In this document: positions 1-64,000 of the stretch, one piece after another | Position numbering within the stretch: the first letter of the stretch is position 1 | How the letters are laid out: the number at the start of each line of letters is the position of its first letter | NCBI GenBank assembly: GCA_000995185.1 | Contig: LCET01000001.1 | Span: 103,028-167,027 of the forward strand | Source: Candidatus Woesebacteria bacterium GW2011_GWC1_42_9 | GTDB lineage: Bacteria > Patescibacteriota > Microgenomatia > UBA8517 | DNA: 64,000 nucleotides | Direction: 5' to 3' | Translations under genes and position numbers: made by a program | Notes under the pieces: model-generated | What the model was told of the DNA's origin: nothing | The model's database searches: none | The model's input: the letters and a program-made list of their open reading frames with translations, nothing else

Positions 1-2
1 TG

Positions 3-1043
3 TTTTTTTCTGCAGGAGTTTTATACTTGGCTTTTCGCTTGATAAATTACTTATCTCCGCGGGACGGTGTCTATGCAATCGTTACAACCTCGAGTAGCAA
101 ATATGACATTTTAAAAAATTTATTTGGATTTCCGATTAAGGCGATATACGAAACTATTTTTCCGCCGAGACTGCTTTTGATTATTTCCCATAGAGTTAGC
201 GTTCTACTGCCAGAGAGCTTGACTGGATCTGTTGGAACGACTGCTTTTGACATCTTCAACGAGCGCATTAGTCTACCATTTGTGGGTGTTTTAATCGTGT
301 CAGTTTTATTATTAGTTTTCATTAAAAATAAAAAAAAGAATTTGTCATCCACTGTTTTTTTGGTCGGGCTTTCTTTCGTGGTTTTAAATAGTTTTGTTTA
401 TGCCCTTTCTCCTGAAAGACCTGATCCTATTCCTGTTATTGATTCTCGAAATCTCTATTTCCCTGCGATTGGAAGCTCCTTGATGTTGGTTGCCTTATTT
501 TCTTTGGTCTTTAGTAAAAACAAAAAAATGCTAATTTTGTTCGTTGCGGCCTTTGTGTCGCTAAATGTTTTTTGGTTACATCGCGAGATTAGTTTTTTGG
601 TTTCAGTGGCACAGGTTCGTAAAACTATCCTCACTCAAATTAAGGAAGAAAATCAGAGGTTGCCTGATAAAGTTATCTTCTACTCCGAGAGCGACAAATC
701 CTATTACGGTATGCCCGAAGCTGAACATATAATGCCTTTTCAGACCAATTTTGGTCTTAATCTCTTTACTTGGTACGCACCAACCGAGAATTTTCCAAGC
801 GGTTTTATTGATGATAATTATAAGTTTTTCCTAACATCTCTGACCGAGGAAGGATATTTTGAAAATGAGTCTAGAGGCTTTGGATATTTTAGAAACTTTG
901 TGTCATTGGAACAGACAGTTTGGGATAATCATTTGTCGGTCGATTCTGTGATCGCGTATCGTTTTGACTCAAGGACCGGCTTACTTGAAAACATTTCCGA
1001 AGAAATTCGTCAAAAATTGGGAGACTTAACGAATTCTTATTAG
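3..1043 (+). CDS. Integral membrane protein, 5'-truncated by the window edge. It is a paralog of the central region of the 4082-6130 protein and is probably a GT-C-type glycosyltransferase-like protein.
   Basis: The frame is open back to base 3, and the TTG at 27 is only the first in-window start. Hydrophobic segments are present. Clear similarity to ORF 4082-6130 (IDSRNLYF..., R(K/R)(T/E)IL(T/S)QIK...KVIFY(S/T)ESD...FGYFRNF). Confidence 0.55.
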   Translation, partial: FFSAGVLYLAFRLINYLSPRDGVYAIVTTSSSKYDILKNLFGFPIKAIYETIFPPRLLLIISHRVSVLLPESLTGSVGTTAFDIFNERISLPFVGVLIVSVLLLVFIKNKKKNLSSTVFLVGLSFVVLNSFVYALSPERPDPIPVIDSRNLYFPAIGSSLMLVALFSLVFSKNKKMLILFVAAFVSLNVFWLHREISFLVSVAQVRKTILTQIKEENQRLPDKVIFYSESDKSYYGMPEAEHIMPFQTNFGLNLFTWYAPTENFPSGFIDDNYKFFLTSLTEEGYFENESRGFGYFRNFVSLEQTVWDNHLSVDSVIAYRFDSRTGLLENISEEIRQKLGDLTNSY

Positions 1044-1987
1044 GATGAAAACAAAATATCGATTGCCCCAATACTACCGCTTTTAGTTAGATAAGATCGG
1101 CCGATGTGTACAATTTTAAATTTGTTGGCGTGATATAAAAATTCGCAAACATCGGTTATGTCCCCTGAATTTGGCCTATCTAAACTACACTCAATAAGTA
1201 CATATTTTGTTTTCTTTAAAGTTTTGGGGCATGTTTTAAGAACGTCTAGCTCAGTGCCTTCAGTATCTATTTTTAATAGATCAATTTTTGATAAATTCTT
1301 GATTTTATCTATCTTGTCCAGTTTTTTTCCGCTCACTTTTTCTACTCTGAATGAATCACTCAGTTTAAAAGCGGAAGCCATATAGTTTATATCGTTAGGT
1401 ATATATAAGTTTGTTGTGGAAGATGAAAGGATTGCGAACGGAAAAATATCCTTTCCTTTTGTGTTTAGCGAAAGTATTTTAAAACTTTCCTCTATTGGTT
1501 CGAAACTAAGAACACTGGAGGCATGTAGAAAGTTTTTGCAAAAAAAATTAAACTGCCCTATGTTGGCTCCGATGTCTACTACCACACTGGGTGAGGGGCA
1601 ATAGTTTGCTAAAAAACTATTGTCGACAAAAACACTTTGAAGAAACGCTACCCCGAGAGGATCCGCATATCGATAATTATCACCAAATAATTTAGTTAAA
1701 TTAGGATGTTTACTCTTTTTTTTGAAGAGAATATTGGTTATCAACGAGATATATTTTTTGGCGATAAAATTTACTTTTGTTTTTAGCCCTATTTGAGGGA
1801 TTTCTAATAGAGCGGCGTCAAATTTAATTGATTTAATCATCAGTCTGGCCGGTCTGTTGTACCAAAACATACCCACCAGTATACTATGGCAAGATATGAG
1901 GGTATACCTGTTTATTGGAACGACCGCAGAGTTGATCAAGATGTCTCCTGTTATCAGAGAATTGAGGGATAGAAAAATAAACTTCAA
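1040..1987 (-). CDS. FkbM-family SAM-dependent methyltransferase.
   Basis: VVDIGANIGQFNFF ... LLKIDTEGTELDVLK matches the Methyltransf_21/FkbM signature. The real start is probably the internal Met near 1840 (MIKSIKFD...), which would make the gene divergent from 1893. Confidence 0.75.
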   Translation of the reverse strand: MKFIFLSLNSLITGDILINSAVVPINRYTLISCHSILVGMFWYNRPARLMIKSIKFDAALLEIPQIGLKTKVNFIAKKYISLITNILFKKKSKHPNLTKLFGDNYRYADPLGVAFLQSVFVDNSFLANYCPSPSVVVDIGANIGQFNFFCKNFLHASSVLSFEPIEESFKILSLNTKGKDIFPFAILSSSTTNLYIPNDINYMASAFKLSDSFRVEKVSGKKLDKIDKIKNLSKIDLLKIDTEGTELDVLKTCPKTLKKTKYVLIECSLDRPNSGDITDVCEFLYHANKFKIVHIGRSYLTKSGSIGAIDILFSS

Positions 1988-2984
1988 ATTGATTACTTCT
2001 GGACAAAATGAAATATTGTTTGATGAATTTATTGATTATTTAGGGCCGGTCAAGCCTGACATATCATTCGGATATAAAAGTAATAAATCTTCAATGATTT
2101 ATTTTGTTTTATGGGCAGTGAGAACTTTCTTTGCAGGATTAGTTTCTCTTCGTAAAGAATTTACTGGGATTAATAAGGAAAATGTGTATTTTGTGGTTCA
2201 TGGCGATACAATTTCTTCTTTAATAGGAGCATTAATGGCTTCGTTTTATGGATTGAAAATCGTCCATGTCGAATCCGGTTTGCGCTCTTATAATTTTTTT
2301 GAACCTTTTCCTGAGGAAATTTCAAGATTCATTATCTCCCGTTTAGCTAATATTAATTTTTGTCCCAATTCATGGTGTGTTGGCAACCTAAAAAGTGCCA
2401 AAGGGATAAAGATAAATACCTCTCAAAATACATTGATAGATATTTTTATGGCGGCGATGAAAGATATTAAAAAAACTCATTTGTCTATCAAACTTCCGAA
2501 AAAATACTTTGTTTTGGTTGTTCATCGACAAGAACACGTTATTTTTAGTAGAGAGAAAACAAAAGAAATTTTTTGGCACGTCTTGAAAAATGAAGATAAC
2601 CTTGCTTGTGTTTTAATTATGCATAAATTGACCTCAGATTTTCTTAATTCTTTTGGAGTAGACACAAAATTATTAGTGAGGAGGGGCGTGATCCCCGTGC
2701 CTAGGCTATCATATTTTCGGTTTATGAAAGTTATCGCTGGCGCCCAATATTTCATTACTGATGGAGGGAGCAATCAAGAAGAAGCGTTTTATTTGGGGAA
2801 ACCATGTTTGCTATTAAGGAAGCGTACGGAGAGAATCGAAGGCTTGGGGGGTAATGTAGTATTAAGTAAATTGAACAAACAGACAATAAGTAAGTTCCAG
2901 AAGAATTATAAAAAGTACCAGCGCCACAGAGTGCGATCCAAGATTTCTCCAGCAAAAATTATTGTCGATTATCTACGAATTTAG
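1893..2984 (+). CDS. UDP-N-acetylglucosamine 2-epimerase-like protein (WecB/NeuC family, divergent).
   Basis: VVHGDTISSLIGALMASFYGLKIVHVESGLRSYN..PFPEEISRFIISRLANINFCP parallels the epimerase core HGDT...HVEAGLRT...PFPEE..NR...LA.LHFAPT. The ORF track start is 1857; the Met at 1893 avoids overlap with the divergent gene. Confidence 0.65.
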   Translation, partial: DMRVYLFIGTTAELIKMSPVIRELRDRKINFKLITSGQNEILFDEFIDYLGPVKPDISFGYKSNKSSMIYFVLWAVRTFFAGLVSLRKEFTGINKENVYFVVHGDTISSLIGALMASFYGLKIVHVESGLRSYNFFEPFPEEISRFIISRLANINFCPNSWCVGNLKSAKGIKINTSQNTLIDIFMAAMKDIKKTHLSIKLPKKYFVLVVHRQEHVIFSREKTKEIFWHVLKNEDNLACVLIMHKLTSDFLNSFGVDTKLLVRRGVIPVPRLSYFRFMKVIAGAQYFITDGGSNQEEAFYLGKPCLLLRKRTERIEGLGGNVVLSKLNKQTISKFQKNYKKYQRHRVRSKISPAKIIVDYLRI

Positions 2985-2989
2985 GAGCG

Positions 2990-4063
2990 ATGAAGCGAAA
3001 ACTTGTAAGTATTATTATTACAACTTTTAATTCTCAAAAAACTTTGTCTTTAGTTCTCAGATCAATTAAGAGACAAACTTTTTCACAAAAACAGATTGAG
3101 GTAATTGTTGTTGATGGTGGATCGTCTGATGAAACAGTAGCCATCGCCAGAAAATATAAAGCGAAAATCATTATTAACCCGCGTACAGAGCAGAACTATG
3201 GTAAGTTTTTGGGATATTTGAATGCCAAAACAAAGTACATCATGTTTCTTGATTCTGATGAGGTTATTGAAAATAAAAGTTGTCTAGGAATTAGGACTGA
3301 GGCCTTTACCTCAAACCCTAACGTTAAGGCAGTGATCGGTTCAGGTTACAAAAACCCGCGCGGGTATCCCTTTATTAATAAATACATCAATGAGTTTGGC
3401 GATCCATTTTCTTTTTTTATTTATCGGCTTTCTAAAAGTACAAGTTTTTTTATGAGTGAGATGAAGAGAAGATATAAAGTTATTGAGGAGACGAAAGAAT
3501 ATGTTATTTTTGATTTTTCTGGTATTGGTAATTTACCACTTATCGAGTTGACGGCTGGGGCAAGCATGATTGATGCAGAATTTTTTAAGAAAGAATTTCC
3601 TTTTCTAGAAAAGAGAGTAGGGTTACTAAACCATTCTTTCCATCTTCTTCTTTCAAAATTTCCTTGTCTGGCTATCGCTAAGAATGATGCCGTGATTCAT
3701 TACTCCGCCAATAATATTTCGATATATCTTAATAAAATCTCTTGGAGAGTTAAAAATAACGTTCATTTCGTTTCAAGTGCAGGACTCTCGGGATTTGTGG
3801 GTAGAGATCAGTTCCAATCTCAATTTATATTGAGATATAAAAAATATTTATTTATTCCCTATGCTTTCTCATTCGTACTTCCAATATTGGATTCGATATT
3901 TTTAGCCATTACTAGAAAGGATTTAAGATATCTTTTCCATTTCCCACTTTGTCTCTATACTGCAAGTCAAATTATTTATAATTTTGTATTAAAGATTATT
4001 GGCATAAAACCTAAGCTTTTAAGCTATGGTGAAAACAAATTAATCGTTTCAAGGACACAGTAA
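2990..4063 (+). CDS. Family 2 glycosyltransferase (GT-A fold).
   Basis: VSIIITTFNSQKTLSLVLRSIKRQTF...IEVIVVDGGSSDET is a canonical GT2 N-terminus. DSD is present. Confidence 0.8.
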   Translation: MKRKLVSIIITTFNSQKTLSLVLRSIKRQTFSQKQIEVIVVDGGSSDETVAIARKYKAKIIINPRTEQNYGKFLGYLNAKTKYIMFLDSDEVIENKSCLGIRTEAFTSNPNVKAVIGSGYKNPRGYPFINKYINEFGDPFSFFIYRLSKSTSFFMSEMKRRYKVIEETKEYVIFDFSGIGNLPLIELTAGASMIDAEFFKKEFPFLEKRVGLLNHSFHLLLSKFPCLAIAKNDAVIHYSANNISIYLNKISWRVKNNVHFVSSAGLSGFVGRDQFQSQFILRYKKYLFIPYAFSFVLPILDSIFLAITRKDLRYLFHFPLCLYTASQIIYNFVLKIIGIKPKLLSYGENKLIVSRTQ

Positions 4064-4081
4064 GACAGTTATCCGCGGTAT

Positions 4082-6130
4082 ATGTATAATAAGTGGCGCA
4101 TGAGAAGAATGTGGTTGGTTGCGTTGCTACCAGTTTTTTTTTACCTTAGGCTTTTTGTGGGCTTTTTTCAACAGGATGACTGGTTTAGCTATGCGTGGTA
4201 TGTTCTGCACCGGGATTCACTCAGCTATGTATTGGCGTTTTCAGCCAGCCATTTTAATCCTTTTACCGTACTTATCAATCACTTTTTGTTTTCACTTTGG
4301 GGGATGAACTATGAGGCTTTTTTATCGGTTAGTCTCTTTCTCCATACAATGGTAATTATTTTGGTTTACCACTTATCTAAAGAGATTTTTAAACGACGTT
4401 GGCAGGCGGTAATTACAGCCTTCTTATTTGGTATCTTCGCGGCTCATTATCAAGGAACAGCTTGGGTTGTAGTTGATATTAGTACTCATTTGGCTACATT
4501 TTTTGGAATCTTATCGGTAATTTTCTTTTTGCGTCGCCGACTTTGTTTTTCTTTGGTTCTATTAATCATTTCTCTCTTTTTTAAGGAAATTACCATCGGT
4601 TTATTTCCTTTATATTTGCTTCATTTGTTTATTTCTAGAAGGAAAGGCGAATCTAGTTTTTCAAATATGATTATCGTCGTCGGACTTGGTGCGGCGTATT
4701 GTTTGTTCAGACTAGTGATAGTACTTAGTCTCAATCAAACTAATGGCTCTGTAGTGGTCCAATCGCAAAGCATCGCTATATTAGCGTATAACTTTTTCAC
4801 TATTCCTCTAAAGGTTATTTCTCAGAGTATTTTTTCTTCTGAACTGTTGTTGGTGATAGCAAATAAAGTTGGAGAGATATTGCCCAATAGTATTTCCGGC
4901 GACGTCGGGACGCCGAGTTTTGAAGTATTTGTTGTTAAAGTTGTATTAGAAGGATTTTCATTAGGCTTGTCGATTTTGATTTTAGTATTGGTGGTTTGGT
5001 TAGTACGAAGAAGTAAACGGTTAGAAATAAAAAATACTTTATTATTTGGCTTGGAGTGGTTGGTTTTAAACAGTTTTATTTTTTCTTTTGCTCCAGAGCG
5101 ATTGGGAGTGATAGCTACGATTGATTCAAGGAATCTATATTTTGTTTCTGTTGGTACGGCAATTTTCTTGACTTCGGTTGCCTCACGTTTTTATGATAAA
5201 TATCACTTAAAAATAATTTGGATTATGTTATGTATTTTGGTGATAATTAACGCCTTTTGGCTTAATAAAAATTTGACAGCGTTCAGCCGACGAGGAGAGC
5301 TTCGAAGAGAAATTCTGTCTCAAATTAAAATGAATTACCCGGATCTTCCGAACAAGGTTATTTTTTATACCGAAAGCGATCGTGCATTCTATGGCTTACC
5401 GCCAGAAGAGAGAATTCTACCATTTCAGTCGGGATTGGGTCAGACCTTGCTCGTTTGGTATTATCCAGAAGAGCGATTCCCAAATGAATTTTTTGAGGAT
5501 CGATTTTTGTGGGATATTTTGGAAGAGGGATATCGACAGTCAGATGGAAGAGTTTTTGGATATTTTAGAAACTTTGAAAAAATGGCCGAGGCGGTTAGGG
5601 CGCTGGATCTTGATTATCAAAATTCTATCATCGCTTTCAGTTATGATTCAGATGATGGTAGAATAAGGGTGACTACTCCGGAAATTATTGGTAGATTAAG
5701 TGGATATTTTTCTCAAAAAAGAGAAATTCTTTTGACCCCAGAGATGCTTACAGCTAATAGAAAACCTGATGAATTAAGATTGATTATAGATGACGAGAGG
5801 CAAAGTTATTGGAGTTCAGGGGTTCCATATAAATTTGCACTTGAGATGACGATTGATCTGGGTAGTCATAAAAAAGTGGCACAGGTAACAATAGATTCTT
5901 ATAACGATCTTGATCAATCTCAGGTAGGGTATCGGATATTAATTTCTGGAGATGGTGAAAATTGGCAAGAAGTTTTTTATGCCAAGAGGTATCCTCCTGG
6001 TAGTGACGGCCTAGTCGATTTGTACTTTAAACCACAGCCTGCTCGTTGGCTGAAAGTGGAGCAAGTAGGGAGCCATAATTTTGCCCCGTGGGTTGTAAGT
6101 GAATTGAAACTATATGAAGAAATTAACTAA
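4082..6130 (+). CDS. Polytopic membrane protein (GT-C-like) with a C-terminal discoidin/F5/8 type C (carbohydrate-binding) domain.
   Basis: About 10 hydrophobic helices in the N-terminal half. C-terminus: YWSSGVPYKFALEMTIDLGSHKKVAQVTIDSYND...GYRILISGDGENWQEVFY...ARWLKVEQVG fits the F5/8-C pattern (W.S, DLG, I.I., S.DG..W). Confidence 0.65.
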   Translation: MYNKWRMRRMWLVALLPVFFYLRLFVGFFQQDDWFSYAWYVLHRDSLSYVLAFSASHFNPFTVLINHFLFSLWGMNYEAFLSVSLFLHTMVIILVYHLSKEIFKRRWQAVITAFLFGIFAAHYQGTAWVVVDISTHLATFFGILSVIFFLRRRLCFSLVLLIISLFFKEITIGLFPLYLLHLFISRRKGESSFSNMIIVVGLGAAYCLFRLVIVLSLNQTNGSVVVQSQSIAILAYNFFTIPLKVISQSIFSSELLLVIANKVGEILPNSISGDVGTPSFEVFVVKVVLEGFSLGLSILILVLVVWLVRRSKRLEIKNTLLFGLEWLVLNSFIFSFAPERLGVIATIDSRNLYFVSVGTAIFLTSVASRFYDKYHLKIIWIMLCILVIINAFWLNKNLTAFSRRGELRREILSQIKMNYPDLPNKVIFYTESDRAFYGLPPEERILPFQSGLGQTLLVWYYPEERFPNEFFEDRFLWDILEEGYRQSDGRVFGYFRNFEKMAEAVRALDLDYQNSIIAFSYDSDDGRIRVTTPEIIGRLSGYFSQKREILLTPEMLTANRKPDELRLIIDDERQSYWSSGVPYKFALEMTIDLGSHKKVAQVTIDSYNDLDQSQVGYRILISGDGENWQEVFYAKRYPPGSDGLVDLYFKPQPARWLKVEQVGSHNFAPWVVSELKLYEEIN

Positions 6131-9100
6131 CAAATTTTTGAGAAGCTGGACTTCGATAGCAGGCTTAATTTTAGGTTCGACGCCGGTGATTTGGTTTTTG
6201 GGTAGGCCGGGTATTTTGATAAACGGATCCGATACCAATTTTCCGCTGGACCCTCTCAAATGGTTTATTCGGAGATTTTATGTTTGGCACTCAGTATCTA
6301 GTGCAGGCAGTGATTTTTCTTCTTCTCTGGCCGGAATATTTTTTCATTTAGTTCAAGTTGTTCCTTTCATCCTTGGCTTTAATTTACAAACAGTTCAAAT
6401 CATAAGCCTTGTTTTCTGGTTTATGCTAATTACATTTTGTTCATATCTTTTTGCCAATAGTCTCTTCCCAAGATCTAAATTAGCACAAATAGTATTTATT
6501 GTTTTTTATGCATTTAATATTTATCTTTTTAACACTTGGGAAAATGTTAAAGTGGCCAATTTGGCTTTGGTGGCGGCAATCCCATTTGGTGGCTGGATAT
6601 TAACAAGACTTAAAGATGGTTCATTGGGATTGGTTAATGCTTCTTTCTGGTCAATTGTTTTGGGAATAATGCTTTCTGGAAGTGGAATTAATCCGGCTTA
6701 TTTTTTGACATTTTTGATTATTATCTTCATTTTATTTGTCTCAGAGATTGTCTGTGGCATTAGTAGGAAGCGCCTTTTTGATTATTTTATAGTTGTATTT
6801 TTTGTCACTTTAGTCAATATGTTCTGGATCTTGCCAACTTTAAGGTACATTTTAGTTAGTGTTTCTGTTACACATAGTATTGATAGTATTAGTTACACTA
6901 ATTGGATTGATAGTCTTTCCCAAAACACAAGCCTATTTAATGTTTTTCGGCTTCAGGGAGCCTGGGATTGGTACGCCCAGGATTCAGCTACGGGTACGCC
7001 GTTGTATATCCCTTATTCAGTAAATTATTTTAGACGGTTGCCTTTTGTTTCTTTTAGCCTTTTGATTCCTTTTTTGGTTTTCTTATCTTTGTTAGTTAGA
7101 AGTAAAAGGAGGACTAACGGTCATTTTTATCTTGGTTTTGCCATTATGGTCGTCCTTGGCGTTTTTCTGGGAACTGGTACTCATTTACCAACTGGTTTGG
7201 TATTTCGCTTCTTTTCAGAAAGGCTACCGTTTTTTTCTCTCTTTAGAAGTCCTTGGTATATTTTTACACCTCTTTTGATTTTTTCTTATGCCGGATTATT
7301 AGGATTACTAATTTCCACTATACAAAAAAGAACTGCAATTGTTTTTTCTATGACGGTTATTTTGGTTGTTGGTAACTTCTTTTATAATTATCCTCTCGTA
7401 ACCGGTAAAATCTTTCGACCAGCCATGAAAGATAATTTTTTAGTGAAGTTCCCAGAGTACGTTTGGGAGACTAAGGATTGGCTGGATACTGAAGATCAGA
7501 TTAAAGGAAGAATAATCGGTTATCCCGATGATGAAATAGAAAGATTTAAGTGGGGATATGGCGCTGTTGACTCGCTCTTGAATCTTTTTTCAGACAGGGA
7601 GATTCTTTTTCCTTCTTTAAATGCGCCGGATTCAAATCTTTCACTCGTTCTTAAGGAATTTTATATTAGTCTTAAAAAACAGAAATTAACTTCGGCGCAG
7701 AATATTGCCCGAATTTTGAACGTAGGCATGATTTTTGACAAGAGAGACCAAATATCTCTTGCCCCACTTCTCCCAGAGAAGATAACCGGATCACCAGTAG
7801 CGAGGCTTGGTGAGTGGTCATTTTATCAGTTTCCGCAAAAAGATCGATATCTTTCTAAGATATATGCGTCGCAGTTGTTATTTCTTGGGTATCCGACTGA
7901 CAGAGAGGCTGTTTTAAGTCTGGGAAGCTTTGATGGGGAGAGTATTCTTGTTAATTCAAAAGATAGTGAGGTTATAAAAATTTCTGACCTCGAGAGAATA
8001 TCTGGAAGGATAGTATCGTCGATTAACTCGCAAGAGAAAATTTTTCGCGATTTTCAAGAGAAAGAACACACACTTTTTGATCGTTTTACACATCAAGATT
8101 TATCAAGGGTAAATTTTAGTTTTGAAGTCCCAAATGATGGGGTATATCAACCTGTAATAGAGAATTATCGTTTGGGAGATTTTGGTCTTGATTTTGATGA
8201 GGAGTTTAAGATCCAAATTAATGGGCAAGAGCAAACTTGGCAACCGGTCCGATCGACTGATTCGTTGATTTATTTTGCCGGCGTTGAACTTGCCCAAGGT
8301 AAATATGAAGTCGCCATCGAGTTGGAAAATAAAGATTTAGTGAACGAAGATTTTGAAGGAGAAATGAAATTCGAGAGGGAAGGTTCAGAAAGTCAGTTTG
8401 TGATTAGAAATGAAGACACTCGAAGATTTTTGGAGATCGTGAGCTCAAAGGACGCTGATACCTCGGCTGGATTTGTAATTTCGTCTTTTGATCCCTTGAT
8501 CCCATATTATCTTTCGGTTGATTACAAAAAGATTTATGGGGAAAATGCTGCGATTATTGCTGTTCAAGGGCGCGGTCATACCTTAGTCAAAAGTCAGCTT
8601 GAAAGAATGCCTTTATATTCGGGATGGAAGACTTATGGATTTTTTTATGATCCGGTTAAAACAGAGTCTCAAATGAAGGTTTTACTTGTTGCTTCGCGCA
8701 TAGAAGATGTTTTCGGAACTACGGTTTATTATGACAACCTTTCTGTTTACCGAGTTTTCACTAATCGGTTGTTTTTAGTTAATGAGAAAAATACAATTTT
8801 GTCGGCTCCGCAAGTCTATCTCGAAGATCAGTCCCCAGTCTCTTATAAGGGTACAGTTAAAGGAGTTATGGGGCCGCATATTTTAGTTTTCTCGGAGAAC
8901 TATTCTCCTGCATGGGAAATAAAAATCATAAACAGTAACGGCAGAAAAATAGATGTTCGGCCTCTGCATTTTAGCGCGAATTTGTACGCCAACGCATGGT
9001 ATTTAGAAAACCTTCCTGATGAATATTATTTTGAGATATATTATAAACCTCAGAGGTTATTTAAATTGGGGTTCATTATTCTCGTATCGAGTCTGACTAT

Positions 9101-9143
9101 TTCTTTGACCTTCTTATTGGGGAATAGATTGATGAGAAAATGA
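6114..9143 (+). CDS. Large integral membrane protein, YfhO-like GT-C family (1009 aa).
   Basis: Multi-TM N-terminal domain. The YfhO-type C-terminus YSPAWEIKIINSNGRKIDVRPLHFSANLYANAWYLENLPDEYYFEIYYKP is followed by a terminal TM helix. Confidence 0.6.
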   Translation: MKKLTNKFLRSWTSIAGLILGSTPVIWFLGRPGILINGSDTNFPLDPLKWFIRRFYVWHSVSSAGSDFSSSLAGIFFHLVQVVPFILGFNLQTVQIISLVFWFMLITFCSYLFANSLFPRSKLAQIVFIVFYAFNIYLFNTWENVKVANLALVAAIPFGGWILTRLKDGSLGLVNASFWSIVLGIMLSGSGINPAYFLTFLIIIFILFVSEIVCGISRKRLFDYFIVVFFVTLVNMFWILPTLRYILVSVSVTHSIDSISYTNWIDSLSQNTSLFNVFRLQGAWDWYAQDSATGTPLYIPYSVNYFRRLPFVSFSLLIPFLVFLSLLVRSKRRTNGHFYLGFAIMVVLGVFLGTGTHLPTGLVFRFFSERLPFFSLFRSPWYIFTPLLIFSYAGLLGLLISTIQKRTAIVFSMTVILVVGNFFYNYPLVTGKIFRPAMKDNFLVKFPEYVWETKDWLDTEDQIKGRIIGYPDDEIERFKWGYGAVDSLLNLFSDREILFPSLNAPDSNLSLVLKEFYISLKKQKLTSAQNIARILNVGMIFDKRDQISLAPLLPEKITGSPVARLGEWSFYQFPQKDRYLSKIYASQLLFLGYPTDREAVLSLGSFDGESILVNSKDSEVIKISDLERISGRIVSSINSQEKIFRDFQEKEHTLFDRFTHQDLSRVNFSFEVPNDGVYQPVIENYRLGDFGLDFDEEFKIQINGQEQTWQPVRSTDSLIYFAGVELAQGKYEVAIELENKDLVNEDFEGEMKFEREGSESQFVIRNEDTRRFLEIVSSKDADTSAGFVISSFDPLIPYYLSVDYKKIYGENAAIIAVQGRGHTLVKSQLERMPLYSGWKTYGFFYDPVKTESQMKVLLVASRIEDVFGTTVYYDNLSVYRVFTNRLFLVNEKNTILSAPQVYLEDQSPVSYKGTVKGVMGPHILVFSENYSPAWEIKIINSNGRKIDVRPLHFSANLYANAWYLENLPDEYYFEIYYKPQRLFKLGFIILVSSLTISLTFLLGNRLMRK

Positions 9144-9550
9144 TTGAAATAATACTATTACAGATATCTTTGGGTAAAAAAGGGCTCAAAAAGTGGTCAC
9201 GGGATCACATTGTAAATTTATCTTTGTTCAATTTTATTGTGTTTATGCTGCTTTTACTTCGGTCTGCCGGCTATTTTCATCCATTTTTTTTATTAAGTAT
9301 CAATGTAGTAATTTTTATAACCTTAATCTGTGCAATAGTTTTGTTGAATGCGGGAACGCGATGGTTATTTGCGATGGCTGCATTGTTTTGGATTTTCGCA
9401 TCATTCATGAGAATACTTAAAATAGATGTGTGGGCAGAGAGGACGGCTATTTATACCTATCAATCTTTGTTATTGGGAGTGGCATTAATGATAATTGAAA
9501 ATATAAAGGGAAATTTCGGGAAGCCTTGGAAAGATTTCTTCAGGACCTGA
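9140..9550 (+). CDS. Small hydrophobic membrane protein of unknown function. Its 3' end overlaps the convergent gene 9485-10831.
   Basis: ORF with 3-4 predicted TM helices. No family recognised. Confidence 0.35.
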   Translation: MIEIILLQISLGKKGLKKWSRDHIVNLSLFNFIVFMLLLLRSAGYFHPFFLLSINVVIFITLICAIVLLNAGTRWLFAMAALFWIFASFMRILKIDVWAERTAIYTYQSLLLGVALMIIENIKGNFGKPWKDFFRT

Positions 9551-10831
9551 AAATTGTTTTATGTTAACGAGGGTGTAGTCATTAGGAATATTTTTTGTCA
9601 ATTGCGCACTGTCAACAATAATCGTACTTTCTTCAATTTTGTTAGGAGCTTTATCCCAGTAGTTTTTATATTTGGGGGCATAATATTGGAATTGCCGATA
9701 AGTAAAACTACTTACAATGATAGTTTCTTCTAAGCTGTAGTGTTTAGCAACATAATTAACTGGCGCAATTGACGGCGGAGTGAGTGAGTGTACTTGTTTT
9801 GCTTGAATTAGCCCTGTTTTAAAAAACATTGTAATAAAAATTATATATATGGGGATGACAATAATTTTGGAGAAATTTTGGGAAATTATCCCAAAAGCGA
9901 TGATTATAGGTGGAAGTAGGGGAAGAATATCTCTTGGCAATTTGGTACTGTAGAAAAATACCAGAGGAATTAGGTACGACAGAATCCAGACGAAGACAAA
10001 AAAAGAATTAAAATTTAATACCCTTTTTTTGTAAAAGGGAATGCCTGCAATAATTAATCCAATTGCTAGTGAAAAATATATAGTTAATGAGATTTCAAAA
10101 AGATGACTAATTTCGGTAAAGCGGCTGGATAAATTGTGAATAGTAAGGGAACCAATTGAATCATGGTCGGAAATATAAGCTACTTCAAGACGATATGAAT
10201 TAATGAATTTATTAAGACCAGTATCAAGAATTAGAGGAATTAGCCAGAAGAAGACGCCGCAAAGAAAATATATTATTGATTTCAAAAAAAGTAATATGCT
10301 CTTTTTATATAGAACGATGAATGCAATTAAGGAAATTAGAATTGTATATTCTGCAAATCGGACACCAAGGGTAATTCCCGCTAGAAAGCTCCCTAATAGT
10401 AGTGAATTACTTGAACCTTTTCCTTTGTGGATGAAATAAATCGAGATGAGACAAAAAGCCATTCCAGGAATATTTGATAGGGCGTTAAGAGAAAGATTCC
10501 ATTGGAGTGGAGCTATCATAAATATTGCAGACAGCGTTGGTGCGTTCGCTTTTGGTGCCATCTTCTTAATTAAGAGATAAAATGGGAATATGCTGAATGA
10601 TCCTAATATTGCACTCAAACTAGTTAGTGCCAGGGTGTCATTTTGAGTAAATAAATAAAGTAATTTTCCCAAAGCAATATATAAAATATATCCCGGAGGG
10701 TGTGGCTGGTGATTAACGACATTAAAATCATGAAGCCCCATCGCAAATTGCACGGAGTCCCAGTCTTCAAGCCAGGGCGACAAGAAAAAGACCCTTAGTA
10801 ATAGTGCTGATACAAATAGTATAAAAACCAT
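9485..10831 (-). CDS. DUF2723 (TMEM260-like) family GT-C membrane glycosyltransferase.
   Basis: N-terminal EDWDSVQFAMGLHDFNVVNHQPHPPGYILYIALGKL is the hallmark DUF2723 motif. A multi-TM body follows. Confidence 0.65.
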   Translation of the reverse strand: MVFILFVSALLLRVFFLSPWLEDWDSVQFAMGLHDFNVVNHQPHPPGYILYIALGKLLYLFTQNDTLALTSLSAILGSFSIFPFYLLIKKMAPKANAPTLSAIFMIAPLQWNLSLNALSNIPGMAFCLISIYFIHKGKGSSNSLLLGSFLAGITLGVRFAEYTILISLIAFIVLYKKSILLFLKSIIYFLCGVFFWLIPLILDTGLNKFINSYRLEVAYISDHDSIGSLTIHNLSSRFTEISHLFEISLTIYFSLAIGLIIAGIPFYKKRVLNFNSFFVFVWILSYLIPLVFFYSTKLPRDILPLLPPIIIAFGIISQNFSKIIVIPIYIIFITMFFKTGLIQAKQVHSLTPPSIAPVNYVAKHYSLEETIIVSSFTYRQFQYYAPKYKNYWDKAPNKIEESTIIVDSAQLTKNIPNDYTLVNIKQFSGPEEIFPRLPEISLYIFNYH

Positions 10832-12708
10832 GTTGCAAGCATTGTAAGTGTCGTGAAGGTAATTATCCTTCCATATTTATAGGATTCTGGATCGTATTTA
10901 AATTCTACATATTGGATATTCGGTTTTAGCTCGACGACTCTTAATCTATCTGGGCTTTCTTGAATTTCGACTTTTTCATCTCCATTTAAGTAGGCATTCC
11001 ATCCTGGGCTATATACTTCAGCGAGCAAAAGTACACTTTCGTGATAGTTGGAGGTGTCAATCTTGATGAAGTTCGGGGAGTACTCAGTTATGGGTGCACT
11101 TGCTCTTGGCTGGAGTGCTTCGTTAATGTATAGAAAGTAATCGTCAAATTTTTTTGCGAGAGTGAAACCTTTTCCAGTCAGCTGGTGAGGTGAAATGACA
11201 TATTTAACATTATATTTCCCCAAGGTTTTTGGATCTGGTTGAAGTTTTTGGAATTTATAGACGCCCGTAGGAGGGATGGGAAGTGAATAATAGTCCCAAT
11301 AGCTACCGACAAGTCCCCATGAGTGTTGATAGTAATTAATTTGCTGAACAGTGGTGTAGCCCTCTACGAGCTCCAAATCATGTTTAACTGCCAGTAATTG
11401 TGGTATGCATCTGTCAATGCAAAATACCCTATATCGAGATTTATCATTTTCGATAAAACTATAGAAGTCGCTTGATATTCCCTCCCTTTTCCCAGCAGGT
11501 TTAGCCAAAAAAGTCCAATAAAGTAGTAGTGATTCACAAACAGAGAGAATTATTAAAAGATATATAAACGGTTTTAGGTGCCTACTTCCGAGAAGTTTAT
11601 CTATTGAACTTCCGGCAAGAAAATGAGCGATAAGAACAATAATAAACCAGACTCTTGTCGGTACTCTCATAAGTTGATACCATTCCATCTGAATAAAGAT
11701 CGAGTAAAGTGGTGATGAATTTCCCAGAGCGACCAGGAGAAGGAAAGCTGTTGGTAGAATAATAAAAAGTTTAATTTTTTTATTAGCTAGGATAAAGCCG
11801 AGGATAGCCAGAGAGCTTACGCTAAGCCCTAAAGGGATCCATTTTTCTGTGTCTAATCCTTGTATCCCAGTGGTAGTTGTCCATGGGAGAAATACTGATT
11901 TAAGAAATTCTATTTTGGAATTCCAGATCGGATATATCTGAGGTTTTTCGGTCAGCAAATATCTAGTTGTAAGATTTTTCCAATCTAATTGTGGTAAAAG
12001 TGCGATAGCGGTTAGCCCAAATCCAATTATTGCACCAAAAAGATATGAAATGGCTCTGCGAATAGTATTTTTCTTGTGGATTATCGAATAAGACATAAAG
12101 AAATATGCTGAGGCAATTGCAGAAATCAAAAAAGTTACTGTATGAGTATAAAATAAACCAGCCATTGAAAGTGCAAGTAATATACTCCATCTCCATTCCT
12201 TTGTTTGAAAGAGTTTTAGAAGAGCTAACATCGTATATGGCACCCATGCCATTGCTTCAATTAGTCCGAAATGTCCTGCCTCAAAGTATCCGGCCATTTT
12301 GGGCGAGGTAATTGTAAAGATAGCCACGCATAAACTGGCAACTCGGGAAAATCTAAATCCTGCTTTAGCTGCCAAGTAGAATCCAATCCCTCCAAAAACG
12401 GTGTGAATAATGAAATTTATAAGAAAGGCAATTTCGATGGGCATAAATAGGAAGAGGATGTTTGGAGGATAAAAAAGTTGTGATTGGGGATCTGGCAGTA
12501 GCGGGGTACCTGAAAGGATTGTATTAAACCAAAGCGGGAAAGTATGATTTATCAAAATTTGTTTTTTTATAAATAAAATAATTGGCCAAAAAAATTCTTG
12601 AAGATCATTCCCTCGCTTTAGAAAATGGCTAGGATCTGCCCAAAGTGGAAGATTTGTAAATATGGAAGCCAGGATAATCGTCGAAATAATTTTTTTAGTA
12701 GTAAGCAT
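10795..12708 (-). CDS. YfhO-family membrane protein (GT-C).
   Basis: N-terminus FPLWFNTILSGTPLLPDPQSQLFYPPNILF and C-terminus VYSPGWNAYLNGDEKVEIQESPDRLRVVELKPNIQYVEFKYDP plus a terminal TM helix match YfhO architecture. Confidence 0.7.
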   Translation of the reverse strand: MLTTKKIISTIILASIFTNLPLWADPSHFLKRGNDLQEFFWPIILFIKKQILINHTFPLWFNTILSGTPLLPDPQSQLFYPPNILFLFMPIEIAFLINFIIHTVFGGIGFYLAAKAGFRFSRVASLCVAIFTITSPKMAGYFEAGHFGLIEAMAWVPYTMLALLKLFQTKEWRWSILLALSMAGLFYTHTVTFLISAIASAYFFMSYSIIHKKNTIRRAISYLFGAIIGFGLTAIALLPQLDWKNLTTRYLLTEKPQIYPIWNSKIEFLKSVFLPWTTTTGIQGLDTEKWIPLGLSVSSLAILGFILANKKIKLFIILPTAFLLLVALGNSSPLYSIFIQMEWYQLMRVPTRVWFIIVLIAHFLAGSSIDKLLGSRHLKPFIYLLIILSVCESLLLYWTFLAKPAGKREGISSDFYSFIENDKSRYRVFCIDRCIPQLLAVKHDLELVEGYTTVQQINYYQHSWGLVGSYWDYYSLPIPPTGVYKFQKLQPDPKTLGKYNVKYVISPHQLTGKGFTLAKKFDDYFLYINEALQPRASAPITEYSPNFIKIDTSNYHESVLLLAEVYSPGWNAYLNGDEKVEIQESPDRLRVVELKPNIQYVEFKYDPESYKYGRIITFTTLTMLATWFLYYLYQHYY

Positions 12709-12732
12709 TGTGTATAATCGACATGCAAAAAT

Positions 12733-15279
12733 ATGAAGAGTAGAGCAGTTCTCTTTCTGGCAATATTAGTTCCTATATTAATTGTTTTCAAGGCTTTTAT
12801 TTTTTCAGGAAATCGTTCTCTCGTTTATGGTGACGCTCCATACTTTACCAGTGAGGGATTAGAAGAATTATTATCTGAGCCATCGAGCTGGACGTATCGA
12901 GGTAATAATTTTGGGGAAGTTAATAACCTTCTTTGGCTCTCTCCATTAATGCTTTTATATGGGTTTTTACATTTGTTATTTGATTTCGGAAATGAGCTGA
13001 TTTTAATAGTCTTGTTTTATATTCCTTCGATACTTGCGGCTTTGGTGGGGACATTACTCTTTACTAGATTTTTAAAGCTATCGATAAAGGTACAATTTAT
13101 TACTTGTTTCTTTTACGTTTTTAATACTTTTTATTTATTAATAGTTGATGGTGGACAAGTGGGGATCGCATTGGCGTATGGATTGTTTCCTTTTGCGCTA
13201 CTTTATTTGGTTAAATATCTTAATAACCCTTCTCTGAATAGTTTTTTATTAGCCCTGGTATGGATTTCTTTGGTTTCTTTGGCAGACCCAAGATATGCAT
13301 TGATCGCGATTATTTTTAGTATCTTGTGGAATTTTTGGTCCTTCGATCCAAAAAAATTATTGTTATTACTCATAGCACTTTTTGGGATAAATATGTATTG
13401 GGTTTTTCCGTTAATAAAAACAGGGGGATTAACTACGGTATCTTCAGGAATGCAATTAATTAACTTCAAACATGGGCTCGCAGTCTTCCAGCCGCATTGG
13501 CCAGAAAATACTTTTGGAGTAATCACAGATCCGCCAATTTATTTTTATGGGATTTTCGGGCTGATTTTATTAGGTGTTTTATTAGGGAAGCATGGGCATA
13601 AACATAAAATAATATCATTATATTTGGTGTCCTTATTTTTGATTAAAGGTGGCTCGGGATTTTTAGGAAATTATTACAGTTGGATAATCAATAATTTCCC
13701 ATTTGCGGTATCCTTTAGGGATTCGACCAAATTTTCGGCTCCGCTGGTTTTATTTTCTGGAATATTAATTGGTTTATTAATTGAAAAAATTAATCGGAAA
13801 ATATTTTTGGCAGCCGTTTATCTTTATTTATTGTTTCTTCTGTCTCCCGCGATATGGGGATTAATGAATGGGGTATTGTCAGGTGGTTTAAATGACACTG
13901 ACATTAATAATGTTATTCGAGGCAAGACAGGGACCCGCTCAGTTTGGTTTCCAGAGAAATATCCTCTGGCTTACGAAACAGTTGATAACCAGGCGATAAA
14001 TGCAAAGGAGTTGGTTGATTTGCGTCCGATAGCTTCTATGAACGCAGGGACCTATGATAAATTTAATTTTTTACACAATGAAAAATCTTCAGAATGGTTG
14101 ACTCTTTTGGGGATTAATTATTTAGTTATTAATAAACCAGAAAATATTAATAATAACCAAAGAGAAGAGTGGAATAACCTCTTGGACTTAATTTCGTTGA
14201 ATAAAGAGTTTCGAGCAGTAAGCGGTGAAATTTATGAGATAACCTCTCCGTTGCCACGGCTATATGCCGCCGATCGTTTGTTAATAGTTGTTGGGGGAGA
14301 TGAAATATATAGTGAAGTTCCAAAATTGGCTGATCAGGCGGTAGTCTTTGTGGAAGACGGGAAATTTGATCCGAGATTACTCCAAGGGAAAGAGAAAGGA
14401 TCAGCGGTGCTAATTTTTAGTGGTAAAAAAGATATTGATTTAGAGATGAGCTTCTTACAGGAATATTTTATTTCCCCGAATAATCTGAAATATAACTGGG
14501 GGTATTATTCTTCGGATGATTATCTGCTTTGGAAATATCAACTTTTGATCAGAGATTTGAGTACCTTGGAATATGATTATGGGATTGGCACGCTTCTCTC
14601 GACTAACAAGAATGAAGAAATTTCCTATAACTTTACTGGACTTAATGATGGAGAATATGTACTTGCCATCAGGCAAATGGCAGTTAGTAATCCCGCAACT
14701 TCGGTGATAACCTTAGATCATCAACAGTGGGTGACCACTTTCCCTAAAAACAGTAAATTTGACTGGTTTACTGTGCCGGTGAAATTATCGGGTGAGGAGC
14801 ATCTATTCTCTCTGCAAAACGGAGAGGGCTCTCAGGTCTTTAACACCGTAGCTCTTATACCAAAGGAAGAATACGATAAAGCAATGACTCTGGCACAAAC
14901 ATATAAGGATCATTTTGGATCCATAGGTGGAAATGAATTAGCTTTAGAGGGAGTAAATAGTAATTGGCGCGAAATTCCATATGAAAAAATTAGTCCAACT
15001 TGGTATAAATTAGGGAATCCGAAAATTACAACCTGGATAGTTCTTACCGATAGTTTTCATCCAATGTGGCAGTTAAAAAGAGGACAGGTCGATCAGTTTG
15101 GTTCGTTTCCGGCTTATTCTGCGGTCAACGCCTTCTATATAGAGGATGATTGGAGAGATTTGGAAATCGTCTTTGGCGGTCAGAAGGAATTTCGCTGGGG
15201 CGTATATTATTCTGCCTTGACGATTTTGATGCTAGCCATTGTGTTTCTTTATCTCAAATCTCTAGACAGATATAATTGA
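12733..15279 (+). CDS. Large YfhO-like integral membrane protein (848 aa). It is the first gene of the 26-kb co-directional glycosylation array.
   Basis: Multi-TM N-terminal half. The C-terminus FHPMWQLKRGQVDQ...YIEDDWRDLEIVFGGQKEF plus a terminal TM helix is paralogous to the 6114 and 10795 C-termini. Confidence 0.55.
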   Translation: MKSRAVLFLAILVPILIVFKAFIFSGNRSLVYGDAPYFTSEGLEELLSEPSSWTYRGNNFGEVNNLLWLSPLMLLYGFLHLLFDFGNELILIVLFYIPSILAALVGTLLFTRFLKLSIKVQFITCFFYVFNTFYLLIVDGGQVGIALAYGLFPFALLYLVKYLNNPSLNSFLLALVWISLVSLADPRYALIAIIFSILWNFWSFDPKKLLLLLIALFGINMYWVFPLIKTGGLTTVSSGMQLINFKHGLAVFQPHWPENTFGVITDPPIYFYGIFGLILLGVLLGKHGHKHKIISLYLVSLFLIKGGSGFLGNYYSWIINNFPFAVSFRDSTKFSAPLVLFSGILIGLLIEKINRKIFLAAVYLYLLFLLSPAIWGLMNGVLSGGLNDTDINNVIRGKTGTRSVWFPEKYPLAYETVDNQAINAKELVDLRPIASMNAGTYDKFNFLHNEKSSEWLTLLGINYLVINKPENINNNQREEWNNLLDLISLNKEFRAVSGEIYEITSPLPRLYAADRLLIVVGGDEIYSEVPKLADQAVVFVEDGKFDPRLLQGKEKGSAVLIFSGKKDIDLEMSFLQEYFISPNNLKYNWGYYSSDDYLLWKYQLLIRDLSTLEYDYGIGTLLSTNKNEEISYNFTGLNDGEYVLAIRQMAVSNPATSVITLDHQQWVTTFPKNSKFDWFTVPVKLSGEEHLFSLQNGEGSQVFNTVALIPKEEYDKAMTLAQTYKDHFGSIGGNELALEGVNSNWREIPYEKISPTWYKLGNPKITTWIVLTDSFHPMWQLKRGQVDQFGSFPAYSAVNAFYIEDDWRDLEIVFGGQKEFRWGVYYSALTILMLAIVFLYLKSLDRYN

Positions 15280-15282
15280 AAT

Positions 15283-16569
15283 ATGTTAACGAGCCTTCGT
15301 GAATTTGGGTTCTCAGTTTTGAGGGCAAAAACTTTTCGACAGTCAGGGATAACCATGGTGGGGACTATTGTTACCGGGGTGCTTGGGATGGTGTTTTATA
15401 TTTTTATCGCACGAAGTCTTGGGCCCACTTCGTTTGGTTCATTTTCAGTAGCGATCAGTGTGATGACGATCATTGCTAGTTTTGGGGATGTTGGTACGAA
15501 TACCGGCTTAGTTAAATTTGTAGGCAAATACTATCGCAATGATGACGAAAAGGCCAAGAAATTTCTGAAGCTTGGTTTAGAAATTAAGATTTTGGTTTGG
15601 GTCTTGGTCTTGGCAATAGGGTTCCCGTTAACATCTTGGGTAGGTGGGTCATTATTTGGAAAACCTGAGCTAGTTGTTCCACTTCGGATTGCCTTGGTCG
15701 GGGTTGGTGGTGGGCTTTTGTATTCATATAGTGCCCACGCTGTTCAGGCAGTTCAAAAATTTTTCATTTGGAGCACTGTTGGTGTATCCATGAATGTTCT
15801 TCGTCTTTTTACGATGTTCGTTCTAATTTACCTTGGGCGATTAAATCTTTACACAGGCATCTGGTTATATTTTACGTTCCTTTTAGTTGGGTTTTTAGTT
15901 GGACTTGTATTTTTACCAAAGTTTCTATTTGTAAAAGGGGAGAAAAAAATTCTCGGGGAATTTTTGAAATTTAATAAATGGGTAGCAGTTTTTACGGTGG
16001 TGTCTGCACTGACTGCAAGACTTGATATGCTTATCACCGCTAGACTTCTTCCATTGGAAGAAGTGGGTATCTATTCTGTTGCCGTGAGCCTCTCAAGCAT
16101 TGTCCCTCAGATCGTCTATTCTCTGGGAATAGTTGCCGCTCCAAAATTATCCAGCTTTGGAAACAATGTCGAGGCTTTAAAATATCTCAAAAAATTACAA
16201 ATCTTTGTGGTCGGGCTAGCGATTGCTGGAGTAAGCATCGGTATTCCATTGTCAAGGATTATTATTCCGCTTTTTTATGGTGCAGAGTATTCAGGAAGTA
16301 TCGCTCCATTTGCAGTTTTATTATTAGCGCAGGCGGTCTTTTTGATCGCTGTTCCCTTTCATTCAGCAATTCTATATTACTTTTCTTATCCCAAATTGTT
16401 TGTGTGGATCACTTTTGGTCAGATGGTGATTGTGGGTACGCTTGGGTGGATCTTAGTTGGGATTTATGGGGCAATGGGCGTGGCCATTGCGATTCTGGTT
16501 AGTAATTTATTTAGTTTTACCGTTCCTGTGATTTGGGTCTACAGTAAATTTACTAAGCAGACTGATTAA
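15283..16569 (+). CDS. Wzx-type polysaccharide/oligosaccharide flippase (MOP superfamily, Polysacc_synt).
   Basis: About 12 TM helices. The N-terminus GTIVTGVLGMVFYIFIARSLGPTSFGSFSVAISVMTIIASFGDVGTNTGLVKFV is typical of this family. Confidence 0.65.
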   Translation: MLTSLREFGFSVLRAKTFRQSGITMVGTIVTGVLGMVFYIFIARSLGPTSFGSFSVAISVMTIIASFGDVGTNTGLVKFVGKYYRNDDEKAKKFLKLGLEIKILVWVLVLAIGFPLTSWVGGSLFGKPELVVPLRIALVGVGGGLLYSYSAHAVQAVQKFFIWSTVGVSMNVLRLFTMFVLIYLGRLNLYTGIWLYFTFLLVGFLVGLVFLPKFLFVKGEKKILGEFLKFNKWVAVFTVVSALTARLDMLITARLLPLEEVGIYSVAVSLSSIVPQIVYSLGIVAAPKLSSFGNNVEALKYLKKLQIFVVGLAIAGVSIGIPLSRIIIPLFYGAEYSGSIAPFAVLLLAQAVFLIAVPFHSAILYYFSYPKLFVWITFGQMVIVGTLGWILVGIYGAMGVAIAILVSNLFSFTVPVIWVYSKFTKQTD

Positions 16570-16571
16570 CG

Positions 16572-17420
16572 ATGACTACTATTACAGCTCATACTTTAGT
16601 TAAAAACGAGGCTAGATTTGTTTGGTTTTCGGTCATGTCCGTGATTGATTATGTTGATGAAGTTTTGCTTTGGGACACTGGAAGTACTGATGGTACAATT
16701 AAGATCCTTCAAGAAATTAAAAAGAGATACCCAGCAAAGGTTAAGTTAAGACTTTTTGGATCTGTTACGCCGGAAGAATTTACAATAGTTCGCCAAGACA
16801 TGCTTGATGTGACCGAGTCTGACTGGTTTTTGGTTGTTGATGGCGATGAGATTTGGTGGGATGAGTCCATCAAGAAAGTCACTGACTTTATTAGGAATAA
16901 CGCTCAAAAACATGATGCGGAGTCAATAATTACTCCCACAATAAATTTAGTTGGAGACATTTATCATTATCAAGAAAAAGAGGCGGGACAATATAAATTT
17001 GGGAGGAGGAAAGGACATTACAACTTGCGCGCTGTTAATAGAAACATTCCAGGGTTATCTTCAGATAAACCGCATGGCACATGGGGGTGGATAGATAATC
17101 AAGGCAGGATGATTCAGGATAGAAATTCAAGAAAGATAATTTTTATTGACGCGCCTTACGTGCATGCGACCTTTTTAAGGCGGGCAGGGGATAATAGTTT
17201 AGACAAAAATGTGCCTAAACGTACTGGGAAATTGAAACATGAAATAGGGATTTCTTTTCCAAGCGACTATTTTTATCCAGAAGTTTTTTTTAGAGAAAAG
17301 CCGGACTTTATTCGGTCTCCTTGGGAAACGATGTCGAAATTTTTTTTTGTTCGGGCGTTAGTCGAGACTCCGCTTCGAAAATTTAAGCGTCGTTATCTTC
17401 CGGGTAAAATTGGATATTGA
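16572..17420 (+). CDS. GT-A fold glycosyltransferase (GT2-like).
   Basis: HTLVKNEARFV...DEVLLWDTGSTDGT and DXD (VVDGDE) motifs. Confidence 0.6.
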   Translation: MTTITAHTLVKNEARFVWFSVMSVIDYVDEVLLWDTGSTDGTIKILQEIKKRYPAKVKLRLFGSVTPEEFTIVRQDMLDVTESDWFLVVDGDEIWWDESIKKVTDFIRNNAQKHDAESIITPTINLVGDIYHYQEKEAGQYKFGRRKGHYNLRAVNRNIPGLSSDKPHGTWGWIDNQGRMIQDRNSRKIIFIDAPYVHATFLRRAGDNSLDKNVPKRTGKLKHEIGISFPSDYFYPEVFFREKPDFIRSPWETMSKFFFVRALVETPLRKFKRRYLPGKIGY

Positions 17421-18237
17421 AATGAAAAAATGTGTAGTTTGTGAGTCAAAACAATGTGAGGCTCTTTTCATTATTGATGAAGTAAAAATTGTCAGATGTA
17501 GGGATTGTGGTTTAGTGAGGACTTTAGGGAAGGCAAAAATTAGTTATAAGGAGTATCATCGAGATGATGATTACGCCAAACACGAACAGCTATTTAGAAA
17601 CATATTTCATAAACGCTTTGATCGAGTAAAGAGGTATAAAAAGGGCGGGAGAGTGCTTGATATCGGGGCTTCTACGGGGACAATGCTTCAAATATTTAAA
17701 TTCCATGGATGGGATGTGTGGGGAGTAGAGCCATCAAATAGTGCCGAGGGATTATCGGAAAAAGGTATTAAGTGTACGAATTCGACTTTTGAAAAAGCTA
17801 AGTTGCCAACAAACTATTTTGATGTTGTGATAATTAACCACGTCTTGGAACATGTAGAAAATCCTGTCAGTTTCCTTGAAAAGGTTAATGAAGTTCTCAA
17901 AAAGGATGGGATAGTCTATGTAGATGTTCCAAACTTTGATAGCTTGATTTCAATGATTCGCGGCAAGAATTGGAAATATTTATCCCCTGGTGAACATCTT
18001 TATCACTTTACTCCAAAAACTCTTGAAAATACTCTTAAGAGAGCTGGCTTTGAGATCATTTGGTGTGGGACAAGTTCGGGCGTGTTTGATGTTGCCAGGC
18101 CATTATTAAAATTAGCTTATGAAGCTAGATATTTAAGGCGCAATTTTCTTTTTGATATATTTCGGGTCCCGCTTGATATAGCCTCCCAAATCTCAAACCG
18201 CGGCGCAAGTCTAGCGGTGATCGCCAAGAAAAGTTAA
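17410..18237 (+). CDS. Class I SAM-dependent methyltransferase with an N-terminal Zn-ribbon.
   Basis: CVVCES...CRDCG gives a CxxC...CxxC Zn-ribbon. VLDIGASTGTMLQ (motif I) and VIINHVLEHVENP (Methyltransf_11/23). Confidence 0.75.
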   Translation: MDIEMKKCVVCESKQCEALFIIDEVKIVRCRDCGLVRTLGKAKISYKEYHRDDDYAKHEQLFRNIFHKRFDRVKRYKKGGRVLDIGASTGTMLQIFKFHGWDVWGVEPSNSAEGLSEKGIKCTNSTFEKAKLPTNYFDVVIINHVLEHVENPVSFLEKVNEVLKKDGIVYVDVPNFDSLISMIRGKNWKYLSPGEHLYHFTPKTLENTLKRAGFEIIWCGTSSGVFDVARPLLKLAYEARYLRRNFLFDIFRVPLDIASQISNRGASLAVIAKKS

Positions 18238-18246
18238 AATATAACC

Positions 18247-19560
18247 GTGAAGAAGATAATAGCCCTACTTTTCGGGGTACATTTGTATTTGCTCTATAAT
18301 CTTCAGTTTACAGCTTGGCCCGAGATGTTTTCCTATCCCTATCTAGCCAATAACGGATTTTCATTGTATGGGGACATGATCATGCCATACCCGCCGCTTC
18401 TTATTTGGACCCTTCAAATTATTTATGCGCTTTTTGGGTACAACGTTTGGGTTGTAAAAGTATTTTCGTGGGTATTAATATTGACAAGTGATGTACTGAT
18501 CTTCCAAATCACAAAAATTATTACAAAAAATGAAAAATATGCACTCTTCAGTTTACTTGTTTATGTTTTATTAGAGCCTTTTTTAGAAGGAAATATGATA
18601 TGGTTTGATAATGTTGTGGTCTTGCCAATTTTGGGTGGTTTTTTCTTTCTTCTTCAGAAGAGTTACAGAAAAGCTGGTCTTATGCTGGGGATATCGGCGC
18701 TTATAAAGCAAACCACTGGAATTTATTTAATTTTCTCGGTTTGTTATCTGGCGGTAAATAAAAATTATAGAAGCATCCATAAATTGTTATTATTCCCATT
18801 TATTTTAGGAGTGTTTTTATTGGTCTGGCTTATTTCTACAGGTTCGCTTGATTGGTTTTTGAACTGGTTAATAATTTTTCCATCCACCAAGTGGGAGAGT
18901 TTTCCGGGTTACGTTCAATTTATCTTTACAAATTTTAATAAAGAAGTTTTGTTTTTTCTTTTTTTACCTGCGTTATTTTTGCGGGATAAGCTTTTATGGT
19001 TTTTTTTGATCGGGGGGCTAGTTGCGATTTATCCTCGTTTTTCTTTTTTCCATTTTCAAAGTGAGCTTGCCATCCTTACAATTTCGTACGGATTAATACT
19101 ATCAAAATCTAAATATAAAACCTTATTTCTGCCGATTATTTTGGCGGTGTTATTAATAATTAGACAGACGGTCTCACTGGACTGGAGAAAAGAGACAAAG
19201 TTTTTTGGGCGATCTGACCTGGTGGTGGCAGGTTTGATTACTACTGAAGTTCCTGAAGGCAATAGTGTTTATCTATTGGGACTGGATTCTTCGCTTTATG
19301 CCCTTAGCGATCGTCTTCCACCGAAGCCATGGTTTGATAATTTTGGATGGTACTTGGAGATAGAAGGAGTACAGGACGAAATATTGAAGCATTGGCAGGA
19401 AGACCAACCCAACTATATTATTTGGCGCACGCCAAGTCGTGGAAATTGGTTTGATCTTGGAGTCTATCAGCCTCGAAAAATTACAAATTGGATCGAGCTC
19501 TATTATACTAAGGATAAAGAGATAAGTTCAGGCATATTTTTATGGAAAAAAAGAAGCTAA
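18247..19560 (+). CDS. Polytopic membrane protein, putative GT-C-type glycosyltransferase.
   Basis: About 11 hydrophobic helices. Sits in a glycosylation operon. No specific family motif seen. Confidence 0.45.
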   Translation: MKKIIALLFGVHLYLLYNLQFTAWPEMFSYPYLANNGFSLYGDMIMPYPPLLIWTLQIIYALFGYNVWVVKVFSWVLILTSDVLIFQITKIITKNEKYALFSLLVYVLLEPFLEGNMIWFDNVVVLPILGGFFFLLQKSYRKAGLMLGISALIKQTTGIYLIFSVCYLAVNKNYRSIHKLLLFPFILGVFLLVWLISTGSLDWFLNWLIIFPSTKWESFPGYVQFIFTNFNKEVLFFLFLPALFLRDKLLWFFLIGGLVAIYPRFSFFHFQSELAILTISYGLILSKSKYKTLFLPIILAVLLIIRQTVSLDWRKETKFFGRSDLVVAGLITTEVPEGNSVYLLGLDSSLYALSDRLPPKPWFDNFGWYLEIEGVQDEILKHWQEDQPNYIIWRTPSRGNWFDLGVYQPRKITNWIELYYTKDKEISSGIFLWKKRS

Positions 19561-20576
19561 AAATTGTTTTTTTAAATATTTATCAAGGGAGTGTGAATCG
19601 CGGTGCTGAGACATTTACGGAGGAGCTTTCTAAGAAGCTGGAGAAATATTTTGATCTCGAGGTAATTTCAGGTAAACGAAAACTTATAAAAAGATTGCCT
19701 GTAATTTGGAGATTTTTTTTGGATCCGCAGGGGATGATTGTGTTTTGGTGGAGTTTACGAATGCTTCCGAGGGTAATTCGTGAAAGGCCGGATATTATTA
19801 TTCCTTTGAATGGCGGATGGCAGGCATTGCTTATGAGATTTTTAACATGGGCTTATGGAGGAAAACTGGTGATAGTTGGGCAATCGGGGATTGGTTGGGA
19901 TGATCGGGTCAATTTATGGTCTATGCCCAATCATTTTGTAGGAATATCTAAAAAGGCTAGTCTGTGGTCAAAAAAGGTGAATCCTATGGTTAGTTCCCAA
20001 TATATCCCGAATGGGGTAGATCTGGAAAAATTTAAACCAGGCGGGCGTGTATTTCAGCATGGTTTGAAGGGGAAAGTGATTTTGTGCGTGGGAGCATTAG
20101 TCCCGAGCAAGCAAATTGATAAGGCAATTTTGGCTGTTAGTAAGCTTAAGCAAGTTAGTCTACTTATCGCGGGCGATGGTCCGCAGAATGAGGGGCTTTT
20201 AGCTCTTGGCAGGGAATCACTTGGGAGAAGAAGGTTTAAGCTCGTTTCTGTTACCCACGAGATGATGCCTGAAATCTATCGTTCTGCTGATATTTTTGTA
20301 TTTACTCCGGAAAGATCAGAAGCTTTTGGAATTGTTTATGTTGAGGCTATGGCCTCAGGATTGTCAGTTGTGGCCACTGACGACCCTATTCGAAGAGAAA
20401 TTGTTGGGAATGCGGGACTATTTGTGGACCCTAATAATATGGAAGAATATGCCAGGATTATCAGGAGGGCTTTGGAGATGAAATGGGGAAATAAACCCAG
20501 AATCCAAGCACAAAAATATTCTTGGGACAAAATTGCTGAAAAGTATGAGAAATTATTCTCAAGTTTATATAAATGA
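19542..20576 (+). CDS. GT4 family glycosyltransferase (GT-B fold).
   Basis: C-terminal FVFTPERSEAFGIVYVEAMASGLSVVATDDPIRREIVGNAGLFVDPNN matches the GT4 EX7E region. Confidence 0.8.
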   Translation: MEKKKLKIVFLNIYQGSVNRGAETFTEELSKKLEKYFDLEVISGKRKLIKRLPVIWRFFLDPQGMIVFWWSLRMLPRVIRERPDIIIPLNGGWQALLMRFLTWAYGGKLVIVGQSGIGWDDRVNLWSMPNHFVGISKKASLWSKKVNPMVSSQYIPNGVDLEKFKPGGRVFQHGLKGKVILCVGALVPSKQIDKAILAVSKLKQVSLLIAGDGPQNEGLLALGRESLGRRRFKLVSVTHEMMPEIYRSADIFVFTPERSEAFGIVYVEAMASGLSVVATDDPIRREIVGNAGLFVDPNNMEEYARIIRRALEMKWGNKPRIQAQKYSWDKIAEKYEKLFSSLYK

Positions 20577-21412
20577 AAACATCAATTATTATCCCGACAT
20601 ATAATGAGGAGGGCTTCATAGAAAGCTGTTTGAAATCATTGGATAATCAATCTTTGCGTGATTTTGAAGTGATAGTTGTTGATGATGGGAGCATTGACAA
20701 GACGGAGAGCGTCTTGTCAAATTTACAATTTACAAATTTCAATTTACAAATACTTAGACAAAAACACCGAGGACCGGCTCTTGCCCGAAACTTAGGCGCC
20801 AAGAAGGCGCTGGGTGAAATACTCGTTTTTGTCGATGCTGATATGACTTTTGATAAAGATTTTGTTAAAAAATTGATCGCACCGATTATAGAAAATCAAA
20901 CAATCGGCACATTTAGCAAAGAGGAATACGTGGTTAATTGGAATAATCTTTGGGCGAGGTGTTGGAATATAAATAGTAATTTACCATCTAAAAAAAGGCT
21001 TCCTGGTAATTACCCAAATAAACAGAAAGTGTTTCGAGCGATCTTAAAAAAAGAATTTGATAGAGTAGGGGGGTTTGATAGGGGAGGGTACACCGATGAT
21101 TGGAGTTTGTCGGAGAAACTTGGCAAGATGGCCGTAAACGCGAAAGGAGCAAAGTTTTATCATAAAAATCCAGAAACTTTTGACGAGGTTTTTAGGCATT
21201 CTCGGTGGGTTGCTAAGCGCGGGTATAAACTTGGGATTTTTGGCTTTGTAGTTGCTTTAGTCAGACTTTCGCTTCCAGTGACGATCTTGGTTGGACTTTA
21301 TAAGTCCATTCGATTTAGGACTCCCCTATTTTTTATTTTCAAATTGGTTTATAACACGGGTGCAACTTTGGGAATTTTTGAGTACTTTTTGCTTAAAAAA
21401 GGAGAAAAATGA
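20573..21412 (+). CDS. GT2 family glycosyltransferase.
   Basis: SIIIPTYNEEGFIESCLKSL...FEVIVVDDGSIDKT and DAD. Contains a short heptamer repeat (see findings). Confidence 0.8.
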   Translation: MKTSIIIPTYNEEGFIESCLKSLDNQSLRDFEVIVVDDGSIDKTESVLSNLQFTNFNLQILRQKHRGPALARNLGAKKALGEILVFVDADMTFDKDFVKKLIAPIIENQTIGTFSKEEYVVNWNNLWARCWNINSNLPSKKRLPGNYPNKQKVFRAILKKEFDRVGGFDRGGYTDDWSLSEKLGKMAVNAKGAKFYHKNPETFDEVFRHSRWVAKRGYKLGIFGFVVALVRLSLPVTILVGLYKSIRFRTPLFFIFKLVYNTGATLGIFEYFLLKKGEK

Positions 21413-22770
21413 AGCGATCTCCGATCATTTATATATTACTTCTTGGTTTGATATTGAGGCTTGTTAACATTAATCAGTCCTTGTGGCTGGATGAGGCAAC
21501 AAGTGCCGTTGTGGCGCGTGATTACAACTGGGGTGGAATATGGAGTAATTTTCTACCAAAGGATTTCCACCCCCCGCTTTACTATTTTGCACTAAAGGCA
21601 TGGAGCTTGATTTTTGGGACAAGCGAAATTGCTCTCAGGATGATGTCAGTTGTTTTTGGTATAGCAGCCATTTGGATGATTTATCTGATTGGAAAGCTAG
21701 CTAAATCAAGATCTTTAGGAACAGTTGCCGCTCTTTTTCTGGCTACCGGTCCCCTCCATATTTATTATTCACAAGAGGTAAGGATGTATATGATGAGCCT
21801 GTTTTTAATTGAGTGTGCCATCTACTTTTTTCTATGCAAAAAATGGCTATGGTTCGGAATGTCTCTAGCAACAGTAGGATTAACAGACTATCTTCCGCTC
21901 TTTATTGTTCCGATCTTTTGGATTTATGGCTACATTACTAGATCAAACTATAAATGGTGGAAAAGCTTTATATTATCCCACATTTTTCTGTTGGCGGCAT
22001 TTATCGTGATCTTGCCGATTTTTACATCTCAAGTAACTGGCGGTTTTGAGGTAAAAACGCTTGTAGCCGGCTGGTGGAATATTTTGGGAGGGACGAGCAT
22101 AAAAAATGCCCTGCTTATCCCAGTAAAATTTGTCATCGGAAGGATAAGCTTCCCAAGACTGATATATGTTGGGGTAGTTGGCTTTAGTTTGTCTCTTTTT
22201 GGATTTGTAATGTATCCTTCATTTAGATTAAAAAAATATAGATTTTTTGTGTTGTGGATGATTTTACCGATATTATTTGCTCTAGTGATTGGGCTTTTCC
22301 TGCCGGTTTTAACTTACTTTCGGCTTTTATTTGTTTTGCCCGCCGTGTATTTTCTCTTGGCTACTGGATTAATGGAGCGCGACGATAAATTCTTTTTCCC
22401 GTTTCTAGGAGCGATTCTACTCATGAATGTTTTGTTTTCGGCGAGATATTTAGCTAATAGTCGTTTTCAAAGAGAAGATTGGCGGGGATTTACTGCTTTT
22501 GTAAATAATAATTCTGGAGGTAAATCTATTATCATATTTCCGGCAAATTCTCAGATGGAAGCCCTTAATTTTTATAAACCGGCGATCCCCTATTCAGGTC
22601 CAATTGAGAACTATCGCGATTACGAAGAAATTTGGTTGATGAGGTATGTGTGGGATGTATTTGATCCAGGGGATAAAGTGCGAGAAACTATTGAAAGGTC
22701 TGGTTTTATGAAACAATCCGAGCATAATTTTAATGGGGTGTTAGTTTATAAATATGAAAATAGCAATTGA
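21409..22770 (+). CDS. ArnT/PMT-like (GT39/GT83-type) membrane glycosyltransferase.
   Basis: ILLLGLILRLVNINQSLWLDEATSAVVARDY...HPPLYYFALKAWSLIFGTSEIALRMMSVVFG is a classic PMT_2/ArnT N-terminus. Multi-TM. Confidence 0.75.
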   Translation: MKRSPIIYILLLGLILRLVNINQSLWLDEATSAVVARDYNWGGIWSNFLPKDFHPPLYYFALKAWSLIFGTSEIALRMMSVVFGIAAIWMIYLIGKLAKSRSLGTVAALFLATGPLHIYYSQEVRMYMMSLFLIECAIYFFLCKKWLWFGMSLATVGLTDYLPLFIVPIFWIYGYITRSNYKWWKSFILSHIFLLAAFIVILPIFTSQVTGGFEVKTLVAGWWNILGGTSIKNALLIPVKFVIGRISFPRLIYVGVVGFSLSLFGFVMYPSFRLKKYRFFVLWMILPILFALVIGLFLPVLTYFRLLFVLPAVYFLLATGLMERDDKFFFPFLGAILLMNVLFSARYLANSRFQREDWRGFTAFVNNNSGGKSIIIFPANSQMEALNFYKPAIPYSGPIENYRDYEEIWLMRYVWDVFDPGDKVRETIERSGFMKQSEHNFNGVLVYKYENSN

Positions 22771-23824
22771 CGTCTCCCAAATTGTTTATGGGACCGGAGT
22801 ATCTGTTTATACAGTTAATCTAGTTACTAATTTATTAAAAGTTGACAAGAAGAATGAATATATCCTATTCGCCGGTTCTCTAAGAAGGCGGCAAGAGTTA
22901 AAGAGTTTCTATAACACCAAAGTTTTCCCCATTCCCCCGATCTTAGCCGACTTAGTGTGGAATAAGCTCCATATCTTCCCTGTTGAGAGGTTAATAGGAG
23001 AGGTTGATGTTTTTCATTCTTCTGATTGGACACAGCCGCCCTCAGGGGCGTTTATGGTGACGACGATACATGATCTTGCTCCCGTAATGCACCCTAAATG
23101 GACCGACCCAAAAATTACCCGCGTTCACAAGAGAAGACTTAATTGGGTTAAAAAAGAAGTTGATAAAATTATTGTCCCGTCGGTGGCTACGAAGAATGAA
23201 CTTATGAAATTAGACTTTGATAATCAGAAAACCATCGTAATACAAGAAGCTTGCAACGAAATGTTTAGAAGATCAACTGAAGAACAAATAGTAAAGATTA
23301 GAGACAAGTATGGGATACAGGGAAAATACATCTTAGCAGTTGGCTCTGGGAAAAGAAAAAATACAAATAGGATAATATTGGCTTTTGAAAAAGTTAGGGA
23401 TAAATTGGGGATTAATAATTTGGTCTTAACTGGGCGGCCAATGGACGGACAAAAAAAATCAGAGGGATTAATTTTTGTGGACCATGCGCCCAAAAATGAG
23501 TTGCCAATTTTATATTCAGGGGCGGAGTGCTTGGTTTATGCGAGTTTATATGAAGGTTTCGGGTTGCCGATATTAGAAGCATTTGCTATAGGCACACCAG
23601 TTGTTACTAGTAGTATTTCAAGCATGCCAGAGATCGCGGGAGACGCGGCAATTTTGGTCAATCCAAAAATGGATAGCTCTATCGCGGGGGGAATTAAAAG
23701 GGCTTTAGGTGATAGAGAAAAATTAGTTAAGAAAGGACTTAGTCGGGTGAAGGAATTTTCTTGGGAAAAGACAGCAAGGGAAACTTTAAACGTTTATAAT
23801 TTATGTCATGAGGATAGGAATTGA
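22754..23824 (+). CDS. GT4 family glycosyltransferase.
   Basis: VYASLYEGFGLPILEAFAIGTPVVTSSISSMPEIAGDAAILVNP. Confidence 0.8.
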   Translation: MKIAIDVSQIVYGTGVSVYTVNLVTNLLKVDKKNEYILFAGSLRRRQELKSFYNTKVFPIPPILADLVWNKLHIFPVERLIGEVDVFHSSDWTQPPSGAFMVTTIHDLAPVMHPKWTDPKITRVHKRRLNWVKKEVDKIIVPSVATKNELMKLDFDNQKTIVIQEACNEMFRRSTEEQIVKIRDKYGIQGKYILAVGSGKRKNTNRIILAFEKVRDKLGINNLVLTGRPMDGQKKSEGLIFVDHAPKNELPILYSGAECLVYASLYEGFGLPILEAFAIGTPVVTSSISSMPEIAGDAAILVNPKMDSSIAGGIKRALGDREKLVKKGLSRVKEFSWEKTARETLNVYNLCHEDRN

Positions 23825-24935
23825 TGGCAATGAAGCAAATATAAAAAGGCGCGTCGGGGTAAATGTGTATGCTTTTGAGCTATTAAGATCTATTTATCAG
23901 CTTCAAACGGAGAAAAGTGCGAAAGAACAATTTACGATCTTTCTAAAAAGTGCCCCACTCCCTCATTTACCACCAGAAAGTGATTTTTGGCACTACCAGA
24001 TCCTTCCGGATAGGCCTCTTTGGGTCGTTACCAGCCTATCGTCTCATCTTTTTTTTAATTATTTTTCAAACAAACGCTTGGATTTGTTTTTCACACCTGG
24101 GCACTATGCTCCACCGCTTACTCTGATGACAAAAATTTGCTCGATTATGGACCTTGGTTATCTCGAATTTTCGGACCAATTCACAAAATATGACTATTGG
24201 CAGTTAAGACTTTGGAGTGCTTGGTCGATACTGACCTCAAAGAGGATCCTTACGATTTCCAAGGCCTCCAAAAGGGATATTTTGCGCCATTACCCCAGTT
24301 CACAGGGGAAAGTAACGGTAACATACCCGGCTTTTGACAAGAATATTTTTAATCAAGGCACTAAAGTGGAAAAGAAAATATTAAAAAAATACCGAATTCA
24401 AGGGAAATATATACTATTTTTGAGTACGCTAAAGCCAAGTAAAAACATTTTAGGGCTGCTTACTGCGTGGAAGTATATAGAATCTCAATTCCCCGATACT
24501 AAACTTGTAATTGCTGGGAAGAAGGGATGGCTTTATGGAGATATTTTTATTAGGACGAAAGAATTAGGTCTTACAAAAAGAGTAGTATTTACTGATTTCG
24601 TTAGTGAAGAGGACAAGCCCTCTATTATTGCAGGGGCTAAGGTATTTGTTCTTCCAAGTTTTTGGGAAGGGTTTGGATTAGATATCGTAAGCGCACTTTC
24701 TTGTGGCGTACCCGTTACTTGTTCTAGTCGAGGAAGTCTTCCGGAAGTTGTTGGAGATGCTGGTCTAATGTTCAATCCTGAGGATCCGAGGGAGATATCA
24801 GAGAAGATATCGTACATATTAAGAATGTCTAAAAAAGATTATAATAAGCTAGCTAGGAGTGGCGCAAAGCAGGCGGACAAATTCTCTTGGGAGGCTACAG
24901 CTAGTGAGACTCTAAAAATTTTCGAACTGTTATGA
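23808..24935 (+). CDS. GT4 family glycosyltransferase.
   Basis: FVLPSFWEGFGLDIVSALSCGVPVTCSSRGSLPEVVGDAGLMFNPED. Confidence 0.8.
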   Translation: MRIGIDGNEANIKRRVGVNVYAFELLRSIYQLQTEKSAKEQFTIFLKSAPLPHLPPESDFWHYQILPDRPLWVVTSLSSHLFFNYFSNKRLDLFFTPGHYAPPLTLMTKICSIMDLGYLEFSDQFTKYDYWQLRLWSAWSILTSKRILTISKASKRDILRHYPSSQGKVTVTYPAFDKNIFNQGTKVEKKILKKYRIQGKYILFLSTLKPSKNILGLLTAWKYIESQFPDTKLVIAGKKGWLYGDIFIRTKELGLTKRVVFTDFVSEEDKPSIIAGAKVFVLPSFWEGFGLDIVSALSCGVPVTCSSRGSLPEVVGDAGLMFNPEDPREISEKISYILRMSKKDYNKLARSGAKQADKFSWEATASETLKIFELL

Positions 24936-25543
24936 TCAAAGACAGAATGGGACATCAACTTTCGGTTAAAGAAGTCATTAAAAAAGTTACTAATCGTCTT
25001 TATAATTATTTTGCCGATTTTGGCTTGTTTATATTTCAAATAGGAGTAGCCATTCCTGGTGTTGGCATCCCTTCACATCATGCAAGAAGATTTTTAATGA
25101 GATTGGGAGGAGCAAAAATTGGCAAGGGAACTTCTATTCATATGGGTTGCAAGTTTTTTTCTTTGAAAAATCTGTCGATTGGTGAAGATACAATTGTGGG
25201 TCATGGCTGTTTTATCGACGGGAGAGGCAAAGTTAATATCGGCAATCATGTAAATATTGCCAGCGAGGTGATGATTTATAATTCCGAGCACGATGTGAAT
25301 TCAGAAGATTTTGGAGCGGTCGAGGAACCGATAGCGATCCACGATTACGTCTTTATTGGTCCAAGGGTGATTGTTTTGCCCGGGGTCACAATCGGAAAGG
25401 GGGCTGTCGTAGCCGCGGGTGCAGTGGTCACAAAAGATGTTCCCGAATATGGGATTGTTGGGGGGGTGCCAGCAAAGGTAATTGGGGAGAGAAAAATAAA
25501 GAATCCTAATTATAAACTTGGGAGGGCAAGGCTATTTCAGTGA
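24932..25543 (+). CDS. Hexapeptide-repeat (LbH) sugar O-acetyltransferase (WcaF/colanic-acid acetyltransferase-like).
   Basis: Successive [LIV]G..... repeats: IGNHVNIASEVMIY, IGPRVIVLPGVTIGKGAVVAAGAVVTKDVPEYGIVGGVPAKVIG. Confidence 0.75.
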   Translation: MIKDRMGHQLSVKEVIKKVTNRLYNYFADFGLFIFQIGVAIPGVGIPSHHARRFLMRLGGAKIGKGTSIHMGCKFFSLKNLSIGEDTIVGHGCFIDGRGKVNIGNHVNIASEVMIYNSEHDVNSEDFGAVEEPIAIHDYVFIGPRVIVLPGVTIGKGAVVAAGAVVTKDVPEYGIVGGVPAKVIGERKIKNPNYKLGRARLFQ

Positions 25544-26070
25544 TGAGGAAGTTTTTTACAGCTTCGTATTTAGTTTTTTCTTTAGGATTAATTATATATC
25601 TTGTGGTATACCCGGGGATCAAATTTCCTGATCCTCCTCCAAATTCGACCCTTTCAGTTGAGCCAGGTGACTCTGAAACACCATATAGAAGGGCCTATTT
25701 CACGGACTATAATCGTAGCGAGGTGATTGAGCATTATAGGAAGCAATTTGATTATTTGCCAATATTGAGGCTTAACTATCCACCAGAAGACGCCCAGACA
25801 ATTATCCGCGACAGGACAAGAAGTGTTTATCTGGAGGAGTTGACTCATCCCTTTAGAGAATCGATTTTTATTAACGGCTTTATCCCGAGTAGCGCCAAAG
25901 ATGACATTTGGTATAAAGGAAGGCATTATGAGCAGAAGATTACTGTTCGCTTTGTCCCCTCAATGATAGTTAGAAGGATTCTTATAAATGTGATCACTTT
26001 AGTGTTAGGCTGGATGATCGTTAACGAGTGGGTGTATTTTGTTAAAAATTCATTATGGATCTTTCGATAA
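25540..26070 (+). CDS. Hypothetical membrane protein with N- and C-terminal TM helices.
   Basis: ORF whose stop/start overlaps the neighbouring operon genes. Hydrophobic ends. No family recognised. Confidence 0.45.
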   Translation: MMRKFFTASYLVFSLGLIIYLVVYPGIKFPDPPPNSTLSVEPGDSETPYRRAYFTDYNRSEVIEHYRKQFDYLPILRLNYPPEDAQTIIRDRTRSVYLEELTHPFRESIFINGFIPSSAKDDIWYKGRHYEQKITVRFVPSMIVRRILINVITLVLGWMIVNEWVYFVKNSLWIFR

Positions 26071-26969
26071 TCATCGTTAATTACAATACTGGCGGCTTGT
26101 TGGCTGAGTGCATAGAATCAGTGCTAAAGCATACTAAAAAGATTAGCTACATAATATATGTGGTTGACAATAATTCATCGGATGAGAGTCTTGCTTTATT
26201 ATCTAGGCTTTCCAAAAATAAAAGCAGAATCAAAGTAATTAAATGCAGTAAAAACCTTGGGTTTGCCGGTGCGAACAATCTTGCTCTTAAAAAAGTAAAA
26301 AGCGACTTCGTATTACTTTTGAACCCGGACACTTTGATAAAAAATAATGTGATTGGGGATATGCTTGCATGGATTAAGAGAAAGGCGGAAGTTGGGATTG
26401 CAAGCTGTGCATTGAAAAATTCTGATGGAAGCATTCAAGGGACTGGTGGATATTTCCCAACACTTTTAAGGGTCTTTTCTTGGATGACGATTGAAGATTT
26501 ACCTTTTGTTGCAAAAATTATCAAGCCCTTTCACCCGATGCGGAATCTGTCGTATTCAAAAGGCATTAATTTTTATAAGGGCATCAAAGAACTTGATTGG
26601 GTCACCGGCGCTTTTTTTATGTTTCGATCCACGCTTCTAAAAGAGATAGGGTTACTAGACGATGATTATTTTATGTACACAGAAGAAGTTGATTATTGCT
26701 ACCGAGCAAAACAAAAGGGCTGGAAGGTGTTTTATAACCCAGCTTGGAGCATTGTTCATTACGGGGGTGCAAGCGCGGGAAGTGAATTTGCAATTCTTTC
26801 TGAATTTAAAGGAATTAAATTATTTTACAAAAAACATTATCCAAAGTGGCAATCTTTATTTTTATGGGTCGTTTTAAAAATTGGCATATTGGGTAGGGTG
26901 ATTTTGTTTGCAATTCTTGGAAGAGGTACACTTTCAAAAACATATGCAAAAGCGTTTATCGAGATATAG
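26055..26969 (+). CDS. GT2 family glycosyltransferase.
   Basis: LSIIIVNYNTGGLLAECIESV...YVVDNNSSDES and DDDYFMYTEEVDYCYR (the GT2_2 pattern). Confidence 0.8.
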   Translation: MDLSIIIVNYNTGGLLAECIESVLKHTKKISYIIYVVDNNSSDESLALLSRLSKNKSRIKVIKCSKNLGFAGANNLALKKVKSDFVLLLNPDTLIKNNVIGDMLAWIKRKAEVGIASCALKNSDGSIQGTGGYFPTLLRVFSWMTIEDLPFVAKIIKPFHPMRNLSYSKGINFYKGIKELDWVTGAFFMFRSTLLKEIGLLDDDYFMYTEEVDYCYRAKQKGWKVFYNPAWSIVHYGGASAGSEFAILSEFKGIKLFYKKHYPKWQSLFLWVVLKIGILGRVILFAILGRGTLSKTYAKAFIEI

Positions 26970-28359
26970 AAAGATAATTGATTCAAATATTAAGTTTGGG
27001 TTGGCCGCGCTTATTTTGGTGGTCCCTTTATACCCAAAGTTTCCCTTTCTAAATATTCCGGGAACCCAGGTTGCGATCAGATTAGAAGATTTATTGATCT
27101 TTATAGTCTTAGCATTATGGTTGTTTTGTTCGGTTGAAAAAATCCCAAAATTTATGAATAATAAGATAATTATTGCGTTTGTTTTATTTTGGAGTATAAG
27201 CCTTGTTTCAACTTTTTCGGGTGTATTTATTACTCAGACAGTGAGCGCTCATATTAGCTTTTTGCATTGGATGAGGAGAGTTGAATATATGTTTGGATTC
27301 ATAATAGCACTAGACGTTATTAAGAAACGCGGCGACCTTGCTTTTTATTTGAAATTATTAACGATCGATTTGTTTATTATTTTCTTATTTGGACTGGGAC
27401 AAAAGTACTTGAATTGGCCGGTCATAACCACACAAAATGCCGAGTATGCCAAAGGTGTCGCATTAAGATACATTCCAGGGTCTCACTTAATATCGACCTT
27501 TGCCGGGCATTATGATTTGGCAACTTATATCGTCCTGATGGCACCTATATTTATAGTGCTCTCATTTGGGACAAGAAACGTGGTTGACTCGGTGAAAATT
27601 ATAAAAAATAGCTTGGTTGCGAAAGGAATATTTCTATTTATATCCACGATATCACTCTGGACACTTGTGAATTCGGCATCGCGGATCTCAATCGCCTCTT
27701 ATTTAGGGAGTGTAACTTTAGCGTTGATATTTATTAAAAAATACCGATATATCCCCGTGGTTATAGTTGCAAGCATATTGTTTATAAGTTCCTCGTCAAA
27801 TTTAATAGACCGGTACATGAGGATAATTGAAGTGACGGTACAAAAGGTTGTCGGTGAGCGGGGCAATATAGTTGAATTGGATTTAGTTTATGCGGCTGAA
27901 GATGCCCCAGCTAGAAGGGAAACCAAGATTCCAACCCCCACCCCCGTCCCCGTATTTGAAGATAGGTCCACCTCTATTAGGATAAATGTAGAATGGCCGC
28001 GGGCGCTTCGCGCTTTGAAGAAAAACCTAATCTTGGGGACAGGCTATTCATCTATCACTCTTGCAACAGATAATGACTATCTTCGGATGCTTGGAGAAAT
28101 TGGAATTTTGGGAACACTTTCTTTTTCGTTGGTATTAGCAAAGATTGTGTATTATTTGTTTGCAGAGTTATTACGACACGGAAGCAAGCCATCTCTAGAG
28201 CGGTATTTTGTATTGGCAGTGTTGGCCGCGGTTCCCGGTGTGATGCTGAACATGGTTTTTATCGATATTTTGGAAGCGAGTAAATTTGCAATCATGTTCT
28301 GGATAATTTTAGGGCTTGCAATATCATCGGCTAATTTACTTTCAAATGAAAAAGATTAA
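26908..28359 (+). CDS. O-antigen ligase/polymerase-like (Wzy_C-type) polytopic membrane protein.
   Basis: Multi-TM. The periplasmic-loop region LILGTGYSSITLATDNDYLRMLGEIGILGTLSF resembles the Wzy_C motif. The start may be the internal Met near 26944. Confidence 0.5.
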   Translation: MQFLEEVHFQKHMQKRLSRYRKIIDSNIKFGLAALILVVPLYPKFPFLNIPGTQVAIRLEDLLIFIVLALWLFCSVEKIPKFMNNKIIIAFVLFWSISLVSTFSGVFITQTVSAHISFLHWMRRVEYMFGFIIALDVIKKRGDLAFYLKLLTIDLFIIFLFGLGQKYLNWPVITTQNAEYAKGVALRYIPGSHLISTFAGHYDLATYIVLMAPIFIVLSFGTRNVVDSVKIIKNSLVAKGIFLFISTISLWTLVNSASRISIASYLGSVTLALIFIKKYRYIPVVIVASILFISSSSNLIDRYMRIIEVTVQKVVGERGNIVELDLVYAAEDAPARRETKIPTPTPVPVFEDRSTSIRINVEWPRALRALKKNLILGTGYSSITLATDNDYLRMLGEIGILGTLSFSLVLAKIVYYLFAELLRHGSKPSLERYFVLAVLAAVPGVMLNMVFIDILEASKFAIMFWIILGLAISSANLLSNEKD

Positions 28360-29803
28360 TAAAATAATTAACTCAACCTGGCTTGAGTTTTTGGTACTAT
28401 CAGCGATAGTTGCGGCAAGCTTTGTGGTCCGGCTTTATAAAATTGGAAATCCGATCGCCGATTGGCATTCTTGGAGGCAGGTGGATACCGCTTCAGTCAC
28501 TCTTAACTTCAAAAACACAGGAGTAGATCTCCTTCACCCAAGGTATCACGATCTTTCGGCCATACAGACCGGGAGGTTTAACCCCTTCGGGTATCGGTTT
28601 GTAGAATTTCCGATTTTTAATATGTACCACTTTCTTGGTGCGACCTTCATAGGTCGGATGGGGTTTGACGCTTGGGGGAGATTGATCTCGATTTTGGCGG
28701 CATCGGTTTCCTGCATCGTGATGTATCTAATGGGAAAAACATTGCTTGGGAAATGGGAGGGGTTACTAGCGAGCCTCTTTTATGCTCTCATCCCCTTTAA
28801 TATCTACTTTACCAGGGTCGTTTTGCCGGATCCTCTATCTACTGCATTTGCCTTAATTTCTATTTGGCTGTTTACTATTTATCTATCGGAGGGGAAAAGA
28901 TGGCAACTGTATTTTGGCGGGATTTATATGAGCTTTGCTCTTTTGGTTAAGCCTAACGCCGTCTTTATGGCTCTGCCAATTTTGGTATACGGATTAATAA
29001 AATTTAGGATTAAAGGTGTTTTTTATGTCCGCCACCTTTTGACACTATCAATAGTCGCTATCCCGATTTTGTTATGGCGAGCATGGATGGGAAAGTATTT
29101 GGTTGGGATACCGCATTTTCTTTGGGCTCTAAACGGGGATGATATTCGTTTTAGGCCATCTTTTTGGAGATGGATATTTTCCGAGAGGTTGGGGGTTTTG
29201 ATTCTTGGCGTGTGGGGGATAGTTCCGTTTGTTTTTGGATTAATATCCAGTGGAAAGGAAAAATCATATAAATATTATTCTTGCATTTTTCTTTTGGGCT
29301 CGTTTATATATGTTTCGGTTTTTGCGACGGCCAGTGTAAGGCATGATTACTATCAGATTTATATTATCCCGGCGGTTTCCTTGGTGCTCTCCCAAGGGGT
29401 ATCGTTTATGTGGAGGCAGAAGGATTATTCAAAATTGTTTACTCGAGGTTTGTTGATCTTTTCACTTGGGGTGATGTTTATTACCTCCCTTATCAGAGTG
29501 CGCGATTTTTATATCGTTAACCATTATGAAATTGTTGTGGCCGGAGAGGCCGCCGACAAGCTCCTCCCAAAGGAGGCATTAGTTATCGCGCCGTACAATG
29601 GGGACACCGCGTTTTTATACCAGACAAGAAGAAATGGCTGGCCGGTAGTTGATGAGGGGATAGGGGATATTATTGCTAAAGGCGCTGATTATTATGTATC
29701 CGTGAATACGGGAGACAAAGATTCAGTCGAATTTAAAAAGGTATTTAAGGTAGTGGCAGAAACAGATAATTACTTAATTTTGGACCTTCATCAGTATAAT
29801 TAG
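28316..29803 (+). CDS. ArnT/PMT-like GT-C membrane glycosyltransferase.
   Basis: N-terminal ...LYKIGNPIADWHSWRQVDTASVTLNF..., about 10 TM helices, and a soluble C-terminal domain. This is typical GT39/GT83-like topology. Confidence 0.55.
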   Translation: MQYHRLIYFQMKKINKIINSTWLEFLVLSAIVAASFVVRLYKIGNPIADWHSWRQVDTASVTLNFKNTGVDLLHPRYHDLSAIQTGRFNPFGYRFVEFPIFNMYHFLGATFIGRMGFDAWGRLISILAASVSCIVMYLMGKTLLGKWEGLLASLFYALIPFNIYFTRVVLPDPLSTAFALISIWLFTIYLSEGKRWQLYFGGIYMSFALLVKPNAVFMALPILVYGLIKFRIKGVFYVRHLLTLSIVAIPILLWRAWMGKYLVGIPHFLWALNGDDIRFRPSFWRWIFSERLGVLILGVWGIVPFVFGLISSGKEKSYKYYSCIFLLGSFIYVSVFATASVRHDYYQIYIIPAVSLVLSQGVSFMWRQKDYSKLFTRGLLIFSLGVMFITSLIRVRDFYIVNHYEIVVAGEAADKLLPKEALVIAPYNGDTAFLYQTRRNGWPVVDEGIGDIIAKGADYYVSVNTGDKDSVEFKKVFKVVAETDNYLILDLHQYN

Positions 29804-29805
29804 GC

Positions 29806-31008
29806 ATGAAAGTACTCTTTTTGGTACCGTTTTTACCAAATACTTCGATGTCTGGCGGTCAAACTAGATGGTACAACTTGATTAAGTACATGTCTCCCAA
29901 TCACGAAATCACTTTATTTTCCCTAATTAAGGACGAATCTGAAAGAAAGTTTATCCCGGAACTAGAAAAGTATTGCAAAAAAGTGCGCGTATTTAAGCGA
30001 CCCAAGTCTCCTTGGACAATAAGAAACATATTGCTTAGTGTTTTTTTACCCTTTCCGTTATTGCTAATTCGAAACTTTTCTTTCTTAGAACGGATTGCGG
30101 TTAAAAAAGAACTGGAAAGTGAAAATTACGATTTAATTCACGCCGAGGCGTTTTATGTTATGCCTCATATTCCTAAGACCAATGTCCCCTCTATTCAAGT
30201 TGAGCAAACAATTTGGCACAAAGTTTACGAACATCATGTAAAAACTAAAACCCCTTTTTTTGTAAGGCCATTATTTATGCTTGATGTATATAAACTTAAA
30301 TATTGGGAAATATATTTTTGGAAAAAGGCTACGAAGCTTTTTACAGTTTCTCCTGATGACAAAGTTTTAATGGAAGAGTTAATTCCAGGAGAAAAGGTTG
30401 GCGTAATTCCAAATGGAGTTGATGTTTCTCTTTATGCCGCAAAAAAAGTGAAAAAACTTGTTCCACCAAGAGTTATGTATGGAGTTACAAATTTTGAGTG
30501 GTTACAAAACGTAGAAGCAGTAGACTTATTAGTTGAAGAAGTTTGGCCAAAAATTATTTCTGAATTTAAAGACGCAAAGCTTTGGATCGTAGGAAGAAAA
30601 ATTCCTCAAAGAATTTTGGATTTGGCCAAAAGAGATGATATCGAAATTACAGAATCTATTCCTGATGCTAGAGATGCATACCTTGCCTCTACTGTTATGG
30701 TAACCCCAATTAAAGGTTCCGGAGGAACTCGCTTGAAGATTTTAGAAGCACTGGCAGCAGGATTGCCGATAGTTTCAACAAGTACGGGAGTTGCAGGACT
30801 TAATCTAGTTAGCGGCAAGCATGCATTAATAACAGATAAACCTCAAGAGCTGGCAAGTCTTACTGTAAGCTTGTTAAAAAATCCCCAGAAAGCTCAAGAG
30901 ATAGGCGAGGCAGGAAGAAAGTTCGTTCGAGATAATTTTGACTGGAAAGCAATTGTAAAATTACATGATCCTATATATAAAGCATTAATCAATGGGAAAA
31001 ACGGCTAA
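29806..31008 (+). CDS. GT4 family glycosyltransferase.
   Basis: GGTRLKILEALAAGLPIVSTSTGVAGLNLVSGKHALITDKPQE. Confidence 0.8.
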   Translation: MKVLFLVPFLPNTSMSGGQTRWYNLIKYMSPNHEITLFSLIKDESERKFIPELEKYCKKVRVFKRPKSPWTIRNILLSVFLPFPLLLIRNFSFLERIAVKKELESENYDLIHAEAFYVMPHIPKTNVPSIQVEQTIWHKVYEHHVKTKTPFFVRPLFMLDVYKLKYWEIYFWKKATKLFTVSPDDKVLMEELIPGEKVGVIPNGVDVSLYAAKKVKKLVPPRVMYGVTNFEWLQNVEAVDLLVEEVWPKIISEFKDAKLWIVGRKIPQRILDLAKRDDIEITESIPDARDAYLASTVMVTPIKGSGGTRLKILEALAAGLPIVSTSTGVAGLNLVSGKHALITDKPQELASLTVSLLKNPQKAQEIGEAGRKFVRDNFDWKAIVKLHDPIYKALINGKNG

Positions 31009-31864
31009 ATTATCAATAATTATAGTTAGTTATAATACCAAAAAGTTGTTAAATGATTGCCTTCATTCATTGGAAAAGGTTGCTAGGGAAGCCGATTTTG
31101 AAGTAGTAGTTTGCGATAATCGGTCTGTTGACGGGAGCGTAGACATGATTAAAAAAAGTTTTCCTTGGGTAAAATTAATTGTTAATGATAATAATTTAGG
31201 CTTTGCTAAGGGCAATAATGTTGCCAGAGGAATAGCCTTAGGTAAATATATTTTATTTTTAAATCCAGATACTTTAGTATTTCCCGGTGCAATTGGGAAG
31301 ACAATTTCATATTTAGATACTCATAAGGAGGTGGGGGCGATCACTTGTAAAGTGGTCTTACCAAATGGCAAGCTCGATAAAGATACGAGGCGATCCTTCC
31401 CTACTCCCTGGGTAGCACTCACCCACTTTTCGGGATTAGATCGCGTTTTTCCTAAGTCTAAAATCTTCTCGAAATATTGGTATGGGTATTTGAGCGCATC
31501 TTTCGAGCATGAAGTGGAAGTATTGCAAGGAGCATTTTTTATGACTAGAAAAAAGATCTTGGATAAAGTTGGCTGGTTTGACGAGGACTATTTCTTGAAT
31601 GGTGAAGACATTGATCTTTGCTGGAGGATAAAATTACTGAAGTATAAAATTATCTATTTCCCGGAAGTTAAAATTATTCACCTTAAAAAGGGTTCGAAGA
31701 AAAAAGCAAAAAGTTTGAAAATTGAGCTTGCCGGAGTGGAAGCGATGGAGATTTTCTATCGAAAAAGACTTTGGAAACGCTATTCTCTATTAACAAGTTA
31801 TTCAGTAATTTTTGGGATAAAAATAATTAAATTAGTAAGACTTGTGAAATATTACTTTCTATGA
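30992..31864 (+). CDS. GT2 family glycosyltransferase.
   Basis: LSIIIVSYNTKKLLNDCLHSL...VVVCDNRSVDGS and DEDYFLNGEDIDLCWR. Confidence 0.8.
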   Translation: MGKTAKLSIIIVSYNTKKLLNDCLHSLEKVAREADFEVVVCDNRSVDGSVDMIKKSFPWVKLIVNDNNLGFAKGNNVARGIALGKYILFLNPDTLVFPGAIGKTISYLDTHKEVGAITCKVVLPNGKLDKDTRRSFPTPWVALTHFSGLDRVFPKSKIFSKYWYGYLSASFEHEVEVLQGAFFMTRKKILDKVGWFDEDYFLNGEDIDLCWRIKLLKYKIIYFPEVKIIHLKKGSKKKAKSLKIELAGVEAMEIFYRKRLWKRYSLLTSYSVIFGIKIIKLVRLVKYYFL

Positions 31865-32985
31865 AGATTTTATTGGACGCAAGGCTCTATGGACTTGAGA
31901 ACGCGGGGCTTGGAAGGTATGCGATTAATCTGATTAGGGAGCTCCAGAGAATAGATAAAAAGAATGATTACGCGGTTCTTTTGAGAAAAAAGTACTTTGA
32001 TGAATTGAAGCTTGGGAATAATTGGAAAAAAATATTAGCGGACTTTCGGCATTATAGTGCGAAAGAACAGTTATTGCTTCCAAAAATAATCTCAAATTAT
32101 GGCCCCGACATGGCCCATTTTTTACACTTCAATGTACCTATCTTTTATAGAGGAAAATTTGTTGTTACGATTCACGACCTTTTGATGCATAAAGAAAAGG
32201 GTAAACGCTCTACTACTCTGCCGGCTTACGCTTATCACATCAAAAGAGCTGGCTATAAATTAGTTTTTCATAGAGCCGCGAAAAGGGCATCCCAGATTAT
32301 TGTCCCAAGTAATGACGTGGCCAGCGAGGTAATTTCATACTATCATCTTGGCGCTGATAAAGTTCGAGTGATATATGAGGGTGTTGATCCGAGAATTTCA
32401 GTAAATAGATATGTGGCGAAGGCACTCACGAAGTTTTCTCTAGACCGTCAATATTTTATGTATGCCGGGAATGTTTTTCCTCACAAAAATATTGAGCGGG
32501 CACTGGAAGCAGTTTCATTGATCAAGACAAAAGAAGGAAAAACGCCAATTTTGCTTGTGATTACCAAAGAAAGTGAATTTAGTAAAAGATTAATGAGCAC
32601 TGCGATTAGGATGAGGACTGAGGAATTTTTAAAAATAATCAGTCAGGTTAGTGATGAGGAGCTTGGTACATTGATGAAAAATTCGTTAGGGTTTATTTTC
32701 CCCTCATTATCTGAAGGTTTTGGCCTCCCCGGGCTTGAAGCAATGAGCATCGGTACGTTAGTTTTAGCTTCAGACATTCCCGTCTTTAGGGAAATTTACA
32801 AGGATAACGCGATATATTTTAACCCGTACGATTTCTCCTCGATTAGGGGTTCTATGCAGACAGTTATCGATATGAAGGAGGGCGACAGGAAGAGGAGAAT
32901 TAGCGAGGGTAAGAAATTTACTAAAAGATATTCATGGGAGAAAACTGCCAGAGCGACATTGAAAGTATATGAAAAAACTGCATAA
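31861..32985 (+). CDS. GT4 family glycosyltransferase.
   Basis: FIFPSLSEGFGLPGLEAMSIGTLVLASDIPVFREIYKDNAIYFNP. Confidence 0.8.
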   Translation: MKILLDARLYGLENAGLGRYAINLIRELQRIDKKNDYAVLLRKKYFDELKLGNNWKKILADFRHYSAKEQLLLPKIISNYGPDMAHFLHFNVPIFYRGKFVVTIHDLLMHKEKGKRSTTLPAYAYHIKRAGYKLVFHRAAKRASQIIVPSNDVASEVISYYHLGADKVRVIYEGVDPRISVNRYVAKALTKFSLDRQYFMYAGNVFPHKNIERALEAVSLIKTKEGKTPILLVITKESEFSKRLMSTAIRMRTEEFLKIISQVSDEELGTLMKNSLGFIFPSLSEGFGLPGLEAMSIGTLVLASDIPVFREIYKDNAIYFNPYDFSSIRGSMQTVIDMKEGDRKRRISEGKKFTKRYSWEKTARATLKVYEKTA

Positions 32986-32994
32986 TGGCAGCTA

Positions 32995-34071
32995 ATGAGG
33001 ACGGTGATTGTCTATGATCGGGTAAATAAGTGGGGCGGGGCAGAGAGACTACTTTTGTCTTTAAATAAAATATTTCCCGAGGCTCCTCTTTATACTTCTG
33101 TTTATTCTCCAGACAGCGCTAAATGGGCAAAAGCTTTTCCAAAAGTATCCCCAAGCTTTCTGCAAAAAATTCCGGGAGCTTTAAATAATCACGATAAATT
33201 GGCACTACTTATGCCTTTGGCATTTGAATCGTTTGATTTTAGGGAGTTTGATTTAGTGATCAGTGTAACAAGTGAGGCCGCCAAGGGGATTATTACACGT
33301 CCTGAAACAAGGCATCTTTGTATTTGTCTGACGCCAACGAGGTACTTATGGAGCGGATATGATGACTATTTCAACACTTTAATGAAAAAAAGTGTCTCGA
33401 AAATTGCAGTAGATTACTTGAGGAATTGGGACAAAGTAGCTGCCCAGCGGCCAGACACGATGATCGCTATCTCCAAAGAAGTGCAAAAGAGGATAAAAAA
33501 ATACTATGGGAGAGAGTCGGAAGTTATTTATCCCCCGGCCGGCGAATTAAAAACTAATAATTTAAAATTAAAAATTAATACACATGATTATTTTTTGATT
33601 GTTTCCAGATTGGTTTCATATAAAAGGGTGGACTTGGCAATTAAGGTATTTAATGAATTGGATTTACCATTAGTGATCGTTGGTACTGGAAGTGAAGAGC
33701 GAAAATTAAGACAGATGTCAAAGAAGAATATTATTTTTACAGGGCGATTGACAGAGAGCGAGCTTGCCAATTACTATTATAGAAGCAAGGCTTTGGTATT
33801 TCCGCAAAAGGAGGACTTGGGGTTGGTCTCCCTGGAAGCACAAAATTTTGGTAAGCCGGTTATAGCTTTTTATGGCGGAGGGGCCAAGGAAACAGTGATA
33901 AATAATAAAACCGGTGTATTTTTTTACACGCAAAGTGTGAGTGAACTAAAGAATGCCCTGAAAAAGTTCTCGGGAATGAAGTTTAGCGAGAAAATTATCA
34001 AGAAAAACAGCGCCAGATTTTCTGAAAAGCGATTTAAGATAGAATTATTGAAGAGGATAAAAAATGTCTGA
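32995..34071 (+). CDS. GT4 family glycosyltransferase.
   Basis: LVFPQKEDLGLVSLEAQNFGKPVIAFYGGGAKETVINNKTGVFF. Confidence 0.75.
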   Translation: MRTVIVYDRVNKWGGAERLLLSLNKIFPEAPLYTSVYSPDSAKWAKAFPKVSPSFLQKIPGALNNHDKLALLMPLAFESFDFREFDLVISVTSEAAKGIITRPETRHLCICLTPTRYLWSGYDDYFNTLMKKSVSKIAVDYLRNWDKVAAQRPDTMIAISKEVQKRIKKYYGRESEVIYPPAGELKTNNLKLKINTHDYFLIVSRLVSYKRVDLAIKVFNELDLPLVIVGTGSEERKLRQMSKKNIIFTGRLTESELANYYYRSKALVFPQKEDLGLVSLEAQNFGKPVIAFYGGGAKETVINNKTGVFFYTQSVSELKNALKKFSGMKFSEKIIKKNSARFSEKRFKIELLKRIKNV

Positions 34072-35182
34072 AGAGAATTATAAAAAGCATTTATATGCGT
34101 TGATACTTGCCGGTGGTGGCGGCACAAGATTGTGGCCTCGTTCTCGGGAGAAAACTCCAAAGCAGTTTTTAAAATTATTTGGCGGGAAGACCCTCACACA
34201 GATTACTGCTAAAAGGTTTCGCAAGATATTACCTTGGCAGAGGATATATTGTGTAACTGTTTCGGATGCATATAAGCGCGAGCTTCTTAGGGAGTTACCT
34301 GGCTTTGTTCCTGGAAATATCATCGTTGAGCCAGCTCGGAGGGAAACCGGGCCTGCTCACGGAATTGGAGCAGTTTATATCCAAAATAGGGATCCTGATG
34401 CGGTGATAATTACCGAGTCGGTCGATAGGCTTGTGAAACCGGTCCCAACTTATTTAAAAACGCTAAAAGTAGCCGCGCAAGTGGCCTATGACCAAAAGGT
34501 GATGGTCGCCATCGGAGTTGAGCCCCGCTACCCGAACGTCGGCTATGGGCATATAAAGAAGGGGGCAGAAATTGATAAAGTTAACGGCGTTAAATTTTTT
34601 AAGCTTGAGAAATTTGTAGAAAAGCCTCCTCTGGCGTTGGCTAAGAAATATACTTCTTCTGGAAAGTATTTATGGAATGCAGGGCAATTTGTGTGGAGGG
34701 CGGACGTCCTTCTTGCTTCGATAAAGAAACATGAGCCAAAGATATCTTCAGCACTTGATAAAATTTCTGGGGCAATAGGGACTGAAAATGAAAAGGAAAT
34801 GGTTGCCCGCGTATATAAAAGTATGCCCAAAATATCGATTGATTACGCCGTGGCAGAGAGAGATCGCAATTTTGTACTCGTGTCAGCCGACTTTTTCTGG
34901 ACGGATATAGGTGACTGGAAAGAGGTATGGGAAAATCTAGCGAAGGATAATGTTGGGAACGTGATCATTGATGGTGATGAGCCTGGCGGAGAGGTGATAA
35001 ATATTGATACTTCTGATGCTTTAGTCCACAAAGACGGGCGCTTGATCGCCTTGGTTGACGTTGACAATATTATCATTGTAGATACCAAAGATGCCCTGTT
35101 GGTTTGCTCAAAGAGCATGGCCCAAAATGTAAAAAAGATTGTCCAGGAACTTAAAGAGCGAAAGGACACAAGTTTGTTATAA
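34064..35182 (+). CDS. Mannose-1-phosphate guanylyltransferase (NTP_transferase plus ManC C-terminal domain).
   Basis: N-terminal ALILAGGGGTRLWPRSREKTPKQF and overall ManC/CpsB-like layout. Confidence 0.75.
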   Translation: MSEENYKKHLYALILAGGGGTRLWPRSREKTPKQFLKLFGGKTLTQITAKRFRKILPWQRIYCVTVSDAYKRELLRELPGFVPGNIIVEPARRETGPAHGIGAVYIQNRDPDAVIITESVDRLVKPVPTYLKTLKVAAQVAYDQKVMVAIGVEPRYPNVGYGHIKKGAEIDKVNGVKFFKLEKFVEKPPLALAKKYTSSGKYLWNAGQFVWRADVLLASIKKHEPKISSALDKISGAIGTENEKEMVARVYKSMPKISIDYAVAERDRNFVLVSADFFWTDIGDWKEVWENLAKDNVGNVIIDGDEPGGEVINIDTSDALVHKDGRLIALVDVDNIIIVDTKDALLVCSKSMAQNVKKIVQELKERKDTSLL

Positions 35183-35201
35183 TATCCCGCTGCCCAAGAA
35201 G

Positions 35202-35843
35202 ATGTTATATTTTTTTGTCAAAAGGACGATAGATATATTTGGATCCCTGTTTTTGTTGGCGATCTTTTTTCCTTTGTTGATTGCGGTTGCCATCATCATT
35301 AAATTAACCTCAAATGGTCCCTTATTTGCAGATACGCCAAAACGCGTGGGGAAAAGAGGAACACCTTTTTTTGCATATAAATTTCGTTCGATGATCGTTA
35401 ACGCCCACAAACTCCTAAGGACCGACCCGAAGTATAAAAGTGCTTTAAAAGAGCTTGAACAAGGGGGAAATTATAAAATAAAAAGGGATCCGCGGGTCAC
35501 TCCAATCGGTAGAATAATCAGAAAACACTCTATCGATGAAATACCCCAGCTTTTTAACGTCCTAAAGGGAGAGATGAGTATTGTCGGCCCGAGACCTTAT
35601 TATCAGGAAGAATTAGTTAAGCAGCAAGAAAAATTTCCGGGGACCGAGGGCTATGTCAAAGAAATGCTCAAAGTTAAGCCTGGGATAACCGGCTATTGGC
35701 AAGTGACGGGGAGAAGCGATGTCGCCTTTGATAAAAGGATCGAAATGGACGCATACTATGCCAAAAGGCGATCAGTTTTACTGGATATTTTGATATTATT
35801 AAAGACGCCATGGGTGATGATCTCGGGGAAAGGAGCTGCCTAA
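35202..35843 (+). CDS. Initiating sugar-1-phosphate polyprenyl-phosphate transferase (Bac_transf/WbaP C-terminal domain type).
   Basis: KRTIDIFGSL...PLFADTPKRVGKRGTPFFAYKFRSM...DPRVTPIGRIIRKHSIDEIPQLFNVLKGEMSIVGPRP. The ORF track start is 35139; the Met at 35202 follows the upstream stop. Confidence 0.85.
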   Translation: MLYFFVKRTIDIFGSLFLLAIFFPLLIAVAIIIKLTSNGPLFADTPKRVGKRGTPFFAYKFRSMIVNAHKLLRTDPKYKSALKELEQGGNYKIKRDPRVTPIGRIIRKHSIDEIPQLFNVLKGEMSIVGPRPYYQEELVKQQEKFPGTEGYVKEMLKVKPGITGYWQVTGRSDVAFDKRIEMDAYYAKRRSVLLDILILLKTPWVMISGKGAA

Positions 35844-35852
35844 TAGTGTAAT

Positions 35853-37823
35853 ATGAATGACATGCCTCAAATTAATTTTGAAGAGTCCCTAGTCCAAATT
35901 AAGCCGGATGAGAAACCTATAAAAAGATTTAGGTTTTGGAAGTTCCATCGCCCTGGAAAAAGGATTTTGATCGGTTTATCGCTTGCCTTTGTCGTTTTAT
36001 TTGTTCTTATCCTATTTCCCGCTCTTCGGGTTTATCGAAGCGGCATGGTCTTGGCAGAGAGCGCCAGGCGTGCAAAAGACTCCGTGAACAGCCAGGATAT
36101 CACGGTTGTAAGAGGCGAGCTTAATAATTTTAAGGGTGATTTGGAGAGTTTTCAGGGCGCCTACAGATGGTTTGGCTGGGTGCAATACATCCCCTGGGCG
36201 GGGAGATACTGGAAAGACGGTAATGCAGGGATAAAGGCAGGACTTCATGGATTAGCCGCGGCAGATAAAGTGATTGAAACACTGTCCCCGTATGCGGATA
36301 TTATCGGCTTTGCCGGACCAGAGAGCGATACTGCTCAAAGCGGGGAAGATACCGCAAATGACCGGATTGAGTTTTTGGTACAGTCGGTTGAGCAAATAAC
36401 TCCTCAGATTGATGGAATTTCCGCCGAAGCCCAAGCCGCCGTCGCAGAATTATCTAAAATCGATCCAAACCGGTACCCAAAGGAATTTAGGGGAATTCCC
36501 GTCCGCGAAAAACTAAAAAACGGGATAAACCTGGCGATAGTTGGCGCCGGCTTTGTTTCAAAGTCAAAACCTTTGATGGAGGCCGCCCCATATATGCTTG
36601 GGATGGACGAAGAGCGCACGTATTTGGTTCTTTTCCAAAATGACAAAGAGCTAAGACCGACTGGCGGATTTATCACCGCCTACTCGATCATGACAGTAAA
36701 AAATGGGAAAGTAAGCCAGGTGAATTCGAGCGATATATATCATTTGGATAATGCCTACCGGCCAGTCGTTCCTGCTCCGGACCCGATCATTAATTACATC
36801 AAGGGAGTTTATGCGGCTTTGGATAAGTTTCGCTTAAGAGACATGAATTGGTCGCCTGATTTCCGAGAAAGCATGGACCTGTTTATGAACGAGGCCGAGA
36901 AGGCCGGGATTGAGGATATCGATGGTGTGATCGCGGTTGATACTCATGTTGTAGTTAATCTTCTTAAGGCGATCGGGCAGATTGGTGTGCCAGGATTTGG
37001 CAATTTTAGCGCTGAAAATGATGAGCGCTGTAATTGCCCGCAGGTAGTTTATGAGCTGGAAAGCTTTGCAGACGTGGAGGGGCCGGTTGTTTGGAGTGAA
37101 AATGAGCCGGAGAAGATCGTCTTTGCTCCCCCAAATTATGATAATCGCAAAAAAATTGTCGGTCCTTTGATGAATTCACTTTTGGGAAATGCCTTGGGAC
37201 AACCAAAGGAAAAGCTACCGGATCTTTTTGAAGCCGCGTGGGATTCGATCAATGAAAAGCATGTCCTGATTTACATGTTTGATGAAAATGCCCAAAAGGG
37301 AGTGGAGAGCTTTGAAATCGCCGGTAGAATTAAAGATATTGAGGGCGACTATCTACATATAAATGATGCTAATTTAGGGGGCAGGAAGTCAAACATGTAT
37401 GTCACCCAAGAAGTATCCCAGGACGTAGATATTGCCCGAGACGGCACAGTTACAAAAACACTAAGCATTACCTATAAAAACCCTCAGGACTACGATGGCT
37501 GGCTTAATTCGGTCCTCCCTAATTGGACGAGAATTTATGTGCCGAGAGGGAGTGAACTCGTTTCCGTTGACGGATTTGACGATGAAGGGGAGACCTATGA
37601 GGAGCTTGGCAAGACTGTCTTTTCCGGAGGATTTGAGCTTCGTCCTCAAGGCATAAAGCAGATAATCATTGTCTATAAATTGCCTTTTAAAGTAAGCGAT
37701 GATTACTGGGTTTACTTGCAAAAACAGCCCGGGACGGATATGCCGCTCTATGTCGTTAATGTTGGTGGGAAAACTGAAGAGCTATTTCTTAAAACTGACC
37801 AACACCTGAAGTTTTCGATCTAA
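35853..37823 (+). CDS. N-terminally TM-anchored large extracytoplasmic protein, probably DUF4012 family.
   Basis: A single N-terminal TM helix. LRPTGGFITAYS motif. Positioned next to the priming sugar transferase, as in other polysaccharide loci. Confidence 0.5.
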   Translation: MNDMPQINFEESLVQIKPDEKPIKRFRFWKFHRPGKRILIGLSLAFVVLFVLILFPALRVYRSGMVLAESARRAKDSVNSQDITVVRGELNNFKGDLESFQGAYRWFGWVQYIPWAGRYWKDGNAGIKAGLHGLAAADKVIETLSPYADIIGFAGPESDTAQSGEDTANDRIEFLVQSVEQITPQIDGISAEAQAAVAELSKIDPNRYPKEFRGIPVREKLKNGINLAIVGAGFVSKSKPLMEAAPYMLGMDEERTYLVLFQNDKELRPTGGFITAYSIMTVKNGKVSQVNSSDIYHLDNAYRPVVPAPDPIINYIKGVYAALDKFRLRDMNWSPDFRESMDLFMNEAEKAGIEDIDGVIAVDTHVVVNLLKAIGQIGVPGFGNFSAENDERCNCPQVVYELESFADVEGPVVWSENEPEKIVFAPPNYDNRKKIVGPLMNSLLGNALGQPKEKLPDLFEAAWDSINEKHVLIYMFDENAQKGVESFEIAGRIKDIEGDYLHINDANLGGRKSNMYVTQEVSQDVDIARDGTVTKTLSITYKNPQDYDGWLNSVLPNWTRIYVPRGSELVSVDGFDDEGETYEELGKTVFSGGFELRPQGIKQIIIVYKLPFKVSDDYWVYLQKQPGTDMPLYVVNVGGKTEELFLKTDQHLKFSI

Positions 37824-38620
37824 TGATCTGGGAGGAGATTTTTGCAAGCGGGGACACTTCCTACTCCGAGTCAGGTAAGACCCAAAATCAGCTTTTTGAG
37901 CTAGTTAAGCTTCGTTTCTTAATTACGATTTTTCCAAAAAAACATTCTCTAATTCTTGAGGTTGGCTGCGGCGCGGCCCGGACTTCGCTTTATTTTGCCA
38001 AAAGGGGACATGAGACTACTTTACTTGATCAAAGTGATGAAGTTTTAAAAATCGCCAAGGAAAATTATAAAAAAGAAAAAGCAAAAGGAAAATTTGTCGT
38101 CGGGGATGCTGAAAAATTACCGTTTGATAGTAACCAATTTGATGTTGTGATGAGCTTTGGATTGTTGGAGCATTTTAGGAAGCCTGAGATAGTGATCACT
38201 GAAATGGTAAGGGTGCTTAAACCCGGTGGATTGTTTTTTGCGGACATTGTCCCCAAACGATTTTCGGTGCAATCGATTGGCAATGTTATCAACTTTATTT
38301 TTTCAATAATTTACTGGACTATAAAATTAAAGCCACTTGTGGGAATTAAAAGAGGGATGCGGAATTTCAGGCCGCTTTATTATGAAAATGCCCTTTCCTG
38401 GATGAAATACAAAAAAATAATGGAGGAGGCAGGAGCAAAGGGCATAAAAGTACGCGGCAACCGTCCCTGGCCGAGACTTACTCTGCCGATGGCAGCAGAT
38501 AGACTTTATGCGGGAGTATTAAAGCCGACGATGCTTTTTTGGAGAAAATTTGACACATGGGATAATTTTTTCCCTCGCTTCTGGGGAGCCGGCTGGTGGT
38601 TCTGGGGAATAAAGCGATAA
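37823..38620 (+). CDS. Class I SAM-dependent methyltransferase (Methyltransf_11).
   Basis: ILEVGCGAARTSLYFAKRGHETTLLDQS...FDVVMSFGLLEHF. The start overlaps the upstream stop (TAATG). Confidence 0.75.
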   Translation: MIWEEIFASGDTSYSESGKTQNQLFELVKLRFLITIFPKKHSLILEVGCGAARTSLYFAKRGHETTLLDQSDEVLKIAKENYKKEKAKGKFVVGDAEKLPFDSNQFDVVMSFGLLEHFRKPEIVITEMVRVLKPGGLFFADIVPKRFSVQSIGNVINFIFSIIYWTIKLKPLVGIKRGMRNFRPLYYENALSWMKYKKIMEEAGAKGIKVRGNRPWPRLTLPMAADRLYAGVLKPTMLFWRKFDTWDNFFPRFWGAGWWFWGIKR

Positions 38621-38677
38621 TTTGGTATAATTTCGCAAACCAAGTCAAGCGGAGGTTAAAATGAATAGCAAAAGTAA

Positions 38678-38710
38678 GCCCTCGAGATGCGTCCCGAGGG
38701 CATTTGTTTT
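38678..38710 (+). terminator. Rho-independent terminator closing the 26-kb glycosylation array.
   Basis: GCCCTCG-(10 nt loop)-CGAGGGC, a perfect 7-bp GC-rich stem, followed by ATTTGTTTT. Confidence 0.6.
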
Positions 38711-38744
38711 GAAGGGCCACCTTTCGGCGTAGTAGAATCGCTGT

Positions 38745-39287
38745 GTGGGAAGGACATATGTTTCAGATGGGGTTGTGTTGGCTTCGCGTGATTACAGTGA
38801 GGCGGATAAAATATTGGTAGTTCTCTCGAAAGATTTTGGCAGAGTGTCGCTTATTGCCAAAGGCGTTAAAAAGCTCAAAAGCCGTAAGCGCGGGCACGTC
38901 GAAATCTTTAATCATATAAAGTTCCAAGCTGCTCGGGGGAAATCTTTGGATATTATTACCGAGGCAGAAATTATCAATGCTTTTTCAAGGGTCAGGAAAA
39001 ACTTAGTAAAGACTTCTGTCGCCTATTATTTTGCGGAGGTGATCGGGCGTACTACCCGCGACCACGAAAGAAATGAAGTGCTGTACGGACACCTATTAGA
39101 TAGCCTCACGAAGCTCCAAAAAAGCGAGAATTTGAAAGAATTAAGGCGTGATTTTGCGGTAAGGGCTTTGGAGATCCTAGGCTTCTGGCCAAAAAACAAA
39201 AAAATCGCCGATCCGGACAGATTTATCGAGGAAATCCTCGAGCGTGAGCTAGCGAGCATTAGAGTGGGCAAAAGGCTTCAAGGGTAG
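38745..39287 (+). CDS. recO: DNA repair protein RecO (short form).
   Basis: GTG start. N-terminal OB-fold region DGVVLASRDYSEADKILVVLSKDFGRVSLIAKGVKKLKS matches RecO_N. Confidence 0.65.
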   Translation: MGRTYVSDGVVLASRDYSEADKILVVLSKDFGRVSLIAKGVKKLKSRKRGHVEIFNHIKFQAARGKSLDIITEAEIINAFSRVRKNLVKTSVAYYFAEVIGRTTRDHERNEVLYGHLLDSLTKLQKSENLKELRRDFAVRALEILGFWPKNKKIADPDRFIEEILERELASIRVGKRLQG

Positions 39288-39311
39288 GGGAAAGTGGTAA
39301 AATAGGGCAGA

Positions 39312-40409
39312 ATGAATACTAAATCTTTAAATACAAACTTACATAGAGCAAATAAAGCAAAGAAAGATGAGTTTTATACTCAGCTTATTGATATTGAAAA
39401 AGAACTGAAGCACTACAAAGACCAGTTTCGAGGCAAGGTGGTTTATTGCAATTGTGATGATCCATTTGAAAGTAATTTTTTCAAATATTTTGCCGCTAAT
39501 TTCAACGCCCTAAAACTTAAAAAGTTAATCACCACCAGTTATACAAAGTCGCCAGTTGCCGGAGGACAGTTGCCACTCTTTGAAGTCAAGGGCTTAAAAC
39601 CGAAAGGCAAAGAGCCGTTTATGATTGTACTCAATGAAGTGACAGATACCGATGCAGACGGCGCGGTGGGGCTTACTGATGTGAAGTGGCTCTTGAAAAA
39701 TGATGCCAATATCGCTACCTCACTCAAGGGTAACGGAGATTTTCGCAGCGAGGAGTGCATCAAACTTCTAAAAGAAGCAGATATTGTGGTAACCAACCCG
39801 CCATTTTCACTCTTTCGCGAATATGTGGCGCAGTTAGTCGAGTATAAGAAGAAATTTATAATTCTTGGCGACCAAAACGCAATTACATACAAAGAATTTT
39901 TTAAACTTATAAAAGAAAACAAGCTATGGCTTGGTTATGATAACGGTGGCACAAAATGGTTTCAAGTCCCAATGGATTACGATATACCAACAGAGTCAAG
40001 AAAGAAAATTGAGAATGGAGTGCAGTATTTTAGTATGGGGCGGATTATGTGGTTTACAAATTTAGACACCACAAAAAGACACGAGAAGCTGACTTTATAT
40101 AAAAAATATAGTCCGAAAGAATATCCAAAATATGACAATCATGATGCAATTGAAGTCTCTAGGGTTTTAGAAATTCCAATGGACTACAAGGGATTCATGG
40201 GTGTGCCAATTACATTTGTTGATAAATATAATCCTGATCAATTTGAGATCATTGGATTGCTTGCTGATAAGCGGGAAAAATCAGATGCACTTATACAAGG
40301 TATCCCTACTTATCTTGATGAACAGCATAAAAAATATGTAGGTGCTATTGTTAACGGAAAAGCAACTTATGCACGGATTATTATTAAAAATAAGAAAGTA
40401 AAAAAATAA
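39312..40409 (+). CDS. N6-adenine DNA methyltransferase, EcoRI-methylase-like family.
   Basis: KDEFYTQLIDIEKEL..Y...FRGKVVYCNCDDPFESNFFKYF and motif IV VVTNPPFSLFREY (the NPPF catalytic tetrapeptide). Confidence 0.65.
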   Translation: MNTKSLNTNLHRANKAKKDEFYTQLIDIEKELKHYKDQFRGKVVYCNCDDPFESNFFKYFAANFNALKLKKLITTSYTKSPVAGGQLPLFEVKGLKPKGKEPFMIVLNEVTDTDADGAVGLTDVKWLLKNDANIATSLKGNGDFRSEECIKLLKEADIVVTNPPFSLFREYVAQLVEYKKKFIILGDQNAITYKEFFKLIKENKLWLGYDNGGTKWFQVPMDYDIPTESRKKIENGVQYFSMGRIMWFTNLDTTKRHEKLTLYKKYSPKEYPKYDNHDAIEVSRVLEIPMDYKGFMGVPITFVDKYNPDQFEIIGLLADKREKSDALIQGIPTYLDEQHKKYVGAIVNGKATYARIIIKNKKVKK

Positions 40410-40410
40410 T

Positions 40411-41517
40411 ATGAAAATTGATCTAAACAAAATACCAATTCACGAAGTGATAGTCGGCTACAGAGATAGCGCCGAGGAGGGCGTGGTGGCTTATGGTGGC
40501 AAACTTGATATTCGTCCAAAATATCAGCGTGAGTTTGTATACAAGGAAAAGCAACGCAACGCAGTGATAGAGACTATAAATAACAATTTTCCTCTTAACG
40601 TGATGTACTGGATGATTAGAGAAGATGGCGGCTATGAAGTACTGGACGGCCAACAGCGCACCATCAGCATTGGGCAGTATGTTACGGGTGATTTTTCGCT
40701 GAACGACCGCTTTTTTCATAATCTGACCAAAGAGGAGCAGGATAAAATTTTGGATTATGAGCTTATGATTTACTTCTGCGAGGGAACGGACAAAGAACGG
40801 TTGGATTGGTTTAGAATTATCAACATCGCCGGAGAAAAATTGACCGATCAAGAAATACGCAACGCAGTTTATACCGGCCCGTGGCTTTCTGACGCGAAAA
40901 TCAAATTTAGTAAATCAAATTGTGCGGCGTATCTCTTGGCAAACGACGGCGGACAATTAGTTAGTGGTTCGCCAATTCGCCAAGAGTATTTGGAAACAGT
41001 ACTTTCGTGGATTAACGATGGCAAGATAGAAGATTATATGGCCAAACATCAGCATGATGAAAACGCCGATGAGCTATGGCAGTATTTTCAAGATGTGATA
41101 GTCTGGGTACGAATAATTTTTACGAATTATCGCCGAGAGATGAGCAATGTGCCGTGGGGAGTTTTGTATAACCAATTCAAAGATAAAAAATTTGATTCAA
41201 AAAAACTGGAAAAAGAAATAACCGAGTTGATGCAAGACGAAGATGTGACCAAAAAGTCCGGTATTTACGAATATGTTTTAACTAGAAATGAAAAATTTTT
41301 AAACATCCGCGCTTTCACCGACAAAATGAAACGAGAAGCGTATGAGAGACAAAAAGGCGTTTGTCCGCACTGCAAAGGCGAGAACAAGAAAAAGAAATGG
41401 GAAATTAAGGAAATGGAAGCCGACCACATCAAGCCATGGCATGAAGGCGGAAAAACGACAGTAGAGAATTGCCAGATGTTGTGCCAAGACGATAATAGAA
41501 AAAAATCAGGAAAATAA
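40411..41517 (+). CDS. DUF262 (ParB/Srx-like, GmrS-type) domain protein with a C-terminal HNH nuclease.
   Basis: VLDGQQRTISIGQY (the DGQQR motif of DUF262). C-terminus CPHCKG...ADHIKPWHEGGKTTVENCQMLCQDDNRKK (HNH with CxxC...C..C Zn ligands). A 1-nt gap to the upstream MTase suggests translational coupling. Confidence 0.7.
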   Translation: MKIDLNKIPIHEVIVGYRDSAEEGVVAYGGKLDIRPKYQREFVYKEKQRNAVIETINNNFPLNVMYWMIREDGGYEVLDGQQRTISIGQYVTGDFSLNDRFFHNLTKEEQDKILDYELMIYFCEGTDKERLDWFRIINIAGEKLTDQEIRNAVYTGPWLSDAKIKFSKSNCAAYLLANDGGQLVSGSPIRQEYLETVLSWINDGKIEDYMAKHQHDENADELWQYFQDVIVWVRIIFTNYRREMSNVPWGVLYNQFKDKKFDSKKLEKEITELMQDEDVTKKSGIYEYVLTRNEKFLNIRAFTDKMKREAYERQKGVCPHCKGENKKKKWEIKEMEADHIKPWHEGGKTTVENCQMLCQDDNRKKSGK

Positions 41518-41551
41518 AATGATAGGTGCGCCGGCTTCACTGGTATGAGAT

Positions 41552-43018
41552 TTGCTGAGAATAAATAGTATGAAAATTAGTCAAATCTACAAATTAAATA
41601 AAACTCAGCATGAATTAGATTTTGTTGACATAGATCCCTCAAAAGACAAAGCAGTTTTTCTTGACCCCTTCTTTATTTCTACTAGACCTCAACCGTGGTG
41701 TATAGATGTAAGTAGAACAATAAAAAGTTTTTTTCAACACGCGATTGACCTTATTAAATCAGATGAGGTTGATAAAGCTCGTGCTCTTTTTGTTCATTTA
41801 AACGAACCGAATGAAATATGTTTAGGTTTATCGAGATCCAAACCTCAAGGTAGGGGTGCCGGCAATGATGATTCAAGACGCATATATGAAAGTATTTTGG
41901 AGAGTAAGGCAGTTCAAACTGGGTTAGTAGAAGATTTGGAAGATACGGCTATTTTTATTGATCGGATAGCTAGAGATAAGGTATCTGATATGACAACTAA
42001 CATAATTAGGAAACATCTTGTTGGTTACACTAAATCACAGTGCGAATTGTGGAATATTCCTTTGACCAGCGATGTACCATCTGGATTTTTTTGGGATCCA
42101 GCAAATAAAAGATGGGAAATTGTGCACACCGACAGATTAGTCGTAAGAAACAAACCCTTATTGCTAGTTCCAAAAATATCAGTTTCTTTCCATAAAGAAT
42201 ATATTGATCAAAAATATTATCAGCACTTCGCCTTAAATTATTTACAGGGTGAGCATTTAGCAAAAGATAGCAGTTTGGTGCGTGAAAGAACATTAAAGGA
42301 TGGTTCAAAACATAGATATGTAACAAAAAAAGATATAAAAGAGAAGGAAGCTCCTTTTTCTAAAGAATTTTTGCGTGAGTTTACAAAAAGTCATCCTGAA
42401 GTTTTTAAAAATTTCAGAAGTAGTAAAGCTCAATCCGTTCAACCAATCGGAAATAAAGATCTGGAAGATATTGATGTTGGCGCTTTAGTCGATTACTTGA
42501 TTAACTTACTTAATTCCTTGACTGCGGGTGGGGACAACGCAAGCGCATATCATAAATTGATCATCGGAGTACTAGAATTTATTTTCTACCCATCATTAAA
42601 TAATCCAGTCAAAGAGAAAGAAATAAACGACGGCAGAAAGCGAATTGACATAACTTTCGACAATTCAGCAAATGATGGATTTTTTTACACTCTCCACAAT
42701 CTCCATCAAATTACTTCAAGATATATTTTTGTTGAGTGCAAAAATTATTCGGAAGATCCAAAAAATCCAGAAATTGATCAGTTGGCCGGTAGATTTTCGG
42801 TTAATACAAGTAAATTCGGCTTTTTGGTTTGCAGATTGATAAGTGATAAAAATTTATTTCTGAAAAGATGCCAAGATATGTGGAAACAGAAAAATGAGTT
42901 GATTATCCCGTTGACCGATCTGGAAATCATCGCTATTTTAAAAAATATAAAATCAGGAGTGATACGAACAGAAGAACAATTACTCAATGATTTAAGAAGG
43001 AAGATAATTTTGTCGTAG
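41552..43018 (+). CDS. Putative restriction endonuclease. It has a C-terminal Mrr-cat-like PD-(D/E)xK domain and a large uncharacterised N-terminal domain.
   Basis: C-terminal GRKRIDITFDN...(27 aa)...IFVECKNY matches the Mrr_cat pattern G.IDh...(E/Q)xKxY. Confidence 0.5.
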   Translation: MLRINSMKISQIYKLNKTQHELDFVDIDPSKDKAVFLDPFFISTRPQPWCIDVSRTIKSFFQHAIDLIKSDEVDKARALFVHLNEPNEICLGLSRSKPQGRGAGNDDSRRIYESILESKAVQTGLVEDLEDTAIFIDRIARDKVSDMTTNIIRKHLVGYTKSQCELWNIPLTSDVPSGFFWDPANKRWEIVHTDRLVVRNKPLLLVPKISVSFHKEYIDQKYYQHFALNYLQGEHLAKDSSLVRERTLKDGSKHRYVTKKDIKEKEAPFSKEFLREFTKSHPEVFKNFRSSKAQSVQPIGNKDLEDIDVGALVDYLINLLNSLTAGGDNASAYHKLIIGVLEFIFYPSLNNPVKEKEINDGRKRIDITFDNSANDGFFYTLHNLHQITSRYIFVECKNYSEDPKNPEIDQLAGRFSVNTSKFGFLVCRLISDKNLFLKRCQDMWKQKNELIIPLTDLEIIAILKNIKSGVIRTEEQLLNDLRRKIILS

Positions 43019-43175
43019 GCGGAGACGGAAAAGCGAGGACAGGACACAAGCATGGTACAAAATTCAGAATGAAGCAAAATTGTCTCCCCATATTTTATAA
43101 AAAAACTGCTGTTATATCATGAGACTTGACCCCTAAGAAATTTAGGATTATGTTTAGGATGAGATACATTTTAAG

Positions 43176-43718
43176 ATGCCTTTTTCTACAGAAATTATTG
43201 GTCTTTTGCAGTATTTAGGTGTTAGTGCGGATAAAATAGCCCCATTTTTAATTTTTGGTTTTCTTTTGAATCTCTCCTTCTCAAAGAGACTCGGAATATT
43301 TTCAAAAGAGATCAACAAAATTGCCAACGCAATAGTTGAAATTCAAACTGTTTTAAGAAACAATCTTAAAGTTACGCTGCAGCAAAATATCAATCAATAT
43401 GGAATATCTGGAAGTCCAATAGTTCTTAAGAGTGAATTTCGGTCATTTATTACTAAGCCAAAACTTGACCAGCAGGTAGATGAAAAAATTGACGAACTTA
43501 TAGAATGGTTGAAAAAGCAAAACCCAAAAACTGGAATTGATGCCCAAAATAAAATTTCAGAGCTGGTGATATCACCAAAGATCAACGAATATTTAGACCT
43601 CACAAAATACAAACAATACCTATATACAAAAGGTAAAACGTCAAGAGATGCTTATGGGATTTTGGCCGTCTACCTCTTCGAGATATTGATTCCTATATTG
43701 TTTCCCTCAGGCAAATAA
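43176..43718 (+). CDS. Hypothetical protein (180 aa).
   Basis: ORF only. Hydrophobic N-terminal and C-terminal segments. No motif recognised. Confidence 0.4.
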   Translation: MPFSTEIIGLLQYLGVSADKIAPFLIFGFLLNLSFSKRLGIFSKEINKIANAIVEIQTVLRNNLKVTLQQNINQYGISGSPIVLKSEFRSFITKPKLDQQVDEKIDELIEWLKKQNPKTGIDAQNKISELVISPKINEYLDLTKYKQYLYTKGKTSRDAYGILAVYLFEILIPILFPSGK

Positions 43719-43742
43719 CAAATAATATCAAACTGCTCAAAT

Positions 43743-43832
43743 TTGACCCGTTTTGACACATTAATTTAGGGTTGACAACATAATCATGTTGTCCATAGTA
43801 GTTAGCAAGCAGTCTATTTGAGTGCTTGCTAA
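43743..43832 (+). promoter_or_regulatory. Promoter/operator region. It has three TTGAC(A/C) boxes, a palindrome GACAACAT-aatc-ATGTTGTC overlapping the TTGACA/CATAAT elements, and a second perfect 10-bp inverted repeat TTAGCAAGCA-(11 nt)-TGCTTGCTAA ending 1 nt before the SD.
   Basis: Read directly: TTGACC 43743, TTGACA 43753, TTGACA 43772. First inverted repeat (IR) 43773-43792. Second IR 43802-43832. SD GGAGGTGA at 43834. Confidence 0.5.
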
Positions 43833-43847
43833 TTGGAGGTGATTAAA

Positions 43848-44102
43848 ATGGTAGATTTTAATAATTTAAAAATAGAGCCACATTTTAAGCTAAATTTTGG
43901 TAAGTCCGGGAAAAACGGAAATGGTGGAGATGGGGGATCAATATTTATTTTCACTGAAAAATTAGCAGGGGATGGGAAATTCCTTGCTCATGGAGGTAGG
44001 GGAAAACATGGAGGAAAAGGAGGGAATATAAAAATTATTGCAAAAAATAATGATTTCAAGGGCGAAGTTTCAGTAAAAGGAGGTGATTCCTATGGAAAGT
44101 AA
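43848..44102 (+). CDS. Small glycine/lysine-rich protein (84 aa).
   Basis: ATG 43848 with SD GGAGGTGA 6 nt upstream. The in-frame TTG at 43833 is the ORF-track start. Sequence GKSGKNGNGGDGGSIFIF...GGRGKHGGKGGNIKII...KGGDSYGK. Confidence 0.5.
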   Translation: MVDFNNLKIEPHFKLNFGKSGKNGNGGDGGSIFIFTEKLAGDGKFLAHGGRGKHGGKGGNIKIIAKNNDFKGEVSVKGGDSYGK

Positions 44103-44382
44103 GCAACATAAACAAATCGCAAACAAAATTGCCAAAATTAAGGGCTCCGAATACCATTCGGATAAAGGGATAGATATTCGTACCAGAACTCAAGCAATAG
44201 AAGTAGAGGTTGATTCAAAAGCCTTTGGACACGCAAAACAACAATTGGCTGGATCGACACGAGCACCTTATATTGCCGTGCCTAACGAACTCGTCAAAGA
44301 TGCTCTAGTGTCAACACAAAATACTAGATTTGGAGTTATGAATGAGAGAGCAAAAATTTATAAATCAGGTCGGCGAAGATAG
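44092..44382 (+). CDS. Small protein (96 aa), possibly a minimal PD-(D/E)xK (YraN-like) fold. It is translationally coupled to the upstream gene.
   Basis: ATG 44092 with an identical SD GGAGGTGA 8 nt upstream, lying inside the 3' end of the previous gene. KGIDIRTRTQAIEVEVDSKA resembles a D...ExDxK core. The ORF-track start is GTG 44083. Confidence 0.45.
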   Translation: MESKQHKQIANKIAKIKGSEYHSDKGIDIRTRTQAIEVEVDSKAFGHAKQQLAGSTRAPYIAVPNELVKDALVSTQNTRFGVMNERAKIYKSGRRR

Positions 44383-44403
44383 AAAATATATATAGATTTG
44401 GAT

Positions 44404-44434
44404 TTTGTGGCCCCGCAAAAAATCATTTTTTTTG
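44404..44434 (+). terminator. Probable intrinsic terminator after the two-gene module.
   Basis: TTTTGTG-gccc-CGCAAAA hairpin (one G.U pair), followed by a T8 run. Confidence 0.4.
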
Positions 44435-44458
44435 ACCAAACTAAAAGAAAGGATATGA

Positions 44459-45754
44459 TTGGGAGGAATGGTTAACTTTTTTGAAAAACAGTTTGATAAT
44501 TTAGCAAAAAAGATTCAACTGCGTTGGAAAAATCTTATTTTAGGGTTAAAATCTTATTTCAAAAAATTGATTTTTCCTCTGTATCTTTTCCCGATTAAGC
44601 TTGTTACTTATACCGCTTATTACTTGGTCAAGTTTTTAATCAAGTTTATTTTTGCTTTCATCAGCCTTATTTTTGAAACAATTATTTTTCCCTTCAAAAG
44701 TCTTAAAAACTTTTTAAAGTCAATTTTTATTCTTGGTATTTTTATATACCTTTTAGCCTCTGTTTTTGTAATTGCTGATTATTTAACAAACCAGTACGGC
44801 TATATCGGCAAATTCCTTTGTTCTTTTGGAGTGAGAGATAAAATGGTAAATTCTGTTGTTCGTGTCGTCGGCGGATATTCTGAAGGCACAGGGTTTTTCA
44901 TAAGCCCCGACCAAGTGATTACCAACTTCCATGTTATTGCTGATGAGCCAAGCCCTAAAATTATTTTTCCCGATGGAAACTTTGTAACTCCGGTAAAAAT
45001 TCTTGGCAATAAAGATGTTGACTTGGCAGTCTTGTTTACAGAAGCAAAGTATCCGGATCTGGTTTTGCCTTTGCCGGATAGCATAGGCTTTAAGGAGGAC
45101 GAACCTCTTATTGCTACCGGCTACGCTTTGGGAACTGACTTAACTGGTAAGGCAACGAGCCTTAGGGGAAGGTTTATTGATTTTAGGAAATCCAAGCGAA
45201 TGCCCATTGGCTACATCCAAACTGACATCAGTTTGGTCAAGGGCATGAGCGGCGGCCCGCTGGTCGATCAATGCGGGAGTGTAGTTGGGATAAATACCAT
45301 TAGTCTTGCCGGATTATCCTTGTTTATCAACGCAGACTGGGCAAAAACTATGGTGCCGGATTTTACCGACCAGAATATTACTAAAATCGAGGTTGACCCT
45401 TCTCTCTCTCCGGAGGAAGCCGTGAGAGCTTTTTATACCTATCTTAAAGCCCGCCGGATGGAAGACGGCTTTAACTTATTGAGCGAAGAATATCTTAAAA
45501 AGACAAACTTTGAGGAATGGACCAACCGCTTCACTGATATTTTGGATGTTGATGTTATCAAATCCGAGAAATTTGAAAATACCAACGATATTGCTTTTGT
45601 AAAATTCTCAACTAAAAATTGGGTGGACGGGGAAGCAGAAGTACATTTTTACGAGGGTACTTGGCAAACGGTCAAAGAAGACGGGGTGTACAAAATGTTC
45701 AAAAGCAAAATTGTGGAAGTTGAAAACCCAGATTGGGATTGGTTCTATGAATAA
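44459..45754 (+). CDS. Membrane-anchored trypsin-like serine protease (S1/Trypsin_2) with an uncharacterised C-terminal domain.
   Basis: 3-4 N-terminal TM helices. Catalytic triad contexts TNFHVIAD (His), DVDLAVLF (Asp) and KGMSGGPLVD (Ser). Confidence 0.7.
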   Translation: MGGMVNFFEKQFDNLAKKIQLRWKNLILGLKSYFKKLIFPLYLFPIKLVTYTAYYLVKFLIKFIFAFISLIFETIIFPFKSLKNFLKSIFILGIFIYLLASVFVIADYLTNQYGYIGKFLCSFGVRDKMVNSVVRVVGGYSEGTGFFISPDQVITNFHVIADEPSPKIIFPDGNFVTPVKILGNKDVDLAVLFTEAKYPDLVLPLPDSIGFKEDEPLIATGYALGTDLTGKATSLRGRFIDFRKSKRMPIGYIQTDISLVKGMSGGPLVDQCGSVVGINTISLAGLSLFINADWAKTMVPDFTDQNITKIEVDPSLSPEEAVRAFYTYLKARRMEDGFNLLSEEYLKKTNFEEWTNRFTDILDVDVIKSEKFENTNDIAFVKFSTKNWVDGEAEVHFYEGTWQTVKEDGVYKMFKSKIVEVENPDWDWFYE

Positions 45755-46397
45755 GCTCTCGCCATCAGACTTCGCCTACCTCTATGAGGAGTGTAAGCTT
45801 TGCTACTACCTCAAAGTCAAGCACAAGATTTCCCAGCCTAGCATGCCCATGCCTGGCGTCTTTAGTGCGATAAATACCCGCCTCCAAACTCCGCTTGTCG
45901 GCAAAAATTTGCAAGTCATATCCAAAAGACTCCCCGAGGGTGAGGTTATAAAGCAAGAAGGATGGGTAGAGTCTAAAACTGTCCCTGGGACAAATGTTTA
46001 CCTCAAGGGTAAGTATGATTTGTTAGTTAAAAACATGGACGAGACTTATACCCTGGTCGACTTAAAGATCACCCAGCCGGATGAAGGCAAGATTGAAAAG
46101 TACCAGACCCAATTGTCGGCTTATAAATTTGCCTTGGAAAATCCCAAAACTGGCAAGCCGACCCAGATCGTGAGGACCGGATTACTTCTTTTTTATCCCG
46201 ACACAGTGACTTTTAAAGCGGGGAATGCGATATTTAAATTCCCGCCGACTTGGATGGAAGTGCCGATCGACGAAAGAGTTTTCTTTGGGTTTATGAAGGA
46301 AGTTAACGAGCTTTTAAATGGACCCACTCCAAAAGAAAGCAAAACTTGCAAATGGTGCCAGTACCGGCACATTGGGGATAAGTTAGCTCACTCGTGA
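45747..46397 (+). CDS. Cas4/RecB-like PD-(D/E)xK nuclease with four Cys that could form an Fe-S cluster (standalone, no CRISPR nearby).
   Basis: N-terminal ECKLCYY. GKYDLLV (motif I Asp). LVDLKI (DxK). QTQLSAYKFAL (QxxxY). C-terminal TCKWCQY. The ORF-track start is 45711; the Met at 45747 overlaps the protease stop by 8 nt. Confidence 0.6.
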   Translation: MNKLSPSDFAYLYEECKLCYYLKVKHKISQPSMPMPGVFSAINTRLQTPLVGKNLQVISKRLPEGEVIKQEGWVESKTVPGTNVYLKGKYDLLVKNMDETYTLVDLKITQPDEGKIEKYQTQLSAYKFALENPKTGKPTQIVRTGLLLFYPDTVTFKAGNAIFKFPPTWMEVPIDERVFFGFMKEVNELLNGPTPKESKTCKWCQYRHIGDKLAHS

Positions 46398-46430
46398 AAC
46401 TCCTCGAAAATAAGATCGTGTATAATAGTT

Positions 46431-47693
46431 TTGATGGAGAAAATTGTTTCTCTTGCCAAAAGACGGGGGTTTATTTATCCGGGGAGTGAGATCTATGGAG
46501 GGCTGACTGGCTTCTGGGACTATGGACCTCTTGGAGTGGAATTGAAAAACAATATCAAGCGCGAGTGGTGGAGGACAATGGTTTATGGGCGCGAAGACGT
46601 TGTCGGGCTTGACGCCGCAATTATCATGAATCCTAAGGTGTGGGAAGCAAGCGGCCACACCGAGGCCTTTACCGACCCTCTGGTTGAGTGTAAGACTTGC
46701 CATAAGCGCTTCCGTGCCGATAGGCACGAGATTATTGCCAAGCACGAAAAAAAGCACAAAAAAGCCCCCCAGTGGACTGAGCCCAGGACATTTAATCTAT
46801 TGACGGAAGTGTATTTAGGGACGACTGAGCCAAAGCAAAAAGCTTATCTTCGGGGTGAAATCACTCAGGGCGTATTTGTAAATTTCGGGAATGTCGTTAG
46901 CTCTAATCGGGTCAAGGTCCCCTTTGGGATTGCCCAAATAGGGAAGGCTTTCCGGAACGAAATTACCCCAGGGAACCTCACTTTTCGCTCGCGTGAATTT
47001 GAGCAGATGGAGCTTGAGTATTTTGTCGCGCCGGATGAAAAAGAAGCCCAGAAGACTTTTGATTATTGGAAAGAGGAAAGACTAAATTGGTATGTTGGTC
47101 TTGGGATGAATAAAGAGAAGCTGAGATTTAGAGCCCATGCAAAAAATGAGATGGCGCACTATGCGCGCGCGGCAGAGGACATTGAATATAAAGCTCCTTT
47201 TGGCTGGAGTGAGTTTGAAGGGATCCACCACCGGGGGGACTGGGACTTAAGCCGTCATAAGATTACTTATAAAGATGACTCGGGCAAAGAATTCACTCCT
47301 TGGGTGATAGAAACTTCTGGAGGAGTTGACCGGTCTACGTTGTTTTTCTTAATTGATGCTTATTGTGAGGAAGATGGAAGAGTTGTTTTAAAACTAAATA
47401 AGAAGCTTGCGCCTTTTAAAGCGGCCGTGTTTCCTCTTTTGGCCAATAAGCCGAAGCTATTGGAAGTGGCCAAAAAGATATTTACTGATCTGAAGAAGGA
47501 AATGCCGGTGGTGTGGGATGATCGCGGGAACATCGGGAAGCGCTACTTTGCCCAGGATGAGATCGGTACACCCGCATGCATTACAATTGATTTTCAAACT
47601 CTTGAAGACGATGCCGTGACGGTGCGGGACCGCGACACGGCAAAACAAGAAAGGGTTTCAGTTGACAAGCTCCAGGACTATCTGAAAGAATAA
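46431..47693 (+). CDS. glyQS: Glycine--tRNA ligase, alpha2 (GlyQS) type.
   Basis: N-terminal KRRGFIYPGSEIYGGLTGFWDYGPLGVELKNNIKREWW is the GlyRS class II signature. A C-terminal anticodon-binding region is also present. Confidence 0.85.
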   Translation: MMEKIVSLAKRRGFIYPGSEIYGGLTGFWDYGPLGVELKNNIKREWWRTMVYGREDVVGLDAAIIMNPKVWEASGHTEAFTDPLVECKTCHKRFRADRHEIIAKHEKKHKKAPQWTEPRTFNLLTEVYLGTTEPKQKAYLRGEITQGVFVNFGNVVSSNRVKVPFGIAQIGKAFRNEITPGNLTFRSREFEQMELEYFVAPDEKEAQKTFDYWKEERLNWYVGLGMNKEKLRFRAHAKNEMAHYARAAEDIEYKAPFGWSEFEGIHHRGDWDLSRHKITYKDDSGKEFTPWVIETSGGVDRSTLFFLIDAYCEEDGRVVLKLNKKLAPFKAAVFPLLANKPKLLEVAKKIFTDLKKEMPVVWDDRGNIGKRYFAQDEIGTPACITIDFQTLEDDAVTVRDRDTAKQERVSVDKLQDYLKE

Positions 47694-47696
47694 GCT

Positions 47697-48425
47697 ATGA
47701 AGAAGTATTTGCCCGTTCTTCTTTTTATTTTGGGATTACTTGTGGTGGTGGCCGCATTTTTTGTGGTCAAGTCGAGAAAAAGCTCCGGGATAATCGAAGA
47801 TGAATCTGTGCCCGAAATCCCTTTGGGCGAGCGCCCATATACTTCGCTTACTCCGACTGCGGATGGCCATTATTTAAAACTTGAAATAAAAGGGATTAAG
47901 GTTTCCGGAGCAGAGTCTTTGGACTATGAGCTTCTTTATGAAACTAAGGATGAAGTTACCCAGGGGGTGCCTGGCTCTATCATGTTATCCGGGAAGACCA
48001 GTATTGATCGGGAGCTTTTGCTTGGGTCGGAGTCTTCTGGAAAATTTCGCTATGATGAAGGGGTGACGGAGGGGAAGCTCACCCTTCGCTTTAGGAATGG
48101 CGGGGGAAAGCTCCTTGGGAAGCTATCAACTGATTTTCATTTGCAGACAGATACAAAATCATTATTGAGCCTGGATGGTAAGTTTAGCTTTGATTTGGAT
48201 AAGGCGAGCGATGAGTTTTTTATAGTGATGAGCACATTCGGGTTGCCTGGCGAGGTCGCCGGAGATATTTCAGATGGACCTTACGGCATCTTTTCTTCGG
48301 GCGGGGATGACTTTGGCGGGATCGTTAATATGGCCCGTATGTGGGATGGCTCAAGCTGGGGGGAGCTTTCGGGAGGCAAGGCTAGCGGCCTTGGGGTCTT
48401 CGTGAATTTAGCTTCAACGAATTAA
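47697..48425 (+). CDS. Hypothetical extracytoplasmic protein with an N-terminal signal/TM anchor.
   Basis: MKKYLPVLLFILGLLVVVAAFFVV, then a hydrophilic Gly/Ser-rich body. Confidence 0.5.
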   Translation: MKKYLPVLLFILGLLVVVAAFFVVKSRKSSGIIEDESVPEIPLGERPYTSLTPTADGHYLKLEIKGIKVSGAESLDYELLYETKDEVTQGVPGSIMLSGKTSIDRELLLGSESSGKFRYDEGVTEGKLTLRFRNGGGKLLGKLSTDFHLQTDTKSLLSLDGKFSFDLDKASDEFFIVMSTFGLPGEVAGDISDGPYGIFSSGGDDFGGIVNMARMWDGSSWGELSGGKASGLGVFVNLASTN

Positions 48426-48468
48426 TTTTTTGGATAAATGTTTGCTTAGAGTTTGGGTTTTGTTTGTA

Positions 48469-48527
48469 TTGACACACGCGTGAAAATAGATCAAAATGGT
48501 GAGAATTGGTGAGAAATGGTGAAAAAT
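48469..48527 (+). promoter_or_regulatory. Candidate mraZ promoter (TTGACA 48469 and CAAAAT 48492) followed by three direct MraZ-box-like repeats at 10-bp phasing.
   Basis: TGGTGAGAAT 48498, TGGTGAGAAA 48508, TGGTGAAAAA 48518. The last repeat overlaps the mraZ ATG (48526). MraZ is known to bind a tandem series of GTG-containing repeats at 10-bp periodicity in its own promoter. Confidence 0.6.
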
Positions 48528-48969
48528 GATGCTAGGAACTTTTTCTTCAAACTTAACTTCTCAAAGGCGAGTTGCCGTCCCCATAAAATTTCGGAAAGAA
48601 CTTGGAAAAACATTTATCGTTGCCAGATGGTATGAAAACTGTCTAGTTGTGGTTTCAAAGGCCAATTGGCAGGAACTTTTAAATAAATTAACAGGCAGAT
48701 CAAAGATCTTAACTTCCCCGGTGAGGGATACCGACCGATTTATATTGGGAAGTGCGTATGATCTGATCACAGATTCCCAAGGAAGAGTGGTTTTACCCGA
48801 AAGCTTGGTTAAATTCGCAAAACTGAGGACAGAAGTAGTGTTTGTAGGACTGGGCGACAGAGTTGAAGTGTGGGATAAAGCAGAATGGTCAAGAAGAGAA
48901 GAATACTTTACCAGAAATGCGAGCGAGATGATTGAGAAGCTGGCGGAAGATGAGAAAGGATCGCAATAA
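48526..48969 (+). CDS. mraZ: Transcriptional regulator MraZ.
   Basis: Two half-domains, each with the DxxxR-type motif. MLGTFSSNLTSQRRVAVPIKFRKEL and ITDSQGRVVLPESLVKFAKL. Confidence 0.85.
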   Translation: MMLGTFSSNLTSQRRVAVPIKFRKELGKTFIVARWYENCLVVVSKANWQELLNKLTGRSKILTSPVRDTDRFILGSAYDLITDSQGRVVLPESLVKFAKLRTEVVFVGLGDRVEVWDKAEWSRREEYFTRNASEMIEKLAEDEKGSQ

Positions 48970-49867
48970 TTTTGATCGGCTCCATAAGCCGGTGATGGTC
49001 CATGAAGTGGTTGATTTTCTTGTTAATAAATCCTCGAATTCAGAGGATAAATATATCGATGCAACCCTAGGGGCCGCGGGACACAGCTTGGCTTTGGCTA
49101 ATTATGAAGGAAAAGTCTTGGGAATAGACCAAGACAAAAGAATGTTGGAAATTGCCCGAAAAAATATAGCCTGCCCTTCCCCGCAGCTGCGGGGATCTGC
49201 CAAGCTCGTCCACGGCAACTTTAGAGATATTGATAGGATCGCGGGGGAGAATGGATTTGCCCGCGTTAGGGGAATAGTGTTTGATCTTGGAATATCAAGT
49301 TTCCACTATCAAAGCGGGCAGGGATTTTCGTTCCAAGAGGGGAATAATCCTTTGGACATGAGGCTTGATCCTGAAAGCCAGAGCGTTAGGGGAAGTGATC
49401 TATTAAATTCGCTTCGTACTGATCAACTGGAAACAATGTTTGAGGAAGCGCTCACCAAGGGAGAATCGAAAAGATTGGTGAAGAAAATAATTAGATTTAG
49501 AGAGCGCACGCCAATTAAGACGGTTAACGATTTTTTGAGTGTAATCAGGCAAGGTGTGATTAAAAAAGGGAAAACTGATCCGGCAACCAGACCGTTTTTG
49601 GCTCTGAGGATGGCGGTTAATAGTGAAGTGGACAGTTTGCAAACGGCTCTGCCGAAAGCCGAGGGACTACTAATTTCTGGCGGAAGGTTAGCCATAATTA
49701 GTTTTCATTCGGGAGAGGATAGGATAGTAAAAGAATATTTTAAGGAAAGAGTGCGCGGGGGATACGGGAGGCTTGTTACCGCAAAGCCGGTACTTCCCTC
49801 AATTGAGGAGGTCAAAGAAAACCCCAGCTCGCGAAGCGCAAAATTAAGAATTTATGAAAAAATTTAA
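48932..49867 (+). CDS. rsmH: 16S rRNA (cytosine1402-N4)-methyltransferase RsmH (MraW).
   Basis: HKPVMVHEVVDFL...YIDATLGAAGHSLAL. Conserved position after mraZ. The precise start is uncertain (alternative ATG at 48950). Confidence 0.85.
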   Translation: MRSWRKMRKDRNNFDRLHKPVMVHEVVDFLVNKSSNSEDKYIDATLGAAGHSLALANYEGKVLGIDQDKRMLEIARKNIACPSPQLRGSAKLVHGNFRDIDRIAGENGFARVRGIVFDLGISSFHYQSGQGFSFQEGNNPLDMRLDPESQSVRGSDLLNSLRTDQLETMFEEALTKGESKRLVKKIIRFRERTPIKTVNDFLSVIRQGVIKKGKTDPATRPFLALRMAVNSEVDSLQTALPKAEGLLISGGRLAIISFHSGEDRIVKEYFKERVRGGYGRLVTAKPVLPSIEEVKENPSSRSAKLRIYEKI

Positions 49868-50135
49868 CAAAATAAAAATTGCCCTTATGCTAGGTGGAGT
49901 TCTCATGCTGATAAATGTCTTGGTGACTGCTTTTCTAAGTGCAAAAAGTACGGCTTACTTGAATATTGAGAGCGAGATCAAGGCGATAAATGATCGCAAC
50001 AGGGAGATATCAGAAAACTTGATAAGTGAAACCGCTTTAGTAAATATCCAGATGAGGGCAGAAGGACTAAAGATGGCAAAGCCCCACGACATCATCTATT
50101 TGTCAAAGAAATCTCCGATAGCGAAATTGCCGTAA
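49854..50135 (+). CDS. ftsL: Cell division protein FtsL-like (single-pass membrane protein with a coiled coil).
   Basis: 93 aa. One TM helix (IALMLGGVLMLINVLVTAFL) followed by a helical segment. Located between rsmH and ftsI, as in canonical dcw clusters. Confidence 0.55.
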   Translation: MKKFNKIKIALMLGGVLMLINVLVTAFLSAKSTAYLNIESEIKAINDRNREISENLISETALVNIQMRAEGLKMAKPHDIIYLSKKSPIAKLP

Positions 50136-51848
50136 ATGGAAACTCGTTTGCGAGTGGTTGGATTGTTTTTTATTCTTGCTATGTTTGTACTTCTTGTGAG
50201 ACTTTTTTACTGGCAAATTCTCCGGGGGAAAGTACTATCTGCGCAGGCTCGGGCACAGCATGTTAGTGGAGAAAATATTGATGCTCCGCGCGGAGATATT
50301 TTGGCAAGGGACGGATCGTGGCTTGCCGCAAGCAGTGAAAGCTGGCTGGTTTTTGCATCGTCGGAGGAAATTGATCGCCCGATCCGGGAGATTGCTAATT
50401 TATTGGCACCGTTATTAATTGATGAGGATGATGAAGAGGAAGATTTACTAGGTGTGGCAATGGAAATTGAAGGGCTGCTTAAGGGGAATAACTCACTTTG
50501 GATACCCCTTAAAAAGGGGGTAAACAGTGAAATCAAGAAAAAAATCGAGGAGCTAGCGGTTAATGGGATACATTTTGAGAAGCAAGAGGCGAGGATCTAT
50601 CCGGAAGGGTCGTCAGCGGCTCAGGTGATGGGCTTTGTGGGAAAGGATCAAGATGGTAGTGATCGCGGATATTTTGGCCTCGAGGGATTTTATGATCTGA
50701 CATTGTCAGGAAAGCCTGGATTTGTGGAAAGGGAGTCAAACCCCTTGGGAGTCCCCATCCTTTCTGGGCGCGCCAAGGAAATCACGGCAATTGGCGGGGT
50801 GAGCTTGCACACTCACCTTGACCGCTCTATCCAGCTATTAATTGAAAAAAAGCTCGCGTATGCAATTGAAACATATGGGGCCGTTGCCGGCACGATAATT
50901 GTGATGGATCCAAAGACAGGAGGGATACTTGGGATGGCGTCATCCCCGTCTTATGATCCTGGTAAGTACTATGAATTTGGCGACGAGTATTTTAAAAATC
51001 CTGCGATTAGCGATAGTTTTGAGCCTGGATCAATCTTTAAGCCAATTGTGATGGCATCAGCCCTTGACGCCGGTGAAGTTGAGCCGGATACAAAATGCGA
51101 TATCTGCACTGAGCCATATAAAGTAGACAAATATGTTATTCGCACTTGGAACAATGAGTACCATCCAGATTCAACGATGACTGAAGTACTTCTTCATTCG
51201 GATAATGTGGGGATGGTTTTTGTGGGGCAGAAGCTTGGGATGGATAGAATGTATGATTATTTATCGGCTTTCGGGTTTGGACGGGCGACAGGGATTGATT
51301 TGCAGGGGGAGGTTAGTGCGCCTTTAAGGAAAAAAGATGAGTGGAATATTGTTGATCTTTCAACGGCCTCATTTGGACAAGGAATTGCGGTTACCCCGAT
51401 ACAGATGGTCAAAGCGATGGCAATTATTGCTAATAATGGGGTGGAGATTACTCCGCAAGTTGTCGATAAATTAGAATTTGAAGGGCGGGATGATGATATT
51501 GACCCTGAGATCGGGAAGAGGGTGATTTCGAAAAAATCAGTTGAAAAAATTAAGCAAATGCTCGTGGAAGCGTCGAGCCACGGAGAAGCACAGTGGACGG
51601 CAATAAAAGATTTTAAGATTGCCGGGAAGACGGGGACGGCGCAGATCCCAGTCTCCGGGCATTATGATGAAGAAAAGACAATCGCGAGCTTCATAGGGTT
51701 TGCTCCTGCGGATGAACCTAAATTTGTGATGCTGGTCACTCTCCGCGAGCCTCAAAGTTCGCCTTGGGCCGCAGAAACCGCCGCCCCTTTGTGGTTTAGT
51801 ATTGCCAGCGATCTCTTCCCCTACCTGGGAATCCACCCCGAAAGGTGA
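50136..51848 (+). CDS. ftsI: Class B penicillin-binding protein/peptidoglycan D,D-transpeptidase (FtsI/PBP2-type).
   Basis: N-terminal TM helix and PBP dimerisation region (PRGDILARDGSWLA). Transpeptidase motifs SIFK (SxxK), HSDN (SxN) and KTGT. Confidence 0.85.
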   Translation: METRLRVVGLFFILAMFVLLVRLFYWQILRGKVLSAQARAQHVSGENIDAPRGDILARDGSWLAASSESWLVFASSEEIDRPIREIANLLAPLLIDEDDEEEDLLGVAMEIEGLLKGNNSLWIPLKKGVNSEIKKKIEELAVNGIHFEKQEARIYPEGSSAAQVMGFVGKDQDGSDRGYFGLEGFYDLTLSGKPGFVERESNPLGVPILSGRAKEITAIGGVSLHTHLDRSIQLLIEKKLAYAIETYGAVAGTIIVMDPKTGGILGMASSPSYDPGKYYEFGDEYFKNPAISDSFEPGSIFKPIVMASALDAGEVEPDTKCDICTEPYKVDKYVIRTWNNEYHPDSTMTEVLLHSDNVGMVFVGQKLGMDRMYDYLSAFGFGRATGIDLQGEVSAPLRKKDEWNIVDLSTASFGQGIAVTPIQMVKAMAIIANNGVEITPQVVDKLEFEGRDDDIDPEIGKRVISKKSVEKIKQMLVEASSHGEAQWTAIKDFKIAGKTGTAQIPVSGHYDEEKTIASFIGFAPADEPKFVMLVTLREPQSSPWAAETAAPLWFSIASDLFPYLGIHPER

Positions 51849-51869
51849 AAGAGAATGTTATAATTCGCA

Positions 51870-52787
51870 ATGTCCGTTGAGATTGGTGACAAGGAAACGA
51901 TCAGTGGAGGAATGAGCATTGCCGTTTTCGAGAGGAAATCGTCGAAGTTAAAACCTGAGTGTGAAGATTCGTTTTATGTCGATCAAGATCAAACCGTTTT
52001 TGTTGTTGCGGACGGTATTAGCAGGTTTAGATATCCTTTTAACTATTCTCCTTCTGCAAGAGCGGCACAATCGGCCGCTGTTACAATTGGTAAAGTATTG
52101 GCAGAAAGAGACATGATTAGGCCGCGAGAAGATTTTTTATCTGCCTTTAAAATAGCAAATGATGTAATTCGTGAGCTTAATTTAAAAGAAATAGGATCAG
52201 AGAGATTGCCTTTATGGGAGAGCACCGATTACTATGAGGATGATTTGGCTGGCGCAGTAGCAGCCGTTTGCGTCTTAAGAAACAATTCTTTACATTATGC
52301 ATTTAATGGCGATTGTCAAATAGTGCATTTGCCTTACAAAGGTGAAATCTGGAAAGCCGTTACTCCTGCAACCGATAGGGTGGCACGTTCTAGGTCGGTG
52401 TTCGTGCACCACAAAGAAAATCTACCTGAACCAGAGAGCGGGGATTATGAAGAGGCGTGGAAAAACTACATAAGATTAGTTCATAACGATTATAGAAATA
52501 ATCCCCATGCTGAATTAATGAATTCCACACATGTGACTTATAGTGTATTGAATGGTCAAAGCTCTGCAGTCCATGATATTTATATTAATTCTGGAGAACA
52601 AAAATTGGCGTCTGGGGATATATTTTTACTTTGTTCAGACGGCTTGAATTCATATATAAATGATTTGGGATTTGTATCGATTTTGAAGTCCGGAGAGATC
52701 GATACGTTAAGTACTTATGTTGATAATCACCCCAAGATAGATAAGGAAAACGATGATAAAGTTTGTATTTGTGTGAGATTACCTTAA
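51870..52787 (+). CDS. PP2C-family (PPM) Ser/Thr protein phosphatase inserted in the dcw cluster.
   Basis: EDSFYVDQDQTVFVVADGISR (metal-binding motif 1). GAVAAVCVLRNNSLHYAFNGDCQIVH. GDIFLLCSDGLNSYIND. DDKVCICVRL (C-terminal Asp motif). Confidence 0.65.
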   Translation: MSVEIGDKETISGGMSIAVFERKSSKLKPECEDSFYVDQDQTVFVVADGISRFRYPFNYSPSARAAQSAAVTIGKVLAERDMIRPREDFLSAFKIANDVIRELNLKEIGSERLPLWESTDYYEDDLAGAVAAVCVLRNNSLHYAFNGDCQIVHLPYKGEIWKAVTPATDRVARSRSVFVHHKENLPEPESGDYEEAWKNYIRLVHNDYRNNPHAELMNSTHVTYSVLNGQSSAVHDIYINSGEQKLASGDIFLLCSDGLNSYINDLGFVSILKSGEIDTLSTYVDNHPKIDKENDDKVCICVRLP

Positions 52788-52794
52788 TATAACT

Positions 52795-55533
52795 ATGATT
52801 ATAGATACGCAACTTAAGCGTTTCCCCTTTCAAGTATCGGGGATAGCTGATAACTCTCGTGATGTTAGGAAAGGTTATTTGTTTGTCGCAATTAAAGGGT
52901 TGACCGTGGACGCTCATCAATTTATTCCTGAAGCCGTTAAGAGGGGGGCTACGGTAGTTGTTGGTGAAAAAGATTTTAACGATTTAAATATAAGTCCCAA
53001 AAAAGCTCGGTATATAAAAGTTACGGATTCGAGAAAAGCACTAAGTCTTTTAGCTTCTGCTTGGTACGGAAATCCTGCTAATAAACTAAGACTTATTGGT
53101 GTTACGGGAACTGATGGCAAGACTACCACAGCTTCAATGATATGGTGGATTTTGCAGAAGTCGGGGCTTAAGGTTGGTTTGATTTCTACAGTTTCTGCAA
53201 AAATCGGCAATAAGGAATATGATACAGGCTTCCATGTAACCAACCCTGAGCCACTAGCTCTTCAGAGATTTCTAAAAAAGATGGTGGACAGTGGCTGTGA
53301 ATATGCCGTATTGGAGGTAACTTCTCATGGATTGGATCAAAAACGAGTTTACGGTATTAACTTTGATGTTGGGGTACTGACTAATATAACTCACGAACAT
53401 CTTGATTATCACAAAACTTTTGATGCCTATCGTCGTGCCAAGCTTAAGCTTTTTAAAAATTCGAAAGTGGCAGTATTAAACAAAAATGACAAAAATTCGA
53501 ACTGGGTCAGAAAAAATATAGGCGCAAAAACCATTTTTTATAAACCAGATTTAATGGCAAAGGTTTTTACTGAGACTCATAACCAAGAAAATGCAGCCGC
53601 TGCGATAGCTGTAGCGCGGTATATTAATGTTTCTAAAAAAGAGATTTTATCGGCGCTCAATTGTTTTCCAGGTGTTGAAGGAAGAATGCAAGAGGTCAAA
53701 AATAACAAAGGAATAAAAATAATTATTGATTTTGCCCACACTCCAAATTCACTTAAGTGTGTACTAATAAATCTACGAAAATCTTCGAAAGGAAAATTGA
53801 TATCTGTTTTTGGATGTGCAGGAGAGAGAGATAGTGCGAAAAGGAAGATCATGGGTGGTCTTTCTGCTTCAATTGCTGATTTATCGATATTCACAGCAGA
53901 GGATCCGAGGAGTGAAAAAATCAAGGATATTTTGTTAGAGATGGAAAAGGGAGTACTTAGGAAAAATATCGACAAATATCTTTCTTTCCCCGAAAGAGGA
54001 GATGCAATATATTATGCAATTAACTCTGTCGCCAAAAAAGGAGACACTGTAATTATCTGTGGTAAAGGTCATGAAAAGAGTATGTCTTATTATGGTGTTG
54101 AGTATCCATGGTCAGACAAAGTTGCTGTTTTATCTGCCTTGGAAGGTAAGTCGAAAAGAATCCCCTGGAGAGAGAATATCTATAAAGGGAAAAATGTTGC
54201 TATTTTAGGGCTTGGTTTAGAAGGGAAAGATCTGGCTAATTATCTTGTCAAGATTGGTGCCAACGTGACAATAAGAGATCAAAAGCCAGAAAACGAATTA
54301 GATCTTTCTAAAATACCAAGTGAAAAGATACGATTTATGTGTGGTTCGAAGTATTTGGTCGGCTTAAACCAACATGAATTTATATTTCGTTCTCCAGGCA
54401 TTTATAGGTATAAAAAAGAGTTGGTTTATGCAGAAAAGAAGGGAGTGGTGATATCGAGTGCCATAAAACTATTTTTTGATTTTTGTTCAGCCAGGATTAT
54501 TGGAGTTACAGGTACGAAAGGGAAAGGTACAACTTCTACTTTAGTCTATCAAATTATTAAAAATAGTGGGAAAGATGTTTATCTCGCAGGTAATATAGGT
54601 AGACCATGCTTAAACTTGTTAAGTGAGTTAAGAGCCGATAGTTGGGTAGTATTAGAGCTTTCTTCTTTTCAATTAATAGATTTGGAGAAAAGTCCGCACA
54701 TTTCAGTAGTTCTGAATATAACTTCTGATCATATGGATTGGCATAAAAATCTGAGAGAATACAGAGAATCAAAGAAGAACATAGTCAAATACCAGACGAG
54801 CAAGGACTATTCGGTTATAAATGCTGACTATCATTCTTCGAAGGTATTTTCGCAAAATACCTTTGCAAAACTTTATTACTTTAGCAGAAATAAAAAAGTT
54901 TGTGGAGCATATGTGACTGGAGATTCTATTTATCTTAATTTTGGTGAGAAAATATTAATCGGAAATATAAAAAAATTATTATTGAGAGGGAAACACAATT
55001 TGGAAAACATAACTGCTGCGATTTGTGCCGCATATTTATCAGAAGCAGAAGTTCAGGAAATCAAAAATACAATATTTGAATTTAAAGGACTAGAGCATAG
55101 ACTAGAGTTAGTAAGAAAAATTAAAGGAGTATCATTTTATAACGATTCGTTTTCTACTAATCCCCAAACTACAGTTGCTGCAGTCGATTCATTTAAAGAA
55201 TCACTCACTCTAATTCTCGGGGGCTATAATAAGGGATTGGATTATGGAACATTAATAAAAAAAATTTCTAAAGCTAAGAATCTGAAAAATATTATTTTGA
55301 TTGGAGATTTGTCAACCGATTTAAATAAATTGTTATTAAAAAGTAATTTTAAAGGCAAAATAATTGAATTAAAAAGAGCCTCAATGAGAAAGATAATTAG
55401 AAATTGTTTTAAAATAACAGATCCCGGTGGAGTAGTTTTGCTTTCGCCTGCAGCAGCCTCATTTGATATGTTCAAAGACTATAAAGATAGAGGAGAGAAG
55501 TTTAAATCGACAGTAAGTAAATTTAACTTTTAA
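52795..55533 (+). CDS. murE-murD: In-frame MurE-MurD fusion. The N-terminal half is UDP-MurNAc-L-Ala-D-Glu:diamino-acid ligase. The C-terminal half is UDP-MurNAc-L-Ala:D-Glu ligase.
   Basis: First half: DNSRDVRKGYLFVAIKG..DAHQFI, IGVTGTDGKTTT, DFAHTPNSL, ICGKGHE. Second half from about residue 460: KNVAILGLGLEGKDLANYLVKIGANVTIRD, IGVTGTKGKGTT, LAGNIGRPCL, VVLELSSFQL, GKHNLENITAA, FKGLEHRLE, FYNDSFSTNPQT, LLSPAAASFDMFKDYKDRGEKF. There is no stop between the halves. Confidence 0.8.
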   Translation: MIIDTQLKRFPFQVSGIADNSRDVRKGYLFVAIKGLTVDAHQFIPEAVKRGATVVVGEKDFNDLNISPKKARYIKVTDSRKALSLLASAWYGNPANKLRLIGVTGTDGKTTTASMIWWILQKSGLKVGLISTVSAKIGNKEYDTGFHVTNPEPLALQRFLKKMVDSGCEYAVLEVTSHGLDQKRVYGINFDVGVLTNITHEHLDYHKTFDAYRRAKLKLFKNSKVAVLNKNDKNSNWVRKNIGAKTIFYKPDLMAKVFTETHNQENAAAAIAVARYINVSKKEILSALNCFPGVEGRMQEVKNNKGIKIIIDFAHTPNSLKCVLINLRKSSKGKLISVFGCAGERDSAKRKIMGGLSASIADLSIFTAEDPRSEKIKDILLEMEKGVLRKNIDKYLSFPERGDAIYYAINSVAKKGDTVIICGKGHEKSMSYYGVEYPWSDKVAVLSALEGKSKRIPWRENIYKGKNVAILGLGLEGKDLANYLVKIGANVTIRDQKPENELDLSKIPSEKIRFMCGSKYLVGLNQHEFIFRSPGIYRYKKELVYAEKKGVVISSAIKLFFDFCSARIIGVTGTKGKGTTSTLVYQIIKNSGKDVYLAGNIGRPCLNLLSELRADSWVVLELSSFQLIDLEKSPHISVVLNITSDHMDWHKNLREYRESKKNIVKYQTSKDYSVINADYHSSKVFSQNTFAKLYYFSRNKKVCGAYVTGDSIYLNFGEKILIGNIKKLLLRGKHNLENITAAICAAYLSEAEVQEIKNTIFEFKGLEHRLELVRKIKGVSFYNDSFSTNPQTTVAAVDSFKESLTLILGGYNKGLDYGTLIKKISKAKNLKNIILIGDLSTDLNKLLLKSNFKGKIIELKRASMRKIIRNCFKITDPGGVVLLSPAAASFDMFKDYKDRGEKFKSTVSKFNF

Positions 55534-56163
55534 ATGGTCTTACTAGAAAATGAAAGTAGGTATAATCACGAATCTGAAAGGCTTGATGGAGAATTAAGCC
55601 TTGTATTTATACGAGGATTACCAGGCTCTGGCAAAACGACAGTCGCGAGTGAAATGGTTAGATTAATAGGAATTAATGGAGTTGAATTGATAGATCCAGA
55701 TATTATTGATAAAGATTCTGAAGATTATTCCGAATTTGTACGAAAATTGTCTCAAGCACAGCCTGAATTAGATCCTAAATTTTTTCTATATAGGTATATG
55801 CTTTTTCGAGCCAGATGTGCTCTGCTGGAAGGGAGGTCGGTAATATGGGATCAACCTTTCAGCCTCTTAAGTGGATTGAAGCATGCAATCGTTACAACGG
55901 AATCTTATTTTCAAAATTTGTCGGAAATACAAGTAATTATAGTCGATCTTGATATTGATCCCGAAGAGTCTTATAAGAGAGTGCAAGATAGAATTAGCAA
56001 GGGTGGTCATGGGCCAGACAGATTGACTTTTGATTCTTTCGTTTCTAAATATCAACCTGCCGAGTGTTTAGGTAGAAATCATATTTCTCTTTCTGGCATG
56101 GGATCTCCAATTGAAAATGCAGAAAGAGTTTTTGAAATGATTAAATGTCAGAAGAAAGATTGA
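55534..56163 (+). CDS. P-loop NTPase/kinase (AAA_33-like), function unknown.
   Basis: Walker A GLPGSGKTT. Probable Walker B VIIVDLD. Confidence 0.55.
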   Translation: MVLLENESRYNHESERLDGELSLVFIRGLPGSGKTTVASEMVRLIGINGVELIDPDIIDKDSEDYSEFVRKLSQAQPELDPKFFLYRYMLFRARCALLEGRSVIWDQPFSLLSGLKHAIVTTESYFQNLSEIQVIIVDLDIDPEESYKRVQDRISKGGHGPDRLTFDSFVSKYQPAECLGRNHISLSGMGSPIENAERVFEMIKCQKKD

Positions 56164-56783
56164 ATATAGTTCTTACTAGACACTTAGCAACTGAATTTAA
56201 CAGGAGCGGGAGGATTATGGGAAGGGTATTCGATGAAGGAATAGTTAGAGACGATCAATTGGATAAATTTAGGACGAGGTTGGTCTCTTTGAAGAATTAT
56301 TGCTACTTAGACACAAAGACGACTAAGATTATATCTAGCCCTTTTAGGAGATGTATCGAGACAGCAGAGATAGCAAGAGAAGAGCTGTCTCTTGACGCCG
56401 GTATAATTACTTCCGAGCTATTGACAGAGACAGATATGGGGAGATTCTCTGGGGAAATCGCTAAAGATTTAAGGGGGGAATTTGGTAGCTTAATAGATAC
56501 ATGGATGCATTATCCTGAATCTTTCATCTTCCCGGGAGGTGAGTCGTATTCTAAAGTAGATGAGCGCGTAATAGAATTTTTGAGGTATTTGAGAGATGAT
56601 TATCATGGTAAAAACGTTGTAGTTTGTAGTCATGCTGATGTAATAAAAATGATGGTTTCAAAAGTTCTAAATCAACCTTTTAATAACAGGAGATATTTTA
56701 TCGTTCCTAATGGATCTATAAGTTTATTGACTCTGCCTAGGGGCGGTGAATACAGGCTTGAGGGAGTAAATATGTGGCCTTAG
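56145..56783 (+). CDS. Histidine phosphatase superfamily protein (phosphoglycerate-mutase-like, branch 1).
   Basis: LTRHLATEFNRSGRIMG (the RHG-type catalytic His motif) and VVVCSHADVIKMM (second His). Overlaps the upstream kinase by 19 nt. Confidence 0.65.
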   Translation: MSEERLNIVLTRHLATEFNRSGRIMGRVFDEGIVRDDQLDKFRTRLVSLKNYCYLDTKTTKIISSPFRRCIETAEIAREELSLDAGIITSELLTETDMGRFSGEIAKDLRGEFGSLIDTWMHYPESFIFPGGESYSKVDERVIEFLRYLRDDYHGKNVVVCSHADVIKMMVSKVLNQPFNNRRYFIVPNGSISLLTLPRGGEYRLEGVNMWP

Positions 56784-57859
56784 TGTATTTGATGGAATTC
56801 CAAGGTATTATCCCCAAAGCATGTGACTAAAAAACTGGAGTTACTGACTCGACATAGCCCAGTTGGCTCTTTCCCTGTGTACTGAGATCTCCCTTGCACT
56901 TTTTCTTTGTCTATGTCAACAAGATAGACACATGAGGAGCCTCTACATGAAACAATAATCTCGTTATTTCCTAGAAAGTCTATAGAATTTGGAGATTTCC
57001 CAACAGCTATTTTTTTAGTGTTTTTCAGGGTATCCGTGGAATACTGAAGGAGCAAGTTCCTGCCTAAATTAGAAACATACGCATACTCTCCTCTTTCATC
57101 AATGATTATATGTCTCATATTTCCGGAATACCTGGGTTTTTCGAACGGCTCTGTTGTTGTAATGTTAAACCATTCATCTGAGTATTTTTTGAATACGCCT
57201 AGATTTCCAGAATAAAATCCAGTCACAATAGCGCTATTACCATCTGGTGCAAAAGCTATTCCTCTGGGGGCCTCTCCCCACTCAAGGGTTTGTTTTAATT
57301 TGGGAGCAAAGGAGTCAGATGTATCAATTACACTGATGTTGTGGCTATGCCAGTTTGAAATCATAATTTCATTATGTATTGGGTTGACTGCTATCAACTT
57401 ACTCCAATTACCTCCTGTATTCAGAGATGAGAGAATTGAGAGGTTCTCTGCGTTAATAATCCATAATTGATTTCTTGTTTTTCTTGGCGGTCGTTCAAAA
57501 TTCGTAGTAGTTGCATATAGTAAGCCACCATCTATAGCTACCTCAACACATTGATCTTCAAAATTTACTTCATCGGCAAAATGTAATTTCCTATTATCAT
57601 GGGAAAACTTTTGAAGACTTCGCCCTGACATGCATGATACATATGCATTTCGTTTGCTTGGGTCGTATACAACTTGTTTAGGTTGGGGCCTTGTTTCTAT
57701 ACCGTCTAATTTTTCTCCTGTTTCAACAACTCTCTCTGGTGGTAAAAAAATTTTTGATTCGGGTGGAGGACTAATTGTTGTTCTCCAGTATCGTTTTATG
57801 TGTTTTGGAAGATTTTTGAAATCCAAAATTTCTGGAACATATCTGCCTACCTCCTTCAT
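56780..57859 (-). CDS. YVTN-family beta-propeller repeat protein.
   Basis: Repeated blade motifs: NAYVSCMSG, LLYATT, PRGIAFAPDGNSAIVT, YAYVSNLGRNLL, SPNSIDF. Confidence 0.6.
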   Translation of the reverse strand: MKEVGRYVPEILDFKNLPKHIKRYWRTTISPPPESKIFLPPERVVETGEKLDGIETRPQPKQVVYDPSKRNAYVSCMSGRSLQKFSHDNRKLHFADEVNFEDQCVEVAIDGGLLYATTTNFERPPRKTRNQLWIINAENLSILSSLNTGGNWSKLIAVNPIHNEIMISNWHSHNISVIDTSDSFAPKLKQTLEWGEAPRGIAFAPDGNSAIVTGFYSGNLGVFKKYSDEWFNITTTEPFEKPRYSGNMRHIIIDERGEYAYVSNLGRNLLLQYSTDTLKNTKKIAVGKSPNSIDFLGNNEIIVSCRGSSCVYLVDIDKEKVQGRSQYTGKEPTGLCRVSNSSFLVTCFGDNTLEFHQIH

Positions 57860-57910
57860 GTTTCGTTATTTATTTTGTTATACCTCTCCAGTGTTTAGCT
57901 CGTAGAATTT

Positions 57911-58138
57911 CTAAGGCTTGTCAATTAATACTTGAAAACTTTGATGGATCAACTCACGAGCTTTGTTGAAATCTGAGTTTTGGAGATGAGTATTACCGTC
58001 GTGATAAAGCCTGATTGCTTTTTGTACTTGCTCAGGACACTTAGCTAATAAGTCTGGTCTCTCGTATATTAAAATTCTAGTGAGAATAGTCCCTCCTGCT
58101 TTTGGCAATTCAGGGGTATTTGGAATTTCAGCTGACAT
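57911..58138 (-). CDS. Small hypothetical protein (75 aa), co-oriented with the propeller gene.
   Basis: ORF only. Confidence 0.25.
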   Translation of the reverse strand: MSAEIPNTPELPKAGGTILTRILIYERPDLLAKCPEQVQKAIRLYHDGNTHLQNSDFNKARELIHQSFQVLIDKP

Positions 58139-58218
58139 TTGAATTGATGTAGTATAACATATGGTTTGTGATTGTATAACACTCGCGCAATAGTGAAAAT
58201 TGATATTTAGTATCAGGT

Positions 58219-59364
58219 ATGGCTGTGAATAAAAAGAAAAATAAAGTGGCGGTCATGTTTGGAGGAGTATCTCCCGAACATGAGGTGTCGGTAATAACTG
58301 GTCTTCAGGTTGTCGAGAATATTGATAGAAAAGTTTTTACTCCATATGCCATATTATTAAATAAGCAGGGTATTTTCGAATATTATAAGGGCCTTAAAAA
58401 TAGACGAGGGTACGTTAAAATTAAGCCCAACGCTGTTAATTTTGGCAGGGATAAGAAAGGCAGCTTTTTTCAGACAACTGGTTTATTGAAGGAAAAGATT
58501 TATATAGATGCGGCTTATTTGGCATTTCATGGCGGCAATGGGGAATCTGGCCAACTTCAGGGATTTTTAGAAACATTAGACATACCCTATACATCTCCAA
58601 ATGTCGAGTCTTCTGTGATCACAATGAATAAAGTAATTACTAAGCAAATTTTGTCGTCAAATGGAATTTCAACAGTTGAAGGAGTTAGTGTTAGGGATGA
58701 AGATATAAAAAAGAATGTTGATGAAGTTATTAAAAACACCAAAATAAAATTACCAGCAATAATTAAACCGGCGCATCTTGGATCAAGTATTGGCATAAAT
58801 ATTGCAAAAACGAAGGTGGAGCTGAAAAAATATTTATTGGAGGCATCCCATATTGACCCGGAGATATTAATCGAAAAATTGATTAGTAATTTCGAGGAAT
58901 ATAATATTTCAGTAAGAAGGATAAAAGGGAAAATCGGAGCTAGTGAAGTTGAAAGACCAATTTCTAAGGATCAGATTTTGTCGTTTACTGATAAGTATCA
59001 AAGAGGCGGCAAAAAAAGTGGAGGCATGGCCAGCCTGAGTCGTGAACTTCCGGCAAAAATCGATAAGATTCTTGAAGAAAAATTAAAAAAATTAGCGGTT
59101 GAAGTATTTAGGTTAATTAGAGCGAAAGGCATGATAAGGATAGATTTTATGGTTTCGGCAGACAAGATCTATGTTACAGAAGTAAACCCAATCCCTGGGT
59201 CCATGAGCTACTACCTTTGGGAAGCGAGTGGAGTGAGTTTTAGGGAACAAATCACAGATCTTATTGATCAAGCGATTGCTGATTTTTCCGAAAAACAGTC
59301 AAAGAGGGTAGATTATAGATCAGATATTGTAGAAAAATTTATTACTCATAATATAGATCATTAA
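58219..59364 (+). CDS. ddl: D-alanine--D-alanine ligase (ATP-grasp).
   Basis: KVAVMFGGVSPEHEVSVITGLQV (Dala_Dala_lig_N). ATP-grasp body. C-terminal IRIDFMVSADKIYVTEVNPIPG. Confidence 0.85.
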   Translation: MAVNKKKNKVAVMFGGVSPEHEVSVITGLQVVENIDRKVFTPYAILLNKQGIFEYYKGLKNRRGYVKIKPNAVNFGRDKKGSFFQTTGLLKEKIYIDAAYLAFHGGNGESGQLQGFLETLDIPYTSPNVESSVITMNKVITKQILSSNGISTVEGVSVRDEDIKKNVDEVIKNTKIKLPAIIKPAHLGSSIGINIAKTKVELKKYLLEASHIDPEILIEKLISNFEEYNISVRRIKGKIGASEVERPISKDQILSFTDKYQRGGKKSGGMASLSRELPAKIDKILEEKLKKLAVEVFRLIRAKGMIRIDFMVSADKIYVTEVNPIPGSMSYYLWEASGVSFREQITDLIDQAIADFSEKQSKRVDYRSDIVEKFITHNIDH

Positions 59365-60514
59365 GTTCTGGTTGAAGTAGGATTAGATATTTTTTGGGGT
59401 CATATTCTTCCAAGATTTTCCAGGCATCATTCAGATTATTTGCCAATATAAACTTATTCGAATTATTTATCACTTCAGTATATAAAATCGACTTTAGTAA
59501 AATAATTTTGTGAACTTTTTTTACTAAATATTTTCCAAGTTTTTTGTTGGCATATTTGTTTTCTTCTCCTAGTTCAGGGATGCCGGCGGTGATGACTATT
59601 AGTCCCTTTTTGTCTAGTTTTGCTAATTTAACTGCATTGTCAACCCCATATTTGGCTGTATCCCCACTAATATTGTAGCTTTGATCAATAACTTTAAATT
59701 TATTGATAATTTTGACATCGCCCCTTCTGTCCGGCTTTTTCAACTTTGTGATTGTATCTTTGATAATGTCATTCGGGATATTTAGTATTTTAGCTACTTT
59801 TAGTGCATAGGCTAAATTAGTTTTTTTATCACAGATTTTAATTGCATTTGGTTTTGCGTAATCAAAAATTTCAAGTAAGGCTTTTTTTAAGTTTGATTTT
59901 GAGCCGAGTCTCTCTAAGTGTTGGTCGCCGACATTGGTTAGTAGTGCAATATCCGGAGGAGTAATTCTAAGACTCCTTTTAATTTCTCCAACGAAATATG
60001 TATCAACCTCTACAATTAATAGTTCGCTTGAATGGTCGAAATTATTTAGTAGCCAATTAGCAATACCCGTGGGAGTATTAATATTGCCGGGGATAATTTG
60101 AGTTTTATAATTATATCTAACAAACTCGTAAATATAATTTTTGACCGTGGTTTTGCCATATGAACCGGCGATGGCAATTACTTTTGTATTTTTGCCGTAC
60201 TTATTAAAGTGGATTGCGGCGTTTTTTTGAATATTTAATTTAATCCGCTCAAAATAAGGTGTTAAAACAGAATTTGATAACCATATCCAAAGTGGTGTGA
60301 AAGGCGGCATGGTTATACAAAAGGGCAGTGCTAGTGCCAAAGTAATATTTATTCTTTTTGTATAGACTAATTTACCCCTTTTTTGGATATTCCTCCTCCA
60401 CCAAAAACGCTTTATTGTATTAAAGTATCTCTTAGATTCATACTCTTCAAGTTGAAGAAGGTACAAAAAATCAGCTATCGGATAGATTGTTGATAAAATT
60501 TTTGACATAGCCAA
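59342..60514 (-). CDS. murF: Mur ligase family protein, MurF-like (UDP-MurNAc-tripeptide:D-Ala-D-Ala ligase). It has an atypical N-terminus carrying a hydrophobic segment.
   Basis: VIAIAGSYGKTTVKNYI, PGNINTPTGIANWLL (parallels MurF GNLNNEIGVP), LLTNVGDQHLERLGS, DQSYNISGDTAKYG (parallels DDSYNAN), IVITAGIPELGEE. The first ~100 aa lack the usual MurF N-terminal domain and contain ITLALALPFCITMPPFTPLWIWL. Confidence 0.6.
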   Translation of the reverse strand: MAMSKILSTIYPIADFLYLLQLEEYESKRYFNTIKRFWWRRNIQKRGKLVYTKRINITLALALPFCITMPPFTPLWIWLSNSVLTPYFERIKLNIQKNAAIHFNKYGKNTKVIAIAGSYGKTTVKNYIYEFVRYNYKTQIIPGNINTPTGIANWLLNNFDHSSELLIVEVDTYFVGEIKRSLRITPPDIALLTNVGDQHLERLGSKSNLKKALLEIFDYAKPNAIKICDKKTNLAYALKVAKILNIPNDIIKDTITKLKKPDRRGDVKIINKFKVIDQSYNISGDTAKYGVDNAVKLAKLDKKGLIVITAGIPELGEENKYANKKLGKYLVKKVHKIILLKSILYTEVINNSNKFILANNLNDAWKILEEYDPKKYLILLQPELNDLYYE

Positions 60515-61154
60515 AAAATAGATCTGACTTATCTAAAAAAACGTTGTGGCCAGCGTTTTCTATGATTTTCAGTTGAGAATTTGGGATTAGTTTTTCCATT
60601 TCATACGCGATATGCAGTGGGACTTGATCATCATTTTCTCCCCAGATCAAGAGAGTGGGTATTATTATTTTTTTTAGACTTGTTGATTGGTCGTAAGTAA
60701 TGATATTTCTGAAAATTTTCTCAAGCTTTCCCGCCCTTTTTAGATCTTCCGAGTAAAATAATACTTTAATACCCTTTGGCATAAATACTTTTAATAATTT
60801 ATATATTTTTATTTTTGCCTTTACTAATGTTGATGGTCTATAGAGACAAGGCGCGCCGGTTAATACGAGTCCTTTTAAAAGTTTTGGATTTTTACTAGCC
60901 ACTTCAGCCGCGATTCTGCCTCCAAACGAATGCCCAATTAGAACAGTGTCTTTTTTTTTGTCAATTCGCCGTATGACCCAATCGGCATATTCCGGAATTC
61001 CCCAGTCATCTTTGACAAGAGGTTCGTCCCCAAACCCAGGCAAATCTAATGCTTTTGCATTTTTACCAAACTTAGTTGCTAAGTTTTTCCAAAGCTCTCT
61101 ATTGTGTCCCCACCCGTGCAAAATAATTATTTTCATCTTGCCATATTTTACCAT
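60471..61154 (-). CDS. Alpha/beta-hydrolase fold protein.
   Basis: IIILHGWGHN (oxyanion-hole region). LIGHSFGG (GxSxG nucleophile elbow). ENAGHNVFLD (catalytic His). Confidence 0.65.
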   Translation of the reverse strand: MVKYGKMKIIILHGWGHNRELWKNLATKFGKNAKALDLPGFGDEPLVKDDWGIPEYADWVIRRIDKKKDTVLIGHSFGGRIAAEVASKNPKLLKGLVLTGAPCLYRPSTLVKAKIKIYKLLKVFMPKGIKVLFYSEDLKRAGKLEKIFRNIITYDQSTSLKKIIIPTLLIWGENDDQVPLHIAYEMEKLIPNSQLKIIENAGHNVFLDKSDLFFGYVKNFINNLSDS

Positions 61155-61187
61155 TGCCCATGAGATGTCGTATAATTTACGAGCAAC

Positions 61188-62252
61188 ATGGGCGCAACTA
61201 ACATTCTTCCACTCTCACTTGGGATAATTATTTTTTCCTTTCTAGTTACGAGTATCTTAGTCGTGCCGTTTATTGATTTTCTCTACAAGCTAAAGCTCAC
61301 TAGAAGGAAGGAAGGAGAGGTTAGGGGGATTAAAAAATCGCTTTTTGATAAGCTCCATGATAAAAAAGCCGGTACTCCAATCGGCGGAGGGATCTTGGTT
61401 ATTGCGGTCGTGGTGATACTTTTTGCACTGCTTGTCCCACTGATAAGTAGGCTCGGGGTGAAAATTGAGGCTTCGTACCCACCTAGAAAAGAATTGATAT
61501 TAATATTTTTTACTTTCATTATGTTTGGTGTTTTAGGGTTTCTTGATGACTACACAAAGATATTTGGAAGACCCAGACCGGGTGCACTGGGTGCTGCGTT
61601 TGGATTGAGTAAGAGAACTAAATTTGGCCTGCAGTGGGTGCTTGGGTTTATCGTTGGCTTTCTTCTTTATAGCTGGATGGGTATAAGCATCCTACACGTC
61701 CCCTTAATAGATGTGTCGGTAGATATTGGGGCTGCATACGTACCTTTTGCCGCATTTATTGTTGTGTTTTTTGCGAATGCTTTCAACTTCACGGATGGAT
61801 TGGATGGTCTGGCGAGTGGACTACTCATTATTTACCTTCTCACCTATATGATCATGATCGTGACGATTGGTAATCAAGACACGCTTCTTTACGTATTTAC
61901 TTCGCTTTGGATAGGCGCTTTGGGAGCATTTTTATATTTTAATATTTGGCCTGCAAGGATCTTTTTGGGCGACGCTGGCGCTCTTTCTTTTGGGGCAATG
62001 ATCGCGGTCATAGGATTAATGATAGGTAATGTGGCTACTCTGTTTATAGTTGGAGGGATATTTGTGATCGAGGCGGCAACAAGCGCAATTCAAATATTTG
62101 GGTGGAAGCTTTTGAATAGGCCAATTTTCCCGCTGGCACCAATCCATCATACTTTTCTTACTATTGGCTGGGAGGAGCCAAAGATTGTCATGAGAGCCTG
62201 GATTATCGGGATATTGATGGCAATATTTGGATTATGGTTGGCCGCAATTTAA
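61188..62252 (+). CDS. mraY: Phospho-N-acetylmuramoyl-pentapeptide transferase MraY.
   Basis: NAFNFTDGLDGLASG and ten TM helices. The PNPT family signature is clear. Confidence 0.9.
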   Translation: MGATNILPLSLGIIIFSFLVTSILVVPFIDFLYKLKLTRRKEGEVRGIKKSLFDKLHDKKAGTPIGGGILVIAVVVILFALLVPLISRLGVKIEASYPPRKELILIFFTFIMFGVLGFLDDYTKIFGRPRPGALGAAFGLSKRTKFGLQWVLGFIVGFLLYSWMGISILHVPLIDVSVDIGAAYVPFAAFIVVFFANAFNFTDGLDGLASGLLIIYLLTYMIMIVTIGNQDTLLYVFTSLWIGALGAFLYFNIWPARIFLGDAGALSFGAMIAVIGLMIGNVATLFIVGGIFVIEAATSAIQIFGWKLLNRPIFPLAPIHHTFLTIGWEEPKIVMRAWIIGILMAIFGLWLAAI

Positions 62253-63316
62253 AAAAAAATAGGTCAATTGACCGGGGATTACTGTTTCTAACTTTGGGAT
62301 TAACTGTAGTGGGAGTTGTCGTAGTTGCAGATGTTTCTTCCCCTCAGGCTTTAGAGGTATTTTCGGACAGTTTCTATTTTGCAAAACAGCAGTTAATGTG
62401 GGCCGTGGCTGGAATAGTCCTTCTTTTGATTAGTTCAAAGGTTAATTATAATATTTGGAGGAAGCTTTCCTTGCCGTTATTTGCGATGAGCATGGTGTTA
62501 TTGGTGCTGGTTTTAATACCAGGATTTGGAGCTAAAACACTTGGAGCGCAAAGGTGGCTTATTTTAGGTCCCATAAGGTTCCAGCCTTCAGAGTTAGCTA
62601 AGCTGACACTGGCGATATTTTTCGCTGATAACTTGACGAAAAACCGACCATTTTATTTTTATTTGGGAATTTTGGCGGGAGTATTTGGTTTAATTATGCT
62701 TCAGCCGGACTTAGGGACATCGTTGGTCTTATTGAGTATTGGGATGTCACAGCTTTTTATCTCAGGTATTTCTCTGACTTGGCTAACGGGTACAATATTT
62801 TTGGGCGGGCTAGTCGGGACAGGTTTAGTTTTGCTTTCCCCTTATCGCAAGGAAAGATTGATGACTTTTTTAACGAGCTCTTCTGATCCCCTAGATAGCT
62901 CATATCATATTCGCCAAATTTTAATTGCAATTGGTTCAGGTGGTTTATTTGGAGTGGGGCTGGGACAATCAAGGCAGAAACATTTATTTATTCCAGAGAC
63001 GGCAACGGACTCGGTTTTTGCGGTGTTGGCAGAGGAGATTGGATTTATTGGATCAAGCTTGATAATAATTCTTTTATTTGTCTATATCTTTAAAACAGTC
63101 AAGGTGGCTAAGAATGCCGAGGACGGATTTGCGAAACTGTTAGCAGGAGGGATCTCGGTATGGATGGGGGTACAAATTATTCTTAATCTTTCCTCTATGC
63201 TTGCTCTTACCCCATTAACAGGGATTCCTCTACCTTTTTTTAGTTATGGGGGGTCAAGTTTAGTGATGATTTTATTATCAACGGGAATATTATTAAATAT
63301 AAGTAAACATGGTTAA
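62234..63316 (+). CDS. ftsW: SEDS-family peptidoglycan glycosyltransferase FtsW/RodA.
   Basis: PSELAKLTLAIFFA and PETATDSVFAVLAEEIGFIGSSLIIILLFVYIF (parallels the ..TDFIFAVIGEELGFIG.. consensus). Confidence 0.85.
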   Translation: MVGRNLKKNRSIDRGLLFLTLGLTVVGVVVVADVSSPQALEVFSDSFYFAKQQLMWAVAGIVLLLISSKVNYNIWRKLSLPLFAMSMVLLVLVLIPGFGAKTLGAQRWLILGPIRFQPSELAKLTLAIFFADNLTKNRPFYFYLGILAGVFGLIMLQPDLGTSLVLLSIGMSQLFISGISLTWLTGTIFLGGLVGTGLVLLSPYRKERLMTFLTSSSDPLDSSYHIRQILIAIGSGGLFGVGLGQSRQKHLFIPETATDSVFAVLAEEIGFIGSSLIIILLFVYIFKTVKVAKNAEDGFAKLLAGGISVWMGVQIILNLSSMLALTPLTGIPLPFFSYGGSSLVMILLSTGILLNISKHG

Positions 63317-64000
63317 AAAAGTATTACTGACAGGAGGACATGCGGGCACTACTGCGATTGCAGTCATTCAGGAGCTCGAAGAGAGAAATAAAGAGTGGAA
63401 GATTTACTGGATTGGGGCAAGGCGGGCATCAGAGAGAGGGGACATAACGACGCTTGAGAGCAAGGTCTTTCCTGGTTTGAATGTCCATTACTGCACAATT
63501 TTGGCCGGGAAACTCCATCGAAAATGGAGTATTTACTCCATTATTTCGTTATTTAAAATTCCTTTTGGATTTGTTCATGCATTCTTATTACTTTTAAAGA
63601 TCCGACCGAAAGTTATTTTGTCCTTTGGTGGGTTTGCTGCTTTTCCAGTGGTTTTATGTGCTTGGGTCCTAAGGATCCCGATTATCATTCATGAGCAGAC
63701 ATCAACCGTGGGGTTAGCAAATCAACTATCGAATCATTTCGCAAGCAAAATTGCTGTATCACGAAAATCAAGTACGAAGTACTTTCCCCGTAAAAAGGTG
63801 GTGGTAACAGGGAACCCGGTAATGAAGCAAGTCTTGGATGTTGGGCTAAAAAAGAAAATGGGAAATCCACCGACTATTTATATTACTGGTGGTTCGCGCG
63901 GGGCAAGGGTGATAAATGAGGCGGTGAGACCGATTATAGAGGACTTATTAAAACTATTTGTTGTATATCACCAGACTGGATTAGCTGATTTTGATGAGTT
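63309..64000 (+). CDS. murG: MurG, UDP-GlcNAc:lipid I N-acetylglucosaminyltransferase. It is 3'-truncated by the window end.
   Basis: MVKKVLLTGGHAGTTAIAV... (the G-loop GGTGGH pattern) and PIIIHEQTSTVGLANQLSNHFASKIAV. The frame is open to base 64000. It is absent from the ORF track because no stop falls inside the window. Confidence 0.8.
   Translation, partial: MVKKVLLTGGHAGTTAIAVIQELEERNKEWKIYWIGARRASERGDITTLESKVFPGLNVHYCTILAGKLHRKWSIYSIISLFKIPFGFVHAFLLLLKIRPKVILSFGGFAAFPVVLCAWVLRIPIIIHEQTSTVGLANQLSNHFASKIAVSRKSSTKYFPRKKVVVTGNPVMKQVLDVGLKKKMGNPPTIYITGGSRGARVINEAVRPIIEDLLKLFVVYHQTGLADFDE

Follow-up and report, generated by a model that had tools for sequence, protein, structure and literature searches.

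The window, a 64-kb stretch of a Candidatus Woesebacteria genome, contains an unbroken series of 23 back-to-back plus-strand genes which, according to the ORF listing, fill positions 12733–38620. The first-pass annotation had correctly assigned this array to a single strand but had counted about 25 genes. Its description of the junctions as overlaps or gaps of at most 10 nt also holds in part: 15 of the 22 junctions overlap, by 1–26 nt, and the TAATG stop/start overlap between the DUF4012 gene and gene 23 is indeed present at 37823, but the seven remaining junctions have gaps of 2–19 nt. The 19-nt gap, between ManC and the phosphoglycosyltransferase (PGT), applies if the latter starts at ATG 35202. 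For gene 5, public gene callers place the start at 18382, leaving a 144-nt gap; the GTG at 18247 is favoured, because homology to relatives begins at residue 4. The previously proposed inventory of six GT4, four GT2 and four GT-C glycosyltransferases is borne out by Pfam together with the structural match of gene 1, and Pfam likewise recovers the flippase, the Wzy_C protein, ManC, PGT, two methyltransferases, the acetyltransferase and DUF4012. None of the array enzymes reaches an NCBIfam equivalog cut-off.

Gene 1 (12733..15279) encodes an AftD-like GT-C glycosyltransferase of 848 aa with ~12 TM helices, an extracytoplasmic domain containing a CBM6/35-like β-sandwich, and a C-terminal TM anchor. 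It has no match in Pfam and was identified as the fourth GT-C enzyme through its AlphaFold model (AF2; pLDDT 76.6, pTM 0.71), for which the top Foldseek matches in PDB are mycobacterial AftD structures (6wby/6w98, E 1.5e-8, TMq 0.51), with CBM6/35/16 modules ranking next. G33-D34, directly after TM1, is invariant, and orthologues in relatives are 33–43% identical and occupy the same position. The three other GT-C membrane enzymes are of the PMT_2 type by Pfam: gene 5 (18247..19560, PMT_2/GT87-like; PF13231, 29.1 bits, and PF09594), gene 8 (21409..22770; PF13231, 32.5 bits) and gene 15 (28346..29803, alternative start 28316, PMT_2/PMT; PF13231, E 1e-13, and PF02366), the last with an invariant D39-W40-H41...R44-Q45-D47 signature after TM1.

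GT4 (GT-B) enzymes are encoded by gene 6 (19542..20576; PF00534, E 2.9e-28), gene 9 (22754..23824; PF00534, PF13439), gene 10 (23808..24935; PF00534, E 6.1e-31), gene 16 (29806..31008; PF13692, PF13439; 60–67% identity in many relatives), gene 18 (31861..32985; PF00534, E 1.1e-22) and gene 19 (32995..34071; PF00534, E 1.2e-26). The four GT2 (GT-A) enzymes all match PF00535. Gene 3 (16572..17420) encodes a soluble enzyme that shares 59–61% identity with its counterparts in three of the four relatives and 41% with that in locus L082, and gene 17 (30992..31864) matches with E 5.8e-22. Genes 7 (20573..21412, E 3.5e-33) and 13 (26055..26969, E 3.6e-24) have C-terminal TM segments (residues 222–240 and 270–288, respectively), and such genes adjoin GT-C genes. 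Since gene 7 lies directly upstream of a GT-C gene and DPMS (5mlz), ArnC and GtrB are among its generic GT-A matches in PDB, we infer that it is a candidate polyprenyl-phosphate-sugar synthase.

Gene 2 (15283..16569) encodes a MOP-family, Wzx-type flippase with ~11 TM helices (PF01943, Polysacc_synt, 85.3 bits, cut-off 28.2), and gene 14 (26908..28359) a Wzy_C-domain membrane protein (PF04932, 40.3 bits, cut-off 31.7) that has no sequence match in NCBIfam or PDB and has orthologues in 46 loci. The Wzy_C domain fits both a polymerase and a ligase/oligosaccharyltransferase, and gene 14 could be of either type. Gene 4 (17422..18237 as called by gene callers, alternative start 17410), an SAM-dependent methyltransferase (Methyltransf_23, PF13489, E 8.3e-29), is kept in relatives. 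The WcaF-like hexapeptide O-acetyltransferase encoded by gene 11 (24932..25543, PF00132) matches the NF007797 WcaF family with E 8.8e-31, under the curated cut-off, and recurs in relatives (40–55% identity) together with gene 12 (25540..26070), whose 176-aa product has two TM helices and matches no Pfam or NCBIfam family. Gene 20 (34064..35182; PF00483, PF22640) is a ManC-type mannose-1-phosphate guanylyltransferase that would supply GDP-mannose; it matches TIGR01479 with E 4e-85, remaining under the cut-off because it lacks the PMI domain, and in 25 of 62 relatives its position is taken by a nucleotidyltransferase of just 20–40% identity. The priming enzyme, gene 21 (35202..35843, alternative start 35139), is a small monotopic polyprenyl-phosphate PGT, called as 213 aa (Bac_transf, PF02397, E 2.2e-60), whose match to WbaP/EPS sugar-transferase models is limited to the C-terminal catalytic domain. 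The DUF4012 protein of gene 22 (35853..37823) consists of an N-terminal TM helix, a long helical stalk, an α/β domain and a β-sandwich; its model weakly resembles LCP ligases, so that it may be an LCP-like factor for extracytoplasmic transfer or assembly. The array ends with gene 23 (37823..38620), a Methyltransf_11 methyltransferase (PF08241, E 3.3e-27), whose tblastn matches are confined to loci of the same genome, the 71 related loci of our genome scan giving none; it is a lineage-specific addition.

The glycan region extends upstream to ~1040, beyond the array as first delimited, and includes four further GT-C-like membrane proteins. Immediately upstream, on the minus strand, lies a PTPS_related polytopic protein of 637 aa with 11 TM helices and GT-C-like architecture (10795..12708; PF10131, 30.5 bits). 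It is the conserved divergent partner of gene 1, with orthologues 35–43% identical in the same position. An additional GT-C protein, TMEM260/PMT_2-like (9485..10831, minus strand; PF11028, PF13231), is preceded by a conserved plus-strand block of three membrane proteins (4082..9550): the first (682 aa) is polytopic and carries a discoidin (F5/8-C) domain at its C terminus, the second (1009 aa) combines ~12 TM helices with an ectodomain and a further, C-terminal TM segment, and the third (136 aa) has three TM helices. The order of these three genes, the minus-strand PTPS_related gene and gene 1 is kept in loci L081 and L082. Accessory sugar genes for an FkbM methyltransferase (minus strand), a UDP-GlcNAc 2-epimerase and a GT2 enzyme occupy 1040..4063.

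Following gene 23, an intrinsic-terminator-like hairpin with a T-tract (38678..38710, plus strand) could act as a terminator on both strands. The hairpin proper (38678–38701) has 10 bp, seven of them G-C, and −15.2 kcal/mol, and is followed by ATTTGTTTTG. It had been regarded as the only convincing terminator; it is real and is the sole intergenic hairpin with a T-tract in 12000–57000, but comparable energies and T-rich tails are also found in two hairpins that lie within genes, at 37958 (gene 23) and 20686 (gene 7). This terminator, the co-directionality and tight spacing of the genes (all junctions ≤19 nt, compared with up to 740 nt downstream), the presence of PGT, Wzx and Wzy_C, and generic σ70-like and terminator-like matches within the array that do not exceed the shuffle expectation would all fit a single operon of 26 kb, translationally coupled and dedicated to a classical Wzx/Wzy heteropolysaccharide of the O-antigen or capsule kind. 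We nevertheless consider this distinctly unlikely. Plus-strand-only genes continue to 56783, 18 kb past the array, and GC skew is positive over the entire window; co-directionality as such does not set the array apart. Hardly any of the array start codons has a Shine-Dalgarno motif. Moreover, in 66 related loci the DUF4012 gene directly abuts RecO, the median distance being 5 nt; no hairpin occurs at the tight junctions, though one is present in a few relatives whose spacer is long. The closing terminator and gene 23 are thus, as far as these sequences indicate, private to the lineage of the window, and tight packing also joins functionally unrelated genes. Furthermore, a classical Wzx/Wzy locus is at odds with the absence of a Wzz/PCP co-polymerase from the Pfam inventory of the array. 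The original proposal of a single coupled operon sealed by one terminator is therefore not upheld, and the evidence for a single operon is weak.

Promoter-like sites also speak against a single transcription unit. A candidate −10 box of the array promoter, TATAAT (12713..12718, plus strand), lies within the 24-nt spacer that separates gene 1 from its divergent neighbour, 14 nt ahead of the gene 1 ATG. Exact TATAAT boxes occur inside the array 6 nt before the ATG of gene 2 (15271..15276, plus strand, a candidate leaderless promoter coinciding with the Tyr-Asn codons that end gene 1), 7 nt before that of gene 10 (23795–23800) and 5 nt before that of gene 16 (29795–29800), and a σ70-like site, TTGAAA-16-CATAAT (32959–32986, 10/12 match), ends 8 nt before that of gene 19. 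RecO served as our reference for leaderless geometry; there, a TTGAAG-18-TAGAAT site (38709..38738, plus strand) ends 6 nt before the GTG start; in relatives, a −10-like box is found 4–9 nt before RecO in 33%. HisRS and PP2C are likewise preceded by exact TATAAT at 5–7 nt. The spacing of 5–8 nt is suggestive of leaderless internal promoters, although this is weakened because, in a composition-matched control, AT-richness generally precedes start codons, and because conservation in relatives is poor for the boxes preceding genes 14, 16 and 18. Transcription would probably yield a long polycistronic RNA from the 12690–12720 region, along with RNAs from internal, possibly leaderless, promoters. 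The internal-promoter search suggested by the first-pass annotation returned generic counts at shuffle level, the TATAAT boxes before genes 2, 10 and 16 and the σ70-like site before gene 19.

A named protein with 100% identity links the window to Candidatus Woesebacteria GW2011_GWB1_43_14, a groundwater member of the CPR/Patescibacteria. The 71 related loci are almost all from Woesebacteria or Microgenomates. The recurring order is acetyltransferase, 176-aa protein, GT2, Wzy, GT-C, GT4, GT2, GT4, GT4, NTP transferase, PGT, DUF4012, RecO, HisRS, mraZ, mraW and PBP, with protein identities of 45–70%, which places the conserved array upstream of RecO-HisRS-mraZ/mraW/PBP. From Wzy to RecO the order is identical in 31 of 47 loci, the others mostly gaining or losing one or two genes, and the upstream half is likewise conserved in L077, L081 and L082. 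The array proteins have diverged about as much as RecO, HisRS and PBP. O-antigen and capsule loci are typically hypervariable. Class-wide conservation of order, kept across dozens of species-level genomes, argues against such a strain-variable island, and the array looks like a core cell-envelope pathway, although part of the conservation may reflect high general synteny in small genomes, because synteny is just as strong in the adjacent dcw genes. Within the window, GC content ranges between 0.33 and 0.46 and is higher in the 3′ genes, which would fit a chimeric contig. However, 18 contigs encode the exact DUF4012 protein and 19 the exact gene 8 protein, with identical neighbours; these independent contigs are up to 0.7 Mb long and differ in sample and assembler (ENA, JGI, Logan), and the same order occurs in complete genomes of relatives, e.g. 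CP055307 and CP066693. An assembly artefact, raised earlier as a possible refutation, is thus extremely improbable and was rejected.

Collectively, the array probably represents a core hybrid envelope-glycan pathway of Candidatus Woesebacteria (Microgenomates, CPR), combining Wzx/Wzy-type and GT-C steps; the gene inventory supports the initial suggestion of a large pathway of the Wzx/Wzy type, unusually rich in GT-C enzymes, and of a probably methylated and acetylated surface glycan. From the gene families present, the following steps can be inferred. ManC would provide GDP-mannose and the upstream UDP-GlcNAc 2-epimerase a further sugar nucleotide. PGT would prime polyprenyl phosphate on the cytoplasmic face, and the six GT4 and the soluble GT2 enzymes would build a lipid-linked oligosaccharide, to be methylated by Methyltransf_23 and O-acetylated by the WcaF-like enzyme. 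The MOP/Wzx protein would flip it across the membrane and the Wzy_C protein polymerize the units or transfer them to an acceptor. Outside the membrane, the four array GT-C enzymes (gene 1 with its CBM and three PMT_2 proteins), probably joined by up to four of the upstream GT-C-like proteins, would extend or branch the glycan, using polyprenyl-phosphate sugars made by nearby membrane-anchored GT2 enzymes (gene 7 for gene 8; gene 13 for gene 15), a role attributed to them from generic GT-A similarity and the TM segment. Such extracytoplasmic GT-C elongation resembles that of actinobacterial arabinogalactan and lipomannan (AG/LM/LAM), combined here with Wzx/Wzy logic. DUF4012 would contribute, on the outer side of the membrane, to a late stage of assembly or attachment. 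It is always paired with PGT, as also in the Bifidobacterium longum 105-A EPS cluster (PMC5412050). DUF4012 is over-represented in both CPR and Gram-positive bacteria (PMC6744442). The reported lack of isoprenoid synthesis in CPR bacteria (PMC5220378) counts against this reading as regards the source of the lipid carrier.

A single linear pathway is not proven, because Wzx is missing or replaced at the gene 2 position in some relatives (L081, L082), and two or three distinct glycosylation systems may be combined in the array. One such arrangement would be a Wzx/Wzy lipid-linked oligosaccharide system alongside two or three GT2 + GT-C 'three-component' modules, likened to actinobacterial Pmt or Gtr/YfhO systems, that mannosylate or otherwise glycosylate proteins (pilins, S-layer, lipoproteins) or lipids. 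GT2/GT-C proximity recurs (gene 7 before 8, 3 near 5, 13 near 15), the PMT_2, PMT and TMEM260 families contain protein O-mannosyltransferases, ManC is in the array, and the internal promoter candidates would permit separate units. We regard several independent systems as unlikely, however: Pfam revealed no small flippase of the GtrA type in the array, the whole block holds its order as a unit, and gene 1 resembles the polysaccharide-building AftD and has a carbohydrate-binding module, features that point to a glycan, not a protein, as acceptor.

The array is an unbroken series of plus-strand ORFs running from 12733 to 38620, and the ORF listing sets its size at 23 genes, somewhat fewer than the approximately 25 co-directional glycosylation genes counted in the first-pass annotation. 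Gene 1 (12733) encodes an 848-aa membrane protein without a Pfam family. It is followed by genes that Pfam assigns to Wzx/Polysacc_synt (gene 2, 15283), GT2 (gene 3, 16572), Methyltransf_23 (gene 4, 17410/17422), GT-C of the PMT_2/GT87 type (gene 5, 18247), GT4 (gene 6, 19542), GT2 (gene 7, 20573), GT-C PMT_2 (gene 8, 21409), GT4 (genes 9 and 10, 22754 and 23808) and a hexapeptide acetyltransferase (AcT; gene 11, 24932). Gene 12 (unk176; 25540), coding for a 176-aa protein with two TM helices, likewise has no Pfam family and precedes GT2 (gene 13, 26055), Wzy_C (gene 14, 26908), GT-C PMT_2/PMT (gene 15, 28316/28346), GT4 (gene 16, 29806), GT2 (gene 17, 30992), GT4 (genes 18 and 19, 31861 and 32995), ManC (gene 20, 34064), a Bac_transf priming phosphoglycosyltransferase (PGT; gene 21, 35139/35202), DUF4012 (gene 22, 35853) and Methyltransf_11 (gene 23, 37823-38620). 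Pfam thus bears out the earlier tally of six GT4 and four GT2 enzymes, a flippase, a Wzy-like protein, ManC, a priming transferase, two methyltransferases, an acetyltransferase and DUF4012, and the fourth GT-C enzyme of that tally is gene 1, which is recognizable by a Foldseek match to AftD rather than by a Pfam family. If the best-supported start codons are used, none of the 22 junctions exceeds 19 nt and 15 of them are overlaps, including TAATG at 37823; the junctions are therefore tight, as had been proposed, but the remaining gaps measure 2-19 nt and do not all stay within the proposed 10 nt. The GC content is 0.35-0.41 in genes 1-19 and 0.41-0.47 from ManC to RecO, HisRS and PBP. None of 20 proteins reached a curated NCBIfam cut-off, so that specific enzyme names cannot be assigned. 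Rfam gave no matches at gathering thresholds over the whole window, hence no riboswitch or leader RNA, and ARAGORN found no tRNA.

PGT matches PF02397 (E 2.2e-60; 203.7 bits, the cut-off being 27), the family of initiating enzymes, and with its 213 aa it is a small monotopic protein that aligns with the catalytic domain of WbaP/EPS sugar-transferase models. Gene 2 is a MOP-family Wzx flippase (PF01943, 85.3 bits against a cut-off of 28.2). The product of gene 14 carries the Wzy_C domain (PF04932, 40.3 bits against a cut-off of 31.7), which is common to WaaL ligases and PglL-type oligosaccharyltransferases, and it has no NCBIfam or PDB match. At residues ~375-390 this protein (26908-28359) displays a conserved loop, ATDNDYLRxLGExGILG. 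In WaaL/PglL-type enzymes the equivalent loop reads H-N-x-Y-L-x(4)-E-x-G-x-x-G; if this motif applies, the replacement of the catalytic His by Asp would argue against a canonical WaaL-type ligase. The unk176 protein is a conserved membrane partner of the WcaF-like acetyltransferase, and GT2 genes with C-terminal TM segments adjoin the GT-C genes, the similarity of these GT2 enzymes to GtrB, DPMS and ArnC being generic.

Gene 1 yielded no Pfam match, only a sub-threshold MmpA fragment in NCBIfam and no match among PDB sequences; more generally, neither sequence nor profile searches of the PDB returned anything meaningful for gene 1, the Wzy_C protein, GT-C gene 15 or DUF4012. Its predicted model (pLDDT 76.6, pTM 0.71) has the architecture of a GT-C enzyme, with ~12 TM helices and an ectodomain, and matches the mycobacterial arabinofuranosyltransferase AftD (6wby/6w98; Foldseek, E 1.5e-8, TMq 0.51), while the ectodomain matches CBM6/35/16 modules. 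Gly33-Asp34, ~10 residues past TM1, is invariant in 15 homologues and corresponds to the conserved acidic residue of the first extracytoplasmic loop, from which a catalytic role may be inferred. Further membrane proteins of this kind lie upstream of gene 1, namely, a GT-C-like 11-TM PTPS_related protein (minus strand, start at 12708), a TMEM260/PMT_2 GT-C (minus strand), a 9-TM discoidin-domain protein and a 1009-aa protein built like gene 1, combining ~12 TM helices with an ectodomain and a C-terminal TM; a UDP-GlcNAc 2-epimerase, an FkbM methyltransferase and a GT2 occupy 1040-4063. Overall, GT-C-like proteins number up to eight between 4082 and 29803, a larger complement than previously noted. 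In BLASTP, gene 1 shows only marginal C-terminal similarity to the 1009-aa and PTPS_related proteins (E 0.02-0.04), and paralogy is therefore not claimed.

A genome scan with the DUF4012 protein, restricted to one genome per species, recovered 71 loci with 33-62% identity, nearly all of them from Woesebacteria or Microgenomates. BLASTP of the locus ORFs against the window proteins revealed the recurring order AcT-unk176-GT2-Wzy-GTC-GT4-GT2-GT4-GT4-nucleotidyltransferase-PGT-DUF4012-RecO-HisRS-unk242-MraZ-MraW-PBP. The exact family order of the window from Wzy to RecO is found in 31 out of 47 species-level loci spanning this interval, the others differing mostly by the gain or loss of one or two genes; among relatives, a single GT4 or GT2 is occasionally gained or lost. 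A metagenome scan with gene 5 gave six loci, three of them useful. The upstream half is syntenic in three related loci (L077, L081 and L082), where gene 1 is only 33-43% identical, and the order in relatives is F5/8-C protein, 1009-aa, 136-aa, PTPS_related (minus strand), gene 1, [Wzx], GT2, MTase, GTC, GT4, GT2, GTC, GT4, GT4, AcT, unk176, GT2, Wzy, with Wzx absent or replaced at its own position in L081 and L082. The divergence of the array proteins (45-70% identity) is similar to that of RecO, HisRS and PBP, and the locus keeps its place beside RecO, HisRS and the dcw cluster. Together with the retained order, this identity range implies the behaviour of a core envelope pathway, the opposite of O-antigen or capsule hypervariability; a hypervariable island of that type was rejected, because content and order are kept across species-level loci. 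The nucleotidyltransferase slot before PGT (34064-35182) is bimodal, containing either a ManC orthologue (50-71% identity) or a protein only 20-40% identical, the latter in 25 out of 62 relatives (L009, L013, L018, L021 and others). This pattern points to replacement by a non-orthologous gene, and part of the class may use a different activated sugar.

The arrangement is also not an artefact of assembly. Candidatus Woesebacteria bacterium GW2011_GWB1_43_14 has a protein 100% identical to the DUF4012 protein, and the exact DUF4012 and gene 8 proteins occur on 18 and 19 contigs, respectively, with the same neighbours. These contigs reach lengths of 0.7 Mb and derive from different groundwater samples, the assemblies being those of ENA, JGI and Logan. 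Chimerism within the array, which the first-pass annotation had named as fatal to its proposal, was thus rejected.

From these gene families a pathway can be inferred, the individual steps of which would be as follows. ManC would supply GDP-mannose, and the upstream UDP-GlcNAc 2-epimerase, FkbM methyltransferase and GT2 may add precursors and modifications. PGT would prime polyprenyl phosphate, after which the six GT4 and the soluble GT2 enzymes would lengthen the lipid-linked oligosaccharide in the cytoplasm, with the Methyltransf_23 enzyme and the WcaF-like acetyltransferase as its probable decorators. Wzx would flip the oligosaccharide across the membrane, where the Wzy_C protein might either polymerize it or transfer it to an acceptor. 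Outside the membrane, the AftD-like gene 1 and the three PMT_2 GT-C enzymes could lengthen or branch the glycan, using as donors polyprenyl-phosphate sugars, plausibly provided by the neighbouring TM-anchored GT2 enzymes. The acceptor could be peptidoglycan, lipid or protein.

Such a pathway resembles several known systems without coinciding with any of them. Like the Wzx/Wzy loci for Streptococcus pneumoniae cps and the enterobacterial O-antigen, the array combines a Bac_transf priming transferase, many GT-A/GT-B enzymes, a MOP flippase and a Wzy_C protein with sugar-nucleotide supply, O-acetyl/methyl modification and tight co-directional packing. In contrast to them, it lacks a Wzz/CpsCD co-polymerase and a recognizable LytR-Cps2A-Psr (LCP) protein (CpsA), in place of which DUF4012 is found, and has four to eight GT-C enzymes embedded in it; Pfam detected no Wzz or tyrosine-kinase family among the 23 proteins or the flanking genes. 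Moreover, Wzx/Wzy loci are hypervariable, whereas the order of the array is kept across the class at a fixed place next to RecO, HisRS and dcw. Lacking a co-polymerase and having conserved content, the array does not qualify as a classical variable O-antigen or capsule locus. The elaborate Wzx/Wzy-type surface glycan with many GT-C enzymes put forward earlier is supported by the Pfam inventory, but not as a locus of the classical kind.

The actinobacterial arabinogalactan and lipomannan-LAM pathways (AftA-D, Emb, MptA/B, PimE with Ppm1; Lcp1) share with the proposed scheme a polyprenyl-linked start in the cytoplasm, after which several GT-C enzymes elongate and branch the glycan outside the membrane. 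Gene 1 is AftD-like by fold and has a CBM, although its identity to AftD is only ~10%, the likeness being at the level of the fold. GDP-mannose supply and candidate membrane-bound GT2 polyprenyl-phosphate-sugar synthases are further common points, and both are core, conserved envelope pathways. By contrast, the array has no arabinose (DprE/UbiA) or galactofuranose genes, carries a Wzx/Wzy pair instead of an ABC transporter and belongs to a CPR bacterium with a genome of ~1 Mb. The placement of GT2 genes with C-terminal TM segments next to GT-C genes is reminiscent of three-component systems (GtrA/GtrB/GtrC; CsbB/GtcA/YfhO), but the GT2 assignment is generic, the modules lie inside a much larger array and Pfam detected no GtrA-family flippase in the array or upstream genes, on which ground the array does not qualify as a Gtr-type system. 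By analogy, the array is best described as a probable functional hybrid of a Wzx/Wzy pathway and the actinobacterial arabinogalactan/lipomannan/LAM strategy. The enzyme families are all familiar, and nothing in the array is mechanistically unprecedented.

DUF4012 is a large family (11,719 cluster representatives at 50% identity, E up to 1e-3), for which an enrichment in CPR and Gram-positive bacteria has been reported (PMC6744442). It likewise comes directly after a priming transferase in Bifidobacterium longum (PMC5412050). The EPS/CPS cluster of B. longum 105-A (cpsD-DUF4012-wzz) is a polysaccharide cluster too, but it has Wzz, is a variable, IS-flanked EPS island and lacks a series of GT-C enzymes (PMC5412050). 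In the DUF4012 model of the array (pLDDT 80, pTM 0.78), a helical stalk of ~200 residues is combined with a TM helix at the N-terminus, an alpha/beta domain (residues ~250-495) and a beta-sandwich; R268, D330, D336 and R432 are invariant. Foldseek against the PDB returned LCP ligases as nine of the top 13 matches, all nine confirmed as LCP by sequence, with E-values of only 1e-3 to 2e-2. An LCP-like ligase would be an attractive, if improbable, provider of the missing attachment step as judged from the predicted model; sequence and profile tests were negative. Indeed, PF03816 had no match in 32 DUF4012 members even at E up to 10, and the DUF4012 profile found no LCP chain among PDB sequences. 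The reference for hhalign was the LCP gene from pNZ4000 together with an alignment of its close homologues; no LCP gene was found on a Lactiplantibacillus EPS plasmid. Alignment of DUF4012 profiles with the LCP sequence or profile reached probabilities of 1.3-21.6% and covered only the TM helix or a single 26-residue motif, in which DIDGVIAVDT..LLKAIGQIGVP is paired with the strand-helix-GG motif of LCP at 1.3% probability. We consider it possible, though rather unlikely, that the array and the upstream GT-C block produce a heteroglycan resembling arabinogalactan or lipomannan, which would be the main secondary cell-wall glycopolymer of Woesebacteria and which up to eight GT-C enzymes would partly assemble on the outer side of the membrane, with DUF4012 as a highly diverged LCP-type phosphotransferase attaching the polyprenyl-diphosphate-linked polymer to peptidoglycan. 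Such an arrangement would explain why DUF4012 always follows the priming transferase in CPR and Bifidobacterium, why the locus has no canonical LCP and why it is fixed beside the dcw cluster.

The array had also been described as a single operon closed by a single terminator. The terminator hairpin is real: at 38678-38701, a 10-bp stem with 7 G-C pairs (-15.2 kcal/mol) is followed by ATTTGTTTTG, and no other intergenic hairpin in 12000-57000 carries a T-tract. Two intragenic hairpins of similar energy are located at 37958 and 20686. Within the GT2 gene starting at 20573, positions 20694-20720 form a perfect inverted repeat of 11 bp, TTGACAAGACG-gagag-CGTCTTGTCAA (-16.5 kcal/mol). The strongest local hairpin of 12-57 kb (43800-43835; 12-bp stem, -20 kcal/mol) has no Rfam match and falls within a 740-nt stretch (43719-44458) in which no ORFs were called except two small ones of 84 and 96 aa.

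Tight co-directional packing and the hairpin favour the operon, but these markers are not specific. The plus-strand run continues for 18 kb past the array to 56783, through RecO, a restriction-modification (R-M) island, HisRS and the dcw genes, and GC skew is positive throughout the window; co-directionality is thus a property of the chromosome arm and was rejected as an operon-specific signal. Gene 23 was found by tblastn in none of the 71 related loci, and in 66 loci RecO comes directly after DUF4012, the two genes often overlapping and the median gap being 5 nt, which means that tight packing joins functionally unrelated genes in these genomes. These tight DUF4012-RecO junctions contain no hairpin, the terminator has no counterpart in most of the 66 relatives, and only beyond RecO is there another variable gap (median 1.6 kb). 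Gene 23 and the terminator thus appear, by sequence comparison, to be private to the lineage of the window.

A Shine-Dalgarno-like motif is present at only 2-3 of the 23 array starts. Exact TATAAT occurs 5-7 nt before 5 of the 53 start codons in the window (~0.08 expected), namely, those of Wzx (gene 2; 15271-15276), the GT4 genes 10 (23795-23800) and 16 (29795-29800), HisRS (46423-46428) and PP2C (51859-51864); for the three array genes ~0.03 would be expected. RecO has TTGAAG-18-TAGAAT-6 nt-GTG directly after the terminator (-10 at 38733-38738), TTGAAA-16-CATAAT precedes the ATG of gene 19 by 8 nt, and gene 1 has TATAAT 14 nt upstream. The latter lies in the spacer of only 24 nt (12709-12732) between the divergent starts of PTPS_related (12708, minus strand) and gene 1 (12733, plus strand), and consequently both promoters must overlap coding sequence; in relatives this distance is 27-238 nt. 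The GT-C genes 1 and 15 both end in Tyr-Asn-stop (15271-15279 and 29795-29803), their last two sense codons forming the TATAAT before the next ATG. Across 886 start codons of relatives, -10-like hexamers peak at a 6-nt spacer (4.6% versus ~0.4% at internal ATG codons). They are enriched upstream of ManC, PGT, DUF4012, RecO and HisRS, whereas genes 14, 16 and 18 show no such enrichment; 62% of the HisRS genes have a -10-like box 10-20 nt upstream. TATAAT ranks first among 20 composition-matched A3T3 hexamers, but AT-rich hexamers are generally enriched near starts. The box-to-start geometry is as would be expected for leaderless or near-leaderless transcripts, and the -10 boxes at housekeeping genes together with the few Shine-Dalgarno motifs suggest that leaderless transcription may be widespread in this Woesebacterium; the literature searched held nothing relevant on leaderless transcription in Patescibacteria. 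Internal promoters in the array are therefore plausible on sequence grounds, and nothing specific appears to support the strict claim of one operon with one terminator. Where ultra-compact genomes may rely on leaderless promoters, operons should therefore be deduced from the packing of genes only with caution.

How the cell envelope is formed, and its structure, is unclear for all CPR studied (PMC5220378), and the literature searched contained no account of the cluster for Woesebacteria, Microgenomates, CPR or Patescibacteria. In a host genome of ~0.7-1 Mb, the glycan locus takes up ~37 kb, ~4% of the genome, with 30 or more genes. The locus is a concrete candidate for specifying the principal surface glycoconjugate of this CPR class, the one mediating the episymbiotic lifestyle. 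It also gives DUF4012, a large CPR-enriched family, a testable role.

Downstream of the array, the RecO-HisRS interval is a variable hotspot in relatives (IQR 258-6338 around the median of 1.6 kb). In the window, it holds an R-M/defence island (39312-43018) absent from all related loci, which encodes an EcoRI-like adenine methyltransferase (PF13651, E 1.8e-143), GmrSD_N with an HNH nuclease and a 488-aa DUF8370 protein. Within the dcw cluster, a 912-aa protein (52795-55533) contains two sets of Mur-ligase middle and C-terminal domains as well as an N domain resembling that of MurD, apparently because two Mur ligases have fused; counterparts 40-49% identical are present in four related loci.

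Follow-up and report, generated by a model that had tools for sequence, protein, structure and literature searches.

A probable, modest defence islet in the recO-glyS hotspot of a Woesebacteria-like bacterium

The interval between recO and the glycine-tRNA ligase gene glyS harbours a real but modest defence islet. Eight co-oriented open reading frames of the + strand, here named A to H (Table 1), fill the interval; the initial annotation had counted seven to eight, with domain assignments that profile searches mostly confirm. At a probability of about 70%, the interval is composite, consisting of acquired cargo (A-F, 39312-44382, approximately 5.1 kb) followed by two native genes (G and H, 44459-46397). 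The single 7.1-kb island proposed initially thus stands as an accessory nucleic-acid-targeting insertion, but its extent shrinks to the approximately 5.1 kb of A-F. What is directly observed comprises the genes present, their folds and motifs, the relatives with an empty site and the settings in which homologues occur. The novelty of the islet lies in C, an uncharacterised DUF8370 protein, and in the small genes E and F.

Table 1. Genes and regulatory features of the recO-glyS interval, with positions in the window (the whole 64-kb stretch of DNA that was analysed).
Feature	Position	Strand	Description
recO	38745..39287	+	RecO_N and RecO_C, TIGR00613 (3e-32); backbone gene to the left of the variable slot
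A	39312..40409	+	EcoRI-family N6-adenine DNA methyltransferase (NPPF); PF13651 EcoRI_methylase, full length (1.8e-143); PADLOC MTase_II (8.7e-132)
B	40411..41517	+	DUF262 (ParB-like, DGQQR) plus HNH endonuclease; GmrSD_N (5.6e-17), HNH (3.2e-11)
C	41570..43018	+	DUF8370 (PF28123); N-terminal domain (~1-300) unmatched; FokI/Mrr-like PD-(D/E)XK cleavage domain (~315-470)
D	43176..43718	+	180-aa orphan; by eye, hydrophobic segments at both termini
E-F promoter	43772..43799	+	sigma-70-like; TTGACA -35, CATAGT -10; promoter scan 10/12
Palindrome 1	43774-43793		perfect; GACAACAT-N4-ATGTTGTC, between -35 and -10; putative operator
Palindrome 2	43802..43832	+	perfect, 10-bp arms; TTAGCAAGCA-N11-TGCTTGCTAA, immediately ahead of the ribosome-binding site of E; putative second operator or 5' UTR hairpin
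E	43848..44102	+	84-aa glycine-rich repeat protein (GGxGGxIxI...FxGxxSxxGG); GGAGG site upstream of ATG
F	44092..44382	+	96-aa minimal PD-(D/E)XK-fold protein; invariant D28, E37, E39 (BamHI-like D..ExE); its first 11 nt are also the last 11 nt of E
G	44459..45754	+	trypsin-like serine protease (HtrA-type, no PDZ); Trypsin_2 (6.7e-21) after hydrophobic N-terminal segments (by eye)
H	45747..46397	+	RecB/Cas4-like PD-(D/E)XK nuclease; PDDEXK_1 (6.6e-12)
glyS	46431..47693	+	dimeric-type glycine-tRNA ligase, NF003211 (4.4e-169); right backbone flank

The C-terminal domain of C, which keeps the D..ExK motif, resembles the cleavage domains of FokI, N.BspD6I and Mrr-type enzymes (type IIS, type ISP and type IV), whereas no recognition domain of known structure matches its first 300 residues, and comparison at the sequence level links C to no PDB chain. 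The family is strongly conserved (at least 50% identity across phyla, with 78 invariant positions in alignment A2), which points to strong purifying selection. DUF8370 genes are found repeatedly inside type I and type III restriction-modification (R-M) operons and in defence islands; at two loci (L087 and L184) the gene lies between the genes for R-M subunits on the same strand, and the nuclease domain by itself occurs fused to a Dcm methyltransferase. Solitary copies are also present among non-defence genes (L081-L086 and L188). The position within R-M operons is like that of PrrC, the cited archetype of genes nested in type I R-M operons, but DUF8370 has a FokI/Mrr fold of the DNA-nuclease type, not that of an anticodon nuclease or ABC ATPase. 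It is also like that of the phage defence candidates of PADLOC, among which PDC-M36, a prediction only, was nominated by guilt-by-embedding and consists by definition of a cassette of three genes, FAM_01399>>FAM_00303>>FAM_00303 (Payne et al., bioRxiv 10.1101/2024.01.29.577857). Unlike that cassette, the islet has one gene, by which two PDC-M36A models are each matched in part only (2.4e-37, N-terminal half; 1.2e-13, C-terminal half). Of the modules initially suggested to be undescribed, C is already catalogued, as Pfam DUF8370 related to PADLOC PDC-M36A, but no experimental characterisation was found in the searchable literature; C, D, E and F do lie beyond full explanation by any curated defence model, as had been suggested. 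Hypothetically, DUF8370 might be functionally coupled to R-M. C may be a second-line nuclease, the N-terminal domain of which would sense a target or trigger, such as modified DNA (type IV-like) or loss of a partner R-M system (PrrC-like logic), after which the C-terminal domain would cut DNA.

The host is a bacterium of the candidate phyla radiation (CPR), from a Woesebacteria-like clade. D has no match in Pfam, PADLOC or PHROGs, nor any above cutoff in NCBIfam; its 18 homologues bear only the source names Woesebacteria, Patescibacteria and 'bacterium', and D appears to be an orphan restricted to CPR. One homologue (L182) stands alone next to rpsO.

Two perfect palindromes precede E, in line with the palindrome control initially noted for a two-gene small-protein module here. 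Only four distinct palindromes with 10-bp arms occur in the window, palindrome 2 among them; as RNA it is predicted to fold into a hairpin of -21.1 kcal/mol (z -5.3), which has no Rfam match. E has 71 representative homologues (E<=0.001), about ten of them small stand-alone proteins (54-58% identity), and elsewhere the same module forms the C-terminal domain of HNH proteins. The family of F is CPR-restricted, unannotated and frequently located near R-M genes, with homologues beside a D12 methyltransferase, a type ISP enzyme and a type III R-M system; 18 residues, including the acidic triad, are invariant over 85 homologues. By fold matches, F groups with SPO1766 (3dnx) and other minimal nuclease-fold proteins, sharing the core alpha-beta-beta-beta-alpha-beta fold. 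The active-site triad of BamHI is D94/E111/E113, and the D28..E37-x-E39 triad of F resembles this BamHI/BglII-type active site, but F has only 96 residues and no recognisable DNA-recognition elements. Because the catalytic lysine is absent, nuclease activity of F is not assured. The view of E and F as a conserved module fails, since homologues of F are found elsewhere without E, and none of the other sampled loci shows the two together. In this islet, E could be a partner or scaffold for the small nuclease F, and expression of both could be repressed via the palindromes; the islet encodes no regulator able to bind them.

Rather than contributing to immunity, genes C-F might be cargo of a selfish or addiction type, with E-F as a toxin-antitoxin-like pair for instance, or decaying hitch-hikers of no benefit to the host. 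The palindromic promoter and overlapping small genes do resemble type II toxin-antitoxin operons, homologues of D and E are few, and some copies of DUF8370 and D are alone amid housekeeping genes; nevertheless, this explanation is unlikely given the selection on DUF8370 and its recurrent embedding in R-M operons and defence islands, the invariant residues retained by F, the lack of a DNA-binding antitoxin fold signature in E, and the existence of F homologues without E.

The remaining cargo genes, A and B, appear from their sequences to be a textbook, widely mobile type II R-M pair, in which A is the modification half and B the restriction half. The statement in the initial annotation that the layout is not that of a textbook R-M system is wrong for these two genes: besides the MTase_II match of A, residues 1-368 of B align with positions 1-372 of the PADLOC REase_II model PDLC03418 (2.8e-137). 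B is 52-60% identical to proteins encoded on plasmids directly next to EcoRI-family methyltransferase genes; among the 12 best plasmid matches, at least 8 also overlap a gene of that methyltransferase family. Pairs of the same families, in the same M-then-R order and likewise abutting or overlapping, are carried by Aeromonas and Mammaliicoccus plasmids (Aeromonas caviae p1, NZ_CP068231; Mammaliicoccus sciuri pH8C110P-cfr, NZ_CP065796). On plasmids of Proteobacteria, Bacillota and Actinomycetota, A-like and B-like genes abut in constant order, the signature of a cognate pair. A and B differ from the plasmid pairs in being chromosomal, in a CPR bacterium, and in having DUF8370 and small orphan genes downstream. 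From family membership and the conserved pairing we infer that A would methylate the adenine of its own site on host DNA and B would cut incoming unmethylated DNA; all biochemical activities and any anti-phage role ascribed to A-F are likewise putative. No recognition site of A and B emerged from the sequence, in which AATT-type palindromes are not depleted.

It is improbable that B is instead a type IV modification-dependent nuclease akin to GmrSD or BrxU, with A an independent or orphan methyltransferase. An N-terminal DUF262 domain and a C-terminal His-Me finger domain are common to GmrSD, BrxU and SspE, which are DUF262 + DUF1524 nucleases of type IV or dependent on PT (PMC12707154). In B, too, a His-Me finger nuclease comes after an N-terminal ParB-like DUF262 domain (DGQQR), and NsnA and PD-T4-2_A are among the weaker PADLOC matches of B; however, its nuclease domain belongs to the classical HNH type (PF01844) instead of DUF1524, its best full-length match is to REase_II and not to NsnA (6.9e-26), and its plasmid counterparts keep abutting A-like genes in the same order. 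Being paired with its own methyltransferase, B is more likely to be blocked by modification than to depend on it.

G and H, which had been counted as part of the island, seem to be native lineage genes of this neighbourhood and not defence cargo. The membrane-anchored protease overlapping a Cas4/RecB-like nuclease gene was itself correctly described, with the hydrophobic segments, Trypsin_2, PDDEXK_1 and the overlap all present. Public gene calls start G at the ATG at 44468, and G and H overlap by 8 nt with an ATG start (as in the public gene calls) or by 44 nt with a TTG start. Two relatives that lack A-F have orthologues of G: L002 at 69% identity, with a glycine-tRNA ligase (GlyRS) at 73%, and L108 at 67%, with GlyRS at 70%. 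In L108 the G orthologue is followed downstream by an orthologue of H (47% identical). A PDDEXK_1 gene adjoins the G orthologue in both relatives, so a functional link between G and H is possible. The GC3 of G (0.41) and H (0.55) is backbone-like.

A single defence island spanning all 7.1 kb, in which G and H would be a further undescribed immunity module, is very improbable and largely refuted by synteny. The eight genes are indeed co-oriented and close-packed, the protease domain of G weakly matches the protease modules in defence proteins of PADLOC (RT-Protease_XI, 2e-12; LmuA, 4e-11), H weakly matches Cas4 models, and the pairing of a PDDEXK_1 gene with G recurs as just described, but the PADLOC matches are confined to the generic trypsin or RecB domain. 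G and H have diverged about as much as GlyRS and recO (50%) in the same genomes, their GC3 is that of the backbone, and their orthologues in L002 and L108 lie beside ABC-3 transporter genes. H keeps the D..DxK and QxxxY motifs and the N- and C-terminal cysteines of Cas4 and AddB-type RecB nucleases with Cys clusters (invariant C16, D91, D105-x-K107, Q122, Y126, C201 and C204); unlike Cas4, it is accompanied by no CRISPR array or cas gene and scores 27.7 against the cas4 model TIGR00372 (cutoff 65), and unlike these nucleases it is a conserved backbone gene in relatives.

For A-F, synteny anchored on GlyRS supports insertion, as initially supposed for the whole interval: recO adjoins glyS in several relatives, all distant (GlyRS at most 77% identical), namely L102 (77%), L001 (72%) and L110-L112 (56-60%), and orthologues of recO directly upstream of glyS are 47-54% identical. 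In WWE3 (L036), recO is approximately 0.66 kb upstream of glyS. In other relatives the slot contains an ABC-3 transporter, TspO, LytR, DUF2130 or cupin gene, and it is a variable hotspot in the Woesebacteria-like CPR clade; A-F were found only in contigs of the same species (L088-L092). C shares 90% identity with P0001 and 82% with the product of a gene in a type III operon, compared with 77% for the best GlyRS orthologue found, and the nearest homologues of A-F in general are on unrelated replicons or closer than any housekeeping orthologue found. The DNA of A-F was probably acquired horizontally. At the insertion there is no integrase, transposase or tRNA gene, and no direct repeats flank it. 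That A-F are ancestral at the site and were deleted in relatives is scarcely credible, despite the distance of those relatives and the variability of the slot in many of them, considering the provenance of the closest homologues, the GC3 of A-F, which is unlike that of the backbone, and the adjacency of recO to glyS across lineages whose GlyRS identity ranges between 77% and 49%, in WWE3 and also in Bacillota and Actinomycetota. GC3 is 0.22-0.34 in A and C-F (0.34 in A, against approximately 0.50 in the flanks) and 0.49-0.55 in recO, H and glyS; the higher value of B (0.45) could reflect more than one acquisition event.

Eight genes (A-H) separate recO from glyS, the gene for the dimeric-type glycine-tRNA ligase (GlyRS), and all notable ORFs from 38.7 to 47.7 kb are on the + strand (see table). 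The initial annotation had taken this whole interval, from 39312 to 46397, as one accessory defence-like island, perhaps an undescribed form of immunity; its observation and its domain calls are supported by curated models and profile searches, but its interpretation was too broad. The accessory island consists of A-F, its largest module being the known type II restriction-modification (R-M) pair A and B, and does not extend to G and H. A 298-kb groundwater metagenome contig (L088) represents the same locus, and its proteins share 98-100% identity with those under the name Candidatus Woesebacteria bacterium GW2011_GWB1_43_14, which places the organism in the candidate phyla radiation (CPR, Patescibacteria).

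Table. Genes of the recO-glyS interval in the window, with GC content at third codon positions (GC3), and gene content of the corresponding slot in related loci
Feature	Locus	Position	Strand	Length	GC3	Basis or content
recO	window	38745-39287	+		0.49	curated models
A, EcoRI-family methyltransferase	window	39312-40409	+	365 aa	0.34	
B, DUF262 and HNH	window	40411-41517	+	368 aa	0.45	
C, DUF8370	window	41570-43018	+	482 aa, from the ATG of public gene calls	0.28	
D, orphan	window	43176-43718	+	180 aa	0.31	
E, glycine-rich	window	43848-44102	+	84 aa	0.22	
F, PD-(D/E)XK	window	44092-44382	+	96 aa	0.28	
G, protease	window	44459-45754	+	431 aa	0.41	
H, RecB/Cas4-like	window	45747-46397	+	216 aa	0.55	
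glyS	window	46431-47693	+		0.50	curated models
slot filling	L103	8190-9543				DUF2130 gene, 94-aa ORF
slot filling	L104	7875-9653				592-aa DUF11 surface protein
slot filling	L106	3645-9960				ABC_tran, ABC-3, RNase-H-like exonuclease, PDDEXK_1 gene, LytR, TspO
slot filling	L109					as L106
slot filling	L107	9375-9773				cupin gene
slot filling	L108	2926-8317				SNase-like gene, 182-aa ORF, G orthologue (67%), 88-aa ORF, H orthologue (47%), ABC_tran, ABC-3

Loci of relatives were fetched from genomes and metagenomes by means of GlyRS, and all proteins of the window were then mapped onto them by tblastn. The backbone order common to relatives is DUF4012 protein, recO, glyS, 242-aa protein, mraZ and rsmH. 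recO directly abuts glyS in L102, L001, L110, L111 and L112 (GlyRS 77%, 72%, 60%, 57% and 56% identical, respectively), and these empty sites identify A-F as an insertion. In the WWE3 locus L036 (GlyRS 49% identical), recO is approximately 0.66 kb upstream of glyS, and it is likewise just upstream in several loci of Bacillota and Actinomycetota. The closest relative among the GlyRS matches listed is 77% identical, and these include no empty-site genome of the same or a very close species. At least six distinct gene sets occupy the slot in relatives, and A-F are found in the window's own species alone among the loci compared; D, E and F have no match among ORFs without annotation that occupy the slot in relatives. 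On this comparison of gene order, the slot between the core genes recO and glyS is a hotspot of variable content, behaving like an integration or rearrangement site. No integrase, tRNA or flanking direct repeats were found around the cargo, nor any match to Rfam families between 38 and 48 kb. To the left of the island, between the DUF4012 gene and recO, a gene encoding a 265-aa SAM-dependent methyltransferase (37823-38620) is without counterpart in any relative compared, and DUF4012 abuts recO in L001, L102 and L107; this gene looks like a second lineage-specific insertion.

The GC3 of individual genes agrees with the division by synteny into A-F cargo and G-H backbone. G and H recur in or near the slot of relatives with a divergence like that of housekeeping genes. 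L108 has both, and in L002 an orthologue of G (69% identical) follows a different PDDEXK_1 gene, which shares 22% identity and the layout of Cys residues with H; this pair lies ahead of the same ABC transporter genes, 7.5 kb from glyS, and the gene downstream of the G orthologue is an ABC ATPase unrelated to H. Because of the orthologues in L108 and L002 and the backbone-like composition, G and H are assigned to the native genes, not to the island cargo in which the initial annotation had placed this protease and Cas4-like nuclease, and to include them among the defence genes would overstate the island. In G, hydrophobic N-terminal segments (seen by eye) are followed by a Trypsin_2 domain and a C-terminal extension; the protein resembles HtrA-family proteases without PDZ domains, and an exact look-up of its sequence returned no record. 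H matches PDDEXK_1 (6.6e-12) and has invariant residues D91, D105-x-K107, Q122, Y126, C16, C201 and C204, which make up the RecB motifs and a Cys cluster. A true Cas4 is rejected, since the match of H to TIGR00372 (27.7) is below the cutoff of 65, no cas gene is nearby (its neighbours are the protease gene and glyS), and a search of the window for CRISPR-like repeat arrays found none. In three genomes a PDDEXK_1 gene adjoins a trypsin-like protease gene (L002 449-2472, L108 4400-6630 and window 44459-46397), in differing order and with nucleases down to 22% identical, and a functional link between the two is possible.

The claim that the layout is not textbook R-M fails for A and B. The translation of A contains the catalytic NPPF motif, aligns with the PF13651 (EcoRI methylase) profile over all its positions (1-345 of 345, 1.8e-143) and also matches the PADLOC model MTase_II (8.7e-132); B, which combines DUF262 (DGQQR) with HNH (3.2e-11), matches the PADLOC REase_II model PDLC03418 over its full length (residues 1-368 on model positions 1-372, 2.8e-137) and begins after an intergenic gap of 1 nt. 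Near-full-length homologues of B, 44 in number and 52-60% identical by tblastn, are located on plasmids of Aeromonas, Chryseobacterium, Macrococcoides, Mammaliicoccus, Sulfitobacter, Variovorax, Gordonia and others. At least 8 of the 12 best plasmid matches also overlap an EcoRI-family methyltransferase gene, most of the best matches are directly preceded by a gene for an "adenine-specific methyltransferase EcoRI family protein", and the gene maps of Aeromonas caviae p1 and M. sciuri pH8C110P-cfr have the same two-gene module, methyltransferase first. The linkage of methyltransferase to endonuclease is thus kept across unrelated replicons, as expected of type II R-M, and by these matches A and B are predicted to be an ordinary pair of this type. 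In domain logic, B is like the type IV enzymes GmrSD and BrxU (PMC12707154), but it carries a classical HNH and its pairing with a methyltransferase is conserved; for these two reasons a modification-blocked enzyme is favoured. The literature searched yielded reviews of type IV GmrSD enzymes alone and no characterised type II enzyme with DUF262 and HNH, and a sequence search of B against the PDB returned only noise. A palindrome-depletion scan of the window found no depletion of GAATTC, CAATTG or AATT, and so is uninformative on the site of this pair. A further assembly of this species (L089) agrees fully with the window from about 40215 on, but its first approximately 135 nt (1-135, against window 40090-40214), which lie within A and at which the contig ends, are only about 70% identical though still in frame; this points to a recombination breakpoint or to a mosaic of methyltransferase alleles within the population. 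GGCC is rarer than expected in the whole window (103 observed, 170 expected, O/E 0.61, z -5.2), with AATT-type palindromes not under-represented, and its scarcity may be a trace of a HaeIII-like R-M system, unrelated to A and B, to which the DNA was exposed.

The unexplored parts of the locus are the DUF8370 protein C, which belongs to an already catalogued family and is related to a PADLOC candidate, and the small E and F. C had no match in the Pfam copy used for hmmscan, from which the PF28123 (DUF8370) model was absent, but its best 120 homologues out of more than 2772 in a large protein search are 50-90% identical over 94-100% coverage and all have a precomputed PF28123 assignment, as does the 99.8% identical counterpart in L088; this full-length homology makes C a member of DUF8370. 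Source names among the best 120 include Patescibacteria, Acidobacteriota, Desulfotalea, Paenibacillus and Bacillus. C also matches phrog_27295 (6e-98). It is absent from INPHARED, and in IMG/VR it was missed by a single-sequence scan, a profile scan finding six loci. Like type IV enzymes, C has an Mrr/FokI-type PD-(D/E)XK catalytic domain, with D360, E389 and K391 invariant in an alignment of 30 sequences, from which AlphaFold2 produced a model with pLDDT 86.5 and pTM 0.87. Foldseek matched this model to FokI and N.BspD6I alone in the PDB, weakly, with nothing for the N-terminal domain; neither Pfam nor PDB sequences match the N-terminal 300 residues, no fold does so with confidence, and C and its profile returned only noise from PDB sequences. 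The N-terminal domain occurs alone on small plasmids of Bacillus, Acinetobacter and Staphylococcus (plasmid hits H16-H19 and H25-H42 are among these module splits), and the nuclease domain is fused to the C-terminus of a Dcm DNA cytosine methyltransferase on the B. cereus plasmid NZ_CP023246 (L187, 3831-5519). Therefore, DUF8370 is a two-module protein with recombining parts.

The neighbours of full-length DUF8370 homologues are varied: the gene is placed within a type I operon in the order hsdR-DUF8370-hsdM-hsdS (L087) and within a type III operon (L184, 82% identical to C), where it overlaps mod and ends 2 nt before res; on a B. mycoides plasmid it lies between a Gabija-like TOPRIM and UvrD pair and an integrase with McrBC; on IMG/VR contigs it adjoins AbiU2 (HEPN), SIR2_2, Bro-N or a serine recombinase; and it stands alone in two CPR genomes. 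C has two partial matches to PADLOC PDC-M36A models (residues 7-229 on positions 6-228 of 457, and 257-460 on 99-300 of 330). PADLOC PDC models stem from a "guilt-by-embedding" study in which candidates are genes nested in BREX, DISARM or type I R-M, and which tested just seven systems, PDC-M36 not among them; the same study lists PDC-M36 as a cassette of three genes, FAM_01399>>FAM_00303>>FAM_00303 (bioRxiv 10.1101/2024.01.29.577857). This cassette is missing from the locus, which has one PDC-M36-similar gene and no PADLOC match for D, E or F, and the matches of C are partial; membership is therefore rejected, and C is a relative of a PDC-M36 component. No paper mentioning "DUF8370" or "PDC-M36" was found in the literature searched. 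Judging from its domain and neighbours, DUF8370 probably serves in defence as a stand-alone DNA nuclease that rides with R-M systems, and it could be either modification-dependent (Mrr-like) or a guard of R-M (by PrrC-like logic). The adjacent orphan D matches no family in Pfam, NCBIfam, PADLOC or PHROGs; it has hydrophobic N- and C-terminal segments by eye reading alone, and 18 homologues with the source names Woesebacteria, Patescibacteria or simply "bacterium", one of which stands alone beside rpsO.

F has 85 homologues of 94-115 aa, with a CPR lineage for every source name, and is absent from IMG/VR, INPHARED and PLSDB. Eighteen residues are invariant, including H6, D28, E37, E39 and Q51, and the structure model is very confident (pLDDT 94.7); the D..ExE triad mirrors the active-site residues D94/E111/E113 of BamHI, and the F profile returned only noise from PDB sequences. 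Homologues of F are located after a D12-class methyltransferase (L093), beside a type ISP enzyme and a pair of HTH and Peptidase_M78 genes (L097), downstream of a type III R-M system (L100), or alone (L095). The homologues P0122/P0123 of F (83% identical), P0001 of C (90%) and P0207 of D (78%) may derive from a single sister lineage. As for E, approximately ten clusters of small full-length homologues are 54-58% identical to it, and its glycine-rich module is also the C-terminal domain of HNH proteins (P0244, P0252, P0255), is N-terminal to an OB-fold (tRNA_anti-like) domain in P0245, and is repeated many times in giant proteins of 1000-3000 aa. The one PHROGs match of E is weak (phrog_13336, a function-unknown family, E 9.5e-4). 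By these occurrences the module is a promiscuous unit not in the Pfam copy searched.

Together, E and F have the layout of a toxin-antitoxin operon, two small genes overlapping by 11 nt (the ATG of F within the end of E) behind a promoter with palindromic putative operators. The sigma-70-like promoter (43772-43799) matches at 10 of 12 positions (TTGACA, 16-nt spacer, CATAGT), with a perfect palindrome of 8-bp arms, GACAACAT-N4-ATGTTGTC (43774-43793), between its -35 and -10 hexamers; a second perfect palindrome, one of only four distinct ones with 10-bp arms in the 64-kb window, occupies 43802-43832, stops 3 nt short of the GGAGG of E, and as RNA has a folding energy of -21.1 kcal/mol (z -5.3). 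A canonical type II toxin-antitoxin system is rejected, however, because the pairing is not conserved (no E-like neighbour of F homologues in L093, L095, L097 or L099-L101, E having been found in same-species loci alone) and because E, a glycine-rich repeat with no match at all in Pfam, NCBIfam or PADLOC, does not show an antitoxin DNA-binding fold (HTH, RHH, AbrB). Nor was a common operator motif found upstream of F homologues. As read from these loci, E-F unites two small genes that are mobile independently of each other, in a combination specific to this lineage, for which a nuclease with an adaptor is plausible.

CPR bacteria, whose genomes are tiny, are believed to rely on R-M more than on CRISPR, and this locus is a clean case of a hotspot flanked by core genes through which small defence cargo is swapped in genomes of this kind. 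A reading that joins its parts, to which we give about one chance in five, would make DUF8370 a widespread single-gene immune nuclease functionally coupled to the R-M system in which it happens to be embedded (type I, II or III), and E-F a new CPR-specific small-nuclease module. DUF8370 would either be a backup that fires when R-M is inhibited or a modification-dependent partner, and E, as a glycine-rich beta-solenoid-like adaptor elsewhere fused to HNH, would work with F as a 96-aa BamHI-like nuclease. The locus as a whole is of moderate to low interest, but two of its proteins are reasonable experimental targets: DUF8370, at least 50% identical from Patescibacteria to Bacillus and embedded in R-M operons of types I and III, and F, a restriction-fold core with an intact acidic triad that, if active, could be among the smallest restriction-fold nucleases to our knowledge.

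Two further palindromes were observed. At the promoter of the F homologue in L097 (approximately 4955-5000), TGTTGTA-N7-TACAACA has ACAAC/GTTGT half-sites in common with the palindrome of the E-F promoter and adjoins the HTH and Peptidase_M78 pair, which is divergent; the likeness could reflect a shared operator or chance. Elsewhere in the window, a perfect palindrome with 10-bp arms (TTGACAAGAC..., 20694-20720) is found beside a 14-nt tandem repeat (20718-20751), and this stretch (20694-20751) may be regulatory, within the upstream gene cluster.

Follow-up and report, generated by a model that had tools for sequence, protein, structure and literature searches.

A probable restriction-modification cassette in a Woesebacteria genome pairing an EcoRI-family methyltransferase with a DUF262-HNH nuclease, and the mobile family to which it belongs

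Characterised DUF262 nucleases (GmrSD, BrxU and SspE) are modification-dependent or phosphorothioate-sensing. The question raised by the locus described here is what such a protein does when its gene directly follows that of an EcoRI-like DNA methyltransferase, and whether the pair could act as a restriction-modification (R-M) system with the DUF262 protein as the restriction component. The locus lies in a stretch of 64,000 nucleotides, the window, from Candidatus Woesebacteria bacterium GW2011_GWC1_42_9 (contig LCET01000001.1, positions 103,028 to 167,027 of the forward strand). Two open reading frames with ATG starts are found there on the + strand. The first (M, 39312-40409, 365 aa) would encode an EcoRI-family N6-adenine DNA methyltransferase and the second (R, 40411-41517, 368 aa) a DUF262(ParB/Srx)-HNH nuclease, the predicted restriction component. 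The methyltransferase and the endonuclease are thus encoded by separate adjacent genes on the same strand, a feature of Type II systems. The 1-nt separation that a preliminary description had reported for these two frames was borne out by the sequence of the junction (40407-40413, + strand), which reads ...AAA TAA T ATG AAA..., with the TAA of M at 40407-40409, a spacer base at 40410 and the ATG of R at 40411. From this geometry we infer that translation of M and R is coupled.

The assignment of M was clear from profile searches. M matched the Pfam family EcoRI_methylase (PF13651) over its full length (1-345/345, E=1.8e-143, 478 bits for a cutoff of 26.4) and the PADLOC profile MTase_II (PDLC03297, E=8.7e-132); the E-values for PF13651 and for the Pfam domains of R are far beyond chance. 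Motif IV, the catalytic adenine-binding NPPF (residues 162-165; 39795-39806, + strand), sits inside the conserved block DIVVTNPPFSLFREY, in agreement with the earlier assignment of M as EcoRI-like with a gamma-type NPPF. When true M.EcoRI, the gene of which adjoins that of R.EcoRI on an E. coli plasmid (locus L093), was included in the alignments, N162, P163, P164 and F165 were invariant, and so were DEFYT and CNCDDP, the N-terminal AdoMet-region motifs, and GDFRS. One homologue of M encoded on a Lactiplantibacillus plasmid carries NEPF in place of NPPF. Identity between M and true M.EcoRI was 45% by tblastn and 52% in the alignment. As judged from its sequence, M of the window is a full-length EcoRI-family gamma-type N6-adenine methyltransferase. 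A sequence search of solved structures with M returned no match. AlphaFold2 gave a mediocre model for M (pLDDT 66.7), with Foldseek matches to generic Rossmann methyltransferases, and the variable modules described below could therefore not be mapped onto the DNA interface.

Because M is about 50% identical to M.EcoRI, its target is possibly related to GAATTC or AATT. The counts of all 4- and 6-bp palindromes were compared with those expected from a maximal-order Markov model in 0.97 Mb of host loci and the window, and the only ones that stood out were GGCC, CTAG and GATC, which are generally avoided. The observed/expected ratio was 0.99 for AATT and 0.72 for GAATTC, the latter not being an outlier. 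No system-specific depletion of a palindrome was found in the 0.97 Mb of host loci or in the window, and inferring the target site from palindrome avoidance was abandoned, having given no cassette-specific signal.

Regarding the second gene, the DUF262/ParB-Srx-like domain of R (residues 34-154; 40510-40872, + strand) was detected as GmrSD_N (PF03235, E=5.6e-17), and the HNH (His-Me finger) domain at the C-terminus (residues 318-366; 41362-41508, + strand) as PF01844 (E=3.2e-11), so that the domain composition given before, DUF262 with DGQQR plus a C-terminal HNH, was confirmed. Among 38 homologues from two subfamilies, the DGQQR (residues 79-83; 40645-40659, + strand) and the PxYQR box (residues 36-40) were invariant, as were D338, H339, N353 and N362 of the HNH and the cysteines C318, C321 and C358. 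In the structure model, the fold of the N-terminal domain matches BrxU, SspE and ParB/Srx, while the HNH part is unreliable (pLDDT <50). A sequence search of solved structures with R gave weak PDB matches only, to the HNH of a group II intron maturase and to McrA. Since the nucleotide-binding motif DGQQR is kept in R, this protein probably binds or hydrolyses NTP, and by analogy with BrxU, GmrSD and SspE the DUF262 domain would in this way probably gate or stimulate cutting. The invariance of DGQQR hints at NTP binding by R, which would be atypical for a Type II enzyme, a class defined by cutting at or near a fixed sequence with Mg2+ as the sole requirement.

R also matched the PADLOC profile REase_II (PDLC03418, 'Type II restriction enzyme') over its full length (1-372/372, E=2.8e-137), a profile for which the PADLOC papers do not state whether it was built from a tested enzyme or from a REBASE prediction. 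Given the PADLOC matches of both R and M, the pair is already catalogued as a Type II R-M system. No biochemical characterisation of the DUF262-HNH R family was found in the literature, and the family is apparently uncharacterised.

In the window, the cassette is flanked by a short recO and by a Gly-tRNA-synthetase-like gene, and its stretch has a lower GC content (0.34-0.41 versus 0.44-0.48). No controller protein gene is present in the window, as recO ends 24 nt upstream of M. Searches around the window cassette for flanking direct repeats, tRNA genes or an integrase as island borders found none, and no promoter or terminator pattern there was convincing above the shuffled expectation. The adjacent frame ORF3 (41552/41570-43018) was considered as a third subunit or as the true restriction enzyme and rejected, having no homologue in the other 80 genome loci. 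It matches (41570-43018) DUF8370, PADLOC PDC-M36A and phrog_27295, and is a separate candidate defence family (PDC-M36A/DUF8370) outside the cassette. A Cas4-like PD-(D/E)XK gene is, together with PDC-M36A/DUF8370, among the defence-type genes near the window cassette. Nor was a conserved third gene detected beside the M-R pair, as the genes downstream of R vary among the loci examined. As nothing downstream of R is conserved and ORF3 lacks a counterpart elsewhere, the unit consists of two genes.

The association of both genes was followed in 80 genome loci from most bacterial phyla and some archaea, chosen by similarity to R alone. In all of them except L012 and L014, which are cut by contig ends, and L019, in which RhuM precedes R with no M nearby, an EcoRI-family M was located upstream of R on the same strand. 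Among the loci on 229 positive IMG/VR contigs, 80 were taken and M was upstream on the same strand in all 80. M therefore adjoins R in about 157 of 160 genome and viral loci, often overlapping it, and the M-to-R linkage is near-obligate across the genomes, plasmids and phages examined. About 70 of 82 scorable junctions fell within +/-24 nt, 43 of them being overlaps; the commonest forms in these 82 loci were a -4 overlap (28), a -11 overlap (12) and a +1 gap (10), so the +1 gap of the window is among the typical forms. In some loci, a gene of 68-69 aa with an HTH_3 domain, like a type II controller protein, lies directly upstream of M. Known passengers of R-M operons (RhuM, Bro-N, or DUF2130 plus T5orf172) separate M from R in about a dozen of the genome loci. 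On a Chryseobacterium plasmid (L006), an intact R lies beside a frameshifted M. In one protein of 688 aa, M and R are fused, possibly through a frameshift artefact where the two frames overlap.

The family of R is very large. A word-indexed search gave at least 8000 R-family proteins for each of two subfamily queries, and when 1.84 billion cluster representatives (50% identity) were scanned exhaustively with HMMER, 5278 proteins were obtained at E<=1e-3 and 508 at E<=1e-30, nearly all of 360-410 aa. The best 120 of the at least 8000 matches are 84-92% identical to R of the window, and the named hosts among them belong to Patescibacteria, Elusimicrobiota, Omnitrophota, Zixibacteria and Endomicrobiales; such identity across these groups therefore points to recent horizontal spread. 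A protein identical to R of the window is encoded on 16 contigs, with GCA_000993325.1 and a groundwater metagenome among the sources. The M-R pair was detected on plasmids of 7.5-11 kb from Lactiplantibacillus, Ligilactobacillus, Pediococcus and Moraxella, on large conjugative plasmids (large-plasmid hosts being Aeromonas, Gordonia and Variovorax) and in the Flavobacterium phage laban6-1. Bacteria of different phyla, archaea, small plasmids and phages all carry the cassette, and its presence on small plasmids, large plasmids and a phage is the distribution expected of a mobile R-M system.

How does this cassette compare with known systems? M belongs to the same family as M.EcoRI over its full length, but its partner is a DUF262-HNH protein instead of the PD-(D/E)XK enzyme R.EcoRI, the gene order is M then R with an overlapping or abutting junction instead of R then M, and the variable modules of the window M differ from those of M.EcoRI. 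With the HNH Type II enzymes KpnI, Hpy99I, NlaIII, PacI and SphI, the cassette shares an HNH nuclease accompanied by a cognate methyltransferase; unlike in R, we know of no ParB/Srx NTP-binding domain in any of these five. Only one fold class of Type II restriction enzymes is larger than HNH, and the fold catalogue of 2008 contains no HNH subfamily with a ParB or DUF262 domain and places Sse9I under PD-(D/E)XK.

The N-terminal DUF262 domain with its DGQQR is common to R and to GmrSD, BrxU and SspE. These proteins, however, end in DUF1524, whereas R ends in a PF01844 HNH without any DUF1524 match and has about half their length, and they are typically solitary, without a protective methyltransferase, whereas R is almost always accompanied by an adjacent EcoRI-family M. 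Given this almost constant linkage to a methyltransferase, R is presumably modification-blocked and not modification-dependent. The pairing of a DUF262 protein with a methyltransferase had been called unusual at the outset; this is true conceptually, because most studied DUF262 nucleases are modification-dependent, but does not stand as a statement of rarity, since in the R family the pairing is the rule and is already catalogued.

An unexpected feature of the family was the different conservation of its two proteins. Column conservation in the core of M was 0.65-0.97 versus 0.01-0.39 in three hypervariable modules, all with + strand coordinates: V1 (residues 78-141; 39543-39734; 0.10-0.39), V2 (residues 209-246; 39936-40049) and V3 (residues 313-352; 40248-40367; 0.01-0.21). 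V1 appears in two major length types, of 38-44 and 64-70 aa; V2, modelled by AlphaFold2 as a beta-hairpin with moderate confidence, in four major sequence types plus rare ones; and V3, of 20-89 aa, in 37 sequence clusters among 121 loci, with more than 30 types already in the genome and plasmid loci. In contrast to M, R is evenly conserved, with a mean pairwise identity of 0.63 in 67 genome and plasmid loci, a value raised to some extent by the choice of loci by R similarity; the identity of the M core in the same 67 loci was 0.69. All 10-aa windows of R were within 0.42-0.83 in these loci, except for one loop at 321-330.

The modules of M are extensively shuffled. In the 67 loci, 56 combinations of V1, V2 and V3 were found, with each major V1 x V2 pairing present, and 80 in the pooled 121 loci. 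Nearest neighbours by R (mean identity 79%, 121 loci) shared the V1 type in 86% of cases, V2 in 47% and V3 in 21%, while the complete set was shared in just 13%. Proteins R that are 83-86% identical can have partners with modules about 10% identical and of differing length; between the window and L090, for example, R is 86% identical and V1 9%, the latter also differing in length. The pattern of a constant R and an M with variable modules was replicated in the independent set of viral loci. True M.EcoRI belongs inside this family: its core has a median identity of 67% to the cassette Ms, within the range between cassettes (median 71%), and its V2 and V3 types are found again in L058 and L015, respectively, which indicates that M.EcoRI shares its pool of modules with the cassette Ms.

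Of the two partners in an orthodox Type II system, the nuclease, which must track the specificity of the methylase, usually evolves faster; a nuclease that stays constant beside a modular methylase follows the pattern of Type III and Type I systems. That R is more conserved than M and has no variable module would be odd if R read the sequence of M independently, an arrangement in which the specificity elements of both would be expected to co-vary, and an even R beside a mosaic M appears to resemble Type III/Type I more than orthodox Type II. It may be that V1-V3 have no role in setting specificity, that R recognises only a core covered by every variant of M, or that R is guided by M. Type III systems such as EcoP15I share with the cassette the order of mod then res with tight junctions, as well as a conserved nuclease subunit next to a methyltransferase with shuffled variable modules; the resemblance is confined to operon order and conservation pattern. 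They differ from it in that Res has an SF2 helicase-like ATPase and a PD-(D/E)XK nuclease, neither of them present in R, which has DUF262 and HNH, and in that Mod is of the beta class and M of the EcoRI family (PF13651).

Taking these data together, the cassette is probably a functional, horizontally acquired two-gene R-M system, protected by methylation and with the DUF262-HNH protein as its nuclease. M would place N6-methyladenine on its target sites in host DNA, and R, encoded right behind M on a shared transcript, would use its HNH active site to cut DNA without this mark, with NTP bound by the DUF262 domain gating or stimulating the cut; we infer here both the block of cleavage by methylation and the NTP dependence. 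Both genes of the window cassette are intact with all catalytic motifs. The preliminary description had offered a type II-like system with DUF262-HNH as the restriction component as one option, and this option gained support from the M-to-R order in nearly all of the 160 loci, the plasmid and phage setting, the C-protein-like HTH genes and the full-length REase_II match, all consistent with such a role. The full-length MTase_II match, the tight junctions, the passenger genes between M and R, the lack of a conserved third gene and the fold of the N-terminal domain of R also speak for a methylation-protected R-M system. Points beyond that description are the recognition of the adjacent frame as an unrelated defence candidate, the greater conservation of R than of M and the mosaic nature of M. 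Counted against protection by methylation were the stronger conservation of R than of the mosaic M, the intact R beside a frameshifted M in L006, the RhuM-R locus without M (L019), the fact that characterised DUF262 nucleases are not modification-blocked and the lack of a palindrome specifically depleted in host loci. That modified DNA is the substrate of all DUF262 nucleases characterised so far (GmrSD, BrxU, SspE) would favour R being a modification-dependent (Type IV, GmrSD-like) nuclease against modified phage DNA, with M in another role, for instance setting an epigenetic or anti-restriction mark, and not protecting from R. BrxU and SspE are also the structural neighbours of the N-terminal domain of R, and some homologues are annotated as McrA by JGI. 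However, Type IV enzymes tend to occur alone, whereas R has an M next to it in about 157 of 160 loci, often with an overlap; R carries a PF01844 HNH and not DUF1524 in a protein of about half the size of GmrSD or BrxU, and PADLOC groups R with type II enzymes and not with its type IV models, so we consider this reading very improbable.

Two other readings accept the link between M and R and differ in what they make of it. According to one, restriction would be guided by M and switched by NTP with a logic like that of Type III: R, without specificity of its own, would bind M, the variable modules of which choose the site, and DUF262 would serve as a switch or clamp gated by NTP, comparable to ParB-CTP, and license the HNH to cut at or away from unmethylated sites. 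This would fit an evenly conserved R with no variable module beside an M with three (0.01-0.39), the 80 module combinations in 121 loci with all three shared by nearest R neighbours in only 13%, and the pairs with R 83-86% identical and M modules about 10% identical; the invariant order M then R with overlapping junctions, as in mod-res operons, the invariant DGQQR and the 688-aa fusion are also in its favour. However, the model has low confidence in V3, which might be a loop that tolerates change, and the role of V1-V3 in specificity is putative; a fixed specificity could reside in the C-terminal block of M, which even M.EcoRI conserves; the one fusion may be due to a frameshift artefact; and the selection of loci by R similarity raises R conservation to some extent. 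We therefore regard guidance by M as unlikely. Slightly less likely is its stronger form, in which R would be a sequence-blind nuclease recruited and targeted by a mosaic EcoRI-family M, with a ParB/Srx-type NTP switch replacing the helicase motor of Type III and Type I systems; if true, this would make the cassette a class of R-M of its own, with R unchanged and re-targeted as the three modules of M are shuffled. The last reading, to which we give the smallest chance of all, takes the cassette mainly as a selfish addiction or mobility module, or as a phage weapon degrading host DNA, with little defence gain for the Woesebacteria host. The 84-92% identity of R across Patescibacteria, Elusimicrobiota, Omnitrophota and Zixibacteria (best 120 of at least 8000 matches), its presence on 229 IMG/VR contigs and in a Flavobacterium phage, and the location of the cassette in a lower-GC stretch of the window are consistent with it. 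Nevertheless, the window copy lies among other defence-type genes (PDC-M36A/DUF8370 and Cas4-like PD-(D/E)XK) and is not flanked by an integrase, att repeats or tRNA genes, and the proposal concerns biological role and not mechanism, being compatible with a methylation-protected R-M system.

Within a catalogued, apparently uncharacterised family, the window copy is an ordinary representative and, as one more copy of a Type II-class cassette, adds little alone; the interest lies in the mechanism of the M-R family and not in the locus itself. This family is notable for being very large and mobile, and for bringing together a protective methyltransferase and an NTP-binding domain of ParB/Srx type, which is known elsewhere from nucleases that depend on modification. 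Orthodox Type II systems do not show a conservation pattern in which R stays constant while M is a mosaic with modules in common with M.EcoRI, and the family bears on whether the specificity of M.EcoRI-family enzymes is modular and restriction can be re-targeted by swapping M alone. Since CRISPR is largely absent from CPR bacteria, cassettes of this kind may be one of their chief means of defence.

The recO gene (38745-39287, + strand) ends 24 nt from the start of M, the EcoRI-family methyltransferase gene. The RecO encoded in the window is short (180 aa), and its match to TIGR00613 covers only positions 4-146 of 239; therefore, most of the C-terminal domain is missing. On the other side of the cassette, ORF3 (41552-43018, + strand, 482-488 aa, with the ATG at 41570 as the likely true start) begins 34-52 nt after the end of R, the gene of the DUF262-HNH predicted nuclease. 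Over its full length, ORF3 matches Pfam DUF8370, the PADLOC candidate defence gene PDC-M36A and phrog_27295, and a D...ExK-like motif (IDITF...FVECK) is present at its C-terminus. ORF3 shows no co-conservation with the M-R cassette and is therefore a defence candidate in its own right.

Further downstream, the ORF at 44459-45754 (+ strand) encodes a trypsin-like serine protease whose N-terminus contains a membrane segment. It overlaps the ORF at 45711-46397 (+ strand), which encodes a PD-(D/E)XK/Cas4-like nuclease with a cluster of Cys residues at its C-terminus; the two jointly span 44459-46397. These two genes, ORF3 and the R-M cassette look like a small defence island, bounded by recO and a Gly-tRNA-synthetase-like gene, in which the GC content is 0.34-0.41 compared to 0.44-0.48 in the flanks.

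The cassette was also found on 229 IMG/VR contigs and in an isolated phage, Flavobacterium phage vB_FspS_laban6-1 (L004, 2778-5140), where it adjoins the tape-measure gene. M lay upstream of R in all 80 viral loci examined (L096-L175). Roughly a dozen genome loci carry, between M and R, one or two passenger genes that leave both M and R undisturbed; the commonest insert is RhuM (L011, L012, L019, L022 and L050), and others are Bro-N (L066 and L075) and DUF2130 plus T5orf172 (L009). A minority of cassettes carry, directly 5' of M, an HTH_3 (XRE-type) gene of 68-69 aa (L013:2223-2429, L091:941-1150 and L092:800-1009) that resembles a Type II controller protein; the window has no such gene.

In P0275 (688 aa), EcoRI_methylase, GmrSD_N and HNH domains are found in a single polypeptide: a natural fusion of M with R, or else an artefact of a frameshift at an overlapping junction. 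On the Chryseobacterium taklimakanense plasmid NZ_CP034172.1 (L006:2860-5086), R is intact and the adjoining M is broken by frameshifts, an arrangement awkward for a classical R-M system unless errors in sequencing are the cause. Under translation table 11, M or R seems to be split by in-frame TGA codons in five Gracilibacteria/Peribacteria loci (L027, L030, L041, L043 and L056); in Gracilibacteria this is probably due to the alternative genetic code (UGA = Gly) and not to pseudogenes. Motif IV of the Lactiplantibacillus pentosus plasmid M (L002:1934-2980) is NEPF instead of NPPF.

Relatives of M were also found outside the cassette. A 700-aa protein annotated as Dcm on Lactiplantibacillus plantarum plasmid p9 (L095:2180-4282), whose N-terminal half shares 45% identity with the window M, appears to be an EcoRI-family m6A methyltransferase fused to a C5-cytosine methyltransferase, and is part of a different system. 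Of the hypervariable module types seen in cassette Ms, the true M.EcoRI (L093:2501-3478) has the V2 type of L058 and the V3 type of L015. The classical EcoRI methylase and the methyltransferases paired with DUF262-HNH proteins thus draw on one shuffled module pool.

Follow-up and report, generated by a model that had tools for sequence, protein, structure and literature searches.

The union of an N-terminal specificity or sensor region with a C-terminal PD-(D/E)xK nuclease is a well-known general design, and several described systems bear comparison with the DUF8370-family gene that we analyzed in a 64,000-nt stretch of a Candidatus Woesebacteria genome (hereafter, the window). Type IV enzymes such as Mrr, MspJI and AspBHI combine a nuclease that has no cognate methyltransferase with a reader of modified bases (SRA, PUA/EVE/YTH or the Mrr-N winged helix); the DUF8370 protein resembles them in the first respect but not in the second. 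Type IIS restriction-modification (R-M) systems of the FokI kind offer a cleavage domain whose predicted counterpart is present in the DUF8370 protein, but the consistently linked cognate methyltransferase of such systems is missing, and the recognition domains of FokI are unrelated to the N-terminal region of our protein. In Shedu SduA and similar single-protein sensor-nucleases the sensor regions vary, whereas the N-terminal domain of DUF8370 is different from these and highly conserved, and neither sequence comparison nor PADLOC yielded a match to Shedu.

The nearest catalogued defence candidate is PDC-M36A, both PADLOC models of which match the protein with partial model coverage (PDLC04597 over residues 2-223, E=3.3e-37; PDLC04598 over residues 251-454, E=1.2e-13). 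Because these matches are partial, we regard the DUF8370 protein, on the evidence of its sequence, as belonging to a sister family of PDC-M36A. PDC stands for 'phage defence candidate', a set of 145 untested systems nominated because they are embedded in BREX, DISARM and type I R-M loci ('guilt-by-embedding'; Payne et al., 10.1101/2024.01.29.577857), and later papers have either treated them as unvalidated or tested other candidates. Close relatives of the DUF8370 gene are likewise embedded, in their case in type I and type III R-M operons. However, PDC-M36 is a three-gene cassette (FAM_01399>>FAM_00303>>FAM_00303), whereas the DUF8370 gene of the window stands alone: no other PDC-M36 component was found among the seven neighbouring window proteins scanned, or among the best 25 of 195 families (142 neighbours of homologues).

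The protein's own family is catalogued but uncharacterised, and is a widespread family of two-part proteins. Both of its entries, DUF8370 (PF28123) in Pfam and phrog_27295 in PHROG, are labelled 'unknown function' and give no mechanism, and we found no characterisation of PDC-M36, PF28123 or DUF8370 in the literature. Membership in PF28123 was assigned through the tags of close homologues rather than by the protein's own HMM match, the precomputed tag being carried by all 120 homologues among the matches listed (50-90% identity, full length), every one of which is about 480 aa long and unnamed or 'hypothetical'; phrog_27295 matches the window protein directly over residues 1-462 (E=5.7e-98). 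A word-indexed search returned at least 2,576 homologues, and an exhaustive profile search, covering 1.84 billion cluster representatives, returned 3,712 at E<=1e-3, nearly all of about 480 aa, and 830 at E<=1e-30. These 3,712 clusters at 50% identity span at least ten phyla, including the genome-reduced Patescibacteria, together with plasmids and some phages. The closest relatives on contigs long enough for trusted binning fall in Patescibacteria/CPR bins. The closest homologue in the genome collection (91% identity; CAYLUK010000083.1, our locus L016) lies on a 1,776-nt contig binned as 'uncultured Gammaproteobacteria', a label that is doubtful, since Patescibacteria/CPR bins supply the other close relatives.

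The open reading frame runs without interruption from 41552 to 43018 on the + strand, the strand on which all parts of the gene described below are read, and from its first codon (TTG) encodes the 488-aa protein of the initial annotation. The reading frame stands, but its start and length do not: since the position equivalent to M-K-I-S is the N-terminus in 34 of 34 aligned homologues, the true start is almost certainly the ATG at 41570, which gives a gene at 41570..43018 and a protein of 482 aa plus stop. With so many homologues, nearly all of the same length, the frame is, on this comparison, a genuine gene and not a chance ORF. A promoter-like site (TTGCCA-16-GATAAT, 41469..41496, + strand; sigma-70-like by consensus match only) lies 74 nt before the ATG, in the 3'-terminal part of the preceding gene.

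The C-terminal part of the protein (residues 301-482; 42470..43015) had been described as an Mrr-cat-like nuclease core with a D...ECK pattern, and both of the peptides cited are present in the translation: GRKRIDITFDN at residues 355-365 (42632-42664), and IFVECKNY, with ECK at residues 389-391 (42734-42742). The structural model, whose prediction the initial annotation had called for, has the alpha-beta-beta-beta-alpha-beta core of the PD-(D/E)xK fold, with the putative catalytic D360 (42647..42649) on the second core strand (358-365) and the putative catalytic E389-C-K391, an ExK motif (42734..42742), on the third (385-391). These residues are conserved among homologues, the other check proposed there, in 95% (D360), 98% (E389) and 96% (K391) of 111 representatives at 29-49% identity. 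As modelled, then, the domain is a predicted nuclease of the PD-(D/E)xK fold whose D...ExK site is intact and conserved. Membership in Pfam Mrr_cat (PF04471) did not hold: Pfam-A gave no hit to any family at E<=0.01 with the full protein, and none at E<=10 with the isolated C-terminal 182 residues. Instead, the domain resembles, over nearly its entire length, the non-specific FokI cleavage domain, and it is alike in fold to the type IIS cleavage domains of FokI and N.BspD6I at a sequence identity of 10-12%.

The remainder of the protein had been noted as an N-terminal domain of about 330 aa without recognisable motifs. This was borne out, in that we found no sequence match to it in NCBIfam, the PDB or the Pfam-A copy searched (which lacks PF28123), though the domain proper spans residues 1-300 (41570..42469). 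The fold comparison that had been recommended was equally empty: the model, a mixed alpha/beta domain, matches no solved structure and has no likeness to known modified-base readers or DNA-recognition folds, being neither SRA-, PUA/EVE- nor winged-helix-like, nor is it SAVED/CARF-like, and neither structure nor sequence likens it to any known enzyme fold. The domain is basic (pI 8.7), and the strictest conservation in the whole protein falls on its acidic and polar residues, with D136 and S139 invariant (100%), D140 and E79 at 99% and D26 at 98%. Three of these form the DKVSD motif (41975..41989); D26 (41645-41647) and E79 (41804-41806) complete the acidic set. A Gly-rich loop, RSKPQGRGAG (residues 89-98; 41834..41863), in which G94 and G96 are invariant, is predicted to be flexible and has low pLDDT in both models. 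On the pattern of conservation, D26, E79, the G94-x-G96 loop, D136-x-x-S-D140, W182 and P201 are candidates for a pocket. By analogy, we infer that the domain may act as a 'sensor/targeting' module.

Residues 1-300 form a distinct conserved module that is found on its own as well. Proteins of about 300 aa consisting of this domain only, and carrying no annotation, are common plasmid cargo; they occur in 92 PLSDB records, 48 of them from Staphylococcus, on small and large plasmids alike, an example being WP_000176962.1 on the S. aureus Mu50 plasmid VRSAp (L098, 3983-4894), with further stand-alone loci at L099, L100 and L013. The acidic set is invariant at 21-24% identity in the plasmid proteins of Staphylococcus, Acinetobacter and Rhodococcus. 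Several of these genes lie near methyltransferase or R-M genes: an MvaI/BcnI endonuclease and a C5 methyltransferase are close by on the Acinetobacter plasmid, and an 891-aa methyltransferase on the Rhodococcus plasmid. Because the domain stands alone on plasmids, the module must function without a nuclease, and these nuclease-less proteins are hard to account for by targeting alone. A different combination was seen in a single 1,144-aa sequence (P0196), in which a near-complete DUF8370 region (residues 4-461) is followed by an unassigned stretch (residues ~460-790) and a fused PNP_UDP_1 'PN-superfamily' domain (residues ~790-943) with matches to CBASS effector and PDC-M60C models; the sequence may be an assembly or gene-calling artefact.

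In the window, the gene follows a complete type II R-M pair (39312..41517, + strand) that is adjacent but separate. The pair consists of an EcoRI-family N6-adenine methyltransferase (39312-40409; Pfam E=1.8e-143, PADLOC MTase_II E=8.7e-132 over the full length) and, 1 nt downstream, a DUF262/GmrSD_N-HNH endonuclease (40411-41517), which PADLOC REase_II PDLC03418 matches end to end (E=2.8e-137); the EcoRI-family enzyme is thus partnered with an HNH rather than an EcoRI-like PD-(D/E)xK endonuclease. The block is flanked by housekeeping genes (RecO, a class II aminoacyl-tRNA synthetase, MraZ, MraW). GC3 is 0.28 in the DUF8370 gene, compared with 0.34 in the methyltransferase, 0.45 in the HNH gene and 0.40-0.55 in the flanks, and because its composition differs from that of the R-M pair, the DUF8370 gene looks as if it was acquired separately. 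Three small ORFs downstream (43176-44382; 180, 89 and 99 aa), which matched nothing in Pfam, NCBIfam or PADLOC, seem to belong to this acquired block, GC3 across the gene and these ORFs being 0.24-0.31; none of the three recurs beside DUF8370 homologues elsewhere. The RecO ORF (38745-39287) stops 24 nt before the R-M pair and encodes 180 aa, which take in RecO_N but no more than the initial 66 of the 157 RecO_C profile positions; the inserted R-M/defence block may have cut the gene short, or this may be a short RecO of the CPR type. Farther out, a 431-aa trypsin-like serine protease with weak PADLOC matches to RT-protease and LmuA protease regions overlaps a 228-aa PDDEXK_1 nuclease by 44 nt (44459-46397). 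The GC3 values of these two genes differ (0.41 vs. 0.55), and they may form a further defence-like module of two genes or be a housekeeping pair. On the other side, a 656-aa DUF4012 protein (35853-37823) lies in a glycosyltransferase and sugar-transferase cluster (32995-37823), with a SAM-dependent methyltransferase (weak PADLOC 'mad2' match) downstream of its gene; this cluster is probably devoted to cell-envelope biosynthesis and unrelated to the DUF8370 gene.

Across homologues, DUF8370 genes have no obligate partner; they are patchily distributed in variable regions, often beside or inside R-M systems, other defence loci or recombinases. Within 10 kb on either side, phmmer screens of 79 loci, which are less sensitive than Pfam-based ones, detected a methyltransferase at 12 loci, a recombinase at 24, and at about 60% neither an R-M gene nor a recombinase. 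Methyltransferases are absent from the frequent immediate neighbours, none of the 79 loci holds a second DUF8370 copy, and some flanks are plain housekeeping. The R-M systems that do adjoin these genes differ in type (I, II and III). In the type I and type III operons that enclose close relatives, the gaps are 25-36 nt, or, in one arrangement, the gene overlaps mod by 23 nt and ends 2 nt before res. A Virulence_RhuM-domain gene (L103, 11829-12785) lies just 3' of one such type I operon; a RhuM-domain candidate, PDC-S05, has been reported to be protective (PMC12881386).

There is, in our estimate, an even chance that the DUF8370 gene is an autonomous, horizontally mobile gene for a single-polypeptide, restriction-type nuclease with a putative defence function; most likely, its product is a self-contained anti-phage or anti-plasmid nuclease, predicted to act apart from the neighbouring R-M system. 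The basic N-terminal domain would serve as a targeting or control module that detects something peculiar to foreign DNA, most likely a structure or modification absent from the host, as in type IV enzymes. Recognition would occur through the putative invariant acidic pocket, the Gly-rich loop and conserved tryptophans, after which the domain would position or release the cleavage domain; cutting of both strands would probably require dimerisation of the latter, as in FokI. With no cognate methyltransferase at most loci, self-DNA would be spared either by the specificity for the target or by latency of the nuclease. The basic N-terminal domain, the FokI-like non-specific cleavage module and a site beside R-M systems like that of mrr, which adjoins hsdR in E. 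coli K-12, make type IV logic, i.e., recognition of a feature that the host lacks, most likely here, ahead of latency until an infection cue. Such a latent enzyme would be a trigger-activated nuclease of the abortive-infection type, whose N-terminal domain responds not to DNA but to a phage protein, a nucleotide signal or loss of activity in the neighbouring R-M system, and which, once released from autoinhibition, degrades host and phage DNA alike; PrrC, at the EcoprrI locus, follows this guard logic. We think this rather unlikely: no signal-generating partner (a cyclase or the like) is conserved near homologues, the domain has no SAVED/CARF-like fold, and the diversity of adjoining R-M types, with none at most loci, argues against the guarding of any one R-M enzyme.

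The invariant acidic and polar residues raise the alternative that the N-terminal domain is itself catalytic (e.g., a metal-dependent phosphoesterase, a glycosylase or a nucleotide-modifying enzyme acting through D26, E79, D136, S139 and D140), with the nuclease as a second activity and the short plasmid forms as the stand-alone enzyme. Their retention in distant plasmid proteins is a pattern typical of active sites, and the existence of nuclease-less forms keeps this idea alive, but conserved acidic residues can also build a ligand- or metal-mediated binding site and the domain resembles no known enzyme; we judge it unlikely. The abundance of the domain as plasmid cargo, and the recombinases near 24 of the 79 loci, would also suit a nuclease that serves plasmids, ICEs or prophages in maintenance, recombination or addiction, the N-terminal domain acting in plasmid biology such as DNA processing or anti-restriction. 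This seems very unlikely, however, because a small Bacillus plasmid with the stand-alone domain carries its own RepL-like replication protein, the domain is basic, unlike an acidic DNA mimic, mobile-element genes are absent from the surroundings of many chromosomal loci, and no conserved antitoxin-like partner was found near homologues. The initial annotation had proposed either a third component of the adjacent methyltransferase/HNH system or a separate type IV enzyme. A subunit or accessory role might be read from the shared strand, the 52-nt gap after the HNH gene and the close spacing of relatives inside type I and III operons, but it is highly improbable and essentially excluded as an explanation: homologues of the EcoRI-type methyltransferase or the DUF262-HNH enzyme occur at 0 of 79 homologous loci, close relatives adjoin R-M systems of three unrelated kinds, the pair by itself fits complete type II models, and the gene differs in composition and has its own promoter-like site. 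Of the type IV proposal, the separateness and the lack of a cognate methyltransferase hold, and a known reader domain does not. The self-contained nuclease, placed beside a type II system and, in its relatives, within type I and III operons, would fit a second line of defence that complements these systems rather than a subunit of any of them.

What is new here is the N-terminal fold without a solved relative, its life alone on plasmids, and its recurrent embedding in type I, II and III R-M contexts. Tentatively, and with some doubt, we suggest that this module is an unrecognised autonomous fold with its own putative pocket, either a new class of immune sensor or a new enzyme. On firmicute, actinobacterial and proteobacterial plasmids it would act by itself, and in chromosomal defence loci embedded in type I, II and III R-M systems it would be joined to exchangeable effectors, either a FokI-like nuclease or a nuclease together with a PNP domain.

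The DUF8370 protein is a good and cheap experimental target, though it would hardly surprise a specialist in defence systems, and the gain would be modest, one more reader domain, if it proved no more than an ordinary type IV enzyme. Should the defence reading be correct, the pairing of the N-terminal domain with a FokI-like non-specific cleavage domain might have biotechnological interest, and the stand-alone proteins on clinical plasmids such as VRSAp of S. aureus Mu50 would gain their first functional lead. DUF8370 would then be a very widespread single-gene defence nuclease that is currently missing from validated defence catalogues, and its N-terminal domain might point to a new mechanism by which foreign DNA or infection is recognised.
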